Assembly (NCBI GenBank): GCA_049652925.1
Contig: JBASFI010000012.1
Location: 66,095-130,094, forward strand
DNA from: Azonexus sp.
GTDB taxonomy: Bacteria; Pseudomonadota; Gammaproteobacteria; Burkholderiales; Rhodocyclaceae
Direction of reading: 5' to 3'
Length of the DNA: 64,000 bases
The notes beneath the pieces are model-generated. The model was given only the letters and a program-made list of their open reading frames with translations, made no database searches and had not been told where the DNA came from. This document shows, piece by piece, positions 1 to 64,000 of the stretch; the first letter of the stretch is position 1; each line of letters starts with the position of its first letter. A program made the translations under genes and the position numbers.

Positions 1-399
1 CGGGGCCGCGCCGCCATCGGCATCGACCACCAGATCCATGAGCAGCACACCATCGAAGCAGATATAGGGCTGCGGCACGCGAACACCGGCGGCGGCCAGG
101 CGATACAGCGCGTCGACCTCGGCGTTCTGCCAGACCTCTTCCTGCATCTGGCGCCCGTAGCGGCTGCCTTTTTCCATGGCCCGTGCCTGCCGGCTGTTCT
201 TGACCTTGCGGCCTTCCTGGTAGGAGGTCGCCTTGCGGAAGCTGCGCTGCTTGGCGTCTTTGTAAACCTTGGCGCAACGAATGTGCTCGCCGCAACGCAC
301 GATATAGACGGTCGCTTCCTTGCCGCTCATCAACTGCCCGATCACCTCGTCTACAAGGCCTTCTTCAACGAGCGTGGTGAGTCTTTTCGGGGTTTTCAT
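1..399 (-). CDS. RIO1-family atypical protein kinase, N-terminal part (gene runs off the left edge)
   Basis: My own translation of the minus strand from the ATG at 397-399 gives MKTPKRLTTLVEEGLVDEVIGQLMSGKEATVYIVRCGEHIRCAKVYKDAKQRSFRKATSYQEGRKV... It stays open to position 1. It has the GKEAxVY glycine-loop motif typical of RIO kinases. It is absent from the ORF track because it is truncated. Confidence 0.65.
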   Translation of the reverse strand, partial: MKTPKRLTTLVEEGLVDEVIGQLMSGKEATVYIVRCGEHIRCAKVYKDAKQRSFRKATSYQEGRKVKNSRQARAMEKGSRYGRQMQEEVWQNAEVDALYRLAAAGVRVPQPYICFDGVLLMDLVVDADGGAAP

Positions 400-472
400 G
401 AACTGTTTTGATTTTCTGGCGTGGGCCAACTAAGCGGTGGAAATGACTGGTGCGGCCTCTGCCAGCGTATTG

Positions 473-730
473 CTACGGGACGAAAACCATCCCGAAAACG
501 CCGATTGAAGTGACTTTTTCGTTGACCGTCGTGTAGGACGCGACGCCAAGCGAATGGTACTGGGAAACGAACGAAGTCAGATGACCGATGCCCAGAACGC
601 GCTCGACCTGGCTCCGCTCGGCGATGGCTGTCTTGATCTTGTCGCGATGCTTTTCTGCCGAGGGGTTGAGGGCAAATGCGAGGGCAATGGCGAGGGCAAC
701 TGCAATGAGCGTCTTCATTGATTTCAGCAT
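473..730 (-). CDS. small secreted or membrane-anchored hypothetical protein
   Basis: Internal ATG of ORF 473..802 preceded by AGGAGC. The N-terminus MLKSMKTLIAVALAIALAFA looks like a signal peptide. No family recognised. Confidence 0.45.
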   Translation of the reverse strand: MLKSMKTLIAVALAIALAFALNPSAEKHRDKIKTAIAERSQVERVLGIGHLTSFVSQYHSLGVASYTTVNEKVTSIGVFGMVFVP

Positions 731-776
731 GTGTTGCTCCTGAGCAAGGTTTGGTGGCGCTGCCGGAGCCTGGCAA

Positions 777-1808
777 TCAATACCACTCCAGCAAGGAAAC
801 ACCGACGCCGTAATAATTGGCGCGGTGGTTGTAGTCGATCATGCTTTCACCGTAGCCGGTGAACCATTGCAGGTGACCGCGCAGGCTGCCGGAAAGCGGG
901 AAGGCGTAGTCGAGCTGTAGGGCGCCGTGATTGTTGCCGCCGTCTTGCAGGCTATGGCGCAGGAGCAGGGAAAACTGTTGCTTGCCCCAGATTCTGACGA
1001 TTTGCAGATCGGCCCGGCCGAGATAGTTCGAAATGTCCGGGTTGTCGTCTTGTTCACCGGCTTCCGGAATGCGCCACCAAGGGCGGAAAGTGGCTGTCCA
1101 GTAACCGTTTTCCAGGGCTATGCCGGCAATTACGCGGTTCCAGCTACGCGATAATGGTAGCGAACGGCCGTTAGACTGATGGTTGACACCGAGAGACAGG
1201 TAGCGGGCCCGCCAGCCGCCGAGTGTGTAATCGGTACGCCAGACCAGCATGACTTCGGGCTCGTGGTTGGTTTCCCGGAACGGGCGCGAAGAGCCGGCCG
1301 AATAGACCTGCCAGCGCGAAGACTGGGTGTAGCCGAACCAGAGATCGCCATTGTTGCCGAACAAATCTTCAGCCAGTTTTGTCTTCAGGCTGATCTGCAG
1401 TTTGGCTTCGTCGCTGGCCTGCTCGGTGTCGGTAGTGCTGGTGTGTCCGACAGCAGGCGATGCGGGAAAAGGGTTGGTGCGGCTGGTATGGAAGCCGGGC
1501 AGGATATAGACCGGCTTGTAGGGACGAATGCGCAGCTTGTGGCCGCGCTTGTCGGCGTCGAGTTCCCAGGCCGTTCCGAGCAGCGAGTCGCTGGCAACAG
1601 GGTCTTTCGGGTTGGCGGTGGCCGGCGTTTCCGGAGACTTGGCTGTCGGTTTTTCTTGCGGCGCGGCGGCTGGCGGACTCGCCAATGCGTCGTAACAGGT
1701 CAGACGGTTTGCGGGATCGGCGATGCGCCGGCAATCGTCGAGCGACTGGCTGTTGGCGACCAGCGGCAGGGATGCGCACAAGAGTAGGGCGGATACCTGC
1801 AGCTTCAT
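777..1808 (-). CDS. pldA: outer-membrane phospholipase A (OMPLA)
   Basis: Start at MKLQVSALLLCASLPLVANS (signal peptide), an internal ATG of ORF 777..2108. Contains the HQSNG catalytic His-x-Ser-Asn-Gly motif and an aromatic beta-barrel C-terminus ...GVSLLEWY. Confidence 0.85.
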   Translation of the reverse strand: MKLQVSALLLCASLPLVANSQSLDDCRRIADPANRLTCYDALASPPAAAPQEKPTAKSPETPATANPKDPVASDSLLGTAWELDADKRGHKLRIRPYKPVYILPGFHTSRTNPFPASPAVGHTSTTDTEQASDEAKLQISLKTKLAEDLFGNNGDLWFGYTQSSRWQVYSAGSSRPFRETNHEPEVMLVWRTDYTLGGWRARYLSLGVNHQSNGRSLPLSRSWNRVIAGIALENGYWTATFRPWWRIPEAGEQDDNPDISNYLGRADLQIVRIWGKQQFSLLLRHSLQDGGNNHGALQLDYAFPLSGSLRGHLQWFTGYGESMIDYNHRANYYGVGVSLLEWY

Positions 1809-1816
1809 GTCCAGTA

Positions 1817-3766
<1,950 letters not shown>

Positions 3767-3770
3767 TCGC

Positions 3771-3809
3771 TTTGAATTTTGGGCAAAAAAGGCGGTCGAC
3801 CGTGGAAGG
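3771..3809 (-). repeat. diverged copy of the dispersed CCGGTTGACCGTG-core repeat (copy E10), intergenic just upstream of parE
   Basis: TTTGAATTTTGGGCAAAAAAGGCGGTCGACCGTGGAAGG aligns with the family consensus GATTTCAATTTTGGGCGTTTTTCCCGGTTGACCGTGGAAGC. The core carries one substitution, and the internal T-run/CC segment appears as its complement (A-run/GG). Confidence 0.5.
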
Positions 3810-3906
3810 CATTGCGGGCAGGATTCTAGCCGTTTTCTGGACAAGCGCACGGCTTATGCGCCATGGCATAATTGCAATTCCCTCTGGATTTGCCGAGGAG
3901 ACTTTC

Positions 3907-4098
3907 ATGGAAAATAAAATGTCCGAAGCCACACAGCAGCAGCGTCGCGCTGATCGCCGCGTCTGCACGCACATTTCGCCGCCGCCGTATGAGACCCGCG
4001 ATGGTCGGGTGATGACCGACCGCCGTTCGGCCATCGATCGGCGAGCTTCGTGGATTCGCGAATTTTCGCTCGATAGTTTTAACGGCCGGGAATCCTGA
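3907..4098 (+). CDS. small hypothetical protein (63 aa) with DRR-rich repeats
   Basis: ATG preceded by GAGGAG. The stop overlaps the next gene start (TGATG). No family recognised. Confidence 0.4.
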
Positions 4099-5021
4099 TG
4101 GCCGGTGCCAGCCTGCTCGTCCTGATCGACGACATTGCCACGATTCTCGACGATGTGGCCGTATTGACCAAGGTAGCTGCCAAGAAAACAGCCGGCGTGC
4201 TGGGCGACGATCTGGCGCTCAATGCGCAGCAGGTCGCCGGCGTGGCGGCTGAACGCGAATTGCCGGTGGTCTGGGCGGTCTGTGTCGGTTCGCTGAAAAA
4301 CAAGTTGATCCTCGTGCCGGCGGCCCTGGCGATCAGCGCTTTCATACCGTGGGCCGTAACTCCCTTGCTCATGATCGGCGGCATTTACCTGTGCCTCGAG
4401 GGGGTCGAGAAACTGGCCCACCCCTGGCTGCATAGTGCGGACGAGGACGCAGCTCACCATGCCGAGGAACTGGCCGCGGTAGCCGATGAAACGGTCGATA
4501 TGGCGGCTTTCGAGGCGGAAAAGATCAAGGGCGCCATTCGCACCGATTTCGTCCTGTCGGCCGAAATCATTGTTATCGCGCTGGGCACCGTCGCAGCGCA
4601 GCCCTTCACCACGCAATTGACCGTGCTGGCCGGGATCGGGCTGATCATGACCATCGGTGTTTATGGAATCGTCGCCGGCATCGTCAAGATGGACGACGTT
4701 GGCGCCTGGCTGCTGCTCAAGGGACACGGCGTCATGAAAGTCATCGGCAAGGGCTTGTTGCTGGCGGCGCCGAAACTCATGAAGCTGCTGACCATCGTCG
4801 GCACGGCAGCGATGTTTCTGGTTGGCGGCGGCATCCTTTCGCACGGTATTCCGCCGGTCCACCATGGCATCGAACAGGTGGCTGAAATGGCCGGGATGAT
4901 GAGCGGCGTTGTTTCGATGTCGCTCGATGCGGTCGTTGGCGTCGTTGCCGGCGCCGTCGCCTTGCTCGGCATGCTGGCGTTTTCGGCCGTACGCGCGAAA
5001 TTCAAGGGAGTTGAGGCATGA
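4098..5021 (+). CDS. DUF808 (YedI-like) inner-membrane protein
   Basis: N-terminus [46 protein letters not shown] is characteristic of DUF808. Several hydrophobic helices follow. Confidence 0.8.
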
Positions 5022-6064
5022 GCAAGGCGCTGCGTCTGTCGGAAAAGTGGTTTCGTTTCGGGCTGTGGATCGTCGCCTTCGTTTTTGCCAGCTTCCTGAT
5101 CGGGCTGGGCGGGACGATTGTCGAGAACCTGCCGAAGGTCGAGCACCGCGTCACGCTCGACGATTTCATCGACCAGCAGGCCGCCGCGCCGCTGCGCGCC
5201 GAACTCAAGGCGATGCAGGAAAAACGCCAGGTGGCGCAGGATGCCCACGATCAGGCGCAACTGAAACTCAATGGCGCCCGTGCCAACTCGGCTGCTGCCC
5301 GTGACACCTTCAATAACTGGCTGGCGACGCGGCACGCCACCAAGCGCCCGGAGCAGGACGCCGAACTGATAGCACGCACGCAGGCGCTTGATGAGCTCAA
5401 GATTCTCGAACGCAAGGCGCTGTCGAATGTCGAGCGCGAGCAGCAAGATTTACTCGACGCCCGTCAGGCCGAAGACCGCGCACAGCGCGATCTGCGCGAA
5501 CTGGAACGCTCCGCCTCTGAAAAGCTGTTCGCCGAGCAGCGCAGCCAGGAATTGCGCGTTTTCGGCTATCGCCTAGCGCTGACTTTGCCGCTGCTAGTCA
5601 TCGCTGGCTGGCTCTTCGCCAAAAAGCGCCAGAGCACATGGTGGCCGTTCGTCTGGGGTTTCATATACTTCGCGCTGTTCGCCTTCTTCGTTGAGCTCGT
5701 GCCTTACCTGCCAAGCTACGGTGGCTACGTGCGCTACGCGGTCGGTATCGTCATCACCGTGCTGGTCGGCCGCTACGCCATCATCGCGCTGAATCGCTAC
5801 CTCGAAAAACAGAAGCAGGCCGAGGCCATGCCCGATGTCGAGCGCCGCAAGGAACTGAGCTACGACACGGCGCTGGCCCGGCTGGCCAAGAAAGTCTGCC
5901 CTGGCTGCGAGCGGCCGGTCGATCTGACCAACACCGCCATCGATTTCTGCCCGCATTGCGGCATCTGCCTGTTCGACCATTGTGGTCGCTGCCAGGAGCG
6001 CAAGAGCGCCTTCGCGCATTTCTGCCACGCCTGCGGTGCGGCGGCTCAGGGCGGCGCCGGCTGA
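5018..6064 (+). CDS. membrane protein with a long coiled-coil and a C-terminal Cys-rich zinc-ribbon
   Basis: ATGA overlap with the DUF808 gene. It has an N-terminal TM helix, a Glu/Arg/Gln-rich coiled-coil, three more TM helices, and then CPGCERPV...[16 protein letters not shown]...CHACG. Confidence 0.65.
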
Positions 6065-6084
6065 TTTTTTGCCCGCCGGTCGGC

Positions 6085-6123
6085 TTCCACGGTCAACCGG
6101 GAAAAACGCCCAAAATTGAAATC
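6085..6123 (+). repeat. dispersed CCGGTTGACCGTG-core repeat, copy E1 (intergenic)
   Basis: TTCCACGGTCAACCGGGAAAAACGCCCAAAATTGAAATC. An imperfect inverted arm TTTTGCCCG (6067-6075) can pair with CGCCCAAAA (6107-6115). Confidence 0.85.
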
Positions 6124-6217
6124 CTGGCCGGACGCTTACAAGTCGTAACAAAACGACGTCGGTTCCTTGCAGCCGTCCTGCGTTATTCACTTACTACCCC
6201 ACCAAAGGAGATAAGTG

Positions 6218-6331
6218 ATGAAAAGAATTATTGCCGGCCTGCTTGTTGCGATTACGCTCAGCGGCTGCTTCCCGATATTCGTCCCGGTTGGCCACCACGG
6301 TCACCATGGCCATTACGGCCACCGCCGGTAA
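6218..6331 (+). CDS. 37-aa His-rich lipoprotein candidate
   Basis: AAGGAG lies 7 nt upstream of the ATG. My own translation is MKRIIAGLLVAITLSGCFPIFVPVGHHGHHGHYGHRR, with an L-S-G-C lipobox. It is below the size cutoff of the ORF track. Confidence 0.45.
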   Translation: MKRIIAGLLVAITLSGCFPIFVPVGHHGHHGHYGHRR

Positions 6332-6349
6332 GTGGAAAAGTCGTCAAAT

Positions 6350-6371
6350 GGCCAGCCTTGACGGGCTGGCC
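6350..6371. terminator. perfect 8-bp stem hairpin between convergent genes
   Basis: GGCCAGCC-ttgacg-GGCTGGCC lies between the stop of the small lipoprotein ORF (6331) and the stop of the last eCIS gene (6387). Only a weak T-tract follows. Confidence 0.35.
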
Positions 6372-6386
6372 ATTGCACAATGCGCT

Positions 6387-9300
6387 TTAAATCGGCACCA
6401 CATTCAAGCCGCCGTTGCCGAAACTCTCCGGATTGGCACCACCAACGAAAAGTTTGAAATCGTTGTCGGCGAAATTGCCGATGACCTTGGCCTGCCTGGC
6501 CAGCAGTAGCCCGACGTTGCCTTGCGGTTCCAGCGTGTTGCCGTTGAAGGCACAATTGAATCCCGGATAGTGATCTTCCTCGCTGTCGATGCGATTGTTG
6601 GTGACCTGCAGGTTGTGCCAGACAGGGATGCTTCCCTGGGCGCTGTCGATCACCTTGGCCCAGGCTTTGCCGCTGATCCGCAGGCCCTGAAGCTCGTTTC
6701 GTTCAACGACCAGAGTGCCGCTGTCATCGAAAGTCACGGCCCCTGCCTTGAGTGCCGCGCTCAGGCGTTGCAACTGGTCGGTGTTGATGTCGGGCAAGTC
6801 GTCGGACTCGCCGAACAGTGTGATCCGGCCACGCACCCGGTTGTTGATCAGGCTGGCATCATCGGTGTCGTCGAGCGCCAGCGCAAAGGCCGGGGTGGCG
6901 GCACGCAGGGCGTCGGCGAGTTGATCGAGGGCCTTGCTCAGGCCGGCCGCCGTTGAATTCCGGCTGACGACGACGCGCAGGTTGTTGAGGCTGGTCTGTT
7001 CGCGGCTACTGAGGTTCACCAGGTCATTGCTGCGCAGGAGGGTGCTGATCTCGGCCGCCATTTTCTTGCGGTCTGCCGCGCTGAGGGCGGCGATGGCTTC
7101 GGAGGCCTCGTTCAGGCTGCCATCAAGAATGGCGGTGGGGCCGAAGGCATTCCTGTTCGCGGCGAGGCTGGGGACGCGCTGGAGAACGAAATCCAGTTTT
7201 TCGTTGTTGTTCTCTGTAGCAAGGGCGAAAACGGTACAGTCTTCAATCAGTAGACGCGCGCTACCGGCAATTTGCAGCAAGCTGTTGCCGGTCGTTGATG
7301 TACCAAAGAACTCCACATGGCTGAAGTTGATGTTGTGGCATTTCAGGAAGGTGAAATTGCTTTCGCTCCCCCAGTTCACCAGGGTGAAGTCCTTCAAACT
7401 CAGCGACCCGAAGGCGTCGAACTTGAACTCTTGCTGCTTGAGGACCAGTCGGCTGGCCGGGCCGGCGCCGTGGATGCAGATGTGGTGGCGTGACGTCCCG
7501 GTCAGGCTGAGGTCGTCGGCCAACCGGTGGTTCCCGGGTAGCAGGCAAATGCAGATGTCGCGGCGGTCTTCAGTGATCAGGGCGCGCAGGGCGCCATCTA
7601 GCGTCTCGTATTCGCCAGTCAGGCCGACCGTGACGCAACAACCACCGTCACCCAGCGGGCGCTTGCACAGCGTGTCGATGGCGTCCTGCACGGTGTAGGC
7701 CTCGGCCGCCACCAGGTCAGGGCAAGCGGTGGGGTCGTAGGCGACGCCGCTAGCCAGCGCCAATTGGGCGCTGAAATGCACCGGAAGATAACGCCCGGCC
7801 ACGATCTGGCCGGCAACCAGCAACTCGGCCGTGGCGTGCTGGACGGGTTTGGCCGGATCGGAGTCGAGTGACCAGGCGATGCTGGCAACCCCGTCAGCCA
7901 GCGTATCGACCTCCTGAATTTTCGTCCCATTGGGCAACAGTCCATCGCTTGCCGTGAAGCGGACCCGCGCCCCGACGACCGGGAACTGGCCGTTGGCGAC
8001 GCCGACCTGCAGCGGGCTGGGCAGCGCGACCAGGGCCGGCGTGTTGGACGGATTGGTCTTGATGCTCTGGCCGTCGCCGCCGACGTAATGGAGCTGGGTC
8101 AGCTCGGTCAGGCTGGGGAAAAGCGGGCGGCAGTCCGCTTTGAGGATCCAGGCGCCAGCCTTGAATTCGAGCAGGGCCAGGCGGGCGAAAGCGCGTAAAA
8201 CACCGGCCGGCGAGAGAAAGGCCGGCTTGCCATTTTCCTGCGGCCATTCGATGGCCGCCGTGGCAGTGCGGGCGGGAATCAGCCAGTAGTCGCCAATCCG
8301 GTAGCGGCCTGGCGCGAACTTGAGTTCAATGCCGTCCTGCGCCAGTTCCTCCCAGCCGGTAGCCGAGTTGATGGCCGAGGGGCTGATCTCGGCCATGCCA
8401 TCCCAGCGCCGGACACGTGGATTGCGTGGGAACATAGCCTGGTCCAGGGCATGGCCGATCAGCTTGGTCAGGTCGACGGTGACGACATTGCCTTCGGTGC
8501 GGATGACCGGCACGAGCGGGCCGGGCTGGCCGAGCAGCTCGTGCGTGTCGTCGTAAAACTCGACCCAGCAACCGGCGGTGATGGCCAACACATCATCGCG
8601 GCCGATGCTGGCAACCTCGAATTCGTTGGCAATCGGGTCGTTGAGCCAGCGGACGACCCGGCTGGCCAGGCTGCCGTTGTCGCGCGACCACTTGTAGCGG
8701 GCCTTGCCGGTGACGCTCGCATCGTCGTGAATCTCGACGCGGTAGAGATGGTTTTCGAGCAAGCGGTAGCCGGCTTCCGGCGGCAACTGGCAGGGCGTCT
8801 TGGGTGGGATGCTGGCTTCGGCCCGGGCAGCGAGACGGCCATCGGGTGCCGCGGTCAACGTGCTCCAGGCGGCAATATTCGACAGGCAGGTGAGCGGCGC
8901 ATCGAGTTCGCCGGCGCGCAGTAGCTTGACCTGCCAGACGGTTTTCTCACGGGTGCAGGTATCGGGCCCGCCGAGCGCCACTTCGCGCATGCTCGTGTCG
9001 TCCACCGGCAGATCGAGCGGGCTCAGATGGCGCTGCCAGGCTTCGAGGTAGGCGAGATAGGTGCCGTCAGGCGGGGCCACGGCGTTGCCGGCACTGAAGA
9101 CGACGACGCCGGTAATGCTCGCCGCCGTGACGCCGACGGGCGGCAGTGGCAGCAGCGAAGCACCCGCCGGCAGCACTGGAGAAGCGGTGTCGGGCAGGTC
9201 GGGCTGGTCGGCGACCGTCGTGGCGGCCGTGTTTTCGCAGAGCAGACCATCGACGTAGAGGCGTCCGGCCGAGATGCCCAGATCGGTGCCGGCCGGCGTC

Positions 9301-9494
9301 AGGCCGAAGCCGGGATTGTCGATGGGCACGGCAACCGGCCCGAGGCTGTCGCGCGTCTCGATCTCGATACGATGGTTGAGGATGTCCTGCTGCTCGTTGA
9401 AATCGGCGTCTAGCTGCACGCGGCCCTGTTGCATCCGCACGCTGCGGTAGCGTCTGGCCTTGTCGAAGGTGGCGCGGCTGAGGTCGGCTTTCAT
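6387..9494 (-). CDS. eCIS distal gene: large fibre-like or receptor-binding-like protein with a C-terminal right-handed beta-helix-like region
   Basis: GGGAGAG RBS. The 1035 aa protein starts MKADLSRATFDKARRYRSVRMQQGRVQLDADFNEQQD. The C-terminal half has repeated short N/G/V-rich rungs (NNRVRGRITLFGES, VTNNRIDSEED, VIGNFADNDF). It is the last gene of the tail operon. Confidence 0.7.
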   Translation of the reverse strand: MKADLSRATFDKARRYRSVRMQQGRVQLDADFNEQQDILNHRIEIETRDSLGPVAVPIDNPGFGLTPAGTDLGISAGRLYVDGLLCENTAATTVADQPDLPDTASPVLPAGASLLPLPPVGVTAASITGVVVFSAGNAVAPPDGTYLAYLEAWQRHLSPLDLPVDDTSMREVALGGPDTCTREKTVWQVKLLRAGELDAPLTCLSNIAAWSTLTAAPDGRLAARAEASIPPKTPCQLPPEAGYRLLENHLYRVEIHDDASVTGKARYKWSRDNGSLASRVVRWLNDPIANEFEVASIGRDDVLAITAGCWVEFYDDTHELLGQPGPLVPVIRTEGNVVTVDLTKLIGHALDQAMFPRNPRVRRWDGMAEISPSAINSATGWEELAQDGIELKFAPGRYRIGDYWLIPARTATAAIEWPQENGKPAFLSPAGVLRAFARLALLEFKAGAWILKADCRPLFPSLTELTQLHYVGGDGQSIKTNPSNTPALVALPSPLQVGVANGQFPVVGARVRFTASDGLLPNGTKIQEVDTLADGVASIAWSLDSDPAKPVQHATAELLVAGQIVAGRYLPVHFSAQLALASGVAYDPTACPDLVAAEAYTVQDAIDTLCKRPLGDGGCCVTVGLTGEYETLDGALRALITEDRRDICICLLPGNHRLADDLSLTGTSRHHICIHGAGPASRLVLKQQEFKFDAFGSLSLKDFTLVNWGSESNFTFLKCHNINFSHVEFFGTSTTGNSLLQIAGSARLLIEDCTVFALATENNNEKLDFVLQRVPSLAANRNAFGPTAILDGSLNEASEAIAALSAADRKKMAAEISTLLRSNDLVNLSSREQTSLNNLRVVVSRNSTAAGLSKALDQLADALRAATPAFALALDDTDDASLINNRVRGRITLFGESDDLPDINTDQLQRLSAALKAGAVTFDDSGTLVVERNELQGLRISGKAWAKVIDSAQGSIPVWHNLQVTNNRIDSEEDHYPGFNCAFNGNTLEPQGNVGLLLARQAKVIGNFADNDFKLFVGGANPESFGNGGLNVVPI

Positions 9495-9524
9495 TGTGTC
9501 TCTCCCGGTTTTTGTCTAGTGGGG

Positions 9525-11663
9525 CTAATTGACGAAAATCGCGGCCGTTTCGAGGCCGAAACGCAGGTATTCGTCCAGCGCCAGCGCCAGATTGGCTTCG
9601 CGCTGCGGTTGCTGGAGCAGGTTCCAGACACCCATCTCGGCACCGTTGTCGGAGCCGGTCCGGATTTCCGGGGCGGTGGTTCGCGTCAGCTGGCCGTAGG
9701 CCGGCGTGTTGAAGCGGGTGCTGGTGAAAGCGGGCGTGACACGCGTTGCTTCGCGGGCGGCGTCGGCGGTAGGTAAATCGGTCATGACCAGATCTGGCTG
9801 GCAGCGATGGCGGCGCGGCGTCACGGACTTTGGCGGCAGGTAGCTGTAGCGGACACAGCCTTCCTGGCGGCGGGCGATGGTGACCAGTCCGTCGAACAGG
9901 CAGTTGCTGGCCTCCAGCCGGCCGGCCGCCGTCGTTCCGAGCAGGGTGCAGGCGATGACGGTGAGCGGGCTGTCATCGACATCGAGCGCGATGTTGCCGC
10001 CTTCGCCATCGATCAGGCAGTCGCGCAGCGCGACGGCGGCGAGTGGCCGGTTGCAGCGTAGCGGGCCGCTCAGGCAGCGGTACAGGCTCAGCGTGAGGTC
10101 GGTGCCGGTTCCTGTGTGGGCGATACCGCCTTTGGACGGTACCAGGCTGCAATGGCGCAGGGTGACGGCGTGCAACGCGCCTTGCAGATTCAGGGCGCCG
10201 TCGAGCAACAGGCCGCCCAGGCTGAGCCGCGTGCTGGCGTTTCCTTGCAGCGAAAAGTCGCCGACCAGCACCGGGCGCCGGCCGGGTGCGGCCTGGATGG
10301 CAAGGTGGCTGTCGGGCAGGTCGAGTACGGGCGCGACGGCTTCGGTTGCATCGGTGTTGAGGACGAGCAGCGTGCGTTTTCCGGCGACGACGCGGTTCAC
10401 CGCATCAGCCGGGTTGGCCGGGGCGTTGAAGGCCGAGGCGAGGGTGGGCGTCGCGGCGTTGGGAATGTGGATGACGACGTCGAAATCGGCCGCTGCGGGC
10501 AGGGCAGCCAGCGGATCGTTGTCGCCCGGGCCGGGGCGCTGGTCGTAGGGGCCGGCCCCGATGTCGCCGGGGAAACCGTAGGCGTAGCTGACTTCGACAC
10601 TGGTCGCGGTGACGCCTTCAGGCAGGGCCAGGCGACCGCGCCGTGGGTCGATACCGACCAATATGCCGCCGGCGGCCGGGAAAGTCATGTCCGGTCGGCC
10701 GGCCTTGCGGGCGGCGACGGTGAGCGTGGCTGGCGGGTGACGCCAGTCTTCCGGCACCACCGTGGGAATCGGGCTGAGGTCGCAGATCACCAGGTGTTCG
10801 ACCGGCACTTCGCTGTCGTCGATCCAGACGCGCAGCACCGGGCCGCCGCCGGCTTCGGCGAAATACTGGTCGTCGGGGTCTTCGCCGTCTGTCAGGGCTT
10901 GTCGGCGGGCTTCGAGTTCGGCGTGCAGGTCGCGCCAGTGCAGCACTTCCGGGACGTTGATTGGTTCGGCCAGATGGCTGATGTCCGTCTCGGTGCGTGG
11001 CCGGTTGAACAGCGGCTGGTCGAGGCCGAGCGGGTCGAAGGTGTAGAAGCCAGGCCGCGTCGTCGCCGGGCGGGCGGTGGCGCGCTGCACCGGGTAGGCT
11101 TGCAGGCGCCAGAGGAAAAGGCCGACATTCGGCAGGTTGTAGCGGCCGGCCGGCAGGGCGCGGATGTCTGCAGTGTGCGCTTCGCTGCCGAATGGGCCGT
11201 CGATGCGGTCAAGCGGCCGTGCCTGCCGGAGATCCGGCGTGCGCAGGGAATGCGGCCGCAGATGATTCAAATATTGGGTAGTCGATACCCGTTCGAAGAA
11301 CTCGACGGCACGGGCGCGCCAGCCGGTGGTGTCGAAGGCCAGTTCTTCAAGAACGAGCGCCGTGCCCTTGCGCCGGCGCAGGCGCAGGGTGTTGGCGACC
11401 AGTGCGCGCGGACCGAAAGCGGCGGTGCCACCGACCGGATAGAGGGCGCGCACGCCGAGCAGGTCGCCGATATAGGGCACTACCCAGTCTTCGCAGGTTT
11501 CGATGAAGGCGTTGTCGTAGAGCCGTTCGATATCGGCTTCGACGAGCGCGCCCTGGCGGGCGATGACGCCGAGCAGGGCGCGCAGCGGGTCGCCCGCTTC
11601 GGCGTCGCGCTCGCGGTAGAAGGCGGGCAGTAGGCTGAGCAGGATATCGGCGTCGAGTTTCAT
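9525..11663 (-). CDS. phage tail protein I (P2 gpI)-like baseplate wedge protein with a beta-helix-like C-terminal part
   Basis: N-terminus MKLDADILLSLLPAFYRERDAEAGDPLRALLGVIARQ...DNAFIETCEDWVVPYIGDLLGV resembles the gpI/TIGR02242-type tail protein. ATGA overlap with the upstream gene. Confidence 0.7.
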   Translation of the reverse strand: MKLDADILLSLLPAFYRERDAEAGDPLRALLGVIARQGALVEADIERLYDNAFIETCEDWVVPYIGDLLGVRALYPVGGTAAFGPRALVANTLRLRRRKGTALVLEELAFDTTGWRARAVEFFERVSTTQYLNHLRPHSLRTPDLRQARPLDRIDGPFGSEAHTADIRALPAGRYNLPNVGLFLWRLQAYPVQRATARPATTRPGFYTFDPLGLDQPLFNRPRTETDISHLAEPINVPEVLHWRDLHAELEARRQALTDGEDPDDQYFAEAGGGPVLRVWIDDSEVPVEHLVICDLSPIPTVVPEDWRHPPATLTVAARKAGRPDMTFPAAGGILVGIDPRRGRLALPEGVTATSVEVSYAYGFPGDIGAGPYDQRPGPGDNDPLAALPAAADFDVVIHIPNAATPTLASAFNAPANPADAVNRVVAGKRTLLVLNTDATEAVAPVLDLPDSHLAIQAAPGRRPVLVGDFSLQGNASTRLSLGGLLLDGALNLQGALHAVTLRHCSLVPSKGGIAHTGTGTDLTLSLYRCLSGPLRCNRPLAAVALRDCLIDGEGGNIALDVDDSPLTVIACTLLGTTAAGRLEASNCLFDGLVTIARRQEGCVRYSYLPPKSVTPRRHRCQPDLVMTDLPTADAAREATRVTPAFTSTRFNTPAYGQLTRTTAPEIRTGSDNGAEMGVWNLLQQPQREANLALALDEYLRFGLETAAIFVN

Positions 11664-14600
11664 GACGTGCGCTCCGTGAGGGTGACGGCCGCTGGGTCGA
11701 TCAGCATCAGGTCGGCTGGTTGCAGGCTGTTGCCCTGCCAGCGGGCGCTACGGGCCGGGATGCTGCCATCGGGGCCGTTCGAGGTGAGGACGGTGAGTCC
11801 CGATTCGACTTGAATCAGTTTGTCGAGATCGGCGCCGATGACGCCGGCGACGCCTTGCAGCGCAGCCAGCACCTCGCTGCCGGTAACCGGCTGGCCAAAG
11901 GCGCGGGCGGCGAAACCGAAGGCTGTTTCGAGCACTTTGCCGGCGGCGGCAAGAACTTTCTCGGCTTCGTAGTCCGGCGCAATCCACAGCCCGGCGGTCA
12001 GGCCGAAGCGCAGGTCGCGGCTGGGGCTCACGCGCAGCGGCTGGTAGGGCGGCCGGGCGCCATCGATGGCGGCGAGCAGGTTGCGGTAGAGCGCGGCATT
12101 CGGATCGAGCGGGGCGCCGTCGGTGCCGGCGACGGTCAGGTGGACCATGCGCTGTTCGCCGTCCCACAGCCAGACGGCCTGGGCCTTGCCGATGCCGGTG
12201 AAGGCGGCGGCGAAATCCTCGAAGTCGCGCAGCGAGACGATGCGGTCGAGTGTGCGGACGCGCAGCGGGGCGTTGCGCCGGGCTTCGTCGCCGGCTTCGG
12301 CATTGGTGCCGCCGCTGGCTGCGACCGGGTTGGTGACGGCTTTGAGGCCGGGCGGCCGGGAGAGCAGCATGCTGATCTGCTCGGCCTTGACGTTGCCGGC
12401 CGTCCCGAGGCCGACGCGATAGCGCGCTTCGACATTGCCGCTGCCGGTGGGTAGGCGGGTGCCGTGCACGCCGTCGCCGAACTGCACGGTGGCGCTGCCG
12501 TTTTCGGCGAGCTTGACGGTGTAGGCGCGCTCGGTCGGGCCGGGCGCGGTGAAGTGCGGCGCTTCCTGCCAGAGCAGGCCATCGACGCGGATTTCCAGCG
12601 TGCTTGCCGTGCCGCTCGGCGTCGCTGCGGTGATGTAGGTCAGCGGCCCCTGGCGCAGAGCGAAACGTTGCAGGCTGCGGCTGCCGTCGCCGCTGCCCAG
12701 GGGCTCGGGTTGAATGCGCATCTGCTTGCTGTCGCCGGCGCTGGCCGGGGCAAGGTTGACGTTGATGCGGACGGTGGACGGCAGGTAGGCGTGCGTCAGA
12801 TCGCTGTCGAGCAGCAGCTGGGTGTGGCCGTTGCTGCTGTCGTTGTGCTGGATGCGGACGATTTCGGCGGTCGGAGCGAGTGCCACGGTCAACCGGAAAA
12901 AATCCTCAAATTCGAAATCGGCGGTTTTGCGGTCGCGGGCGATGCGGATGGATGCCAGCGGGTCGCCTTTCTTTAGCCGGCTCAGTGCCTTGGCATTGGC
13001 CGGAACATCGGCCAGAACGAGGCCGGAGATGGCTATCCAGCGGCCCTCCGGCAGATCCGGCTCGTAGCCGGCGAGGTCAATCAGGTGGCCTTGCAGGAAC
13101 CCGGAGAGCGGCCGGGTGGCCCAGTCGAGCGGCTCCGACTGGCCGAAGGCCGTCGTGCTGCGGACATGGTCGTTGAAGGTGTCGCGCAGGTTTTCGCCGC
13201 TTAGCGTCAGGCGGGTGGCGGTGGCCGAGACGGTGAAGTCGGCTCGGGCGTCGTCCTCGGTGCTGACGATGCGATAGACCTCTTCGTAATTCGGGATGGA
13301 CATCACGGCCCAGCCGTCGGCCAGCCATTTCGGGTAGCTGGCGTCGAGGTGAATGGTATGGATATCGCGCGGATAGAGGCGGGTGGCAGGGATGACGGCT
13401 CTGGCGACGCCGGGGCCGGACCATTCCAGTTTGCAGGCGGCAGCCCCGCCGTTCTCGTAATACTCGAGCCGGATGTCGTGCTTGTGATTGGCTTGCAGAC
13501 GGGCCGACCCGGTGCGTTCGGTGAAGCCCTGATCGATCCAGAAATCGATGACGAGTTCGCCATCGATCCACAGCCGCAAGCCGTCGTCGGAAGTAACGAA
13601 AAAGTTGAACTGGCCGCTGCTCGGCGCTTCCACCCAACCGGACCAGCGCACCGAGAAATGGTCAGCCGGCACGGCTGGATCGGGGCTGCCGATGCTCCAG
13701 TCGAAATTCACGGTGGCATCGGTACGGCTCAGGATCGCTTCGCGGAATCCCTTGCCACGATAGTACTGGCCAAGCAGCCCGGTACCGCTGGCGTTGCCGG
13801 CCGGTGGATCGGAAATGTCGGCCAGCGTGAAGCCTGGCCATTCCGGATGCTGGCTGATCGGCGGCTTGGCGTCGTCGGCCATGCCCAGGTAGGTGGCGCG
13901 AAGGTTGGCCGGCATCGCCCGCCAGTCGGGGGCATTGTGGCCGAACAGGTGGGCGCGGGCGCGCAGGGCGTAGCAGCGCGGATTGGTGCGGGCCGGATGG
14001 ACGCCATGCCAGGGTTTGCCAAGGCCGCGATCGAGCGTGACGACGGTGTAGCCGATGTCCTTCGGGTCGCTCGGGTCGGCCGGCAGCACTTCGCGCAGGC
14101 GGGTGACGCGGCGGAAATCCCAGTTTTCGTTTCCGGGGTCTTTGCTGCGTTCGTCGCCGACAATGAGCAGGGCGTCGCCCGCTTGCAGCCGGGTCGCGGT
14201 GCCGGCCAGATAAATGGTGCGCAGGCCCATGCGCGGCGACACGGTTTCGGCGGCGAGCACGGGCAGCGCGTTCCAGCGGACCTTGGCGTCGATCGCTTCG
14301 AGCGTCTCGAAGGTCTGCGCCGTTTCGTCCTGGCCGGGCACGCTCTGGGCCCGGGCGCCGATGTCGATGCGGGTTTCGAGCGGGGCGCCGGGCGCGGTTT
14401 CGAGTGTGAAGGCGAGCCAGGTCGAGGCCGCCACGCCGGGGCGCAGTTCGTAGCCGATGGCGCGGGCCAGTTCGAGGACCGAGCGGCGTTCGGTGGCGGT
14501 GCGCAGGTAGTTTTCGTTGCCGATGCGCTCCTGGTAGAAACTCAGCACATCAAGCACGGCGGCCCAGCTGTCGAGCAGGGCGATGGCCGGGTCGTCGCTG

Positions 14601-14782
14601 GCGCGGGTGGTCAGATTTTCGAGGGCGGGCTCGTCGGCGAGGTCGGCCAGCATGCTCTGCCGGAAGCGGCCATGGGTGCCGACGCGCAGTGCCAACGCTG
14701 GTTGGCCGGGGGGCTGGATTTCATCGACTGGCGTCAGCGGCGTGACGCCGGCACAGCAGCCGCAATTGTCGGAAGTGCTCAT
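11660..14782 (-). CDS. large eCIS baseplate protein with an embedded PA14 domain
   Basis: 1040 aa with ATGA overlaps at both ends. N-terminus MSTSDNCGCCAGVTP... Residues about 333-470 match the PA14 pattern: GLLGQYYRGKGF...HFSVRWSGWVEAPSSGQFNFFVTSDDGLRLWIDGELVID...DIRLEYYENGGAAACKLEW. Confidence 0.8.
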   Translation of the reverse strand: MSTSDNCGCCAGVTPLTPVDEIQPPGQPALALRVGTHGRFRQSMLADLADEPALENLTTRASDDPAIALLDSWAAVLDVLSFYQERIGNENYLRTATERRSVLELARAIGYELRPGVAASTWLAFTLETAPGAPLETRIDIGARAQSVPGQDETAQTFETLEAIDAKVRWNALPVLAAETVSPRMGLRTIYLAGTATRLQAGDALLIVGDERSKDPGNENWDFRRVTRLREVLPADPSDPKDIGYTVVTLDRGLGKPWHGVHPARTNPRCYALRARAHLFGHNAPDWRAMPANLRATYLGMADDAKPPISQHPEWPGFTLADISDPPAGNASGTGLLGQYYRGKGFREAILSRTDATVNFDWSIGSPDPAVPADHFSVRWSGWVEAPSSGQFNFFVTSDDGLRLWIDGELVIDFWIDQGFTERTGSARLQANHKHDIRLEYYENGGAAACKLEWSGPGVARAVIPATRLYPRDIHTIHLDASYPKWLADGWAVMSIPNYEEVYRIVSTEDDARADFTVSATATRLTLSGENLRDTFNDHVRSTTAFGQSEPLDWATRPLSGFLQGHLIDLAGYEPDLPEGRWIAISGLVLADVPANAKALSRLKKGDPLASIRIARDRKTADFEFEDFFRLTVALAPTAEIVRIQHNDSSNGHTQLLLDSDLTHAYLPSTVRINVNLAPASAGDSKQMRIQPEPLGSGDGSRSLQRFALRQGPLTYITAATPSGTASTLEIRVDGLLWQEAPHFTAPGPTERAYTVKLAENGSATVQFGDGVHGTRLPTGSGNVEARYRVGLGTAGNVKAEQISMLLSRPPGLKAVTNPVAASGGTNAEAGDEARRNAPLRVRTLDRIVSLRDFEDFAAAFTGIGKAQAVWLWDGEQRMVHLTVAGTDGAPLDPNAALYRNLLAAIDGARPPYQPLRVSPSRDLRFGLTAGLWIAPDYEAEKVLAAAGKVLETAFGFAARAFGQPVTGSEVLAALQGVAGVIGADLDKLIQVESGLTVLTSNGPDGSIPARSARWQGNSLQPADLMLIDPAAVTLTERTS
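12883..12919 (+). repeat. dispersed repeat copy E2, in-frame inside the PA14 baseplate gene
   Basis: CCACGGTCAACCGGAAAAAATCCTCAAATTCGAAATC, read on the minus strand as ...DFEFEDFFRLTVA... It is flanked by the 8-nt direct repeat TCGGCGGT at 12864-12871 and 12918-12925. Confidence 0.85.
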
Positions 14783-17235
14783 GATCCGCCCTCCACAATG
14801 AAGCTGATCTGGCCGTTTTCAGGGAAATTGAGGTCGCCGTCGGCGCGCAGGACTTCGAGCTGATCGGCGGTGATGACGCCAGCCGCCAGTTCGCCCTTGG
14901 CGCTGCGCCCCCAGCGTTGGAAGCGGCGGATGTCGACCGAGGCGACACCGGCCACGGCCATGGCCCGGGCGACGACGGCGGACAAATAGAGTGGCGTGCC
15001 GAAGGTGAAGCCGTCGGGGTGGAAGAAGCCGGGCCGGCCATGGCGGTCGACGCCGGCGGTGAAGGCTTCGAGCAGGGCGGCTTTGACGTCGGCCGCGAAG
15101 TAGCCGCTGGCGACGCAGATCTGCAGCTGGATATCGAGCGGGACATGCACCGGATCGGCGAATTCGAAGTCGTAGCCGGCCAGCCGGAAACGTTCGAGGA
15201 AGGCGCGCATGGTCGCTTTGAATGCGGCGTCGACTGGCTTGCCGGCGCGGCGGTCGAGCATCAGAAAAACGGTGTACCAACTGCCGGTCCAGCGCAGGCG
15301 GGCAGCGGCCCGTTGCACATCGGGATGGCGCTCGGCGGCGCGGGCGTAGTCGTCGGTGGTGACGGCACGCTCCTGCGTACGGAAGGCTTCCGGGGCGTTT
15401 AGGCGGATGGCGTCGAGCGTTTCCGGCTCGGCGCCGCCGACGGCTGGCAAGGGGTTGCGCAGGGACTGGATGCCCAGCATCAGGTTGGCATCGTCGCTGA
15501 TCAGGGCGCTGATCGCCTCGGCACCGACGTTGCCTTGCGGGCCGCCGCCCAGCCGGTAGCGGGCGAGCAGGCGTTGGCCGGTGATCGGCGCGGCGCCGAA
15601 CTGGTTGTCGCCGAAACGCAGCCAGGCGCTGCCATCGTTTTCGGTTTCGACGACGAATTCGCGGGCGAAACGCTCGCTGCCGAGCAGATCGCGTTCCGGT
15701 GTCCACGGCGTTTCATTCGGGTCGGGCTGGTCGCCGAACAGGCTGGAATCGTCAGCCAGCAGCATCATGTCGGCAGGCCGTGCCCGGCGGGGCTCCTGCG
15801 TGAGGACGCGGCTGGTCGAGAGCGGCTGCTGGTCGTTGGTCGCTACGTCGTGATCGTAGGGCTCGGCGAAAGCGAGGCCGGATTCCTTCAGGCGCGGCCG
15901 GTAGGGCAGGCGCAGGGCCGCCGCTCCGCCATCGCCCACCTCGGGCGGTTCCAGCGTTTGCCAGGGCCGGGTCAGGCCGTGGTCGGCCAGCACGACATTG
16001 CCGCGGGCGACGGCGATGGCCTGCTTGACGAGGGCGCCGCCGATCTCGAATTCGTGGCTGACGCAGAGTGGGAAGGGCAGTGCATCTTCGTTGTGCCAGT
16101 TGATGAGCAGCAGGTCAGTGTTGGTCAGGTCGTCGTGGCCGGGGCTGACGGCGGTCAGGCGCACCGGGTGGCGATGGCTGGCATCGAGATCGGCAACTTT
16201 GCCGGTGGTCGGGCTAAGGACTTCTTCGAGGATCAGCACGTCGCCGGCGGCCAGCGCTAGGGCCGGCGTGTTGACCAGGGCCGCCGCCGTCGTACCGCGT
16301 GGCAGGCAGTAGGCCGGGTCGGCAAAGTCGTGGATGGCGATTTCGCTGTGGGCGGCGTGCAGGACCTGATCGTGCAGGGTTTCGAAGACTTCGATGCCAG
16401 GCAGCGGCAACTGGTCGAGCAAGTCCGTGCGGCGGACCGGGTCGCCGGTGCCAGCCGCGGCGAGCAGCGCGGTGCCGGCCGGGATGGTTTTTGCCTCGGC
16501 ATCAGCGTCGACCGTAGCAGTCACGAAAACCCGGGCATTGCAGCCATCGTGCAGCGGGTAGTCGAGCAGCCGGGCATGGCGGCGCAGCGAGGTACGGCGG
16601 CGGGCGGTGCCAAGGTAGGCTTCGGTGGCTGCGGAATCCTGCGTGTAGGAAAGATGGTCGCCAACATAGGCCAGCGTCTCGACCAGAGCCACCGTGAAGT
16701 CGGCCGGGCTGCGTTCGGCAAAGCCGGGCACCAGTTGCGACATGCGGTCGAGCATGAGGCGGCGGAAACTGTCATAGTCCTTGGCCAGATAGTCGAGGCG
16801 CGGCTCGGGCGGCGTCACCGGCGGGCAATCCTGAATGTCGGCGCAGTCGAATTCGGAGGGGCAGCCTGCCTTGAAATTGATGCGGATGGTGGACAGGCAG
16901 ATGTCGAAGCCGGGGGCCGGTGCTTCGGCGTCGGCCGGGTCGATCAGGCTCAAGGTGTACCACGAGAAATCGCCAGCCTGTTCGACCTTGAGGCGGATTT
17001 CCCGGCCGTTGATGACCGGTTCGGCAGCCAGTTTTATGCCGGTAACCCGTACTCCGCCGTCGATATGGACATTGGCGCAGCTGATGCCGCTGACCGGATG
17101 GACGCAGACGACGCGCAGGCTGCGCTGGTCGAGCGAGGTGATCTCGACGAAATCGATGCCGTTCTTGCCGACCGGGTTCTGGTCGCGCAGCAGTTGCAGG
17201 CGGCGCGGGTTGTCGCTGCGGAACTGGCGATTCAT
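14779..17235 (-). CDS. baseplate J (gpJ / T4 gp6)-like protein
   Basis: Start taken at the internal ATG MNRQFRSDNPRRLQLL, an ATGA overlap with the gp25 gene stop. The Arg-rich 44-aa upstream extension of ORF 14779..17367 is an overlap artefact. Size and position after gp25 fit baseplate J. Confidence 0.8.
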   Translation of the reverse strand: MNRQFRSDNPRRLQLLRDQNPVGKNGIDFVEITSLDQRSLRVVCVHPVSGISCANVHIDGGVRVTGIKLAAEPVINGREIRLKVEQAGDFSWYTLSLIDPADAEAPAPGFDICLSTIRINFKAGCPSEFDCADIQDCPPVTPPEPRLDYLAKDYDSFRRLMLDRMSQLVPGFAERSPADFTVALVETLAYVGDHLSYTQDSAATEAYLGTARRRTSLRRHARLLDYPLHDGCNARVFVTATVDADAEAKTIPAGTALLAAAGTGDPVRRTDLLDQLPLPGIEVFETLHDQVLHAAHSEIAIHDFADPAYCLPRGTTAAALVNTPALALAAGDVLILEEVLSPTTGKVADLDASHRHPVRLTAVSPGHDDLTNTDLLLINWHNEDALPFPLCVSHEFEIGGALVKQAIAVARGNVVLADHGLTRPWQTLEPPEVGDGGAAALRLPYRPRLKESGLAFAEPYDHDVATNDQQPLSTSRVLTQEPRRARPADMMLLADDSSLFGDQPDPNETPWTPERDLLGSERFAREFVVETENDGSAWLRFGDNQFGAAPITGQRLLARYRLGGGPQGNVGAEAISALISDDANLMLGIQSLRNPLPAVGGAEPETLDAIRLNAPEAFRTQERAVTTDDYARAAERHPDVQRAAARLRWTGSWYTVFLMLDRRAGKPVDAAFKATMRAFLERFRLAGYDFEFADPVHVPLDIQLQICVASGYFAADVKAALLEAFTAGVDRHGRPGFFHPDGFTFGTPLYLSAVVARAMAVAGVASVDIRRFQRWGRSAKGELAAGVITADQLEVLRADGDLNFPENGQISFIVEGGS

Positions 17236-17591
17236 GGGGCGCCCCTGGTGAAGCGGGTCAGCCGGCGTTCCTGGCCGCGGCGGACGACGTACTGGACGTC
17301 GACGGCAAGGGTGCCTTCGTCGTGCTCGACATTGACGCCTTCGACCACGATGCGGTCGCCCAGCCATTGTTGCAGGGCGCTGTGCACCGTCATCTGGACG
17401 GCGGCGGCCAGCGTGTCGCTGTTGGGCGCGAAGACCAGTTGCAGCAGTCCGCAGCCGAAATCGGGCCGATTGACGCGTTCGCCGGGGACGGTGAACAGCA
17501 CCTGTTCGATCATGTCGCGCAGATGGGCGTCGTTGTCGGCCTCGCCGCTGCGGCCGCGCTGATCGGGCTGGAATGGGAAATGGAGGCTCAT
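17232..17591 (-). CDS. GPW/gp25-family baseplate wedge protein
   Basis: 119 aa. The motif ...HLRDMIEQVLFTVPGERVNRPDFGCGL... is the classic gp25/GPW signature. Confidence 0.85.
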   Translation of the reverse strand: MSLHFPFQPDQRGRSGEADNDAHLRDMIEQVLFTVPGERVNRPDFGCGLLQLVFAPNSDTLAAAVQMTVHSALQQWLGDRIVVEGVNVEHDEGTLAVDVQYVVRRGQERRLTRFTRGAP

Positions 17592-17592
17592 C

Positions 17593-17916
17593 TCAGGTTC
17601 CCATCACGCGAGTTTGCGTCACGGCGACTGTCATCGGCGTGCCGGTCGGCGTGCAGATGGACGGCGACGCCTGAAGCAGGGCCGGCTGGCCGCCGATCAA
17701 AACGCGGGTGGCACCCATCAGCCACTGGCCGGTGACGCAGGGGCCATTGCCGGCGGTCGGTGGCGGCATGGCGCAGCCGGCGATCATGTAGGGTGGGCCC
17801 ATTGTCGTGGCCGGCTGGCCGGAGAGCAGGACGCGCGGGTTGGGCGCGCTGGGCGTGGCCTGGCCGCCGTGGGCACAGAGGACGGTGGCGCCGAGGTGGA
17901 GGATGAATCCGGGCAT
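17593..17916 (-). CDS. PAAR-like spike-tip protein
   Basis: Internal ATG of ORF 17593..18330. The 107 aa protein starts MPGFILHLGATVLCAHGGQA... and has repeated G/P/A-rich PAAR-like strands. It lies directly after the spike gene. Confidence 0.75.
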   Translation of the reverse strand: MPGFILHLGATVLCAHGGQATPSAPNPRVLLSGQPATTMGPPYMIAGCAMPPPTAGNGPCVTGQWLMGATRVLIGGQPALLQASPSICTPTGTPMTVAVTQTRVMGT

Positions 17917-17936
17917 GGTCGTCTTGTCCCTTTCTC

Positions 17937-18452
17937 TCAGATCACCGTCAGGGCGCCGTTGTTGATGTTCACCGTCGGGCCGGTGAGCATGATGGTGGCG
18001 CCTTGGCCGTTGGAAATGGTGATGCCGATTTCGCTGATTGAAATCATTGCCCCGGTCATCGTCTTGAGCAGAATGCCGCCGGTCGGGCCGGGCAGGTCGG
18101 AGATCATCAGGGTGTTCTGGTTGCCGGTCTGCAGCACGATGCTCGGCGACACCGGCAGGCCGGCCAGCGCCAGCGCCGGGACTTCGGCGGCCGAACCCCA
18201 GAAACCACCAACCCAGATCGGATAATCGGCATCGCCCTGCTCGAACTCGACCCAGACCCCGGCGCCGATCTGCGGCTGGACGAAGACGCCGCTCTGGATG
18301 CCGGCGAAGGGCACACAGGGCATGGCCCACGATGACAGCATCGGGCCGAGCACATCGGGCACCTGGACCTGGATGCGGCCCATCTGCATGGGGTCGATGT
18401 TGTTGAGGACGACCCCGCGATATTTGCCGTAATGGCGCGTTTTTTCACTCAT
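17937..18452 (-). CDS. gp5/gpV-type (VgrG-like) baseplate spike protein
   Basis: MSEKTRHYGKYRGVVLNNIDPMQMGRIQVQVPDVLG...WAMPCVPFAG...GVWVEFEQGDADYPIWVGGFW is the phage_base_V OB-fold signature. Confidence 0.85.
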   Translation of the reverse strand: MSEKTRHYGKYRGVVLNNIDPMQMGRIQVQVPDVLGPMLSSWAMPCVPFAGIQSGVFVQPQIGAGVWVEFEQGDADYPIWVGGFWGSAAEVPALALAGLPVSPSIVLQTGNQNTLMISDLPGPTGGILLKTMTGAMISISEIGITISNGQGATIMLTGPTVNINNGALTVI

Positions 18453-19576
18453 GCCGGCACCAGTGGAAGGGTTGAGATCAGGCCGTTACGGGCCAGTGAA
18501 AAGCTCTGCTTGAATTCACCGGCCTTGAGCTTGCTGCTGACTTTCTTGACGTAATAAAGGCCGTCGAAGGACAGCCCGGCGCCGCGCACGCCGACCAGTT
18601 GGCGGGCTTTCAGGACGTGGCCGTAGCGCAGCACGTCGAGGCTGCCGTCGCCGGTTACGGCATCGGCCGAGGAACCGGCGGCCGCGGCCAGTCCCTTGCC
18701 GAGCGCCGCGATGGGCGACAGCTTGGCGGTTTCCTTCATCAGCTTGATGCTCTTGGGCATTGGCGGAATCAGGCCGAGCGGCGGGTTGGCCAGGCTGACG
18801 TCGGGGATGGGTAGCGGAATCGGAAATTTGGTGATCGGGTTCTGGATGAAGACGATGGGAAGTTCAGCCCCCGACTGGTTAACCGCGAAGGACAGCGCTT
18901 CGACATTGCTGTGCACGTCCATGCCCAGATTGAGCGCCGGCTGGACCATGCCGAGGCGGATTTCCGGGCCCCAGTAGGCGACATTGGCGCCGGGCAGCGG
19001 GCCGGGTTCGATGTAGAAGACGTGGCCGGCTTCCCTGGCCAGCGCGCGGACGTAAGCGAGGTCGGTGCCTTCGTGGGTCGGAATGCGCTCGACCGGGATC
19101 GGGATGTCCTCGAACAGTGACGGGATGATGATCGGCAGCATGCCGTACAGGCCGTAGCGGGCGACGATCAGGGCGACGCGGGCGGCCGGCGGCATAGCCG
19201 GATAGGGCATGCCGCTCATGTCCTGCTTGTCCATCGCGACCGTCAGGTCTTCGCCGGTGATGGTCAGCCGGCTCTGGCCGGGTTCGTTGGCACCGGTGAT
19301 TTCCTGGCGGGTGATCAGGCCGTCCATGAGCACGGTCGGCAGGCTGTTCATGGTGGCAACGAGGATGACGCGCAGCCACGGCACCTGGCCGCCGGCAACG
19401 AGCAGCAGCGTGTGCAGCGGCGAGCGGTTGTCGACGACGAAACTGAGCTGGAAGCCGCTCGGCGTATCGGCCGACGACGTGACCTCGATGCTTTCCAGTG
19501 CGTCCATCAACGGCTTCGGGGCCGGAATCGGAACGCCCGGGCCGACCAGCAGCGTCAGGTGAATACCCTTAAGCAC
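18449..19576 (-). CDS. late-control-D (gpD/gp27)-like baseplate hub protein
   Basis: 375 aa with an ATGA overlap downstream. It has gpD-like segments (...THEGTDLAYVRALAREAGHVFYIEPGP...). It sits between the LysM protein and the spike. Confidence 0.65.
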   Translation of the reverse strand: MLKGIHLTLLVGPGVPIPAPKPLMDALESIEVTSSADTPSGFQLSFVVDNRSPLHTLLLVAGGQVPWLRVILVATMNSLPTVLMDGLITRQEITGANEPGQSRLTITGEDLTVAMDKQDMSGMPYPAMPPAARVALIVARYGLYGMLPIIIPSLFEDIPIPVERIPTHEGTDLAYVRALAREAGHVFYIEPGPLPGANVAYWGPEIRLGMVQPALNLGMDVHSNVEALSFAVNQSGAELPIVFIQNPITKFPIPLPIPDVSLANPPLGLIPPMPKSIKLMKETAKLSPIAALGKGLAAAAGSSADAVTGDGSLDVLRYGHVLKARQLVGVRGAGLSFDGLYYVKKVSSKLKAGEFKQSFSLARNGLISTLPLVPA

Positions 19577-19886
19577 CGCCGCCTCCGAGGCCGGCCGGCA
19601 GGGTCAGGCGCAGCGTGTCGCCGGGATGTTCCAGATCGCTCGGCACCTGGGCGCCGTTGCCGTCGGCGATGCGCCAGTACTGGATAGGGTCGCCGAGATT
19701 AGTCGCGGCCAGCCGGTCGAGACGGTCGCCGCCCTGGACCTGGACTTCGCCGACAGTGACCAACGTCGCCGGGTCGGGGATGAAGCGGCGGCGCAGATAG
19801 ACGATCTTTTCGCCGTCCGGGGCGGTGAGTTCGGCCGTTGGTACGCCGTTGTAGCGGCTGTTGGGCGGGAAACGTTCGATGCTCAT
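19569..19886 (-). CDS. LysM-like tail protein (gpX-like)
   Basis: Start MSIERFPPNSRYNG at the internal ATG of ORF 19569..20132, an ATGA overlap with the upstream stop. Contains the LysM-like GDRLDRLAATNLGDPIQYWRIADGNG. Confidence 0.6.
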   Translation of the reverse strand: MSIERFPPNSRYNGVPTAELTAPDGEKIVYLRRRFIPDPATLVTVGEVQVQGGDRLDRLAATNLGDPIQYWRIADGNGAQVPSDLEHPGDTLRLTLPAGLGGGGA

Positions 19887-20536
19887 GGCAGTCCACTCAA
19901 TCCCAGCGAGGCCAGGCTGCCGAGGCCGGCATCGGCCGCCAGACGTTCCTTGCGCTGTTGATAAACCATATAAAGATGGCCGCCCTTGTCGTTGAAACCG
20001 AGGTCGCCAACGTGGAGGACTTTGAGACTCAGTGAGACCTTGGCGCGGATGGGGTTGAGCGCGCTGTCGAAAGCCTCTTCGGTAATCGAAAAATCGGTGA
20101 TACGCACCGGTACGACACGTTCCTTGCTCCACACGAAGAGGGTCAGCGGGGCCACCGTCGGGGCGATTTCCAGCGTGCCGAGGCTGAGCAGCGTGTTGTT
20201 CTGGATCAGCGTGTCGCTGTCCGGATAGACGATGGTTTCCAGCGCCGCCAGTTGCGGATGGATGCCGGAGGAAACCGTTTTCGGATGCTGATCGGGGAAT
20301 TCGAGTTGATCGGTGGCGTCGATTTCGGCTTCGAGCTTGAAGGTTTCGGTCGGCGGCCCTTTCAGGCGCAAGGGTTCGGAAAATGGTCCGCCCGATTCGG
20401 TGGCCTGCGCTTGCAGCGTTCGGGTCAGCGTTTCCGGGTTGTACTGCAGCGAAATGACCCGCTGCACGGCGCCGCTGGACGGGTCGATCAGGATCAGGCC
20501 GCCGCGCAGCAAGCCGGAGGAAAAGGGACCGCTCAT
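19883..20536 (-). CDS. second tube-family or tube-initiator-like protein
   Basis: 217 aa, starting MSGPFSSGLLRGGLILIDPSSGAVQRVISLQYNPETLTRTLQ... This is typical of CIS tube-like proteins encoded next to the LysM and hub genes. ATGA overlaps at both ends. Confidence 0.6.
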   Translation of the reverse strand: MSGPFSSGLLRGGLILIDPSSGAVQRVISLQYNPETLTRTLQAQATESGGPFSEPLRLKGPPTETFKLEAEIDATDQLEFPDQHPKTVSSGIHPQLAALETIVYPDSDTLIQNNTLLSLGTLEIAPTVAPLTLFVWSKERVVPVRITDFSITEEAFDSALNPIRAKVSLSLKVLHVGDLGFNDKGGHLYMVYQQRKERLAADAGLGSLASLGLSGLP

Positions 20537-29902: not shown

Positions 29903-32185
29903 TCAGACCTGGATCTGTCCGGCCAGCTGCTGGATGCTGATGACCACGAATTCGGCCGGCTTGAGCGGCGCGAAGCCGACCAGAATGTTCACCACACCGC
30001 GATTTATGTCGTCCTGCGTCGTCGTCTCCCGGTCGCACTTGACGAGATAGGCATCGCGCGGCGAACTGCCCTGGAAAGCGCCCTGGCGGAACAGGCCGTT
30101 CATGAAGGCGCCGATGTTGAGGCGAATCTGTGCCCACAGCGGTTCGTCGTTCGGCTCGAAAACGACCCATTGCGTACCGCGATAGAGCGATTCCTCGATG
30201 TAGAGCGCCAGGCGGCGAACCGGCACGTACTTGTATTCGGAGGCCATCTGATCGGCGCCGCGCAGGGTGCGGGCACCCCAGGCAATCGCGCCATAGACCG
30301 GGAAAGTACGCAGGCAATTGACGCCCAGCGGATTGAGACTGCCGTTTTCACCATCGGTCATCGGCACGGCCATCGACTGCACGCCGGCCAGATTGGCATC
30401 GGTGCCGGCCGGCGCCTTCCAGACGCCGCGATTGCCGTCGGTACGGGCGTAGAGGCCGGCCATCGTGCCACCGGGTGGGGTCAGGCGCGGCTTGCCGTTC
30501 TTGAGCGGATCGGCGACGTAGGTCCAGGGGAAATAGACTGCAGCGTGATCGGATTTCGGCAGCTCGGTGCCGGAAGCCGCGGTGACCATGGTAGCGACGC
30601 TGGTGGCCGTGGGCGGCGCATCGACGATGAAGAAGGCACGGCGCTCCTCGCAATACGAGGCGGCGTCGGCCAGCACGCCGGGGTCGGTGACGCCGGGCAT
30701 GACCAGGATGTTGAACAGATCGGCGTCTTCCAGCGCATACAAGCCTTCACGATTGGCGCGGCTGCCGATGAAGGCCGGATAGACATCGGCTGGCCCGTAA
30801 GGGGTTTCGGCGCCGCCGCCAAGGAAGGCATCGGTTGGCGGCGCGGCCAGTGTGGCACCGGCCAGCAGATGCAGGCCGGCGGCGAGGTCGTTGATCGGAG
30901 CGGCGCTGACGGCGATGGCCGAACCGGCGCCGCGCGAGCCGCTGGCCAGGACCAGCGTGGTGGCGGTCGCCGTTGCGGTGAAGTTGGCGTAGGCAGGATT
31001 GCCGGGTTTCAGGGCGCGCACAGCGGCCTGCAGGCGACTAGCCATGTCGCCGAGTTTGGCCGCGAGGTTGGCGCCGGCCGCGGCTGCGCTGCCGAGATCG
31101 ACGACATCCGGACCGTAGCCGTCGAGGCTGATGCGCAGGCTGGTGTGCGTGGCGTCGGGCAGGGCGTCGAGATCGGTGGCAGCGAAAGCGCCGCTGGTCA
31201 GCGTTGCCGGGTCGGGCAGGGGCGCCGGGCGAAGGCTGGCAACGGCATCGACTTCGACGCCGCCATTGGCGACGCCGAGCTTGAGCACGCCGGCGGCGTT
31301 GTTGCTGCTACCGGGCAGGACGCGGACGGACGAGAATTCGCCGCCGGTACCCGAGGTCATGATCAGCGTGCTGCCGCTGCGGGCGCAGGTAAATCCCGAG
31401 AGCGCCGCCTTGCCGCCGGCCTGGGCTTGAACCTTGGCCTGAATGGCGCCGGCCAGCGTGGTGAGGCGGGCATTTGCGGTGCCGCCGGCAATATCGGCCG
31501 GCAGGGTGATGCTGACGGTGACCGGTGGCAGGCCGTTCACCACGACACGGAAATCAGTGTGGGTGGCATCGAGCAGGGTCTGGACGTCGGCCAGGGTGCC
31601 GCTCGTCGAGGTGCCGGCAGCCAGGCCGTTGAGGGTGAGCTGGGGGACATCCCGGCTAATCTTGACCAGCTGCGACACGCCATTGACGAGATCTGGCAGG
31701 TAGCGGGCATCGGCCGAGTTCATCGAGACATTCGGGTACTGCTCGGCCCGGCCGTCGCTGCTGCGGATGAAAGCAATGTTGAAGGTGCTGTCCGGGTTGG
31801 CCGTCGCGTAATCGACGCGGACCTGAATGCTGTTGCCCGATTCGCCGGCATCGAGCGCCGTGACGGTCAGGACTGTGATGGGCGTCGCGTTGACCAACGC
31901 CCGACTGGCCGGTGCGGCGTTCTTGACGATGCGGACGATCCACGCATCAGTCCCGCCGTTGATGAAGAACTGGCGTACCCCGTAGCTCATCTCCGAGTCG
32001 GCCGTGAGGCCGCCGAAAGCGCGCTCGAAGTCGGCAAAGCTGAAAATTCGGGTGGCCTTGTTGATCGGCCCTCGGGATGCAGCGCCGAGGAAGGCGGCGA
32101 CCGAGGTGGCGACGCCGGCAATGGTGCGGACTCCGCTGGAAACTTCCTGGATGTAAACCCCGGGGGAAGCAAGCTGTACGGGCAT
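29903..32185 (-). CDS. contractile tail sheath protein (760 aa, with a tandem internal duplication)
   Basis: AAAGGAG RBS. The N-terminus MPVQLASPGVYIQEVSSGVRTIAGVATSVAAFLG and the C-terminal ...YKYVPVRRLALYIEESLYRGTQWVVFEPNDEPLW... are classic sheath motifs. Confidence 0.9.
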   Translation of the reverse strand: MPVQLASPGVYIQEVSSGVRTIAGVATSVAAFLGAASRGPINKATRIFSFADFERAFGGLTADSEMSYGVRQFFINGGTDAWIVRIVKNAAPASRALVNATPITVLTVTALDAGESGNSIQVRVDYATANPDSTFNIAFIRSSDGRAEQYPNVSMNSADARYLPDLVNGVSQLVKISRDVPQLTLNGLAAGTSTSGTLADVQTLLDATHTDFRVVVNGLPPVTVSITLPADIAGGTANARLTTLAGAIQAKVQAQAGGKAALSGFTCARSGSTLIMTSGTGGEFSSVRVLPGSSNNAAGVLKLGVANGGVEVDAVASLRPAPLPDPATLTSGAFAATDLDALPDATHTSLRISLDGYGPDVVDLGSAAAAGANLAAKLGDMASRLQAAVRALKPGNPAYANFTATATATTLVLASGSRGAGSAIAVSAAPINDLAAGLHLLAGATLAAPPTDAFLGGGAETPYGPADVYPAFIGSRANREGLYALEDADLFNILVMPGVTDPGVLADAASYCEERRAFFIVDAPPTATSVATMVTAASGTELPKSDHAAVYFPWTYVADPLKNGKPRLTPPGGTMAGLYARTDGNRGVWKAPAGTDANLAGVQSMAVPMTDGENGSLNPLGVNCLRTFPVYGAIAWGARTLRGADQMASEYKYVPVRRLALYIEESLYRGTQWVVFEPNDEPLWAQIRLNIGAFMNGLFRQGAFQGSSPRDAYLVKCDRETTTQDDINRGVVNILVGFAPLKPAEFVVISIQQLAGQIQV

Positions 32186-32785
32186 GACGGGCTCCTTTCT
32201 GCGGGACGGCCAGCGGCCATTCCATTCACGATCTCATCGATACTTCTGCCGGCCCCGGCGATCGCTGCGGAAAAAATGCTTCCGCGGCCACCCGGGTTAC
32301 CACCAAAATCCCTCAAGGCGGGATCGAAGGGCGAGGCGGATGATTAGTCCAGCCACGCCAGGGCGGAGCCCTGAATGTCTGCCCCGCGTCATCGAGTGGC
32401 GCAGGTGAAAGTGTCTTTGCTGGTTCAGTCCAGTCCGCCAAAGGCGGTCAGGCTTGAAACTTCGAACAACCTCTTGCAGTGTCAGAAAAGTGTGTTTAAA
32501 CAGCGGTATTTTCTAGATTGAAAGCCATGCAGTTTCAATGCCAAAAAAACGCATTAGCATATCCGAATGTACTTTCAGACTAATGCAAAACAGCTTTATA
32601 AGACCGTGGACGCTGATGACCAGAATATAGTTCAATTCACGATGAATAAAATAATTTATTCATGCGAAATATATTCGGAGTCGAAAAGAAAGTCACCTGT
32701 CATTTGTTGTCGATGGCAGTTGCAGATGACGGCACGCAATTTCGTCCGGCGATTTTTCTGAACGTTGGTGCGTGGCAAAGCCATT
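32186..32785 (-). promoter_or_regulatory. upstream or leader region of the eCIS operon; the distal half is conspicuously AT-rich
   Basis: A 600-nt non-coding gap lies upstream of the sheath gene. Positions 32400-32780 are visibly A/T-rich relative to the flanks. It contains the inverted repeats ATGAATAAA-ataa-TTTATTCAT (32642-32663) and TTGAAA-n9-TTTCAA (32518-32538). No promoter hexamers could be assigned confidently. Confidence 0.4.
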
Positions 32786-33127
32786 TCAGTCGGATGTTTT
32801 TCGGCCGGCCGCTTTGCTCTGGTTCGACCAGAATTGTGCAACCTCGCCGGTCGTTATCCGTCCGATCCTTACGCCCTGCGCAAGGACCTTCTCGGCATCG
32901 GCCTTTCGGCCGTAGATGAGATAGACCTCGGCTTCGACCAACGGGCAGATTTCCTCTTCCATGGCGAGCAGTTCGGATTGGTCGGGCCGAGAAAAGACCG
33001 ACGAGTCAATCTGCGGGTGGGGAGCTGGCCGGGTATCCGATTTTCTGCTGAATGGAAGCAGCATGGAAAGGGTGAATTGCCGCATGAAGCCGGTGACTGG
33101 CTGGAGGTTCGGTATCTTCTGTGTCAT
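32786..33127 (-). CDS. hypothetical protein with a FimV-C-terminal-like helical motif
   Basis: Start taken at MTQKIPNLQPV. The C-terminal VEAEVYLIYGRKADAEKVLAQGVRIGRITTGEVAQFW loosely resembles the FimV C-terminal repeat. The assignment is weak. Confidence 0.35.
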   Translation of the reverse strand: MTQKIPNLQPVTGFMRQFTLSMLLPFSRKSDTRPAPHPQIDSSVFSRPDQSELLAMEEEICPLVEAEVYLIYGRKADAEKVLAQGVRIGRITTGEVAQFWSNQSKAAGRKTSD

Positions 33128-33368
33128 GTTTGCTTTGCCCTGGTTTGGTGCGTGGGTAAGAATCTCCGTTAGCCATCGCAACTACCGGGCCAACTTGCAG
33201 GGCTTTGATATCTATGAACTTTATTTTGTCGACGGGGTGTTGCTTGTCGCTATGCGGCGACATTATTTCGACTGGATTCGGGAGTTCGCCGTATTTCCGG
33301 CAAATTTGCCTGTCTCAAAATCACGACAACGCCCGGGCGTAGTACACGCCCACGATGCCGGGGTGCGA

Positions 33369-33782
33369 TCAGCCGATCAGCGTTACGACGATTTCGCGTC
33401 GATGGCCTTGTGTCCGGTGTTCGAACAGATAGATGCCCTGCCAGGTGCCGAGCAGCAGCCGGCCGTCGGCGAAGGGGACGGTCAGCGAAACGCCGGTGAG
33501 CAAGGAGCGGGCATGGGCTGCCATGTCGTCGTCGCCTTCGAGGTCATGGTGATAGGCCGGATCGCCATCGGGCGCCCAGCGTTGCATGAGGGTTTCGAGA
33601 TCGCCGCGGACGCTGGCGTCGGCATTCTCGGTGATGGCCAGCCCGCAGCTCGTATGGCGCACGAAAATATGGGCAATTCCGGCGTTGACCGTGGCATTCC
33701 TGACCACGGCGGCCACTTCGTCGGTTATTTCAACCGAGCCGCGCCCCCGCGTGGTGATGGCGAGTTGATATTGCTCGGCCAT
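33369..33782 (-). CDS. yjbQ: YjbQ/UPF0047 family protein (secondary thiamine-phosphate synthase-like)
   Basis: 137 aa. ...VNAGIAHIFVRHTSCGLAITENADASVRGDLE...HHDLEGDDDMAAHARSLL...GTWQGIYLFEHR aligns with E. coli YjbQ motifs. Confidence 0.85.
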   Translation of the reverse strand: MAEQYQLAITTRGRGSVEITDEVAAVVRNATVNAGIAHIFVRHTSCGLAITENADASVRGDLETLMQRWAPDGDPAYHHDLEGDDDMAAHARSLLTGVSLTVPFADGRLLLGTWQGIYLFEHRTQGHRREIVVTLIG

Positions 33783-33790
33783 GCCGCTGC

Positions 33791-34156
33791 TCAGTCCTTC
33801 TTGAGCAGGCCTTGCAGCGCGGCGAACGGGTTGTGCGTGGCGCCGCCACCGCGTTTGGTGCTGGTGTCGGTATAGCCGCGGTCAGCCTCGATCTGCTTCT
33901 GGTGCTCGTTGTCGTGGCAGTAAATGCAGAGCAGTTCCCAGTTGCTGCCATCGTTCGGGTTGTTATCGTGATTGTGGTCGCGATGGTGCACGGTCAGTTC
34001 GCGCAGATTGGTCGTGGTGAACTCACGCGCGCAGCGGCCGCAAATCCACGGATAGATTTTCAGGGCGCGTTCGCGGTAGCCCTCAGCGCGGGTGTCGGCG
34101 GCTTTGCGGGCGTCAAGGACGATCTTGTCGAGGCGTTTGTGGTCGATTGAACTCAT
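33791..34156 (-). CDS. yajD: HNH endonuclease family protein YajD
   Basis: 121 aa. CGRCAREF...LTVHHRDHNHDNNPNDGSNWELLCIYCHDNEH is the YajD-type HNH motif. Confidence 0.85.
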   Translation of the reverse strand: MSSIDHKRLDKIVLDARKAADTRAEGYRERALKIYPWICGRCAREFTTTNLRELTVHHRDHNHDNNPNDGSNWELLCIYCHDNEHQKQIEADRGYTDTSTKRGGGATHNPFAALQGLLKKD

Positions 34157-34220
34157 GGTTGGAATCCGTTGATATTGGGATGAATTTTAACCGGCGTCTG
34201 AATGGCTGCGACGAGGGATG

Positions 34221-36584
34221 TCAGATTCCCAGCCGCTTGAAGAAATCCCTGACCATGCTCGGTATCGATTCCACGTCGAGCTCCTTGACCCCGGTGTCGC
34301 TGTTGAATTCGTCGTACATCCAGTCGCCGTCCACGAAGGAGACACCAGCCGGTGGCGAACGTTCGGCGACTGGCTTGCCGGCCAGTGCCTGGCGCATGTA
34401 GTCGATCCAGATCGGCAGGGCCAGCGTCGCGCCGAATTCCCGGGCGCCCAGTGATTTGGGTTGGTCGAAGCCCATCCAGGCAACGGCGACGACATCGCTG
34501 GCGTAGCCGGCAAACCAGCCGTCGAAGGCATCGCTGGTGGTTCCCGTCTTGCCCGCTACGTCGGCGCGTCCGAGGCGTTGTCCGGCCAGCGCACCGGTAC
34601 CCGTATGGGCGACTTCGCGCAACATGCTGTCCATGATGAAGGCGTTGCGGCTGTCGATGACCCGCTGTTCGTCCTGGCGGACGGGCGGCTGCGGCGTTTC
34701 CTGCAGCACGGTGCCGCGGCTGTCGGTAATCTTTTCGATCAGGTGCGGCGTGACTTTGTAGCCGCCATTGGCGAACACGGCGTAGGCGGCGGCCATCTGC
34801 TGGGGGGTAACCGAACCGCTGCCCAGGGTCATGGTCAGGTCGGCCGGATGCTTGGTGGCATCGAAGCCGAAGCGCTGCAGATAATCCCGCCCGTATTGCG
34901 GTGTGATCGACCGCAAGAGGCGCACGGCGACAACGTTTTTCGAACGGGCGAAGGCGCGGCGCAGGCTGATCGGGCCATCGTAGCCGTCATCGTTCTGCGG
35001 ATCCCAGGTTTTGCCGTTGTCGCCGGCCGGCAGCGAGAGCGGTGCATCCTCGACTACGGTAGCCGGGGAGAAACCCTTTTCCAGCGCCGCCGAATAGACG
35101 AAAGGCTTGATGCTCGATCCCGGCTGGCGCCAGGCGCTGGTGACATGGTTGAACTGCTTGCGCGAAAAATCGAAGCCACCGACCAGGGCGCGATAGGAGC
35201 CGTCTTCGGCATTGAGTGCGACAAAGGCCGCTTCGACCTCGGGCATCTGGCTGATCGACCAGCGGCCCTTCGCATCGCGGCTGGCCCGGATGACCGAGCC
35301 GACGCGAATCCGGGTGCCACCCTTGGCGTTCGCCTGCAAGGCGCGGGTGACAAAGCGCAGGCCCTCGCCGCTGACCTCGATGGTGTCGCCGGAGGCGGGT
35401 TCGGCACTGACTTTCTTGCTTGAAATTTCCGTGACGACGGCCGCGATCAGGTTGTCGCTGTTCGGGTGTTTGGCCAGGATGCGGTCGATGGCGTCGTCGC
35501 GCTCGTCGGCATCATCAGGCAGGTCGACAAAATCTTCCGGCCCGCGGTAGCCGTGGCGCTGGTCGTAGGCCAGGACGTTGCTGCGCAACGAGTTGTAGGC
35601 GGCGTTCTGTTCGGGGCCGTTGAGCGTGGTGTACACGTTGAAGCCGCGCGTGTAGGTCTCGGCCTGATATTGCGCAAAGATTTCCTGGCGGACCATTTCG
35701 GCGGCATGGTCGGCATGCACGGATAGCAACTGGCGGTCGCTGATGGCGAGGGGCTGGGCCATCGCCTCGGTGTATTGCGCTTCGGTGATTTTGCCTAGTA
35801 CGCGCAGGCGCTTGAGGACCAGCCCCTGGCGGGCCTTGGCGCGGACAGGATTGACCGCCGGATTATGCTTGGCCGGGTTTTGCGGGATGCCGGCAAGCAT
35901 GGCTGCTTCGGCCAGCGTCAGCTCAGGCAGCCGCTTGTTGAAATAAGTGCGGGCGGCGCTGGCGAAGCCGTGGGTGCGCTGGCCGAGGTAAATCTGGTTC
36001 ATGTACAGCTCAAGGATCTGGTCCTTGGTCAGCGCTGACTCGATACGATAGGCGAGCAGCGCTTCGGTCAGCTTGCGCTTGACGGTCTTTTCCCGCGTCA
36101 GGAAGAAATTGCGCGCCACCTGCATGGTGATCGTCGACGCGCCCTGATGGAAGCCGCCGGTCAGATCGGCGACCAGCGCCCGCGTCACACCCCGGTAATC
36201 CACGCCGCCATGTTCGTAGAAGCGCGAATCCTCGATGGCCAGCAGGGCATCCTTCATGATCTGCGGGATTTCCTGGATCGGCACGAAATCGCGACGTTCC
36301 TCGCCGAATTCGCCGAGCAGCGCGCCGTCCGCCGTGTAGATCCGGAGCGGAATTTTCGGCCGATAGTCGGTCACGATATCCAGCGGCGGCAGGCTGGGCA
36401 GCACTGTCGCCAGCATGTAGGCAAGTATGGCGAAGAGCAGCAGGGCGCCATTGACACCGATGGCGAGCAGCGTGCGTGGCAGTTGCTGGCGATAGTTGGC
36501 CGTGGCCAACGGGAGCGTCAGGAATTTGACGACGGTTGAAAGAAAACTCAATTGAAATCCTGCCCAAGCGTGCCCGGCGAACAA
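34221..36584 (-). CDS. mrcA: penicillin-binding protein 1A (bifunctional glycosyltransferase/transpeptidase)
   Basis: GT51 motifs are present (EDSRFYEHGGVD, GASTITMQVARN, RKLTEALLAYRIE), as is the transpeptidase SxxK (PGSSIKPF). The start is uncertain: TTG at 36584, or TTG at 36551 preceded by AGGA. Confidence 0.9.
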   Translation of the reverse strand: MFAGHAWAGFQLSFLSTVVKFLTLPLATANYRQQLPRTLLAIGVNGALLLFAILAYMLATVLPSLPPLDIVTDYRPKIPLRIYTADGALLGEFGEERRDFVPIQEIPQIMKDALLAIEDSRFYEHGGVDYRGVTRALVADLTGGFHQGASTITMQVARNFFLTREKTVKRKLTEALLAYRIESALTKDQILELYMNQIYLGQRTHGFASAARTYFNKRLPELTLAEAAMLAGIPQNPAKHNPAVNPVRAKARQGLVLKRLRVLGKITEAQYTEAMAQPLAISDRQLLSVHADHAAEMVRQEIFAQYQAETYTRGFNVYTTLNGPEQNAAYNSLRSNVLAYDQRHGYRGPEDFVDLPDDADERDDAIDRILAKHPNSDNLIAAVVTEISSKKVSAEPASGDTIEVSGEGLRFVTRALQANAKGGTRIRVGSVIRASRDAKGRWSISQMPEVEAAFVALNAEDGSYRALVGGFDFSRKQFNHVTSAWRQPGSSIKPFVYSAALEKGFSPATVVEDAPLSLPAGDNGKTWDPQNDDGYDGPISLRRAFARSKNVVAVRLLRSITPQYGRDYLQRFGFDATKHPADLTMTLGSGSVTPQQMAAAYAVFANGGYKVTPHLIEKITDSRGTVLQETPQPPVRQDEQRVIDSRNAFIMDSMLREVAHTGTGALAGQRLGRADVAGKTGTTSDAFDGWFAGYASDVVAVAWMGFDQPKSLGAREFGATLALPIWIDYMRQALAGKPVAERSPPAGVSFVDGDWMYDEFNSDTGVKELDVESIPSMVRDFFKRLGI

Positions 36585-36725
36585 GTCTTTGTCGGGAGGT
36601 TTATGGCGCTGGCTGGCCAGCCACCGAGATGGCTAGTTTAGCCTCAATGCGAAGCGTGGACCGCTGGCCGTGCCCTGATCCTGTCCGTAGAATCCGGATT
36701 CACCCATTTACCAGGCGTCACCACC

Positions 36726-37151
36726 ATGCCCCGCATCAAGATCGAGCTACCCCAGCATTTCAGCTTCTCGACCGACATTCCCATTTATATCGGCCACATC
36801 AACTACGGCCACCACCTCGACAACGCCCAGCTGATCTCGCTCGTCTCCGAAGCGCGGGTACGCTTCTTCAAGTCGCTTGGCTACACCGAACTCGATGTCG
36901 AAGGTGTCGGTATCGTCGTCGCCGATGTCGCGGCGCAATACCGCTCGGAAGCCTTCCACGGCGAAACGCTGGTCGTCGAGATGGGCGCCAACGATTTCAA
37001 CAAATACGGCTGCGATCTCGTCTGGCGCCTGTCGGACAAAGCCAGTGGCCGCGAGGTGGCGCGCGGCAAGCACGGCATCATGTTCTTCGACTACTCCGCC
37101 CGCAAGGCTGTTTCGGTGCCGCCGGCTTTCGTTGCCAAGGTCGGCGCCTGA
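36726..37151 (+). CDS. hotdog-fold acyl-CoA thioesterase
   Basis: 141 aa. The 4HBT-like pattern YIGHINYGHHLDNAQLISLVSEARVRFF is present. The stop overlaps the next start (TGATG). Confidence 0.7.
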   Translation: MPRIKIELPQHFSFSTDIPIYIGHINYGHHLDNAQLISLVSEARVRFFKSLGYTELDVEGVGIVVADVAAQYRSEAFHGETLVVEMGANDFNKYGCDLVWRLSDKASGREVARGKHGIMFFDYSARKAVSVPPAFVAKVGA

Positions 37152-38041
37152 TGATTCCGATCCGTTACGTCGAGCCGGTCTTCCGTCCGCCGAGCGAAGC
37201 GGAATCGCTAATCCTGCCGGTGACGGATGGCTGTTCGTGGAATAAATGTACGTTCTGCGAAATGTACACGGCGCCACAGAAGAAATTCCTGGCGCGCAGC
37301 GAAGACGAGGTGCTCGAAAGCATTCGACTGACCGGGCAGCGCTACGGTGGTGACATCCGCCGCGTTTTTCTCGCCGACGGCGATGCACTGGTGCTGCCGA
37401 CTCGGCGGCTGATCAATATTCTCGAAGCGATCCGCACGCACCTGCCGGCTGTGCGGCGGATTTCATCGTATTGCCTGCCGCGAAATTTGCGGAAAAAGTC
37501 GCAGGCGGAAATCGATGAACTGGCGGCGGCCGGCTTGAAAATGGTCTATGTCGGCGCTGAATCGGGCGATGATCAGGTGCTGGCGGCTGTCGACAAAGGC
37601 GAAACGTTTGACACCACGCGCGAGGCGCTCGACAAGTTGGGTGCAGCCGGCATCACGCGGTCGGTGATGATTCTGAACGGCCTCGGCGGCAAGGCTTTGA
37701 GCCAGCAGCACGCAGAAAATTCGGCGCGACTGGCCAATGCGACGCAGCCGGAATACCTGGCAACGCTGGTCGTCAGCTTTCCGCAGGGCGAGGAACGTTT
37801 CCGCGCCGGTTTTCCCGGCTGGGAGCCGCTCGATCAACATGAGCTGTTCGTCGAGATGGAGCGATTCCTGTCCGGGCTGGAACTCAAGCGCACGGTGTTT
37901 CGCAGCGATCACGCCTCGAACTGGCTGGTGCTCAAGGGAACGCTGGGGGCCGACAAGCTGCGCTTGCTTGAGCAGGTGCGACTGGCGATCGCCGCCCCTG
38001 AAGTCGCCCATTTGCGCCCGGCCTGGGCGCGTGGGCTTTAA
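37151..38041 (+). CDS. radical SAM protein
   Basis: Internal ATG of ORF 36536..38041. CSWNKCTFCEMY supplies the CxxxCxxC cluster motif, and GAESGDD resembles the GGE-type SAM-binding motif. Confidence 0.8.
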   Translation: MIPIRYVEPVFRPPSEAESLILPVTDGCSWNKCTFCEMYTAPQKKFLARSEDEVLESIRLTGQRYGGDIRRVFLADGDALVLPTRRLINILEAIRTHLPAVRRISSYCLPRNLRKKSQAEIDELAAAGLKMVYVGAESGDDQVLAAVDKGETFDTTREALDKLGAAGITRSVMILNGLGGKALSQQHAENSARLANATQPEYLATLVVSFPQGEERFRAGFPGWEPLDQHELFVEMERFLSGLELKRTVFRSDHASNWLVLKGTLGADKLRLLEQVRLAIAAPEVAHLRPAWARGL

Positions 38042-38288
38042 GCGTCGTCGTTTCCATGCCTTTGCAGTAGTCAAGCTGTAACACACCCGGCTTGGTCGCC
38101 GTGCCTCGTGTCTTCCTGTCGCCCGTTTATCCTGTTGTACTTAAAATTTGAAAACGCCATACTGCCTTTCCAAGGTACTGCGGTTGATCCACCAAATGAC
38201 TTATCAGGCAGGGCTGCGGGCCAGTGATTCCGTTGTCGCGGCCATGCAGCCGGCCATGAGCCGACTTGCGCTCAAACTTTGTGAGGAA

Positions 38289-40577
38289 ATGATGACCAAT
38301 AAGATGATTCCCGCGCTGGTGTTGGCCGGACTTCTGACCGGCTGCGCGACGCCCGTTCTCCGCACCTCGCTCACTGATGACACCCTGTTGGCCCAGGCTT
38401 CGTCAGGGGCGCTTGCCATCAGCGACGGGGCCGTCATTACCGACAACGATGCTTCCTTCCAGTCCAAAATTCGCCTGGTCGAGGAGGCAAAGTCCACGCT
38501 TGACCTCACTTACTACATTTACGCCGACGACCAGAGTTCTTCGGTGCTCTCCGAGGCGCTGATCGCCGCAGCCCGGCGCGGCGTGAAGGTTCGCCTGCTC
38601 ACCGACTATCAAACCAATTACAAGCGACTGGATATGTTCACGGCCATGGAACGACGCGGCAATTCGGGCAAGGGTAGCCTGGCGGTACGTTTCTACAACC
38701 GGCCGACGCGGAACATCGTCATGGATGCCGTTTACATGACCATGGGTTGTGGTCAGGCCGGGGCAGCGACCAAAGAGGCCTGCTCCGCCGACAAGATGGC
38801 GGCTGTGGAAAAGCTGTTTGCCGACGAGCAGATTGCAGGCGTGCCGGCCGCAAGCCTCAATGTTTCCAACGTCAACACCGGGCCTTCCGGGCTGCTGCTC
38901 TCGGGGCTCTATGCCAGGAATGCCAACCTGATGACGCTGGCCATCGAGCAGGGACAGAATATCGATCCCAAAGCCGCCGGCCAGGCCGGCAAGGCGACGC
39001 CCGAGCAAAAGGAAAGTCTCAAGAAGCTCGGCAAACTCTACTGGCAGTCGCGCACAGCCCCCGTCTTTCAGCGTGTGCAGGCGAACCTGGGGCTATTGAT
39101 GGCAGAGCAGTTGTATTCCAGCCAGATCGTACCGGTGAAAAACGAGCTGTTTTCAGCCCTGCCGATTGACCGCAAGTTCAGTGCAGAAGAAAAGCTGGAC
39201 TGGGACCACATCACCGACTTCACTCACCAGAAACTCCTGCTTGCCGATTCGAGCCGGGTGCAACTGGGCGGGCGCAACGTCGAAAATTCCTACCACATGC
39301 ACCCCAATCCCCTGATCGAAAAGTATGTCTTCATGGACACCGATCTGGTGGCTACCGTGACCGGTGATGGTGGCAAGGTCATCGCAGACGCTTTCGACGG
39401 GCTGTGGAACTTCAACCGGATGGTGGCGACCCTGGACGAGATTCGCACCCATGCACCCAACGATGTGCTGTGGAACATGGAAGCCTACACGACGGCTGAA
39501 AACGCCTGCGCCAAACTGAAACCGGGTGCCAAACATGACGCCTGCGTCAATGGCAAGTTCAAGCTCGCTGCCATGAGCCTGGATCAGCGTGTCGAAGCGG
39601 CGACCCAGCGCATGGCGCAGAATGCCAAGGCCTACAAGACGGCTTACGCCGGAAAGATCCAGCCAAGCCAGCCCCTTGCCGTCGACACCTCGGCGCGCCT
39701 TTACTACCTTGAGAACCTGCCATTCGACAAGCGCCTGCCACCAGCCAGTCGCGTTCGGATCTACGGAGCCCAGGCTGGCCAGGAGGGCGATAACGGCAAA
39801 CACATCACCGAAATCTGGCTGCAGGCGCTCTCCGGCATTTGCAGCAAAGCGACCGTCGACCAACCCCAGATGGTCATTCTGCATAGTGCCTATTTCTTCC
39901 CGCCGGCCAATCTCGCTTCCAGCCTGGCCACCCTCGTCGATGGCAAGCAGGATTGTTCACATGTCACGGTAAGAGTTATCACCAATTCACTAGCCACCAC
40001 GGACCTGACCCCGGTCAATTTGCTGGCGCGCCATGCCATCAAGGCATTTGCCGAGGTGACCGGCTTGCAGCATGGGACCAGCCGGGCAGCACGCTTTGAA
40101 TACTACGAATACCAGCCGCCGGTCGGGAACCATAACCTCTCACTGCACAGCAAGGTTTCACTCTTCGGCGACCAGCTGATTGTCGGATCGGCCAACGCCG
40201 ACGTGCGCAGCTACATGATGGATACCAACAACGCCATGCTGGTGAACAATGCGCCCAAGCTCGTCGCGGCCTATCGCAGCTTCGTTGACAACATCCTGGC
40301 AACGCCGGGAAGGGTGAAACGGGAAAACAGCTACTTTGTCAGCACGCCCCGCTCGACCATGATCCAGGAAGACTTGGAAAGCCTGCACGCGACACTCAAG
40401 AAATACCACATGGACAAGCGTCTGGATGCCGAGCAGATGAAGACACTGGATAGCCGCTTCCTGGGGTTGCTCGATGCGGCCTACAACCTGACCCGGGCGG
40501 CCATTGATCCGAATGCCAGCGAAGCCGCTCGCCGCGACGCTCAGCAGAAATTCAATGACTTGTTCCAGCCGATTTGA
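38289..40577 (+). CDS. phospholipase D family lipoprotein (two HKD motifs)
   Basis: MMTNKMIPALVLAGLLTGC provides a lipobox. The HKD motifs are HQKLLLADSSRVQLGGRNVE and HSKVSLFGDQLIVGSANAD. The exact start among ATGs at 38289, 38292 and 38304 is uncertain. Confidence 0.8.
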   Translation: MMTNKMIPALVLAGLLTGCATPVLRTSLTDDTLLAQASSGALAISDGAVITDNDASFQSKIRLVEEAKSTLDLTYYIYADDQSSSVLSEALIAAARRGVKVRLLTDYQTNYKRLDMFTAMERRGNSGKGSLAVRFYNRPTRNIVMDAVYMTMGCGQAGAATKEACSADKMAAVEKLFADEQIAGVPAASLNVSNVNTGPSGLLLSGLYARNANLMTLAIEQGQNIDPKAAGQAGKATPEQKESLKKLGKLYWQSRTAPVFQRVQANLGLLMAEQLYSSQIVPVKNELFSALPIDRKFSAEEKLDWDHITDFTHQKLLLADSSRVQLGGRNVENSYHMHPNPLIEKYVFMDTDLVATVTGDGGKVIADAFDGLWNFNRMVATLDEIRTHAPNDVLWNMEAYTTAENACAKLKPGAKHDACVNGKFKLAAMSLDQRVEAATQRMAQNAKAYKTAYAGKIQPSQPLAVDTSARLYYLENLPFDKRLPPASRVRIYGAQAGQEGDNGKHITEIWLQALSGICSKATVDQPQMVILHSAYFFPPANLASSLATLVDGKQDCSHVTVRVITNSLATTDLTPVNLLARHAIKAFAEVTGLQHGTSRAARFEYYEYQPPVGNHNLSLHSKVSLFGDQLIVGSANADVRSYMMDTNNAMLVNNAPKLVAAYRSFVDNILATPGRVKRENSYFVSTPRSTMIQEDLESLHATLKKYHMDKRLDAEQMKTLDSRFLGLLDAAYNLTRAAIDPNASEAARRDAQQKFNDLFQPI

Positions 40578-40647
40578 TCGTCAGGCGGTTTTGATTTGAT
40601 TTGGCAGGGGTTCCCCGACAGCGCGGAACCCCAAGCCAGTCGACACT

Positions 40648-40684
40648 ATTTCATTTTTAGCCGAAATTTCCGGTTGACCGTGCC
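40648..40684 (-). repeat. dispersed repeat copy E5 (intergenic, between convergent genes)
   Basis: ATTTCATTTTTAGCCGAAATTTCCGGTTGACCGTGCC. Confidence 0.8.
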
Positions 40685-40690
40685 ATTCGC

Positions 40691-41899
40691 CTAAACCGTC
40701 TTGCCAACGCGCAAGGCGCTAAAAATCGCCAATGTCTGCAGCACGGCGATGCCAATCAGCACCTCGCCAAACTGCCGCCCATCCATCATCCCGCCAAAGA
40801 TGACCGGCGCCATCGCCAGTCCAAGATCCAGCCCGGAATAGACAAAGCCATAAACCCGGCCATAGGCCGATTTGCCAAAGCGCGCCGTCGCCGCCTTGCG
40901 CACCAGCAGATCGCGCGACGGCCCGGCGACGCCGGTGCAGAAGCCGATGCCGCCCATCAGCGGCAGGATGGCCCAGGCCGGCAAGATGTCGCTGGCGAGC
41001 AGGATGGCGAACAAGGCGGCAACCCCGAGCGCGCCGGAGATCAGGTATTCGTGGGTGTTTTTCTGGGCGAGGAAACCGCCCAGCACGATGCCGGCTGCCG
41101 CGCCAACCATGTAGGTCGACAGCGCCAGCGCTGCCGTCGTCAGCGACAGGCCGTAGATGGCCTGCAGGATGGGGCTGGCGAAATTCTGGATGGTGCCGAA
41201 GGCCGCGGTGACCAGGAAAAAGAACAGGAAGCACAGCCAGACAGCGCGCGAGCCAAGGAAGGCGAAGGTCGGCGATGGCGCTTCATCGCCTTTCGGGGCG
41301 CGATGGTCGTGCGCCTCGTTGATGGTTTCCCGGCGCCAGAACAGCAGGGCGAGGGCGGCGATGGCGACGAGGCTGGCAGCCAGCGCCGCGTCACGCCAGC
41401 CGTAGGCCGTGGCAATACCGGTCATGAAGACCGGTGCCGCTGCCCAGCCGAGGTTGCCGGACAGGCCATGAACGGAAAAGGCATGGCCAAGCCGGGCCTG
41501 CGACACGCGGTGGTTGAGCACCGTGAAATCGGCCGGATGAAAGACGCTGTTGCCGAGGCCGGCCAGCGCGGCGGTGGCGATCAGCATCGGGTAGCCGGTG
41601 GCGAAATGCAGCACGACGCCGGCCAGCGCAAAGCAGCTTATGCCCCCGCCGAGAACGCGCGCCGCGCCGAAGCGGTCAACAAGAAAACCAGCCATCGCCT
41701 GGCCGATGCCGGAGATGACGAAAAACACGGTCATCGTCATGCCGATGCCGGTAAAACTGAGGTCGAAATCCTGCATCAGCCACGGAAAAAGCGGCGGCAG
41801 CAGCAGGTGGAAAAAGTGCGAAACGCCATGCACGAAGCCGATCAGGGTGATCACTTCGATGTCGCTGCGCTGGGGCGCGGGCAGGGTAGCGGTCGTCAT
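40691..41899 (-). CDS. MFS transporter
   Basis: 402 aa with about 12 hydrophobic helices and a typical MFS layout. Confidence 0.85.
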   Translation of the reverse strand: MTTATLPAPQRSDIEVITLIGFVHGVSHFFHLLLPPLFPWLMQDFDLSFTGIGMTMTVFFVISGIGQAMAGFLVDRFGAARVLGGGISCFALAGVVLHFATGYPMLIATAALAGLGNSVFHPADFTVLNHRVSQARLGHAFSVHGLSGNLGWAAAPVFMTGIATAYGWRDAALAASLVAIAALALLFWRRETINEAHDHRAPKGDEAPSPTFAFLGSRAVWLCFLFFFLVTAAFGTIQNFASPILQAIYGLSLTTAALALSTYMVGAAAGIVLGGFLAQKNTHEYLISGALGVAALFAILLASDILPAWAILPLMGGIGFCTGVAGPSRDLLVRKAATARFGKSAYGRVYGFVYSGLDLGLAMAPVIFGGMMDGRQFGEVLIGIAVLQTLAIFSALRVGKTV

Positions 41900-41987
41900 G
41901 GATAAAGTCCGAGTAAAACGTTAAGGATTGCAGTCTAGCTTTGCGCGCGCTTGACTGCGATGCGACATTCGGACAAAAATTATCGCA

Positions 41988-42791
41988 ATGCAGACAGACC
42001 TCACCTTCGACCCCTTACCCCGCCGCGCCCCGACCGCCGAGTTGCCGATGACGGTCAATCTGCGTTGCCCGCCGGCAGATGTCTACGTGCCGCCACATCG
42101 CCACGACTGGGCGCAACTGGCCTATCCGCTGTGCGGCGGCATCCGCATTTCGGCGGCCGGCATGACCTGGCTGGTGCCCGCCTTGCGCGCCGTGTGGATC
42201 CCGCCGCACATCGAGCACGATCTGCTCATGCTCGGCGAAGTCGAATTCCGCACCGTTTATATCGCCCCCGAAGTGGCCCCGCTGCCGCTCGATGCCTGCT
42301 CGGTGATCGAGGTTTCCGACCTCATGCGGGCGCTTTTCGAAGCACTGAGCGAGGCTGACGGTGACGGCCAGGAGGCGTCGCAGCGCCAGCGTCAGGTGAC
42401 GGCATTGCTGCTCACTGAAATCCGCCGCGCGCCGCCGCTTTCGCTCGGCTTGCCGATGCCGCAGGACAGGCGGCTGCAAGCCTTGTGTCAGGCCCTGATC
42501 GACGATCCCGCATCCGCGCTGTCGTTGGCCGAATGGGCGGCTCGCGTCGGTGCCAGCGAGCGGACGCTAGCCCGCCTGTTCGTCAGCGAACTGAAACTGA
42601 GCTTCGGCGCCTGGCGCCAGCAATTGCGCCTGGCCCGGGCGCTCGACCTGATCGGCCGCGGCCGCCCGTGCGGCGAAGTCGCAGCGGAACTGGGCTACGC
42701 CAGCCAGGCCGCCTTCTCGGCCATGTTCAAGCGCGCCTTCGGCGTGCCGCCGGGGCGTTTCATGCAGGAACGCAGTTCACTGCCGGCATGA
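41988..42791 (+). CDS. AraC-family transcriptional regulator (cupin N-terminal domain)
   Basis: The C-terminal double HTH has ...LSLAEWAARVGASERTLARLF... and ...AAELGYASQAAFSAMFKRAFGVPP. Confidence 0.85.
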   Translation: MQTDLTFDPLPRRAPTAELPMTVNLRCPPADVYVPPHRHDWAQLAYPLCGGIRISAAGMTWLVPALRAVWIPPHIEHDLLMLGEVEFRTVYIAPEVAPLPLDACSVIEVSDLMRALFEALSEADGDGQEASQRQRQVTALLLTEIRRAPPLSLGLPMPQDRRLQALCQALIDDPASALSLAEWAARVGASERTLARLFVSELKLSFGAWRQQLRLARALDLIGRGRPCGEVAAELGYASQAAFSAMFKRAFGVPPGRFMQERSSLPA

Positions 42792-42844
42792 CACTGTCGG
42801 CTTGTGGCGGACACCGCTACACTTCATTTTTTGCTGACGGATGC

Positions 42845-43435
42845 ATGACGATGGAACGCTGCCCCTGGAGCGAAGGATTCGACCTCTACCGCGAGTACCA
42901 CGATACCGAATGGGGCCTGCCGCTGCGCGACGACCGCGCCCTGTTCGAACTCCTGATCCTCGAAGGCGCCCAGGCCGGCTTGTCCTGGGCCACCGTGCTC
43001 AAGAAACGGGCGCACTACCGGCAGGTATTCGACAACTTCGACCCGCACAAAATCGCTCGCTACGACGAGCAAAAAGTCGCCGCCCTGCTGGCCGACCCCG
43101 GCATCATCCGCAACCGCGCCAAGATCGCCGCGACCATCCAGAACGCCAAGGCCTATCTGGTGCTGACCGCCGGGGGGCAATCGTTCAGCGAGTTCCTGTG
43201 GTCCTTCGTCGGCGGTGCGCCGGTGCAAAACGCCCGGTCATCGCTGGCCGAAGTCCCCGCCAAAACCCCGCAATCGGATGCCCTGAGCAAAGCCCTGACC
43301 CGCGCCGGTTTCAAGTTCGTCGGCTCGACGATTTGCTATGCGTTCATGCAGGCAACGGGGATGGTCAATGATCATCTGGTCAGTTGCCCGCGGTACGAGG
43401 AAGTGCAGGGGATTTCCGGGAACGACGGGCGATAG
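42845..43435 (+). CDS. tag: DNA-3-methyladenine glycosylase I
   Basis: M(T)MERCPWSEGFDLYREYHDTEWGLPLRDDRALFELLILEGAQAGLSWATVLKKR is the Tag signature. ATG at 42845 or 42851. Confidence 0.9.
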   Translation: MTMERCPWSEGFDLYREYHDTEWGLPLRDDRALFELLILEGAQAGLSWATVLKKRAHYRQVFDNFDPHKIARYDEQKVAALLADPGIIRNRAKIAATIQNAKAYLVLTAGGQSFSEFLWSFVGGAPVQNARSSLAEVPAKTPQSDALSKALTRAGFKFVGSTICYAFMQATGMVNDHLVSCPRYEEVQGISGNDGR

Positions 43436-43615
43436 CTTGTTTTTGCTGCTTACCGGACAAAACCGTCGTTTAGTACGCGGTGATCAAAGTGTGACACTTG
43501 GCCAGAAGTGGAAGTTACGCAGAGTCCGCTTTCGTCCGACAACCAAACAAACCAACAGAGCTTCATCGACGCCGAACCAATGGCATACTGCGCCGCACCC
43601 TCGTAGGAGAGAGCC

Positions 43616-44458
43616 ATGACTGAGCGAGCTAATAAGCTAATTGAACTGCGTGCAGTCATCCAAGGGCAGTTGGAACTGCTGCGCCTCACCCTGTATGTGA
43701 TGTCTGAAGGGCCCACCCTCTACAAGGGGCAACCCTTTGCTTGTGTGCTGGAAAGAGACAAAGCACGCGCCACGGCCGCTGTATCGATGGGTGCAGGCCA
43801 ATCCCTGAACACCATCCTGAAAAACTCAACCGAATCCGGCCTCGCGGTACGTGACCTATACCCCATAGCTCGTGCCGTGGTCGAAAGCCTCATCAACGCT
43901 GCTTTCTTCACAACCCAACCAGTCGAGGTCTCACAACGAGCCCTGAATCACCGATCCTACGCTGCCTGGAAACACGACAACCGCGTTGTAGGGACCGGTG
44001 ACTTCATGTTCACTCTAGGCAGTGATCCAGACCTCAAGACTACGATTGCAAAGTCCTTCCCCGAGTTCTCGGGCAAGGGTCGAGACTCATGGAGCAACCT
44101 CGACGTACCGTCAAAGATCGACCGCATAGGGAAAGTTGTGCCAGCATCAGGCGGTGCTTTGCTGGGAGCATATGCAGGAATCTACGCTATATCCTCTGAA
44201 ATTATCCACGGCTCTGTGTACGGGATGAGTTACTTCATGAGTGCTCATGGCAGCAAGGAAGCTACTGTTGAGGCGTTTCTAGCCGGCACAGAAGAGCAGA
44301 TGATCGATATTCTCTCCGCAACGGGGCACGCTGCGAGTGGCTTCATTGCCGCATTCGCCAATGTCCACAAGTTTGGTCCTCTGGTCCTAGATGAGCACGA
44401 ACTATTCAAACGCCTCTTCAAGGCAACGACAGGAGACGATTGGGTTGGCGACGATTAA
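43616..44458 (+). CDS. hypothetical protein (280 aa) in a lower-GC islet
   Basis: AGGAGAGAG RBS and clean codon usage. No motif recognised with confidence. Confidence 0.6.
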   Translation: MTERANKLIELRAVIQGQLELLRLTLYVMSEGPTLYKGQPFACVLERDKARATAAVSMGAGQSLNTILKNSTESGLAVRDLYPIARAVVESLINAAFFTTQPVEVSQRALNHRSYAAWKHDNRVVGTGDFMFTLGSDPDLKTTIAKSFPEFSGKGRDSWSNLDVPSKIDRIGKVVPASGGALLGAYAGIYAISSEIIHGSVYGMSYFMSAHGSKEATVEAFLAGTEEQMIDILSATGHAASGFIAAFANVHKFGPLVLDEHELFKRLFKATTGDDWVGDD

Positions 44459-44601
44459 CTGCAACATTAAGTGAACGCTCCCAAGCCTTCCGATTGGCAA
44501 GCTAATAGACCGCTTAGGTCACGTCGCTACCGAATAATAGCAAGTGATCGACCGCGGGCTTCTGCCCGAATTGCGGTCGTACGACGAACCTCGCCCACTC
44601 G

Positions 44602-45000
44602 TCACTCTCCATCCTTCTCCAGCTTCAGCGACGCCGAGTTGATGCAGTAGCGCACCCCCGTCGGTGCTGGCCCATCGTCGAAGACGTGGCCGAGGTGGGC
44701 GCCGCAGTCGTGGCAGGTGACTTCGGTGCGGAGCATGCCGACGCTGCGGTCGACGTGTTCGTCGATGAGTTTTTCGTCGTTCGGCGTGTGAAAGCTCGGC
44801 CAGCCGCAGCCGGAGTCGAACTTGGCTTCCGAGCGGAAGAGCGGGGCGCCGCAGCAGATGCAGTGGTAGGTGCCGTCTTCGTGGGTGTCCCAATATTTGC
44901 CGGTAAAGGCGCGTTCGGTGCCTTTCTGGCGGGCGACGCGGTATTCGGTTTCATCGAGCTGGGCACGCCATTCGGCGTCGGTTTTTTCGATTTTCGGCAT
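44602..45000 (-). CDS. msrB: peptide-methionine (R)-S-oxide reductase
   Basis: 132 aa with two CxxC pairs ([21 protein letters not shown]) and the catalytic RYCINS. Confidence 0.92.
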
Positions 45001-45049
45001 GCTTGTTTCCTTGAGGTGGCCAAGTCTGACCAGCGTGGCAGGTGTAGGT

Positions 45050-46003
45050 TCAGGCGGTTTGGCTCAGGCGAAACTGGGCGACATCGCGGCCCGGCGGGGC
45101 GCCGAACATGCGGCGATATTCGCGGTTGAATTGCGAGGGGCTTTCGTAGCCGACGTGATGCGCTGCCGAGGCGGCATCGGTGTCGCTGACCAGCATGAGG
45201 CGGCGGGCTTCCTGCAGGCGTAGCTGCTTTTGATATTGCAGCGGCGTCATGGCGGTCAGGGCCTTGAAATGATGGTGCAGCGACGAGCGGCTCATGTTCG
45301 ACAGGCTGGCCAGCCGTTCGATGCTGAGCGGCTGGTCGAGGTTGGTTTTGAGCCAGTCGATGGCGCGGACGATCTGATGGCTGTGGCTGCCGCTGGCGGC
45401 GGCCTGACGAAGGCGTGAACCGAGGGGGCCGGCGAGCAGGCGGTAGAGCAGTTCGCGCTCAATGATCGGGGCGAGCACCGGGATGTCGGCTGGCGTATCG
45501 AGCAATCGGGCCAGGCGCAGGGCGGTGTTCTGGATGTCGACGCTGAGCAGGCCGACGGCAATGCCACGGTCAACGCCTTCAAATGCCCGATTTTTGGGCA
45601 TGGCGGCAGTCAGTTCGTTGATCTTCAGCGGGTCGATGGCTAGCCCCAGGCCGAGGTAGGGCTCGGCGATGGAGGCCTGTGTGATGCGCGCAAAAATCGG
45701 CAGATCGACCGATGAAATCATGTAATGGCGGGCATCATAGTCGTAAGTGTCGTCGCCGACCGTGATGCGTTTGGCGCCCTGGGCCATCATGGCGAACACC
45801 GAGGTCATGATGGCGCAGTTCGGCACTTCGGTGTTCGATCCACGGAAAAGCTTGAGGTTGGGAATGGCCGTGTCGACACCGCCGTCCGCCTGGCAGTGAC
45901 GGTCGATGATGGCGGCCAGCTCTGTGCGCTGGCGCGCCAGATCGGCGTTTTCCATGGCGTTGGAATCATTTGGGCGAGGCGTGGTCAGAACGGCAGTATC
46001 CAT
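45050..46003 (-). CDS. AraC-family transcriptional regulator
   Basis: 317 aa with C-terminal HTH motifs ...[21 protein letters not shown]... and ...[22 protein letters not shown]. It is divergent from the oxidoreductase operon. Confidence 0.85.
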
Positions 46004-46180
46004 GACCGGAGAGTAGCGGTTTTGGCGCTGGCCGGCGAGAGGCTGCGGACATGTTCTGGAGGATCAGGCAATAAGTCTGCACGATTGGGTTATCGCTTGC
46101 CGCCTTGCCTCGCCCACACTATTCGCACAAACAGCAGCCACGGGATGGCTGCTGATCCCCTTCCGACGAGGAGTATGCAG

Positions 46181-46639
46181 ATGATCAAACTGACTATTAA
46201 CGGCAAGGCACATCAACTCGATGTGGCGCCCGATACGCCGCTGCTTTGGGCGCTGCGCGACACCTTGCAGATGACCGGGACGAAATATGGCTGCGGCCAG
46301 GCGCTGTGCGGTGCCTGCACGGTGCATGTCGATGGCGAACCGGTACGCGCCTGTTCGACGCCTGTGTCGGCGGTGGTTGGCCGCAAGATCAGGACCATCG
46401 AGGCGGTCGATACCGAGCGCGTCGGCAAGGTCGTGCAGGAAGCGTGGCGCAAGCTTGATGTCGTGCAGTGCGGCTACTGCCAGTCCGGTCAGATCATGAG
46501 CGCCGTCGCTTTGCTGACTCAGAACCGCAAACCGAGCGATGCCGACATCGATACTGCCATGTCGGGCAACCTGTGCCGCTGCGCGACCTATGTGCGCGTC
46601 CGCGCTGCCATTCATGAAGCCGCCAAGGCATTGGCCTGA
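46181..46639 (+). CDS. (2Fe-2S)-binding small subunit of a molybdenum hydroxylase (IorA-like)
   Basis: [11 protein letters not shown] and CGYCQSG...GNLCRCATY are the cluster motifs. GAGGAG RBS. An alternative ATG lies at 46175. Confidence 0.9.
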
Positions 46640-46650
46640 GGAGTCTGAAC

Positions 46651-48849
46651 ATGTCCGAAATCATTATTGAAAACCTCAGCCGCCGCCGTTTCCTGCAAGG
46701 CAGCGCCGGCCTGACACTGGGCTTCTGCCTGCCGGTGATGGCTGCTGGGGCCGCCGGAAAGTCGGGCGTTGTCGCAGCAAGCACGGCAGCCTTCGAGCCG
46801 AATGCCTTTTTGCGCATCGGCGCCGACAACAGCGTGACCGTCATGTCCAAGCACCTCGAAATGGGGCAGGGCACCTACACCGGCCTGGCCACCATCCTGG
46901 CCGACGAGCTGGATGCCGACTGGGCGCACGTTCGCGTCGAAGGCGCCGCGGCCGATGCCAAGCGCTACAACAACACCTTCTGGGGCCCGGCGCAAGGCAC
47001 CGGCGGCAGTACGGCGATGGCCAATTCGTGGGATCAGATGCGCAAGGCCGGGGCAAGCGGTCGGGCCATGCTGGTTTCGGCTGCCGCCAAACGCTGGAAT
47101 GTCGGGGCGGCGGAGATTGTCGTGCGCGACGGCGTGGTCAGCCATGCCGGTAGCGGCCGCAAGGCCAGCTTTGGCGAACTGGCGCTTGATGCCGCCAAGG
47201 AAACCGTGCCGACCGAGGTCAAATTGAAAGACCCGAAGGATTTTCGTCTGATCGGCAAGCAGGCCAAGCGGAAGGACAGCGCGGCCAAGACCAACGGCAC
47301 TGCGCATTTTACGCAGGATGTCTTCCTGCCCGGCATGCTGGTTGCCGTGGTCGCCCATCCGCCGCAGTTCGGCGCCACGGTGAAGTCCTTCGACGCGACT
47401 AAGGCCAAGGCGATCAAGGGCGTCGTCGATGTCGTGCAGATTCCGCAAGGCGTTGCCGTACTGGCCTCCGACACCTGGAGCGCCAAGAAAGGGCGCGATG
47501 CACTGTCGGTCGTTTGGGACGACAGCAAGGCTTTCAAGCTGGGCAGCGATGAAATCCTGGCCCAGTACAAAGAAATGGCCAAGAAGCCGGGTCTGGTCGC
47601 CAAGCAGACCGGCGACACAGCAAAAACCTTTGCCGGCGCCGCCAAGGTGGTCAGTGCTTCCTTCGATTTTCCCTATCTCGCCCATGCCGCGATGGAGCCG
47701 ATGAATTGTGTCGTCCACCTCAAGGCCGATGGCTGCGAAGTGTGGAATGGCGAGCAGTTTCAGACTGTCGACCAGGGCCGGGTCGCCGCGCTGTTCGGCC
47801 TCAAGCCGGAGCAGGTCAAGCTCAACATGCTCTACGCCGGCGGCAGTTTCGGACGGCGGGCCTGTACGCAGTCGGATTACGTGCTGGAGGCGGCGCACAT
47901 CGTCAAGGCGATCAACGGCAAAGCGCCCGTCAAGCTGGTCTGGATGCGCGAGGACGATATGCGCGGCGGCTACTACCGGCCGCTTTTCCACCACGCGCTC
48001 GAAGCGGCGCTCGATGGCAGCGGCAAGCTGGTCGGCTGGCATCACCGGCTGGTCGGCCAGTCGATCATTACAGGTTCGCCGTTCGAAGCGATGCTGGTCA
48101 AGGATGGCATCGATCACGTTTCGGTCGAAGGTGCTTCCAATCTGCCCTACGCCATTCCCAACCTGTTGGTCGATCTGCACACGCCGACCGACATCGGCGT
48201 GCCGGTGCTCTGGTGGCGCTCGGTCGGTTCGTCGCACACGGCTTACTCGACCGAGGTTTTCCTCGATCAGGTGGCGGCGGCGATGGGCAGGGATCCGGTG
48301 GCCCTGCGTCTCGAATTGCTGACCGAACATCCCAAGCACGCCGGCGTGCTCAAGCTGGCGGCCGAGAAAGCCAACTGGGGAACGCCGCTCAAGGGTGCAG
48401 CCGGCGAGCGGCGCGGCCGGGGTGTGGCAGTGCATGAATCCTTCAATTCCTTTGTCGCCCAGGTGGCCGAAGTGACGGTCAAGAAAGATGGCTCGATCAA
48501 GGTCGACCGCGTGGTTTGTGCGGTGGATTGCGGCACGGCGATCAATCCGGACAACATCCGTTCGCAGGTCGAAGGGGCGGTCGGTTTCGCTTTGTCAGCT
48601 GCCATGAGTGGTGAAATCACGCTCAAGGAAGGCCGTGTCGAGCAGGGCAATTTCGATGGCTACCCGCTGCTGCGCATCGGCGACATGCCGAAGATCGAGG
48701 TTCATATCGTGCCGTCAACCGCTGCCCCGACCGGCATTGGCGAACCGGGTGTGCCGCCGCTGGCCCCGGCCGTGGCCAACGCCATCGCCGCCGCAACCGG
48801 CAAGTTCCTGCACAAGATGCCGTTCAATACCGCCGAGCTGGTGGCCTGA
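46651..48849 (+). CDS. molybdopterin-binding large subunit of a molybdenum hydroxylase (IorB-like), Tat-exported
   Basis: 732 aa with the twin-arginine signal [16 protein letters not shown] and aldehyde oxidase/xanthine dehydrogenase-type segments. Confidence 0.9.
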
Positions 48850-48850
48850 G

Positions 48851-49846
48851 ATGGACAGCCTGGATACGCAGGTACTCGACGCTGCCCGCAAATGGGCAGC
48901 GGCCGGGCATCGCTTCGCGCTAATCACCGTCGCCCGGACCTGGGGTTCAGCCCCTCGGCCGCCGGGCGCCTGGATGATCCTGCGCGACGACGGGCAGGTG
49001 CAGGGCTCGGTCTCCGGCGGCTGCATCGAGGACGACCTGATCCATCGTGCTGCTGCCGGTGAGTTCACTGGTAGTGCGCCGCGCCTGCTGCGTTATGGCG
49101 TGACGGCTGACGAGGCGCATCGTTTCGGTCTGCCTTGCGGCGGCACGCTGGAACTGGTGCTTGAACCAGCGCCGGATGCCGCCTTGCTCGAACAACTCGC
49201 CCTGCGCATTGGCACCGGCCAACTGGTGCATCGGCGGGTCGCACTGGCGACCGGTGCGGTCAGCCTCGAAGGCGGCAGCGCCGGCGACAGCCAGCAATGG
49301 GACGGCGAAACGCTGGTCACGCTGCACGGCCCGGCCTGGCGGTTGCTGATCATCGGCGCCGGGCAGATTTCGCGCTATCTCGCGACCATGGCGCAGGCCC
49401 TCGGCTATCGCGTCTACATTTGCGACCCGCGCAGCGAGTACGCCGACGGCTGGGATGTCCCCGGCACCGAGCGCATCGCCGCGATGCCCGACGATGCGGT
49501 GACCGAACTCAGCCTTGATCCGCGCAGCGCCGTGGTGGCGCTGACCCACGATCCGAAGCTCGACGACCTGGCGCTGCTCGAAGCCCTCAAGTCGCCGGCC
49601 TTCTACGTCGGCGCACTTGGCTCGCAGGCCAATAACAGTAAACGCCGCGAACGCCTGCTGCAGTATTTCGACCTGTCGCAGGCCGAGGTCGACCGCCTGC
49701 ACGGCCCGGTCGGCCTGCCCATCGGCAGCCGGACACCGCCCGAAATCGCCGTCTCCATCCTGGCCGAAATGACCGCTTCGAAAAATGGACAAAATTTCCG
49801 GTTGACCGTGGAAGTCGCCGATCCCTACGCCTGCCGGGTCGCATGA
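48851..49846 (+). CDS. XdhC-family molybdoenzyme maturation factor
   Basis: MDSLDTQVLDAARKWAAAGHRFALITVARTWGSAPRPPGAWMILRDDGQVQGSVSGGCIEDD is the XdhC/CoxI pattern. The C-terminal 20 or so aa are encoded by repeat copy E6. Confidence 0.85.
   Translation: MDSLDTQVLDAARKWAAAGHRFALITVARTWGSAPRPPGAWMILRDDGQVQGSVSGGCIEDDLIHRAAAGEFTGSAPRLLRYGVTADEAHRFGLPCGGTLELVLEPAPDAALLEQLALRIGTGQLVHRRVALATGAVSLEGGSAGDSQQWDGETLVTLHGPAWRLLIIGAGQISRYLATMAQALGYRVYICDPRSEYADGWDVPGTERIAAMPDDAVTELSLDPRSAVVALTHDPKLDDLALLEALKSPAFYVGALGSQANNSKRRERLLQYFDLSQAEVDRLHGPVGLPIGSRTPPEIAVSILAEMTASKNGQNFRLTVEVADPYACRVA
49776..49814 (-). repeat. dispersed repeat copy E6, forming the 3-prime end of the xdhC-family gene
   Basis: CTTCGAAAAATGGACAAAATTTCCGGTTGACCGTGGAAG, read on the plus strand as ...SKNGQNFRLTVEV... 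Confidence 0.8.
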
Positions 49847-50442
49847 CCCAGATTGTCGGCATTTTGCTGGCGGCGGGCAGCAGCCGGCGCTTCGGTGCCG
49901 ACAAGCGGCTGCATCCATTGCCCGACGGCACGCCGATGGCATTCGCCTCGGCGCGGAATCTGGCTGCCGTTTGTGCCCGCGCCATCGTCGTTATCCGGCC
50001 CGACGATACGGCACTAGCCGCCCTGCTGGAGGCAGAAGGACTGGAAACTATCGTTTGCAACGCGGCCGAGCAGGGTATGGGCCACAGCCTGGCCAGCGGC
50101 GTCGCAGCAAGCAAAGATGCCGCCGGCTGGCTGATCGCGCTGGCCGATATGCCTTACATCCAGCCGGCCAGTTACCACGCCGTTGTTCACGCCTTGCAGG
50201 ACGGCGCCGGCATGGCCCGGCCGGTATTCGCCGGGAAAATGGGCCACCCCGTCGGCTTCGCCGCCGACCATTTTGCCGCGCTACTGGCACTGACCGGCGA
50301 CCAGGGAGGCAAGGCCATTCTCTACGCCGATCCGGCATCGCTGGTGCTTTGCCCGGTCGATGATCCCGGCGTGCTCAAGGATATTGATGTGCCGCAGCAA
50401 ATCGAAGCGACGGGCAGTCTGGCTGGCGTCATTTTGGGGTAG
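49843..50442 (+). CDS. MobA-like nucleotidyltransferase (molybdenum cofactor cytidylyltransferase-like)
   Basis: GILLAAGSSRRFGADKRL is the NTP-transferase motif. ATGA overlap with the xdhC-family gene. Confidence 0.8.
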   Translation: MTQIVGILLAAGSSRRFGADKRLHPLPDGTPMAFASARNLAAVCARAIVVIRPDDTALAALLEAEGLETIVCNAAEQGMGHSLASGVAASKDAAGWLIALADMPYIQPASYHAVVHALQDGAGMARPVFAGKMGHPVGFAADHFAALLALTGDQGGKAILYADPASLVLCPVDDPGVLKDIDVPQQIEATGSLAGVILG

Positions 50443-50514
50443 CCAGATAGCAGCCAGAGGCTGCGGGCAGGGCGGTTCTGGGCTATCATTCTGCAATTGC
50501 CGAGGACCAAAGCG

Positions 50515-51210
50515 ATGAACCCAACACCCCTGACCGATGCCGATCTTGACCGGCTTGAAGAACTGCTCGAATCCGACGTTTTCCAGGGCGAGGCCATGCG
50601 CCTCGACGAGATTCAAGCCATGCTGTGCGCCGTCGTCAGCGCTCCCGAGCCGGTAGCCCCGGCCATCTGGCTGACCGAAGCGCTCGGCAAGGGCCTCGAA
50701 GCCGGCGGCAACCCGGATGTCGAAGCCGCACTCGAACTGCTCATGCGTCTGAACAACGACCTCGCCGCCGCGCTGCTGGCCGATGAAACGATTGCCCCGG
50801 TGCTCTATCCGCTGGACGAAGCCTGCACCGAATATGACTACGAAGCCTGGGCCGATTCCTACGTCTTCGGCGCCGGTCTGGCCGGCGACTGGTACGAAAT
50901 GGCCGGCAAGCATGCCGACGATCTGTCAGAGCTGCTCGAACCCATGTTCGTGCTCAACGGCATGCTCAAGGAAGACGCCGAAAAAAACGGCGAACGCTGG
51001 TTCCCGCCCGCCGAAGAAGCCCGTCTGGTCGCCGACATTCAAGAAAACCTGCCGGTCATCGTCCAGACGCTGTACAACTTCTGGCGCAACAAGAGAACCG
51101 GCGGCACAGTCCAGCGCGAAGGCGACAAAGCCGGCCGCAACGATCCTTGCCCCTGCGGCAGTGGCAAGAAATTCAAGCAGTGCTGCGGCAGCCCGGAAAA
51201 GCTGAACTGA
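50515..51210 (+). CDS. UPF0149/YecA-like protein with a C-terminal SEC-C metal-binding motif
   Basis: Start [20 protein letters not shown]. The C-terminus is [19 protein letters not shown]. Confidence 0.8.
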
Positions 51211-51254
51211 TCGAGGTCTTGCCGGCTTTACCCCCGGCATGAGCAGTAGCGCAA

Positions 51255-51281
51255 AAAGCCTCGAAAGGGGCTTTTGTCTTT
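51255..51281 (+). terminator. rho-independent terminator
   Basis: AAAGCCTC-gaaa-GGGGCTTT followed by TGTCTTT. Confidence 0.5.
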
Positions 51282-51372
51282 CCGGGCGGGACAACTTCTG
51301 CATCCGCCACAAGCAGCCAGTTAGCCACTCGATTTATCTGTCGTTAGTTAGCTGGTAGTCGCGTAACCCTCG

Positions 51373-52221
51373 TCATTGATTTGTCCTGCCTGCCTCCCAG
51401 GCAAGCATGGCGAGCTTGCGCTCTGTTCCCCAGCGACAGTTGCCTGCATCGCCGCTTTCACGGATCACGCGATGGCAGGGAATCAGGAAGCCGATATGGT
51501 TTGCTGCCAGGGCGGTTCCAACGGCGCGTTGCGCCCGAGGGCATCCGGCTCGTTCGGCGAGCTGTTGATACGATGTCACTCGTCCGAATTCGGTATGTAT
51601 CAGTGCTTCCCATACCTTTATCTGGAAGTTTGTCCCGCGTAAGACCAGATGCACCCTGCCACGGCAAGGTGTGCTGGGAAAAATGTCCTGCAGCAAATGC
51701 TGGGCCTGCAAATCATCCCGACTGACTTTCGCGTTCGGCCAATACGCAACAATCTCGGACTTCATCGCATCGTGGTTGGCTATGGAGAACGCGAAGTGGC
51801 AAATCCCTCGCTTGGTCCAACCGACAACAGCTTCACCAAAGGGGGAGAAGGCGAAGCCGTAGGTGACTTCCAATCCATCGCCGCCTGCTTTGATTTCTCC
51901 GGGAGTCATGGCTTCGCATGTCACCATCAAGTCATGCAAGCGGCTGGTACTGCTTAGCCCGGCGTTTTCGGTTACGGTCAATACATCGTGCGCCGAGATC
52001 AACTTCTGTTTTGCGTACTCCTTGGTCAGATACTGAAGGAATCGCTTTGGCGATATTCCAGCCCATTCGGCAAACAGCCTTTGCAGATGAAATGGGCTGA
52101 CATGGGCCGCTTCTGCGATCTGCTCCAATGTTGGCTGTTGCCTAGCGTTTTCCCGAATATATGCGATCACGCGAGCAACGAGCGCATATTGCCGTGTCTG
52201 TTCGAGGTTGTCAGGCCGCAT
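51373..52221 (-). CDS. AraC-HTH / O6-methylguanine-DNA methyltransferase fusion (Ada/Ogt-like)
   Basis: It has an N-terminal HTH (LEQIAEAAHVSPFHLQRLF) and a C-terminal methyltransferase with the PCHRV active site (IPCHRVIRESGD). Confidence 0.85.
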   Translation of the reverse strand: MRPDNLEQTRQYALVARVIAYIRENARQQPTLEQIAEAAHVSPFHLQRLFAEWAGISPKRFLQYLTKEYAKQKLISAHDVLTVTENAGLSSTSRLHDLMVTCEAMTPGEIKAGGDGLEVTYGFAFSPFGEAVVGWTKRGICHFAFSIANHDAMKSEIVAYWPNAKVSRDDLQAQHLLQDIFPSTPCRGRVHLVLRGTNFQIKVWEALIHTEFGRVTSYQQLAERAGCPRAQRAVGTALAANHIGFLIPCHRVIRESGDAGNCRWGTERKLAMLAWEAGRTNQ

Positions 52222-53107
52222 GTTGCCCTCTTCTGGGTAGTACTGACGAGATGGAAAAGCCGGTTACCAAGGCTGTGCCTGTCAGTATCGTTAGACTGCC
52301 TGCCAAGGTATGCCAGCCGACATGCTCTCCGAGAAACACGCTACCCCACAGAATGCCGAAAACGGGGATGAGAAAGGTCACGGTAAGTGCGGGGGCCGCG
52401 CCAATATCAGCGATCAGCCGGAAGTAAAGCAGATAGGCAATTCCACTACATACGATGCCGAGAGCGGCGACCGAAAAAACAACATGTAGCGGGGGCATCG
52501 CCTGTATCGGTGATGCTTGTAGGGTAAGTGGCACCAGAATCAACGTTGCCGCCCACATGCTGCCATGAGCGTTGGCAAATGGTTCAACGGATTTGGCTGC
52601 TTTTGTATAGGTGGTAGCGATGCCATATGAGAAGGCTGCTCCGAGGCCGGCAGCAATTGCCAGAGTCCCCCCTTCCGGCAACGTGACTGTTTCTATCCCG
52701 GCCAGCAGGCTGACTCCACTCACCCCGAGCAGCATCCCCAAAAATGCTTTGGGAGAAAGGCGAGACCGTAGCCAGACCGCTCCGATAGCCGCCGCCCATA
52801 TTGGCGCCGTCGCATTGAGGATTGAAAGCAAGGATGCAGAAACCGTTTGGGCTGCATATGCGAAAAGGAAGAATGGCAGTGCCGAGTTGAATAGCCCGAG
52901 CATAAGGTACTGCTTCCAGTGGTGCGGGGCATCCAAGGACTTCCTGAGGTAGAAGGACATCATCAGCAAAAATAGTGCAGCCAGCCCTACACGCGCGAAA
53001 ATCAACAGCAACGGCCCCAGAACAGGGGCGCCAATTCGCATGAACAAAAACGAAGCGCCCCATATGGCAGACAGAAGCAGTAGGCGGACAAGACTGGCTG
53101 TGTTCAT
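52211..53107 (-). CDS. EamA/DMT-family transporter
   Basis: Start MNTASLVRLLLLSAIWGASFLF. It has 10 predicted helices, consistent with a duplicated EamA architecture. Confidence 0.85.
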   Translation of the reverse strand: MNTASLVRLLLLSAIWGASFLFMRIGAPVLGPLLLIFARVGLAALFLLMMSFYLRKSLDAPHHWKQYLMLGLFNSALPFFLFAYAAQTVSASLLSILNATAPIWAAAIGAVWLRSRLSPKAFLGMLLGVSGVSLLAGIETVTLPEGGTLAIAAGLGAAFSYGIATTYTKAAKSVEPFANAHGSMWAATLILVPLTLQASPIQAMPPLHVVFSVAALGIVCSGIAYLLYFRLIADIGAAPALTVTFLIPVFGILWGSVFLGEHVGWHTLAGSLTILTGTALVTGFSISSVLPRRGQHAA

Positions 53108-53513
53108 GGCGGCATCCGGTAGCAAGGATGCCGGAACAATAGATGATTGCTTGGCGCTACATCAATCCGATTCTTGCGCACTTTCACTGCGCGCAGAAAG
53201 CTACCGCTTTGCGATTGTCACAACTGGCTGATGTACTTTATGCCAGTCATCCGAAAGAGGGCGAACAGAGGAGAGGCGGACTGGGCACGACGAGGCAGTT
53301 GGTGCCGTACCTCGATTGGAAATGCTGAAATACTCAGTCAGGGTATGTGTCGCTGAAAACTCCTCAGGACATCCCGGTTTCAGCATGAAAATGCCGATTA
53401 CAGATCGCCGCTTTGTTGTTGGGCTTGGGCGAGTTGCCTGGCGTGCCAATCCTGGCTGGGTGTCGAACCGGTCGGCATGATTGGGGCTTGTTGTGGCTGC
53501 TCTTGGGGCACGC

Positions 53514-53696
53514 CTAGCGCTCGGCGATGGACAGCGGGGTGATGTCGGTGCGGCAGAGTCCCGCCAGTTCGGCTACGACGCGATTTATTCCGTTGCCGAC
53601 CAACCACCAGGCTTGCCCATAGGAGCGCACCGTAACACCGTGCTCGGCACACAACTGAATCGCCTTCTGGCGAAGTTCTTCAATTTTGTTTGTCAT
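53514..53696 (-). CDS. 60-aa hypothetical ORF (doubtful)
   Basis: This is only an ORF in a lower-GC spacer. The RBS is weak. Confidence 0.25.
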   Translation of the reverse strand: MTNKIEELRQKAIQLCAEHGVTVRSYGQAWWLVGNGINRVVAELAGLCRTDITPLSIAER

Positions 53697-53896
53697 TTGA
53701 AATCCGTGTGGTCATTGTCTCCAGATGTTCAGACTCTAACAGTTATTTATTACGGATATTTTACGGTGGTTGCCGGATGACGGTAGGACCGGGGCGTTTT
53801 TTTGCCTATTGACCGGCTTGTCTCCGGGAGAATATTTGACGAATTGCCGCAGCAGGCTACGCTTTAACTGTGCGTTTGAATGAAAAGGTGATTGTC

Positions 53897-54307
53897 ATGA
53901 CAAAACTCTTTTTCCTCATGTATCTGCTGCTCTCTTGTTTGCTGCCTTCGCAGGTGTTGGCACAAGGTGATGCTTTCACCCTTGTCGAAAAACACTCTGG
54001 AAATGTCACCTATATCAGCGGTGGTATCGGTGACGAGGAGCGGGATGAAATCCGCTTGCGTGAACGGGATTTCAATCTGAAGCTTCTTTTTTCCGAGCGT
54101 GATGGTTCTTATCTTGGGAGCGTCGATGTGGTCGTGCTCAATCCCAAGGGTGAGGCGGTTCTTGAAGCTAATTCGGCAGGCCCGTTCCTGCTGGCTCAGT
54201 TGCCACCTGGCAGCTATGTGATCAAGGTTTCGATGAACGGGCAGCAGCAACAAAAAAAGCTGTCGATCAGCGAAAAGCGTAGATATGAGGGCGTTTTTCG
54301 CTGGTGA
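53897..54307 (+). CDS. secreted protein with a carboxypeptidase-regulatory-like beta-sandwich pattern
   Basis: The signal peptide is MTKLFFLMYLLLSCLLPSQVLA. The segment ...VVVLNPKGEAVLEANSAGPFLLAQLPPGSYVIKV resembles CarboxypepD_reg-type domains. Confidence 0.55.
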   Translation: MTKLFFLMYLLLSCLLPSQVLAQGDAFTLVEKHSGNVTYISGGIGDEERDEIRLRERDFNLKLLFSERDGSYLGSVDVVVLNPKGEAVLEANSAGPFLLAQLPPGSYVIKVSMNGQQQQKKLSISEKRRYEGVFRW

Positions 54308-54549
54308 CCGACATGCGCTAAAACGGAAGTAGTAGCTGAGAGGGCTGGCGCCTGCCATGGCGGCGCTAGCTCTTTGTCAGTGGCATCGCCACAAATCCGG
54401 CTGTTAGCTGTTTTTCTCTGGAAATCACCTGCTGCGGACCTGTGCGCTGGCGCACATACAGCACTTTATGATTGCCCTACATTTCTGCCGTATCCGCCAT
54501 TTCTTGAGATACCAGGCGAACAGATGAAAAACAAATGACCGGAGGCGGT

Positions 54550-54969
54550 ATGAAAACTTACCCAGAAACAGATGTCGCGACGCCAGTACAGGAAATCGCA
54601 ATTCCCCTCAGCCTGAATGCCAGCCTCGGGAGCGGGGATGGCGCAGTAGCCTTGGCGTATGACCTGGAAAACAGGCAGATGTCCCTGGATGCCGCAATAG
54701 CTGCGGAAAAGCTGGCAAAACGAGCTGAGACAACGGCGCGGGCGGTTATAGCAGCCGAGGCGATTGTCGCACTGGCACTATCTTCAGTAGCGGCGGTTGC
54801 TGGTACCTTGTCTGAAACGGCACAGGAAACCCTGTTGGTGGCGCAGAAAGCTGCAGCGAAAACCCTTCGGGTGGCAAAGGAAGATGCGGAAGAGACGTTG
54901 ATGATGGCGCAGGAGGTTGCCAGAGAACTTCTGGCCGAGGCGCACAGGAAGGGCGCGGGTAACGCCTAG
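54550..54969 (+). CDS. Ala-rich helical hypothetical protein
   Basis: ATG at 54550 is preceded by GGAGG, and an in-frame ATG also lies at 54535. A strong terminator follows. Confidence 0.5.
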   Translation: MKTYPETDVATPVQEIAIPLSLNASLGSGDGAVALAYDLENRQMSLDAAIAAEKLAKRAETTARAVIAAEAIVALALSSVAAVAGTLSETAQETLLVAQKAAAKTLRVAKEDAEETLMMAQEVARELLAEAHRKGAGNA

Positions 54970-54970
54970 A

Positions 54971-55000
54971 AAAAAGGCCGTTCGGATGAACGGCCTTTTT
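54971..55000. terminator. bidirectional rho-independent terminator
   Basis: AAAAAGGCCGTTC-ggat-GAACGGCCTTTTT lies between convergent genes, with an A-run on one side and a T-run on the other. Confidence 0.8.
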
Positions 55001-55005
55001 GACGT

Positions 55006-56475
55006 TTAACCCAGATCGACTGGCACGAATATCCGCGAGTCGCCCCGTTCGATGAGGATGGCGGCTTTCTTGCCGGATTTGGCGATGATGCCGCGCAGCT
55101 GGTCGATATCGCCGATTGGCTGGCCATTGACTGAAACGATGATGTCGCCCGGGCGGATGCCGGCGCGGCCGGCTGGGCCACCGGATTGTTCGACGAGCAG
55201 GCCGCCTTTGACCTCTGCCTGGCGCTGTTCTTCCGGGGTCAGCGGGCGGACGGCTACGCCGAGGCGGCCTTTGTCGGCGGATGGGGCTTCGCTCGATGCC
55301 ACTTTTTCCTCGCCGAAGCTGCCGACCTTGACGTCGATGTTGCGTGTTTCGCCCTTGCGCCAGACCTGCAGGCGGGCCGATTCGCCGGGCATCTTGGTGG
55401 CGACGGCGGCCGGCAATTCGCCGGCGCTTTCGATTGTTTTGCCGTCGATGCCGAGAATGACATCGCCCGGTTCCAGCCCGCCCTTGGCAGCCGGGCTGCC
55501 TTTTTCGACGGAGGCGACCAGGGCGCCGGCCGGCTTGGACAGGCCGAAGGTGTCGGCCAGCGACTGATTGACTTCCTGGATGCTGACGCCGAGTTTGCCG
55601 CGCTGGACCTTGCCGTGGGCGACGATCTGCTTCTCGACGTTCATCGCCACTTCAATGGGGATGGCGAAGGAGAGACCCTGGTAACCGCCGCTGCGCGAGT
55701 AGATCTGCGAGTTGATGCCGATTACTTCGCCGTTCATGTTGAACAGCGGGCCGCCGGAGTTGCCCGGATTGACGGCGACGTCGGTCTGGATGAATGGCAC
55801 GTAGTTGCCGTCCGGCAGGTTGCGCGACTTGGCCGACACGATGCCAGCGCTGGCGCTGCTTTCGAAGCCGTAGGGTGAGCCGATGGCCAGCACCCATTCG
55901 CCGACCTGGGTTTGCAGCGAGGTGCCAAGCTTCACCGTCGGCAGGTTTTTGGCGTCGATCTTGAGCACGGCTACGTCGCTAGCCTTGTCGAGACCGAGTA
56001 CCTTGGCCTTGAATTCGCGCTTGTCGTTGAGCTTGACGGTGACTTCCTCGGCGCCGTCGACGACGTGGGCGTTGGTCAGCACCGTGCCGTCGGCCGTGAC
56101 GATGAAACCGGAGCCGAGGCCGTGCATCGGCTGGTTGTTTTCCGGCATCTGGCCGCGGAAGTGGCGGAAGAACTGAAAGAACGGGTCGTTCGGGTCCATC
56201 TGCTGGAGGTCGGGGCCAGTGGCCGCCGTCTTGCGCGTGCCGGTGACGCTGATATTGACGACGGCCGGGGCGTTGCTGGCGACGATGCTGCGCATGTCGG
56301 GCAGGCCGTTGGGAACAGCCACGCTGACGGCCGGTGCGGCGACGACCGCTGCCGTCGGCTGGGTGGCGGCATTGGCGCTGCCGAGGGGCGCGATCTGGCC
56401 TAGCGAATAGGCGCCGCCGAGGGCTGCCGTGATGGCGACGGCAGCGACGGTCATCTTCAATGAATTACGGTTCAT
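55006..56475 (-). CDS. degP: periplasmic serine endoprotease DegP/DegQ/MucD family (two PDZ domains)
   Basis: The catalytic triad context is present (TNAHVV, DVAVLKI, GNSGGPLFN). Two PDZ-like segments and a signal peptide are present. Confidence 0.92.
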   Translation of the reverse strand: MNRNSLKMTVAAVAITAALGGAYSLGQIAPLGSANAATQPTAAVVAAPAVSVAVPNGLPDMRSIVASNAPAVVNISVTGTRKTAATGPDLQQMDPNDPFFQFFRHFRGQMPENNQPMHGLGSGFIVTADGTVLTNAHVVDGAEEVTVKLNDKREFKAKVLGLDKASDVAVLKIDAKNLPTVKLGTSLQTQVGEWVLAIGSPYGFESSASAGIVSAKSRNLPDGNYVPFIQTDVAVNPGNSGGPLFNMNGEVIGINSQIYSRSGGYQGLSFAIPIEVAMNVEKQIVAHGKVQRGKLGVSIQEVNQSLADTFGLSKPAGALVASVEKGSPAAKGGLEPGDVILGIDGKTIESAGELPAAVATKMPGESARLQVWRKGETRNIDVKVGSFGEEKVASSEAPSADKGRLGVAVRPLTPEEQRQAEVKGGLLVEQSGGPAGRAGIRPGDIIVSVNGQPIGDIDQLRGIIAKSGKKAAILIERGDSRIFVPVDLG

Positions 56476-56511
56476 GCTTACCTCTTGTTGAGTGGGTTTG
56501 GGGAATATTGA

Positions 56512-56823
56512 TCAGCGATTTCGGCCGTGGAGGGAGAGCCGGTTGGCATGGGCCACGTGGTCATCGGCTTTGACCCGGGTGTCGTGTTCGTTCGGGCTGC
56601 GCTTGGCCGGTTCGCGGCTGGCTTCGCTGGCGAATGCAGGGGTGCCGAACAAGGCGCCGAGGGAACTGGCGACGACCAGCGAGCGCAACAGCTTGCGGGT
56701 CGATCCGGCGATGCGGCGCGGCGGTCTGAAGCTGGCGGGGGCCTGCATGAGGCCGAGGTGCTGGCGGGAAGCCAGTATGAAGCGGGCAAGGGTCTGTTCT
56801 TGCCAATGGGGATCAGTCTGCAT
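56512..56823 (-). CDS. hypothetical membrane or periplasmic protein upstream of degP
   Basis: ORF with one hydrophobic segment (LLRSLVVASSLGALFGTPAFA). No family recognised. Confidence 0.4.
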   Translation of the reverse strand: MQTDPHWQEQTLARFILASRQHLGLMQAPASFRPPRRIAGSTRKLLRSLVVASSLGALFGTPAFASEASREPAKRSPNEHDTRVKADDHVAHANRLSLHGRNR

Positions 56824-56932
56824 CGGTCACTCCTTTTGCAAAATCAGTAGACCCGCAGTTTTGCCCCGATTGAAGTATTTTCGATGGGTGTTTTTGCGAC
56901 GATTTGTATCAATTTTTGACTGGGCGCTGAAT

Positions 56933-56970
56933 CCCACGGTCAACCGGGAAAAAGGGCAAAAATTGAAATC
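56933..56970 (+). repeat. dispersed repeat copy E7 (intergenic, divergent promoter region)
   Basis: CCCACGGTCAACCGGGAAAAAGGGCAAAAATTGAAATC. The perfect 10-bp inverted arm TCAATTTTTG (56909-56918) pairs with CAAAAATTGA (56957-56966). Confidence 0.85.
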
Positions 56971-57077
56971 GGCAGCGGGCTGGAATGCGTGCTCGATGTG
57001 CGATCAAATGCCGTTTGTCATGGGGTCGTAACACGCGACGCTTAATTTCGGGAAATTCCAAACCGACCCGCGCCGAC

Positions 57078-58319
57078 ATGAACGCACCCGCACCGCAGAA
57101 CCTGGCCGTACCCGCTCTCAATCTGACCCTCAAGGACCGCATCGACCAGAAGATTTTCGATGCGCTCTATTCGCGTTCGCTGGTCTACAACACCTGCTGG
57201 GAAGACCCGGCGGTAGACCGCCAGGCCCTGCACCTCGGGCCGCAGGACACGGTGATGGTGATCACCAGCGCCGGTTGCAATGCGCTCGATTACGCGCTGA
57301 AAGGGCCTGCCAAGGTTTATGCGATTGACGCCAACCCGCGCCAGAACGCGCTGCTCGAACTGAAGATGGCGGGTATCCGCAAGCTCGGTTTCGACGATTT
57401 CTTCGCCATTTTCGGCAGCGGCTTTCATCCCGGCATCAAGAGTATTTACCGTCACCAGTTGCGGGCCGAACTGTCCGATTTCGCCAAAACCTACTGGGAT
57501 CGCCGTTTCAACTGGTTTTGCAGCCGTCACGGCAGCTTCTATTTTCATGGCCTGGCCGGCTTTGTGGCGCGTGGGTTCCGTACCTATTTCCGCATGCGGC
57601 CGGCGTTGGCGCAGCGCGTTACGGAACTGTTTGCCTCGACCAATCTGGTCGAACAACGTCAGATTTACGACGAAAAGATCGCCAGCGAGTTGTGGACGCC
57701 GGTTATCAACTGGGTGCTCAACCGCCAATTGACGATGAGCCTGCTCGGTGTGCCGCATCCGCAGCGCCGACTGGTCCAGGGCCAGCATCCGGGCGGCGTT
57801 TCGGGCTTCATCCGTGACGCCATCGAATACGTTTTTCGCAACCTGCCGGTCAGTGAAAACTACTTCTGGCGCGTCTATCTGACCGGCAGCTACACCCGCG
57901 ACTGCTGCCCGTCCTACCTGAAAGAAGAAAACTTCAACGCGCTGAAGGGTGGTCTGGTCGATTGTATCGAGCCGCACACCTGTACCGTTACGGAGTTCCT
58001 GCAGGCCGGCGACGAGCCGATCACGCGCTTCGTGCTGCTCGACCACATGGACTGGATGAGCTGCTACTACCCGGCGGCGCTGATCGAAGAATGGAACGCC
58101 ATCTTCGAGCGGGCGGCGCCCGAGGCCCGGCTGCTGTTGCGCAGCGCCCACGCCAATCCGCCGTTCCTCGACTGGGTGACGGCCGGCCCGCAGCACAAGC
58201 CACTCAAGGAAATGCTCAATTACGAGACCGAACTCGCCGCTCGTCTGCAAGGCGATGATCGTGTGCACACCTACGCTGGGTTTGTCGTTGCCCAGCTGGC
58301 GGAACATGGCCGCGGCTGA
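57078..58319 (+). CDS. DUF3419 / BtaA-like S-adenosylmethionine:diacylglycerol 3-amino-3-carboxypropyl transferase
   Basis: Start MNAPAPQNLAV. The segment YNTCWEDPAVDRQALHLGPQDTVMVITSAGCNALDYAL...AIDANPRQNALLELK is the characteristic DUF3419/BtaA N-terminal pattern. Confidence 0.75.
   Translation: MNAPAPQNLAVPALNLTLKDRIDQKIFDALYSRSLVYNTCWEDPAVDRQALHLGPQDTVMVITSAGCNALDYALKGPAKVYAIDANPRQNALLELKMAGIRKLGFDDFFAIFGSGFHPGIKSIYRHQLRAELSDFAKTYWDRRFNWFCSRHGSFYFHGLAGFVARGFRTYFRMRPALAQRVTELFASTNLVEQRQIYDEKIASELWTPVINWVLNRQLTMSLLGVPHPQRRLVQGQHPGGVSGFIRDAIEYVFRNLPVSENYFWRVYLTGSYTRDCCPSYLKEENFNALKGGLVDCIEPHTCTVTEFLQAGDEPITRFVLLDHMDWMSCYYPAALIEEWNAIFERAAPEARLLLRSAHANPPFLDWVTAGPQHKPLKEMLNYETELAARLQGDDRVHTYAGFVVAQLAEHGRG

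Positions 58320-64000: not shown

Follow-up and report, generated by a model that had tools for sequence, protein, structure and literature searches.

A single-operon contractile injection system with clade II affinity in a betaproteobacterium of the Azonexus group

It is at least very nearly certain that positions 6387-32185 (minus strand) of the stretch of Azonexus sp. MAG DNA analysed here, 64 kb long and referred to as the window, encode a contractile injection system (CIS) of the eCIS (Afp/PVC-like) superfamily in one complete, tight operon of 19 genes (Table 1). Judged by its sheath, the locus belongs to the clade II branch and not to the Afp/PVC/MAC branch. The fuller statement, that of a clade II CIS with the assembly proposed below and an extracellular mode of action, we consider moderately probable. 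The host is a freshwater betaproteobacterium of the Azonexus/Dechloromonas/Ferribacterium group, and the locus, together with its chromosomal surroundings, is also found in cultured Ferribacterium limneticum.

Frame analysis by third-position GC, together with inspection of start codons, placed 19 co-directional genes between an ATG at 32185 and a stop at 6387, in agreement with the original prediction, and independent gene calls on orthologous contigs (L001, L009 and L012) gave identical genes of identical lengths. Gaps between genes are all ≤30 nt; at 11 of 18 junctions the genes overlap by 4 nt (ATGA type), and at one further junction by 8 nt. Such tight junctions therefore indicate a translationally coupled operon. 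The leader upstream of the sheath gene has a GC content of 0.57, compared with 0.65-0.69 across most of the operon. A single sigma70-like match lies in it at 32696-32668 and a single sigma54-like match at 32543-32529, neither of them above chance.

Table 1. Genes and other features of the CIS locus (window coordinates)
Feature	Position	Strand	Basis
g1, contractile sheath, 760 aa	29903..32185	-	Phage_sheath_1 E 2e-10, Phage_sheath_1C E 5e-11
g2, inner tube protein, 174 aa	29349..29873	-	Phage_T4_gp19 E 1e-46; TIGR02241
g3, Zn-ribbon protein, 247 aa	28584..29327	-	conserved in all related loci
g4, Pro/Ala-rich low-complexity protein, 267 aa	27773..28576	-	sequence composition
g5, tube/sheath cap or terminator, Afp16/Pvc16-like, 430 aa	26484..27776	-	Pvc16_N (DUF4255) E 2.5e-46
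g6, AAA+ ATPase, Afp15-like, 661 aa	24502..26487	-	AAA E 2e-24 and WHD E 3.5e-18
g7, small conserved protein, 82 aa	24257..24505	-	conserved position
g8, cargo candidate 1, 635 aa	22353..24260	-	eCIS_core/DUF4157 E 6e-22
g9, cargo candidate 2, 607 aa	20533..22356	-	eCIS_core/DUF4157 E 8e-28
g10, second tube-fold protein, 217 aa; tube adaptor or initiator, Cis5/Cis7-like	19883..20536	-	CIS_tube E 3.6e-7
g11, small LysM-like protein, 105 aa	19569..19886	-	weak PDB profile matches
g12, gp27/gpD-like baseplate hub, 375 aa	18449..19576	-	7-orthologue profile
g13, gp5/V OB-fold spike, 171 aa	17937..18452	-	Phage_base_V E 9e-22; VgrG C-terminal models
g14, PAAR-like spike tip, 107 aa	17593..17916	-	DUF4280 E 7.6e-5, PAAR_motif E 1e-3
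g15, gp25-like baseplate wedge / sheath initiator, 119 aa	17232..17591	-	GPW_gp25 E 9e-20
g16, Baseplate_J-like wedge protein, Cis11-like, 818 aa	14779..17235	-	TIGR02243 E 4e-84, Baseplate_J
g17, second Baseplate_J-like protein, 1040 aa	11660..14782	-	Baseplate_J E 2e-12; TIGR02243 E 4e-77
g18, baseplate or fibre-adaptor candidate, 712 aa	9525..11663	-	N-terminus weakly P2 gpI-like
g19, DUF6519 protein, 1035 aa	6387..9494	-	DUF6519 E 1.4e-50
Presumed promoter region, AT-rich leader, ~600 nt upstream of sheath gene	32186..32785	-	GC composition
Repeat copy in g17, in frame, translated DFEFEDFFRLTVA	12880..12918	+	
Repeat copy in g6 near N-terminus, in frame, translated PRSTGNNAQNQN	26366..26403	-	
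Repeat copy in g3, in frame, translated PTVNRKKGQKLK	28854..28891	-	

HMM assignments were counted as firm when above the Pfam or NCBIfam curated cut-off. The sheath, tube, gp25 and ATPase assignments all passed, and the AAA, WHD and Pvc16_N models bore out the two predicted eCIS hallmark genes, an AAA+ ATPase and a DUF4255 cap. Within the sheath, ~230 aa (roughly aa 215-450) form a lineage-specific insertion, which is missing from the short homologues in L004, L007, L008 and L010 and is not common to L006. The tube protein matches the AlgoCIS and tCIS tube proteins in the PDB (E 5e-17). Cap gene g5 has an alternative ATG at 27842; the 430-aa call is matched in L001 and L009. The Zn-ribbon protein g3 is probably a T4 gp51-like baseplate assembly factor, as its homologue in L010 carries PF12322 (T4_baseplate), which g3 itself matches only at E 0.07. 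HMM searches gave no match for g4 or g7. The g4 product is 55% identical over its full length in L003, and in the more distant L005 the C-terminal 60 aa alone align; from its gene position it is a candidate length-determining or assembly factor, and no tape-measure protein was identified. A g7-like gene of 81-85 aa lies at the equivalent position in L009, L010 and L011, and identity reaches 84% in L003.

It had been suggested that every structural module of a contractile tail is present. This stands for the second tube-like protein, spike, gp25, Baseplate_J and DUF6519 proteins, while the LysM, gpD-like hub, PAAR and P2-I-like assignments are weaker. The top PDB profile matches of g11, the LysM parts of the solved CIS baseplate proteins 9gtp_P and tCIS All3321, reached E 0.05-0.07 only. 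Single-sequence searches with g12 gave no match, and its 7-orthologue profile matches residues 63-182, the N-terminal part, of VgrG 9rce_F (E 1e-4). Both g14 scores are below the gathering score, and its place after the spike gene fits a tip. For g18, the only match in HMM searches was TIGR02242, below cut-off (E 6e-4). The g16 product matches the 9gtp baseplate J-like protein in the PDB (E 5e-10), and g17 does carry the predicted PA14 insertion (aa 334-466, E 4e-27) in a 1040-aa architecture that recurs in L009 and L012. Receptor-binding proteins usually diversify fast. The g19 protein has a 100% identical counterpart in an Azonexus sp. MAG and full-length homologues down to 36% identity across phyla; conservation of the latter kind is more in keeping with a structural part of the baseplate than with a variable fibre. 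Its domain, DUF6519 or eBAP5, is a fibre or baseplate-attachment marker (PMC12923769).

Two cargo candidates had been proposed, and as candidates they hold, both being DUF4157 proteins. In AlgoCIS, Cgo1 and Cgo2 sit in the tube lumen, and their loading needs a disordered N-terminus and the AAA+ protein Alg15 (PMC8894135; bioRxiv 10.64898/2026.05.27.728243). The architecture of g8 and g9 matches that of the Cgo cargo, each with a low-confidence N-terminus before DUF4157, and we infer a similar role. By analogy with Alg15, g6, whose AAA domain is Cdc48/p97-like (E 1e-29), is presumed to be the cargo unfoldase or loader (bioRxiv 10.64898/2026.05.27.728243). In the AF2 model of g8 (pLDDT 87.8; residues 1-18 and 40-49 below 50), the disordered N-terminus is followed by DUF4157 with its HExxH motif, an alpha-solenoid and a C-terminal domain predicted to resemble transglutaminase-like cysteine proteases. 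Foldseek matched CPR-C4 and vasohibin with probability 0.9-0.99 but weak E-values (0.09-0.3), and C518, H552 and N568 are invariant across 27 homologues. In the g9 model (pLDDT 77; residues 1-44 below 50), the disordered N-terminus and DUF4157 are followed by a beta-rich domain and then a C2-like beta-sandwich, for which Foldseek matched C2 domains of both Munc13 and perforin with probability 1.0 (E 8e-6 to 1e-3). Both effector-domain assignments thus come from AF2 models. The two proteins are 45-55% identical between Proteobacteria and Actinomycetota or Chloroflexi and no immunity gene adjoins them, which would be unusual for interbacterial toxins.

Comparison with solved sheaths placed g1 closest to clade II: it scored 264 bits with Halogeometricum (9ezm; clade IIa, T6SS-like) and 262 bits with Streptomyces (8bky; clade IId, cytoplasmic), but only 131-156 bits with PVC, Afp, AlgoCIS and tCIS. 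The original prediction of an Afp/PVC/MAC-type particle was therefore correct for the superfamily but not for the branch. Its extracellular nature is not established either, as the closest sheaths are from cytoplasmic or envelope-anchored systems; because of this affinity, gene content does not by itself reveal the mode of action.

The gene order, which had been called atypical, differs from that of Afp but is standard for its own lineage. Sheath, tube, gp51-like, Pro-rich, cap, AAA, small protein, DUF4157, second tube, LysM-like, hub, V, PAAR, gp25 and J genes are syntenic with those of eight further loci representing five phyla or classes, gene for gene across Betaproteobacteria, Cyanobacteria, Gammaproteobacteria, Acidobacteriota and Alphaproteobacteria. 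Haloarchaeal CIS likewise have a mid-cluster DUF4157 block (PMC11566945). Closer to home, the 19-gene arrangement is kept throughout the covered parts of L003 (upstream genes to the start of g16; identities about 55-97%), L009 (g1-g18) and L012 (g12-g19 and downstream genes; 89-90%). As predicted, both flanks consist of ordinary chromosomal genes: the upstream YjbQ/HNH neighbours are matched in L003, and the downstream 348-aa protein, DUF808 and GyrB-like genes in L012. These matches of arrangement and neighbours, with a chromosomal context shared by three related genomes, show that the locus is chromosomally fixed and vertically inherited.

The window has 10 occurrences of the core motif of a dispersed repeat, where 0.9 would be expected. 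The three copies noted earlier in the locus are real, but they are not accessory intergenic elements, since all lie inside coding sequences and are translated. The g17 copy has an orthologue in the Ferribacterium locus L012, and in L009 the position varies by substitutions only, with no indel. In L003 and L009 the g6 copy is replaced by unrelated sequence of similar length. The g3 copy falls within a variable linker of its protein family; it is also found in L003 (~34/38 nt identical), and ~45 nt are missing here in L009.

Assembly and action can be proposed from solved homologous systems, the window locus being known from its genes and predicted folds. A gp27-like hub, gp5 spike with PAAR-like tip, gp25, two Baseplate_J proteins, the adaptor and the DUF6519 protein would form the baseplate, one Baseplate_J protein displaying a PA14 sugar-binding domain. 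This baseplate would nucleate a gp19-type tube wrapped in contractile sheath, with the Pvc16-like cap closing the distal end. The Cdc48-like ATPase may thread the two cargo proteins into the lumen of the tube. Each of them would combine its disordered N-terminus and DUF4157 domain with an effector domain (one predicted cysteine-protease-like fold, one predicted C2-like membrane-binding fold), and sheath contraction would push spike and cargo through a membrane.

In the most likely mode, which we favour with modest confidence, cell lysis would release the particles and an extracellular attack would follow. It is possible, if rather less probable, that the same particles stay in the producer cell. 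They might lie unattached in the cytoplasm and, under stress, fire and so kill or lyse the producer, as in Streptomyces, or they might be docked at the inner membrane and fire outward upon contact, as in haloarchaeal T6SS-like CIS or Anabaena tCIS. The Streptomyces CIS is free in the cytoplasm and causes cell death (PMC10066040), and the Halogeometricum CIS is envelope-anchored and contact-dependent (PMC11566945); these are the systems with the sheaths nearest to g1. Retention in the producer is also consistent with the fact that neither the locus nor its surroundings encode a holin or endolysin that could release particles, with cargo conserved across phyla without immunity genes, with a DUF6519 protein that is conserved across phyla at full length and not C-terminally variable, and with vertical inheritance at a fixed site, like a housekeeping developmental or stress module. 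However, sheath similarity does not fix the mode, as clade Ib holds both extracellular and T6SS-like systems (PMC8894135). Halogeometricum encodes the anchor Hbor_38620, whereas a hydrophobicity scan found no convincing transmembrane protein in the window operon, and Streptomyces clusters have no fibre (PMC10066040). The extracellular mode is favoured because the operon encodes a fibre-marker protein and a PA14 domain, the latter on the peripheral baseplate protein g17, and lacks a gene for a membrane anchor.

A defective myovirus prophage remnant or R-type tailocin cluster is highly improbable. Sheath, tube, gp25, Baseplate_J, V spike and the weak P2-I-like match are common to P2-/T4-type tails, but the locus has Pvc16_N, an Afp15-like AAA+ with WHD, CIS_tube and two DUF4157 proteins, eCIS markers absent from phages and pyocins (Geller 2021). 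Pfam scans including other credible ORFs of the 64-kb window detected no phage head, terminase, integrase, transposase, lysis or T6SS families, no repressor or holin/endolysin genes were found in it, and L012 shows ordinary genes beyond it. Among ten operon proteins tested against PHROGs, none matched a functionally annotated phage family, the single match being g11 to phrog_28233 (E 1.7e-4). With the shared chromosomal context, this effectively refutes a phage origin, as the original prediction had held. Least probable of all is a canonical type VI secretion system, with which the locus shares a contractile sheath, a VgrG-like spike and a PAAR-like tip; HMM results refute it, as the single sheath gene is phage-type and not TssB/TssC, the tube gp19-type and not Hcp, the cap DUF4255 and the ATPase Cdc48-like and not ClpB-like, and scans of the operon and other window ORFs found no TssJLM, TssA, TssK or ClpV families.

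CIS loci of this type are already known and widespread, and their marker domains are used in published eCIS catalogues. The locus described here is genuine, yet a fairly ordinary representative of that catalogued family.

The locus is a single operon of 19 co-directional minus-strand genes (g1-g19 in the order of transcription, from the sheath gene to the gene of a DUF6519 protein). [quoted passage not shown] Genes were called from third-position GC frame plots and start-codon inspection, by which overlapping mechanical ORFs could be sorted, and this frame analysis recovered exactly the boundaries given by the original prediction. All intergenic gaps are of 30 nt or less; 4-nt stop/start overlaps are found at 11 of the 18 junctions and an 8-nt overlap at one more, which indicates that the operon is translationally coupled. 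The same gene set and gene lengths were obtained by independent gene calls on a public contig identical in sequence, on L009 (a related locus covering g1-g18) and on the Ferribacterium limneticum chromosome CP075189.1 (covering g12-g19). GC content in 2-kb windows ranges from 0.54 to 0.69, and is mostly 0.65-0.69 within the operon versus about 0.57-0.62 in its flanks, with dips at 6-8 kb and 20-22 kb. The core of the original prediction, that this is a CIS operon, was right.

Searches against Pfam and NCBIfam with curated cut-offs assigned most structural modules. Above cut-off were the sheath (g1, Phage_sheath_1 and Phage_sheath_1C), a second tube-like CIS_tube protein (g10), the gp5/V OB-fold spike (g13, Phage_base_V), gp25 (g15, GPW_gp25) and two TIGR02243/Baseplate_J proteins (g16 and g17, the latter with a PA14 domain at residues 334-466). 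The gp19-type tube (g2, Phage_T4_gp19, E 1e-46), the Pvc16_N/DUF4255 cap (g5, E 2.5e-46 over 179 of 180 profile positions), the AAA+ ATPase (g6, E 2e-24, with an N-terminal winged-helix domain at E 3.5e-18), two eCIS_core/DUF4157 proteins (g8 and g9, E 6e-22 and 8e-28) and the 1035-aa DUF6519 protein (g19, E 1.4e-50) were above cut-off as well. The AAA domain of g6 is of the Cdc48/p97 type, which fits an unfoldase. Thus, from the list of modules originally claimed, profile searches bore out sheath, tube, second tube, spike, gp25, J, ATPase and cap, with the sheath, tube, gp25 and ATPase all above curated cut-offs, and gave weaker signals for the PAAR tip, the hub, the LysM protein and g18. For the PAAR tip (g14), DUF4280 and PAAR matches both fell below the gathering score. 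The hub (g12) had no match in single-sequence searches, and a profile of seven orthologues matched the N-terminal part of a VgrG at E 1e-4. The top profile matches of g11 are LysM segments of Streptomyces CIS and Anabaena tCIS baseplate proteins (E 0.05-0.07), and the N-terminus of g18 weakly resembles the phage-tail domain TIGR02242 (E 6e-4, below cut-off).

Three further genes, g3, g4 and g7, complete the operon. The g3 product is a conserved double Cys-pair (zinc-ribbon) protein whose homologue in L010, a related public contig, matches Pfam T4_baseplate (gp51 family); in the window itself the zinc-ribbon and T4_baseplate matches are sub-threshold only (Pfam, E up to 10). The Pro/Ala-rich g4 and the 82-aa g7 are conserved in position and match no family. 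No operon protein matched a CIS tape-measure family, and naming g4 as a candidate length determinant is a guess from its position. Single-sequence PDB searches returned no match for the cap, g12 or g18, and no Pfam match was found at E up to 10 for g4, g11, g12, g18 and the cargo C-termini, or at E up to 1 for the sheath insertion described below and the C-termini of g18 and g19. When ten poorly assigned proteins were compared with PHROGs, the single match was that of g11 to a family of unknown function.

In the Azonexus/Dechloromonas lineage the sheath is 760 aa long and includes an insertion of about 230 aa (residues about 215-450) that is absent from the 530-570-aa homologues of cyanobacteria, an Acidobacteriota MAG, Hellea and L010. 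By eye, two similar segments, each of about 100 aa, make up this insertion. Presumably it decorates the surface of the sheath. It is one of the lineage-specific decorations of the locus, together with the PA14 domain in the J-like protein and the conserved cargo with its predicted protease-like and C2-like domains.

The original prediction had labelled the locus Afp/PVC/MAC-type, which neither its sheath nor its gene order supports. The best PDB match of the sheath is that of Halogeometricum borinquense (9ezm; clade IIa, envelope-anchored and contact-dependent; 264 bits, E 3e-77), followed by those of Streptomyces (8bky and 8bl4; clade IId, cytoplasmic and mediating cell death; 253-262 bits, best E 1e-76). 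Matches to clade I sheaths (Afp2-4, Pvc2-4 or Alg2) reach only 134-156 bits, with 142-156 bits for PVC and Afp (clade Ia) and 134 bits for AlgoCIS (clade Ib); the thylakoid-anchored Anabaena tCIS gives 131 bits. Streptomyces is also the source of the sole PDB match of g16 (baseplate protein 9gtp), while the tube is closest to AlgoCIS (E 5e-17) and tCIS (E 6e-17). In an Afp-like order, the 3' end would be occupied by the genes for fibre, tape measure, ATPase, cap and toxins, whereas here the tube and baseplate modules are separated by the cap, ATPase and DUF4157 genes, and no homologues of Afp13 or Afp14 were detected among the operon proteins (Pfam, PHROGs). Going by PDB bit scores alone, we would assign the locus to clade II rather than to the Afp/PVC/MAC clade.

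Comparison with the nearest characterized systems shows how features are shared across branches. The CIS of Streptomyces coelicolor and S. venezuelae (clade IId; 8bky, 8bl4, 9gtp) resemble the window locus in that there is only one sheath gene and a tape measure cannot be recognised, and the LysM protein of 9gtp weakly matches g11. However, their particles are cytoplasmic, cause death of the producer cell and come without a tail-fibre gene (PMC10066040), whereas the window operon has a DUF6519 protein and a PA14-bearing baseplate protein; their sheath has 534 aa compared to 760 aa, and the window host is Gram-negative. The H. borinquense CIS has two structural blocks with DUF4157 genes between them, as in the window, and its DUF4157 proteins are secreted in a CIS-dependent manner (PMC11566945). 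In contrast, it is plasmid-borne, docked to the cytoplasmic membrane, and equipped with a six-helix membrane protein (Hbor_38620) and toxin-immunity pairs (PMC11566945), none of which were seen in the window. AlgoCIS from Algoriphagus machipongonensis (clade Ib, 7adz; PMC8894135) provides the best tube match, but its sheath is far more distant. It carries two lumen cargo proteins with a disordered N-terminal domain, DUF4157 and a variable C-terminal domain, an architecture found again in the window, although the C-terminal domains themselves are unrelated; its cap adaptor and tape measure Alg14 have no counterpart found here. Serratia Afp and Photorhabdus PVC (clade Ia) have in common with the window tube, sheath, gp25, Baseplate_J, VgrG/PAAR, the AAA+ ATPase (Afp15/Pvc15) and the DUF4255 cap (Afp16/Pvc16). 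They differ in having three sheath paralogues instead of one, cap and ATPase at the 3' end followed by toxins instead of mid-operon, an adenovirus-like fibre (Afp13), a tape measure (Afp14), and cargo without DUF4157 (bioRxiv 10.64898/2026.05.27.728243). Finally, Anabaena tCIS (7b5h) equals AlgoCIS in its tube match and has a LysM-containing protein (All3321) that weakly matches g11, but its sheath is distant and its thylakoid anchoring depends on baseplate and crown extensions (eBAP4), not on DUF6519 (PMC12923769).

To compare gene order, the 19 proteins were searched by tblastn against loci that the cap protein had retrieved, and genes were called on further contigs. A common order (sheath, tube, g3, g4, cap, AAA, small protein, DUF4157 gene or genes, tube2, LysM-like, hub, V, PAAR, gp25, J) was found in eight related loci from two Azonexaceae-type betaproteobacteria, two cyanobacteria (which have exactly the window order), Dokdonella (Gammaproteobacteria), an Acidobacteriota MAG, Hellea (Alphaproteobacteria) and a further metagenome contig. 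The arrangement had been called atypical, and it is indeed unlike that of Afp, yet this gene-for-gene synteny indicates that it is typical of the lineage. Within the supplementary entries listed by Geller et al. (2021), the eCIS of Dechloromonas aromatica RCB is another locus with another gene order, and other host names searched for among those entries were not found.

The two DUF4157 proteins have no mutual similarity beyond that domain. Full-length homologues of g8, 45-92% identical, occur in Azonexus, Thiomonas, Actinoplanes and Actinomycetota MAGs. Its AlphaFold2 model (pLDDT 87.8) has a low-confidence N-terminus (pLDDT <50 at residues 1-18 and 40-49), DUF4157 (71-147), a long alpha-solenoid and a folded C-terminal alpha/beta domain. 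Foldseek matched this last domain specifically only to the CPR-C4 cysteine protease and to vasohibins (probability 0.9-0.99, E 0.09-0.3), and the HExxH motif, C518, H552 and N568 are invariant in an alignment of 27 sequences. A Cys-His-Asn transglutaminase-like protease is thus a reasonable, if unproven, prediction. Homologues of g9 were found in Dechloromonas, Chloroflexi, Longimicrobium and Pedobacter. The g9 model (pLDDT 77) comprises a disordered N-terminus of about 44 residues (pLDDT <50 at 1-44), DUF4157 (52-127), a beta-rich middle domain and a folded C-terminal beta-sandwich similar to the C2 domains of Munc13, perforin and cPLA2 (Foldseek, E 8e-6 to 1e-3), which suggests membrane binding. 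Disorder of both N-termini is read from low pLDDT, which is a proxy only. Both proteins show the Cgo1/Cgo2 layout of a disordered N-terminal loading sequence, DUF4157 and a folded C-terminal domain. In AlgoCIS such cargo fills the tube lumen and leaks after contraction, and its loading needs the N-terminus and the AAA+ protein Alg15 (PMC8894135; bioRxiv 10.64898/2026.05.27.728243). By analogy, g8 and g9 are candidates for AlgoCIS-type lumen cargo. Both families (240 homologues) are conserved over their full length with 40-55% identity between Proteobacteria and Actinomycetota/Chloroflexi, a level that is unusual for supposed toxins, and no immunity gene adjoins either gene. This deep conservation, together with the lack of adjoining immunity genes, argues against classic interbacterial toxins.

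Since clade II includes modes of action that are not extracellular, release of the particles from the window locus can only be inferred. On balance, we consider it probable that they are extracellular, that is, released and acting from outside the producer. The DUF6519 domain of g19 is the eBAP5 marker of fibre/baseplate attachment (PMC12923769), the baseplate carries a carbohydrate-binding PA14 domain, and a hydrophobicity scan of the operon proteins found no convincing transmembrane anchor of the Hbor_38620 kind. There are, however, arguments on the other side. Lysis genes are absent from the operon, as dedicated ones are unreported in the cluster of the extracellular AlgoCIS, and the nearest solved relatives work otherwise. 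In addition, eBAP5/DUF6519 tail fibres combine an N-terminal baseplate-attachment domain with a variable receptor-binding part (PMC12923769), whereas homologues of g19 keep 100% coverage down to 36% identity across phyla with no variable receptor-binding region evident, unlike a rapidly diversifying receptor binder; its C-terminal 437 aa match no Pfam family. For these reasons an intracellular or envelope-associated machine is possible, although rather improbable. A more specific version, in which this would be the first proteobacterial clade II CIS to act within its own producer or at that cell's envelope, with the conserved, immunity-less g8 and g9 as self- or eukaryote-directed effectors instead of interbacterial toxins, we regard as doubtful.

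The chromosomal setting of the operon bears on its history. A Pfam scan of credible ORFs confirmed that it lies between ordinary chromosomal genes: PldA, a GyrB/ParE-like topoisomerase subunit, DUF808, YjbQ, an HNH protein, PBP1A, a radical-SAM enzyme, a PLD-like protein, an MFS transporter, AraC regulators, a molybdopterin-binding enzyme with XdhC and a MobA-like transferase, DegP, MsrB and Ada. A cobalamin riboswitch (RF00174) was also observed in the window. The g19 protein is 100% identical to an NCBI protein of an Azonexus sp. MAG and 89-90% identical to proteins of F. limneticum (complete genome) and Dechloromonas MAGs, with full-length homologues in Ferribacterium, Dechloromonas, Azoarcus, Achromobacter, Pseudomonas, Paraburkholderia and Massilia. 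In F. limneticum CP075189.1, where the locus lies at about 2.52-2.54 Mb, this last gene is followed, as in the window, by genes of the same 348-aa protein, a DUF808 protein and a GyrB-like protein. Because g12-g19, the part within reach of the comparison, are present in matching chromosomal context and the last gene product is 89% identical, F. limneticum very probably carries the whole operon. On the other side, L003 (a Betaproteobacteria MAG contig reaching from the upstream genes to the start of g16) has the same small ORF, YjbQ and HNH genes ahead of its sheath gene. These common neighbours indicate a vertically inherited chromosomal feature of the clade and not a recent island. The small ORF (113-131 aa, without a Pfam match) lies directly upstream of the AT-rich leader of the sheath gene and is 52% identical to its counterpart at the same position in L003.

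No regulator gene adjoins the operon, and sigma70 and sigma54 patterns match the leader no more often than chance would predict. About 345 nt upstream of the sheath ATG there is one sigma54-like element, TGGCATTGAAACTGC, whose GG/GC spacing is correct; across the window, however, matches of such quality do not exceed chance frequency, and no gene of an enhancer-binding protein lies near it.

Gene content also upholds the earlier claim that the locus is neither phage, tailocin nor T6SS. No capsid, portal, terminase, integrase, transposase or holin/endolysin family was matched among the 19 genes and the credible ORFs of the 64-kb window, and the genes examined downstream in F. limneticum are ordinary. 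An R-type tailocin or myovirus prophage is dismissed by the eCIS markers DUF4255, AAA and DUF4157 with no lysis, head or integrase genes found, and a canonical T6SS (subtypes i-iii) by the lack of any match to TssB/TssC sheath, Hcp tube, TssJLM complex or ClpV in the operon and its credible flanking ORFs.

Positions of features in the window
Feature	Position	Strand	Remark
CIS operon (g1-g19)	6387-32185	-	sheath ATG at 32185, last stop ending at 6387
g8 and g9 genes	20533-24260	-	DUF4157 proteins
Sheath insertion	30746-31675	-	within g1
Leader	32186-32785	-	AT-rich, upstream of sheath ATG
Sigma54-like element	32529-32543	-	within leader
Small ORF	32786-33181	-	upstream of leader
GyrB/ParE-like gene	1817-3850	-	longest ORF
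Repeat copy in GyrB/ParE-like ORF	3768-3805		within first 28 codons
Repeat core	3792-3805	-
Repeat core	6087-6100	+
Repeat core	12883-12896	+
Repeat core	26390-26403	-
Repeat core	28878-28891	-
Repeat core	40670-40683	-
Repeat core	49798-49811	-
Repeat core	56934-56947	+
Repeat core	60818-60831	+
Repeat core	62967-62980	+
Cobalamin riboswitch RF00174	61916-62118	+	112 bits, E 3e-27

A dispersed repeat with the consensus TCCACGGTCAACCGG(G)AAAAAnGCCCAAAATTGAAAT is scattered over the window and also occurs in L003 and F. limneticum. It spans 36-38 nt, in which CCACGGTCAACCGG is followed by an A-tract and, after about 5 nt, by an AT-rich tract; its core was observed 10 times in 64 kb compared to 0.9 expected. 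At least six of the copies, including all three in the operon (in g3, g6 and g17), are located within ORFs that read through them in frame; none of these three is intergenic. The g3 copy, common to L003, falls within a variable linker from which about 45 nt are missing in L009; in place of the g6 copy, L003 and L009 have unrelated sequence of similar length; and the g17 copy is common to Ferribacterium and, compared with the L009 orthologue, shows substitutions but no indel. Such orthologous copies add to the evidence that the locus has long resided in this genome lineage. The longest ORF of the GyrB/ParE-like gene also contains a copy near its start. It encodes 677 aa versus 649 aa in the Ferribacterium orthologue, which makes a true start downstream of the repeat probable.

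One hypothesis is that the repeat serves as a DNA uptake signal sequence in Azonexaceae. In its build of a GC core followed by two A/T tracts, its frequent in-frame occurrence within genes and its origin by point substitution, it resembles the uptake signal sequences of Pasteurellaceae. A literature search found no paper that ties uptake sequences to this bacterial group, and Rfam has no matching family. A mobile-element origin is conceivable, although simple transposition into genes does not account for the substitution-only g17 copy. A REP-type hairpin element is unlikely, as the copies fold no better than shuffled sequences.

CIS are being engineered as protein-delivery devices while most natural lineages are uncharacterised, and eCIS loci occur in roughly 1-2% of genomes. 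The finding itself is an expected one: the type of locus is known, and Pfam and published catalogues already contain all its marker domains. The locus belongs, however, to a widespread clade II lineage for which our literature search found no experimentally studied representative from Proteobacteria. Cultured F. limneticum (CP075189.1) is a practical and experimentally tractable entry point, and the predicted folds and named catalytic residues of g8 and g9 make the cargo directly testable. Azonexaceae include the abundant phosphate-accumulating Dechloromonas of wastewater, and if the doubtful self-acting reading were true, the machine might serve, for example, stress-triggered lysis or membrane remodelling in this family. 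This system could help to address what decides between extracellular and intracellular action in clade II.
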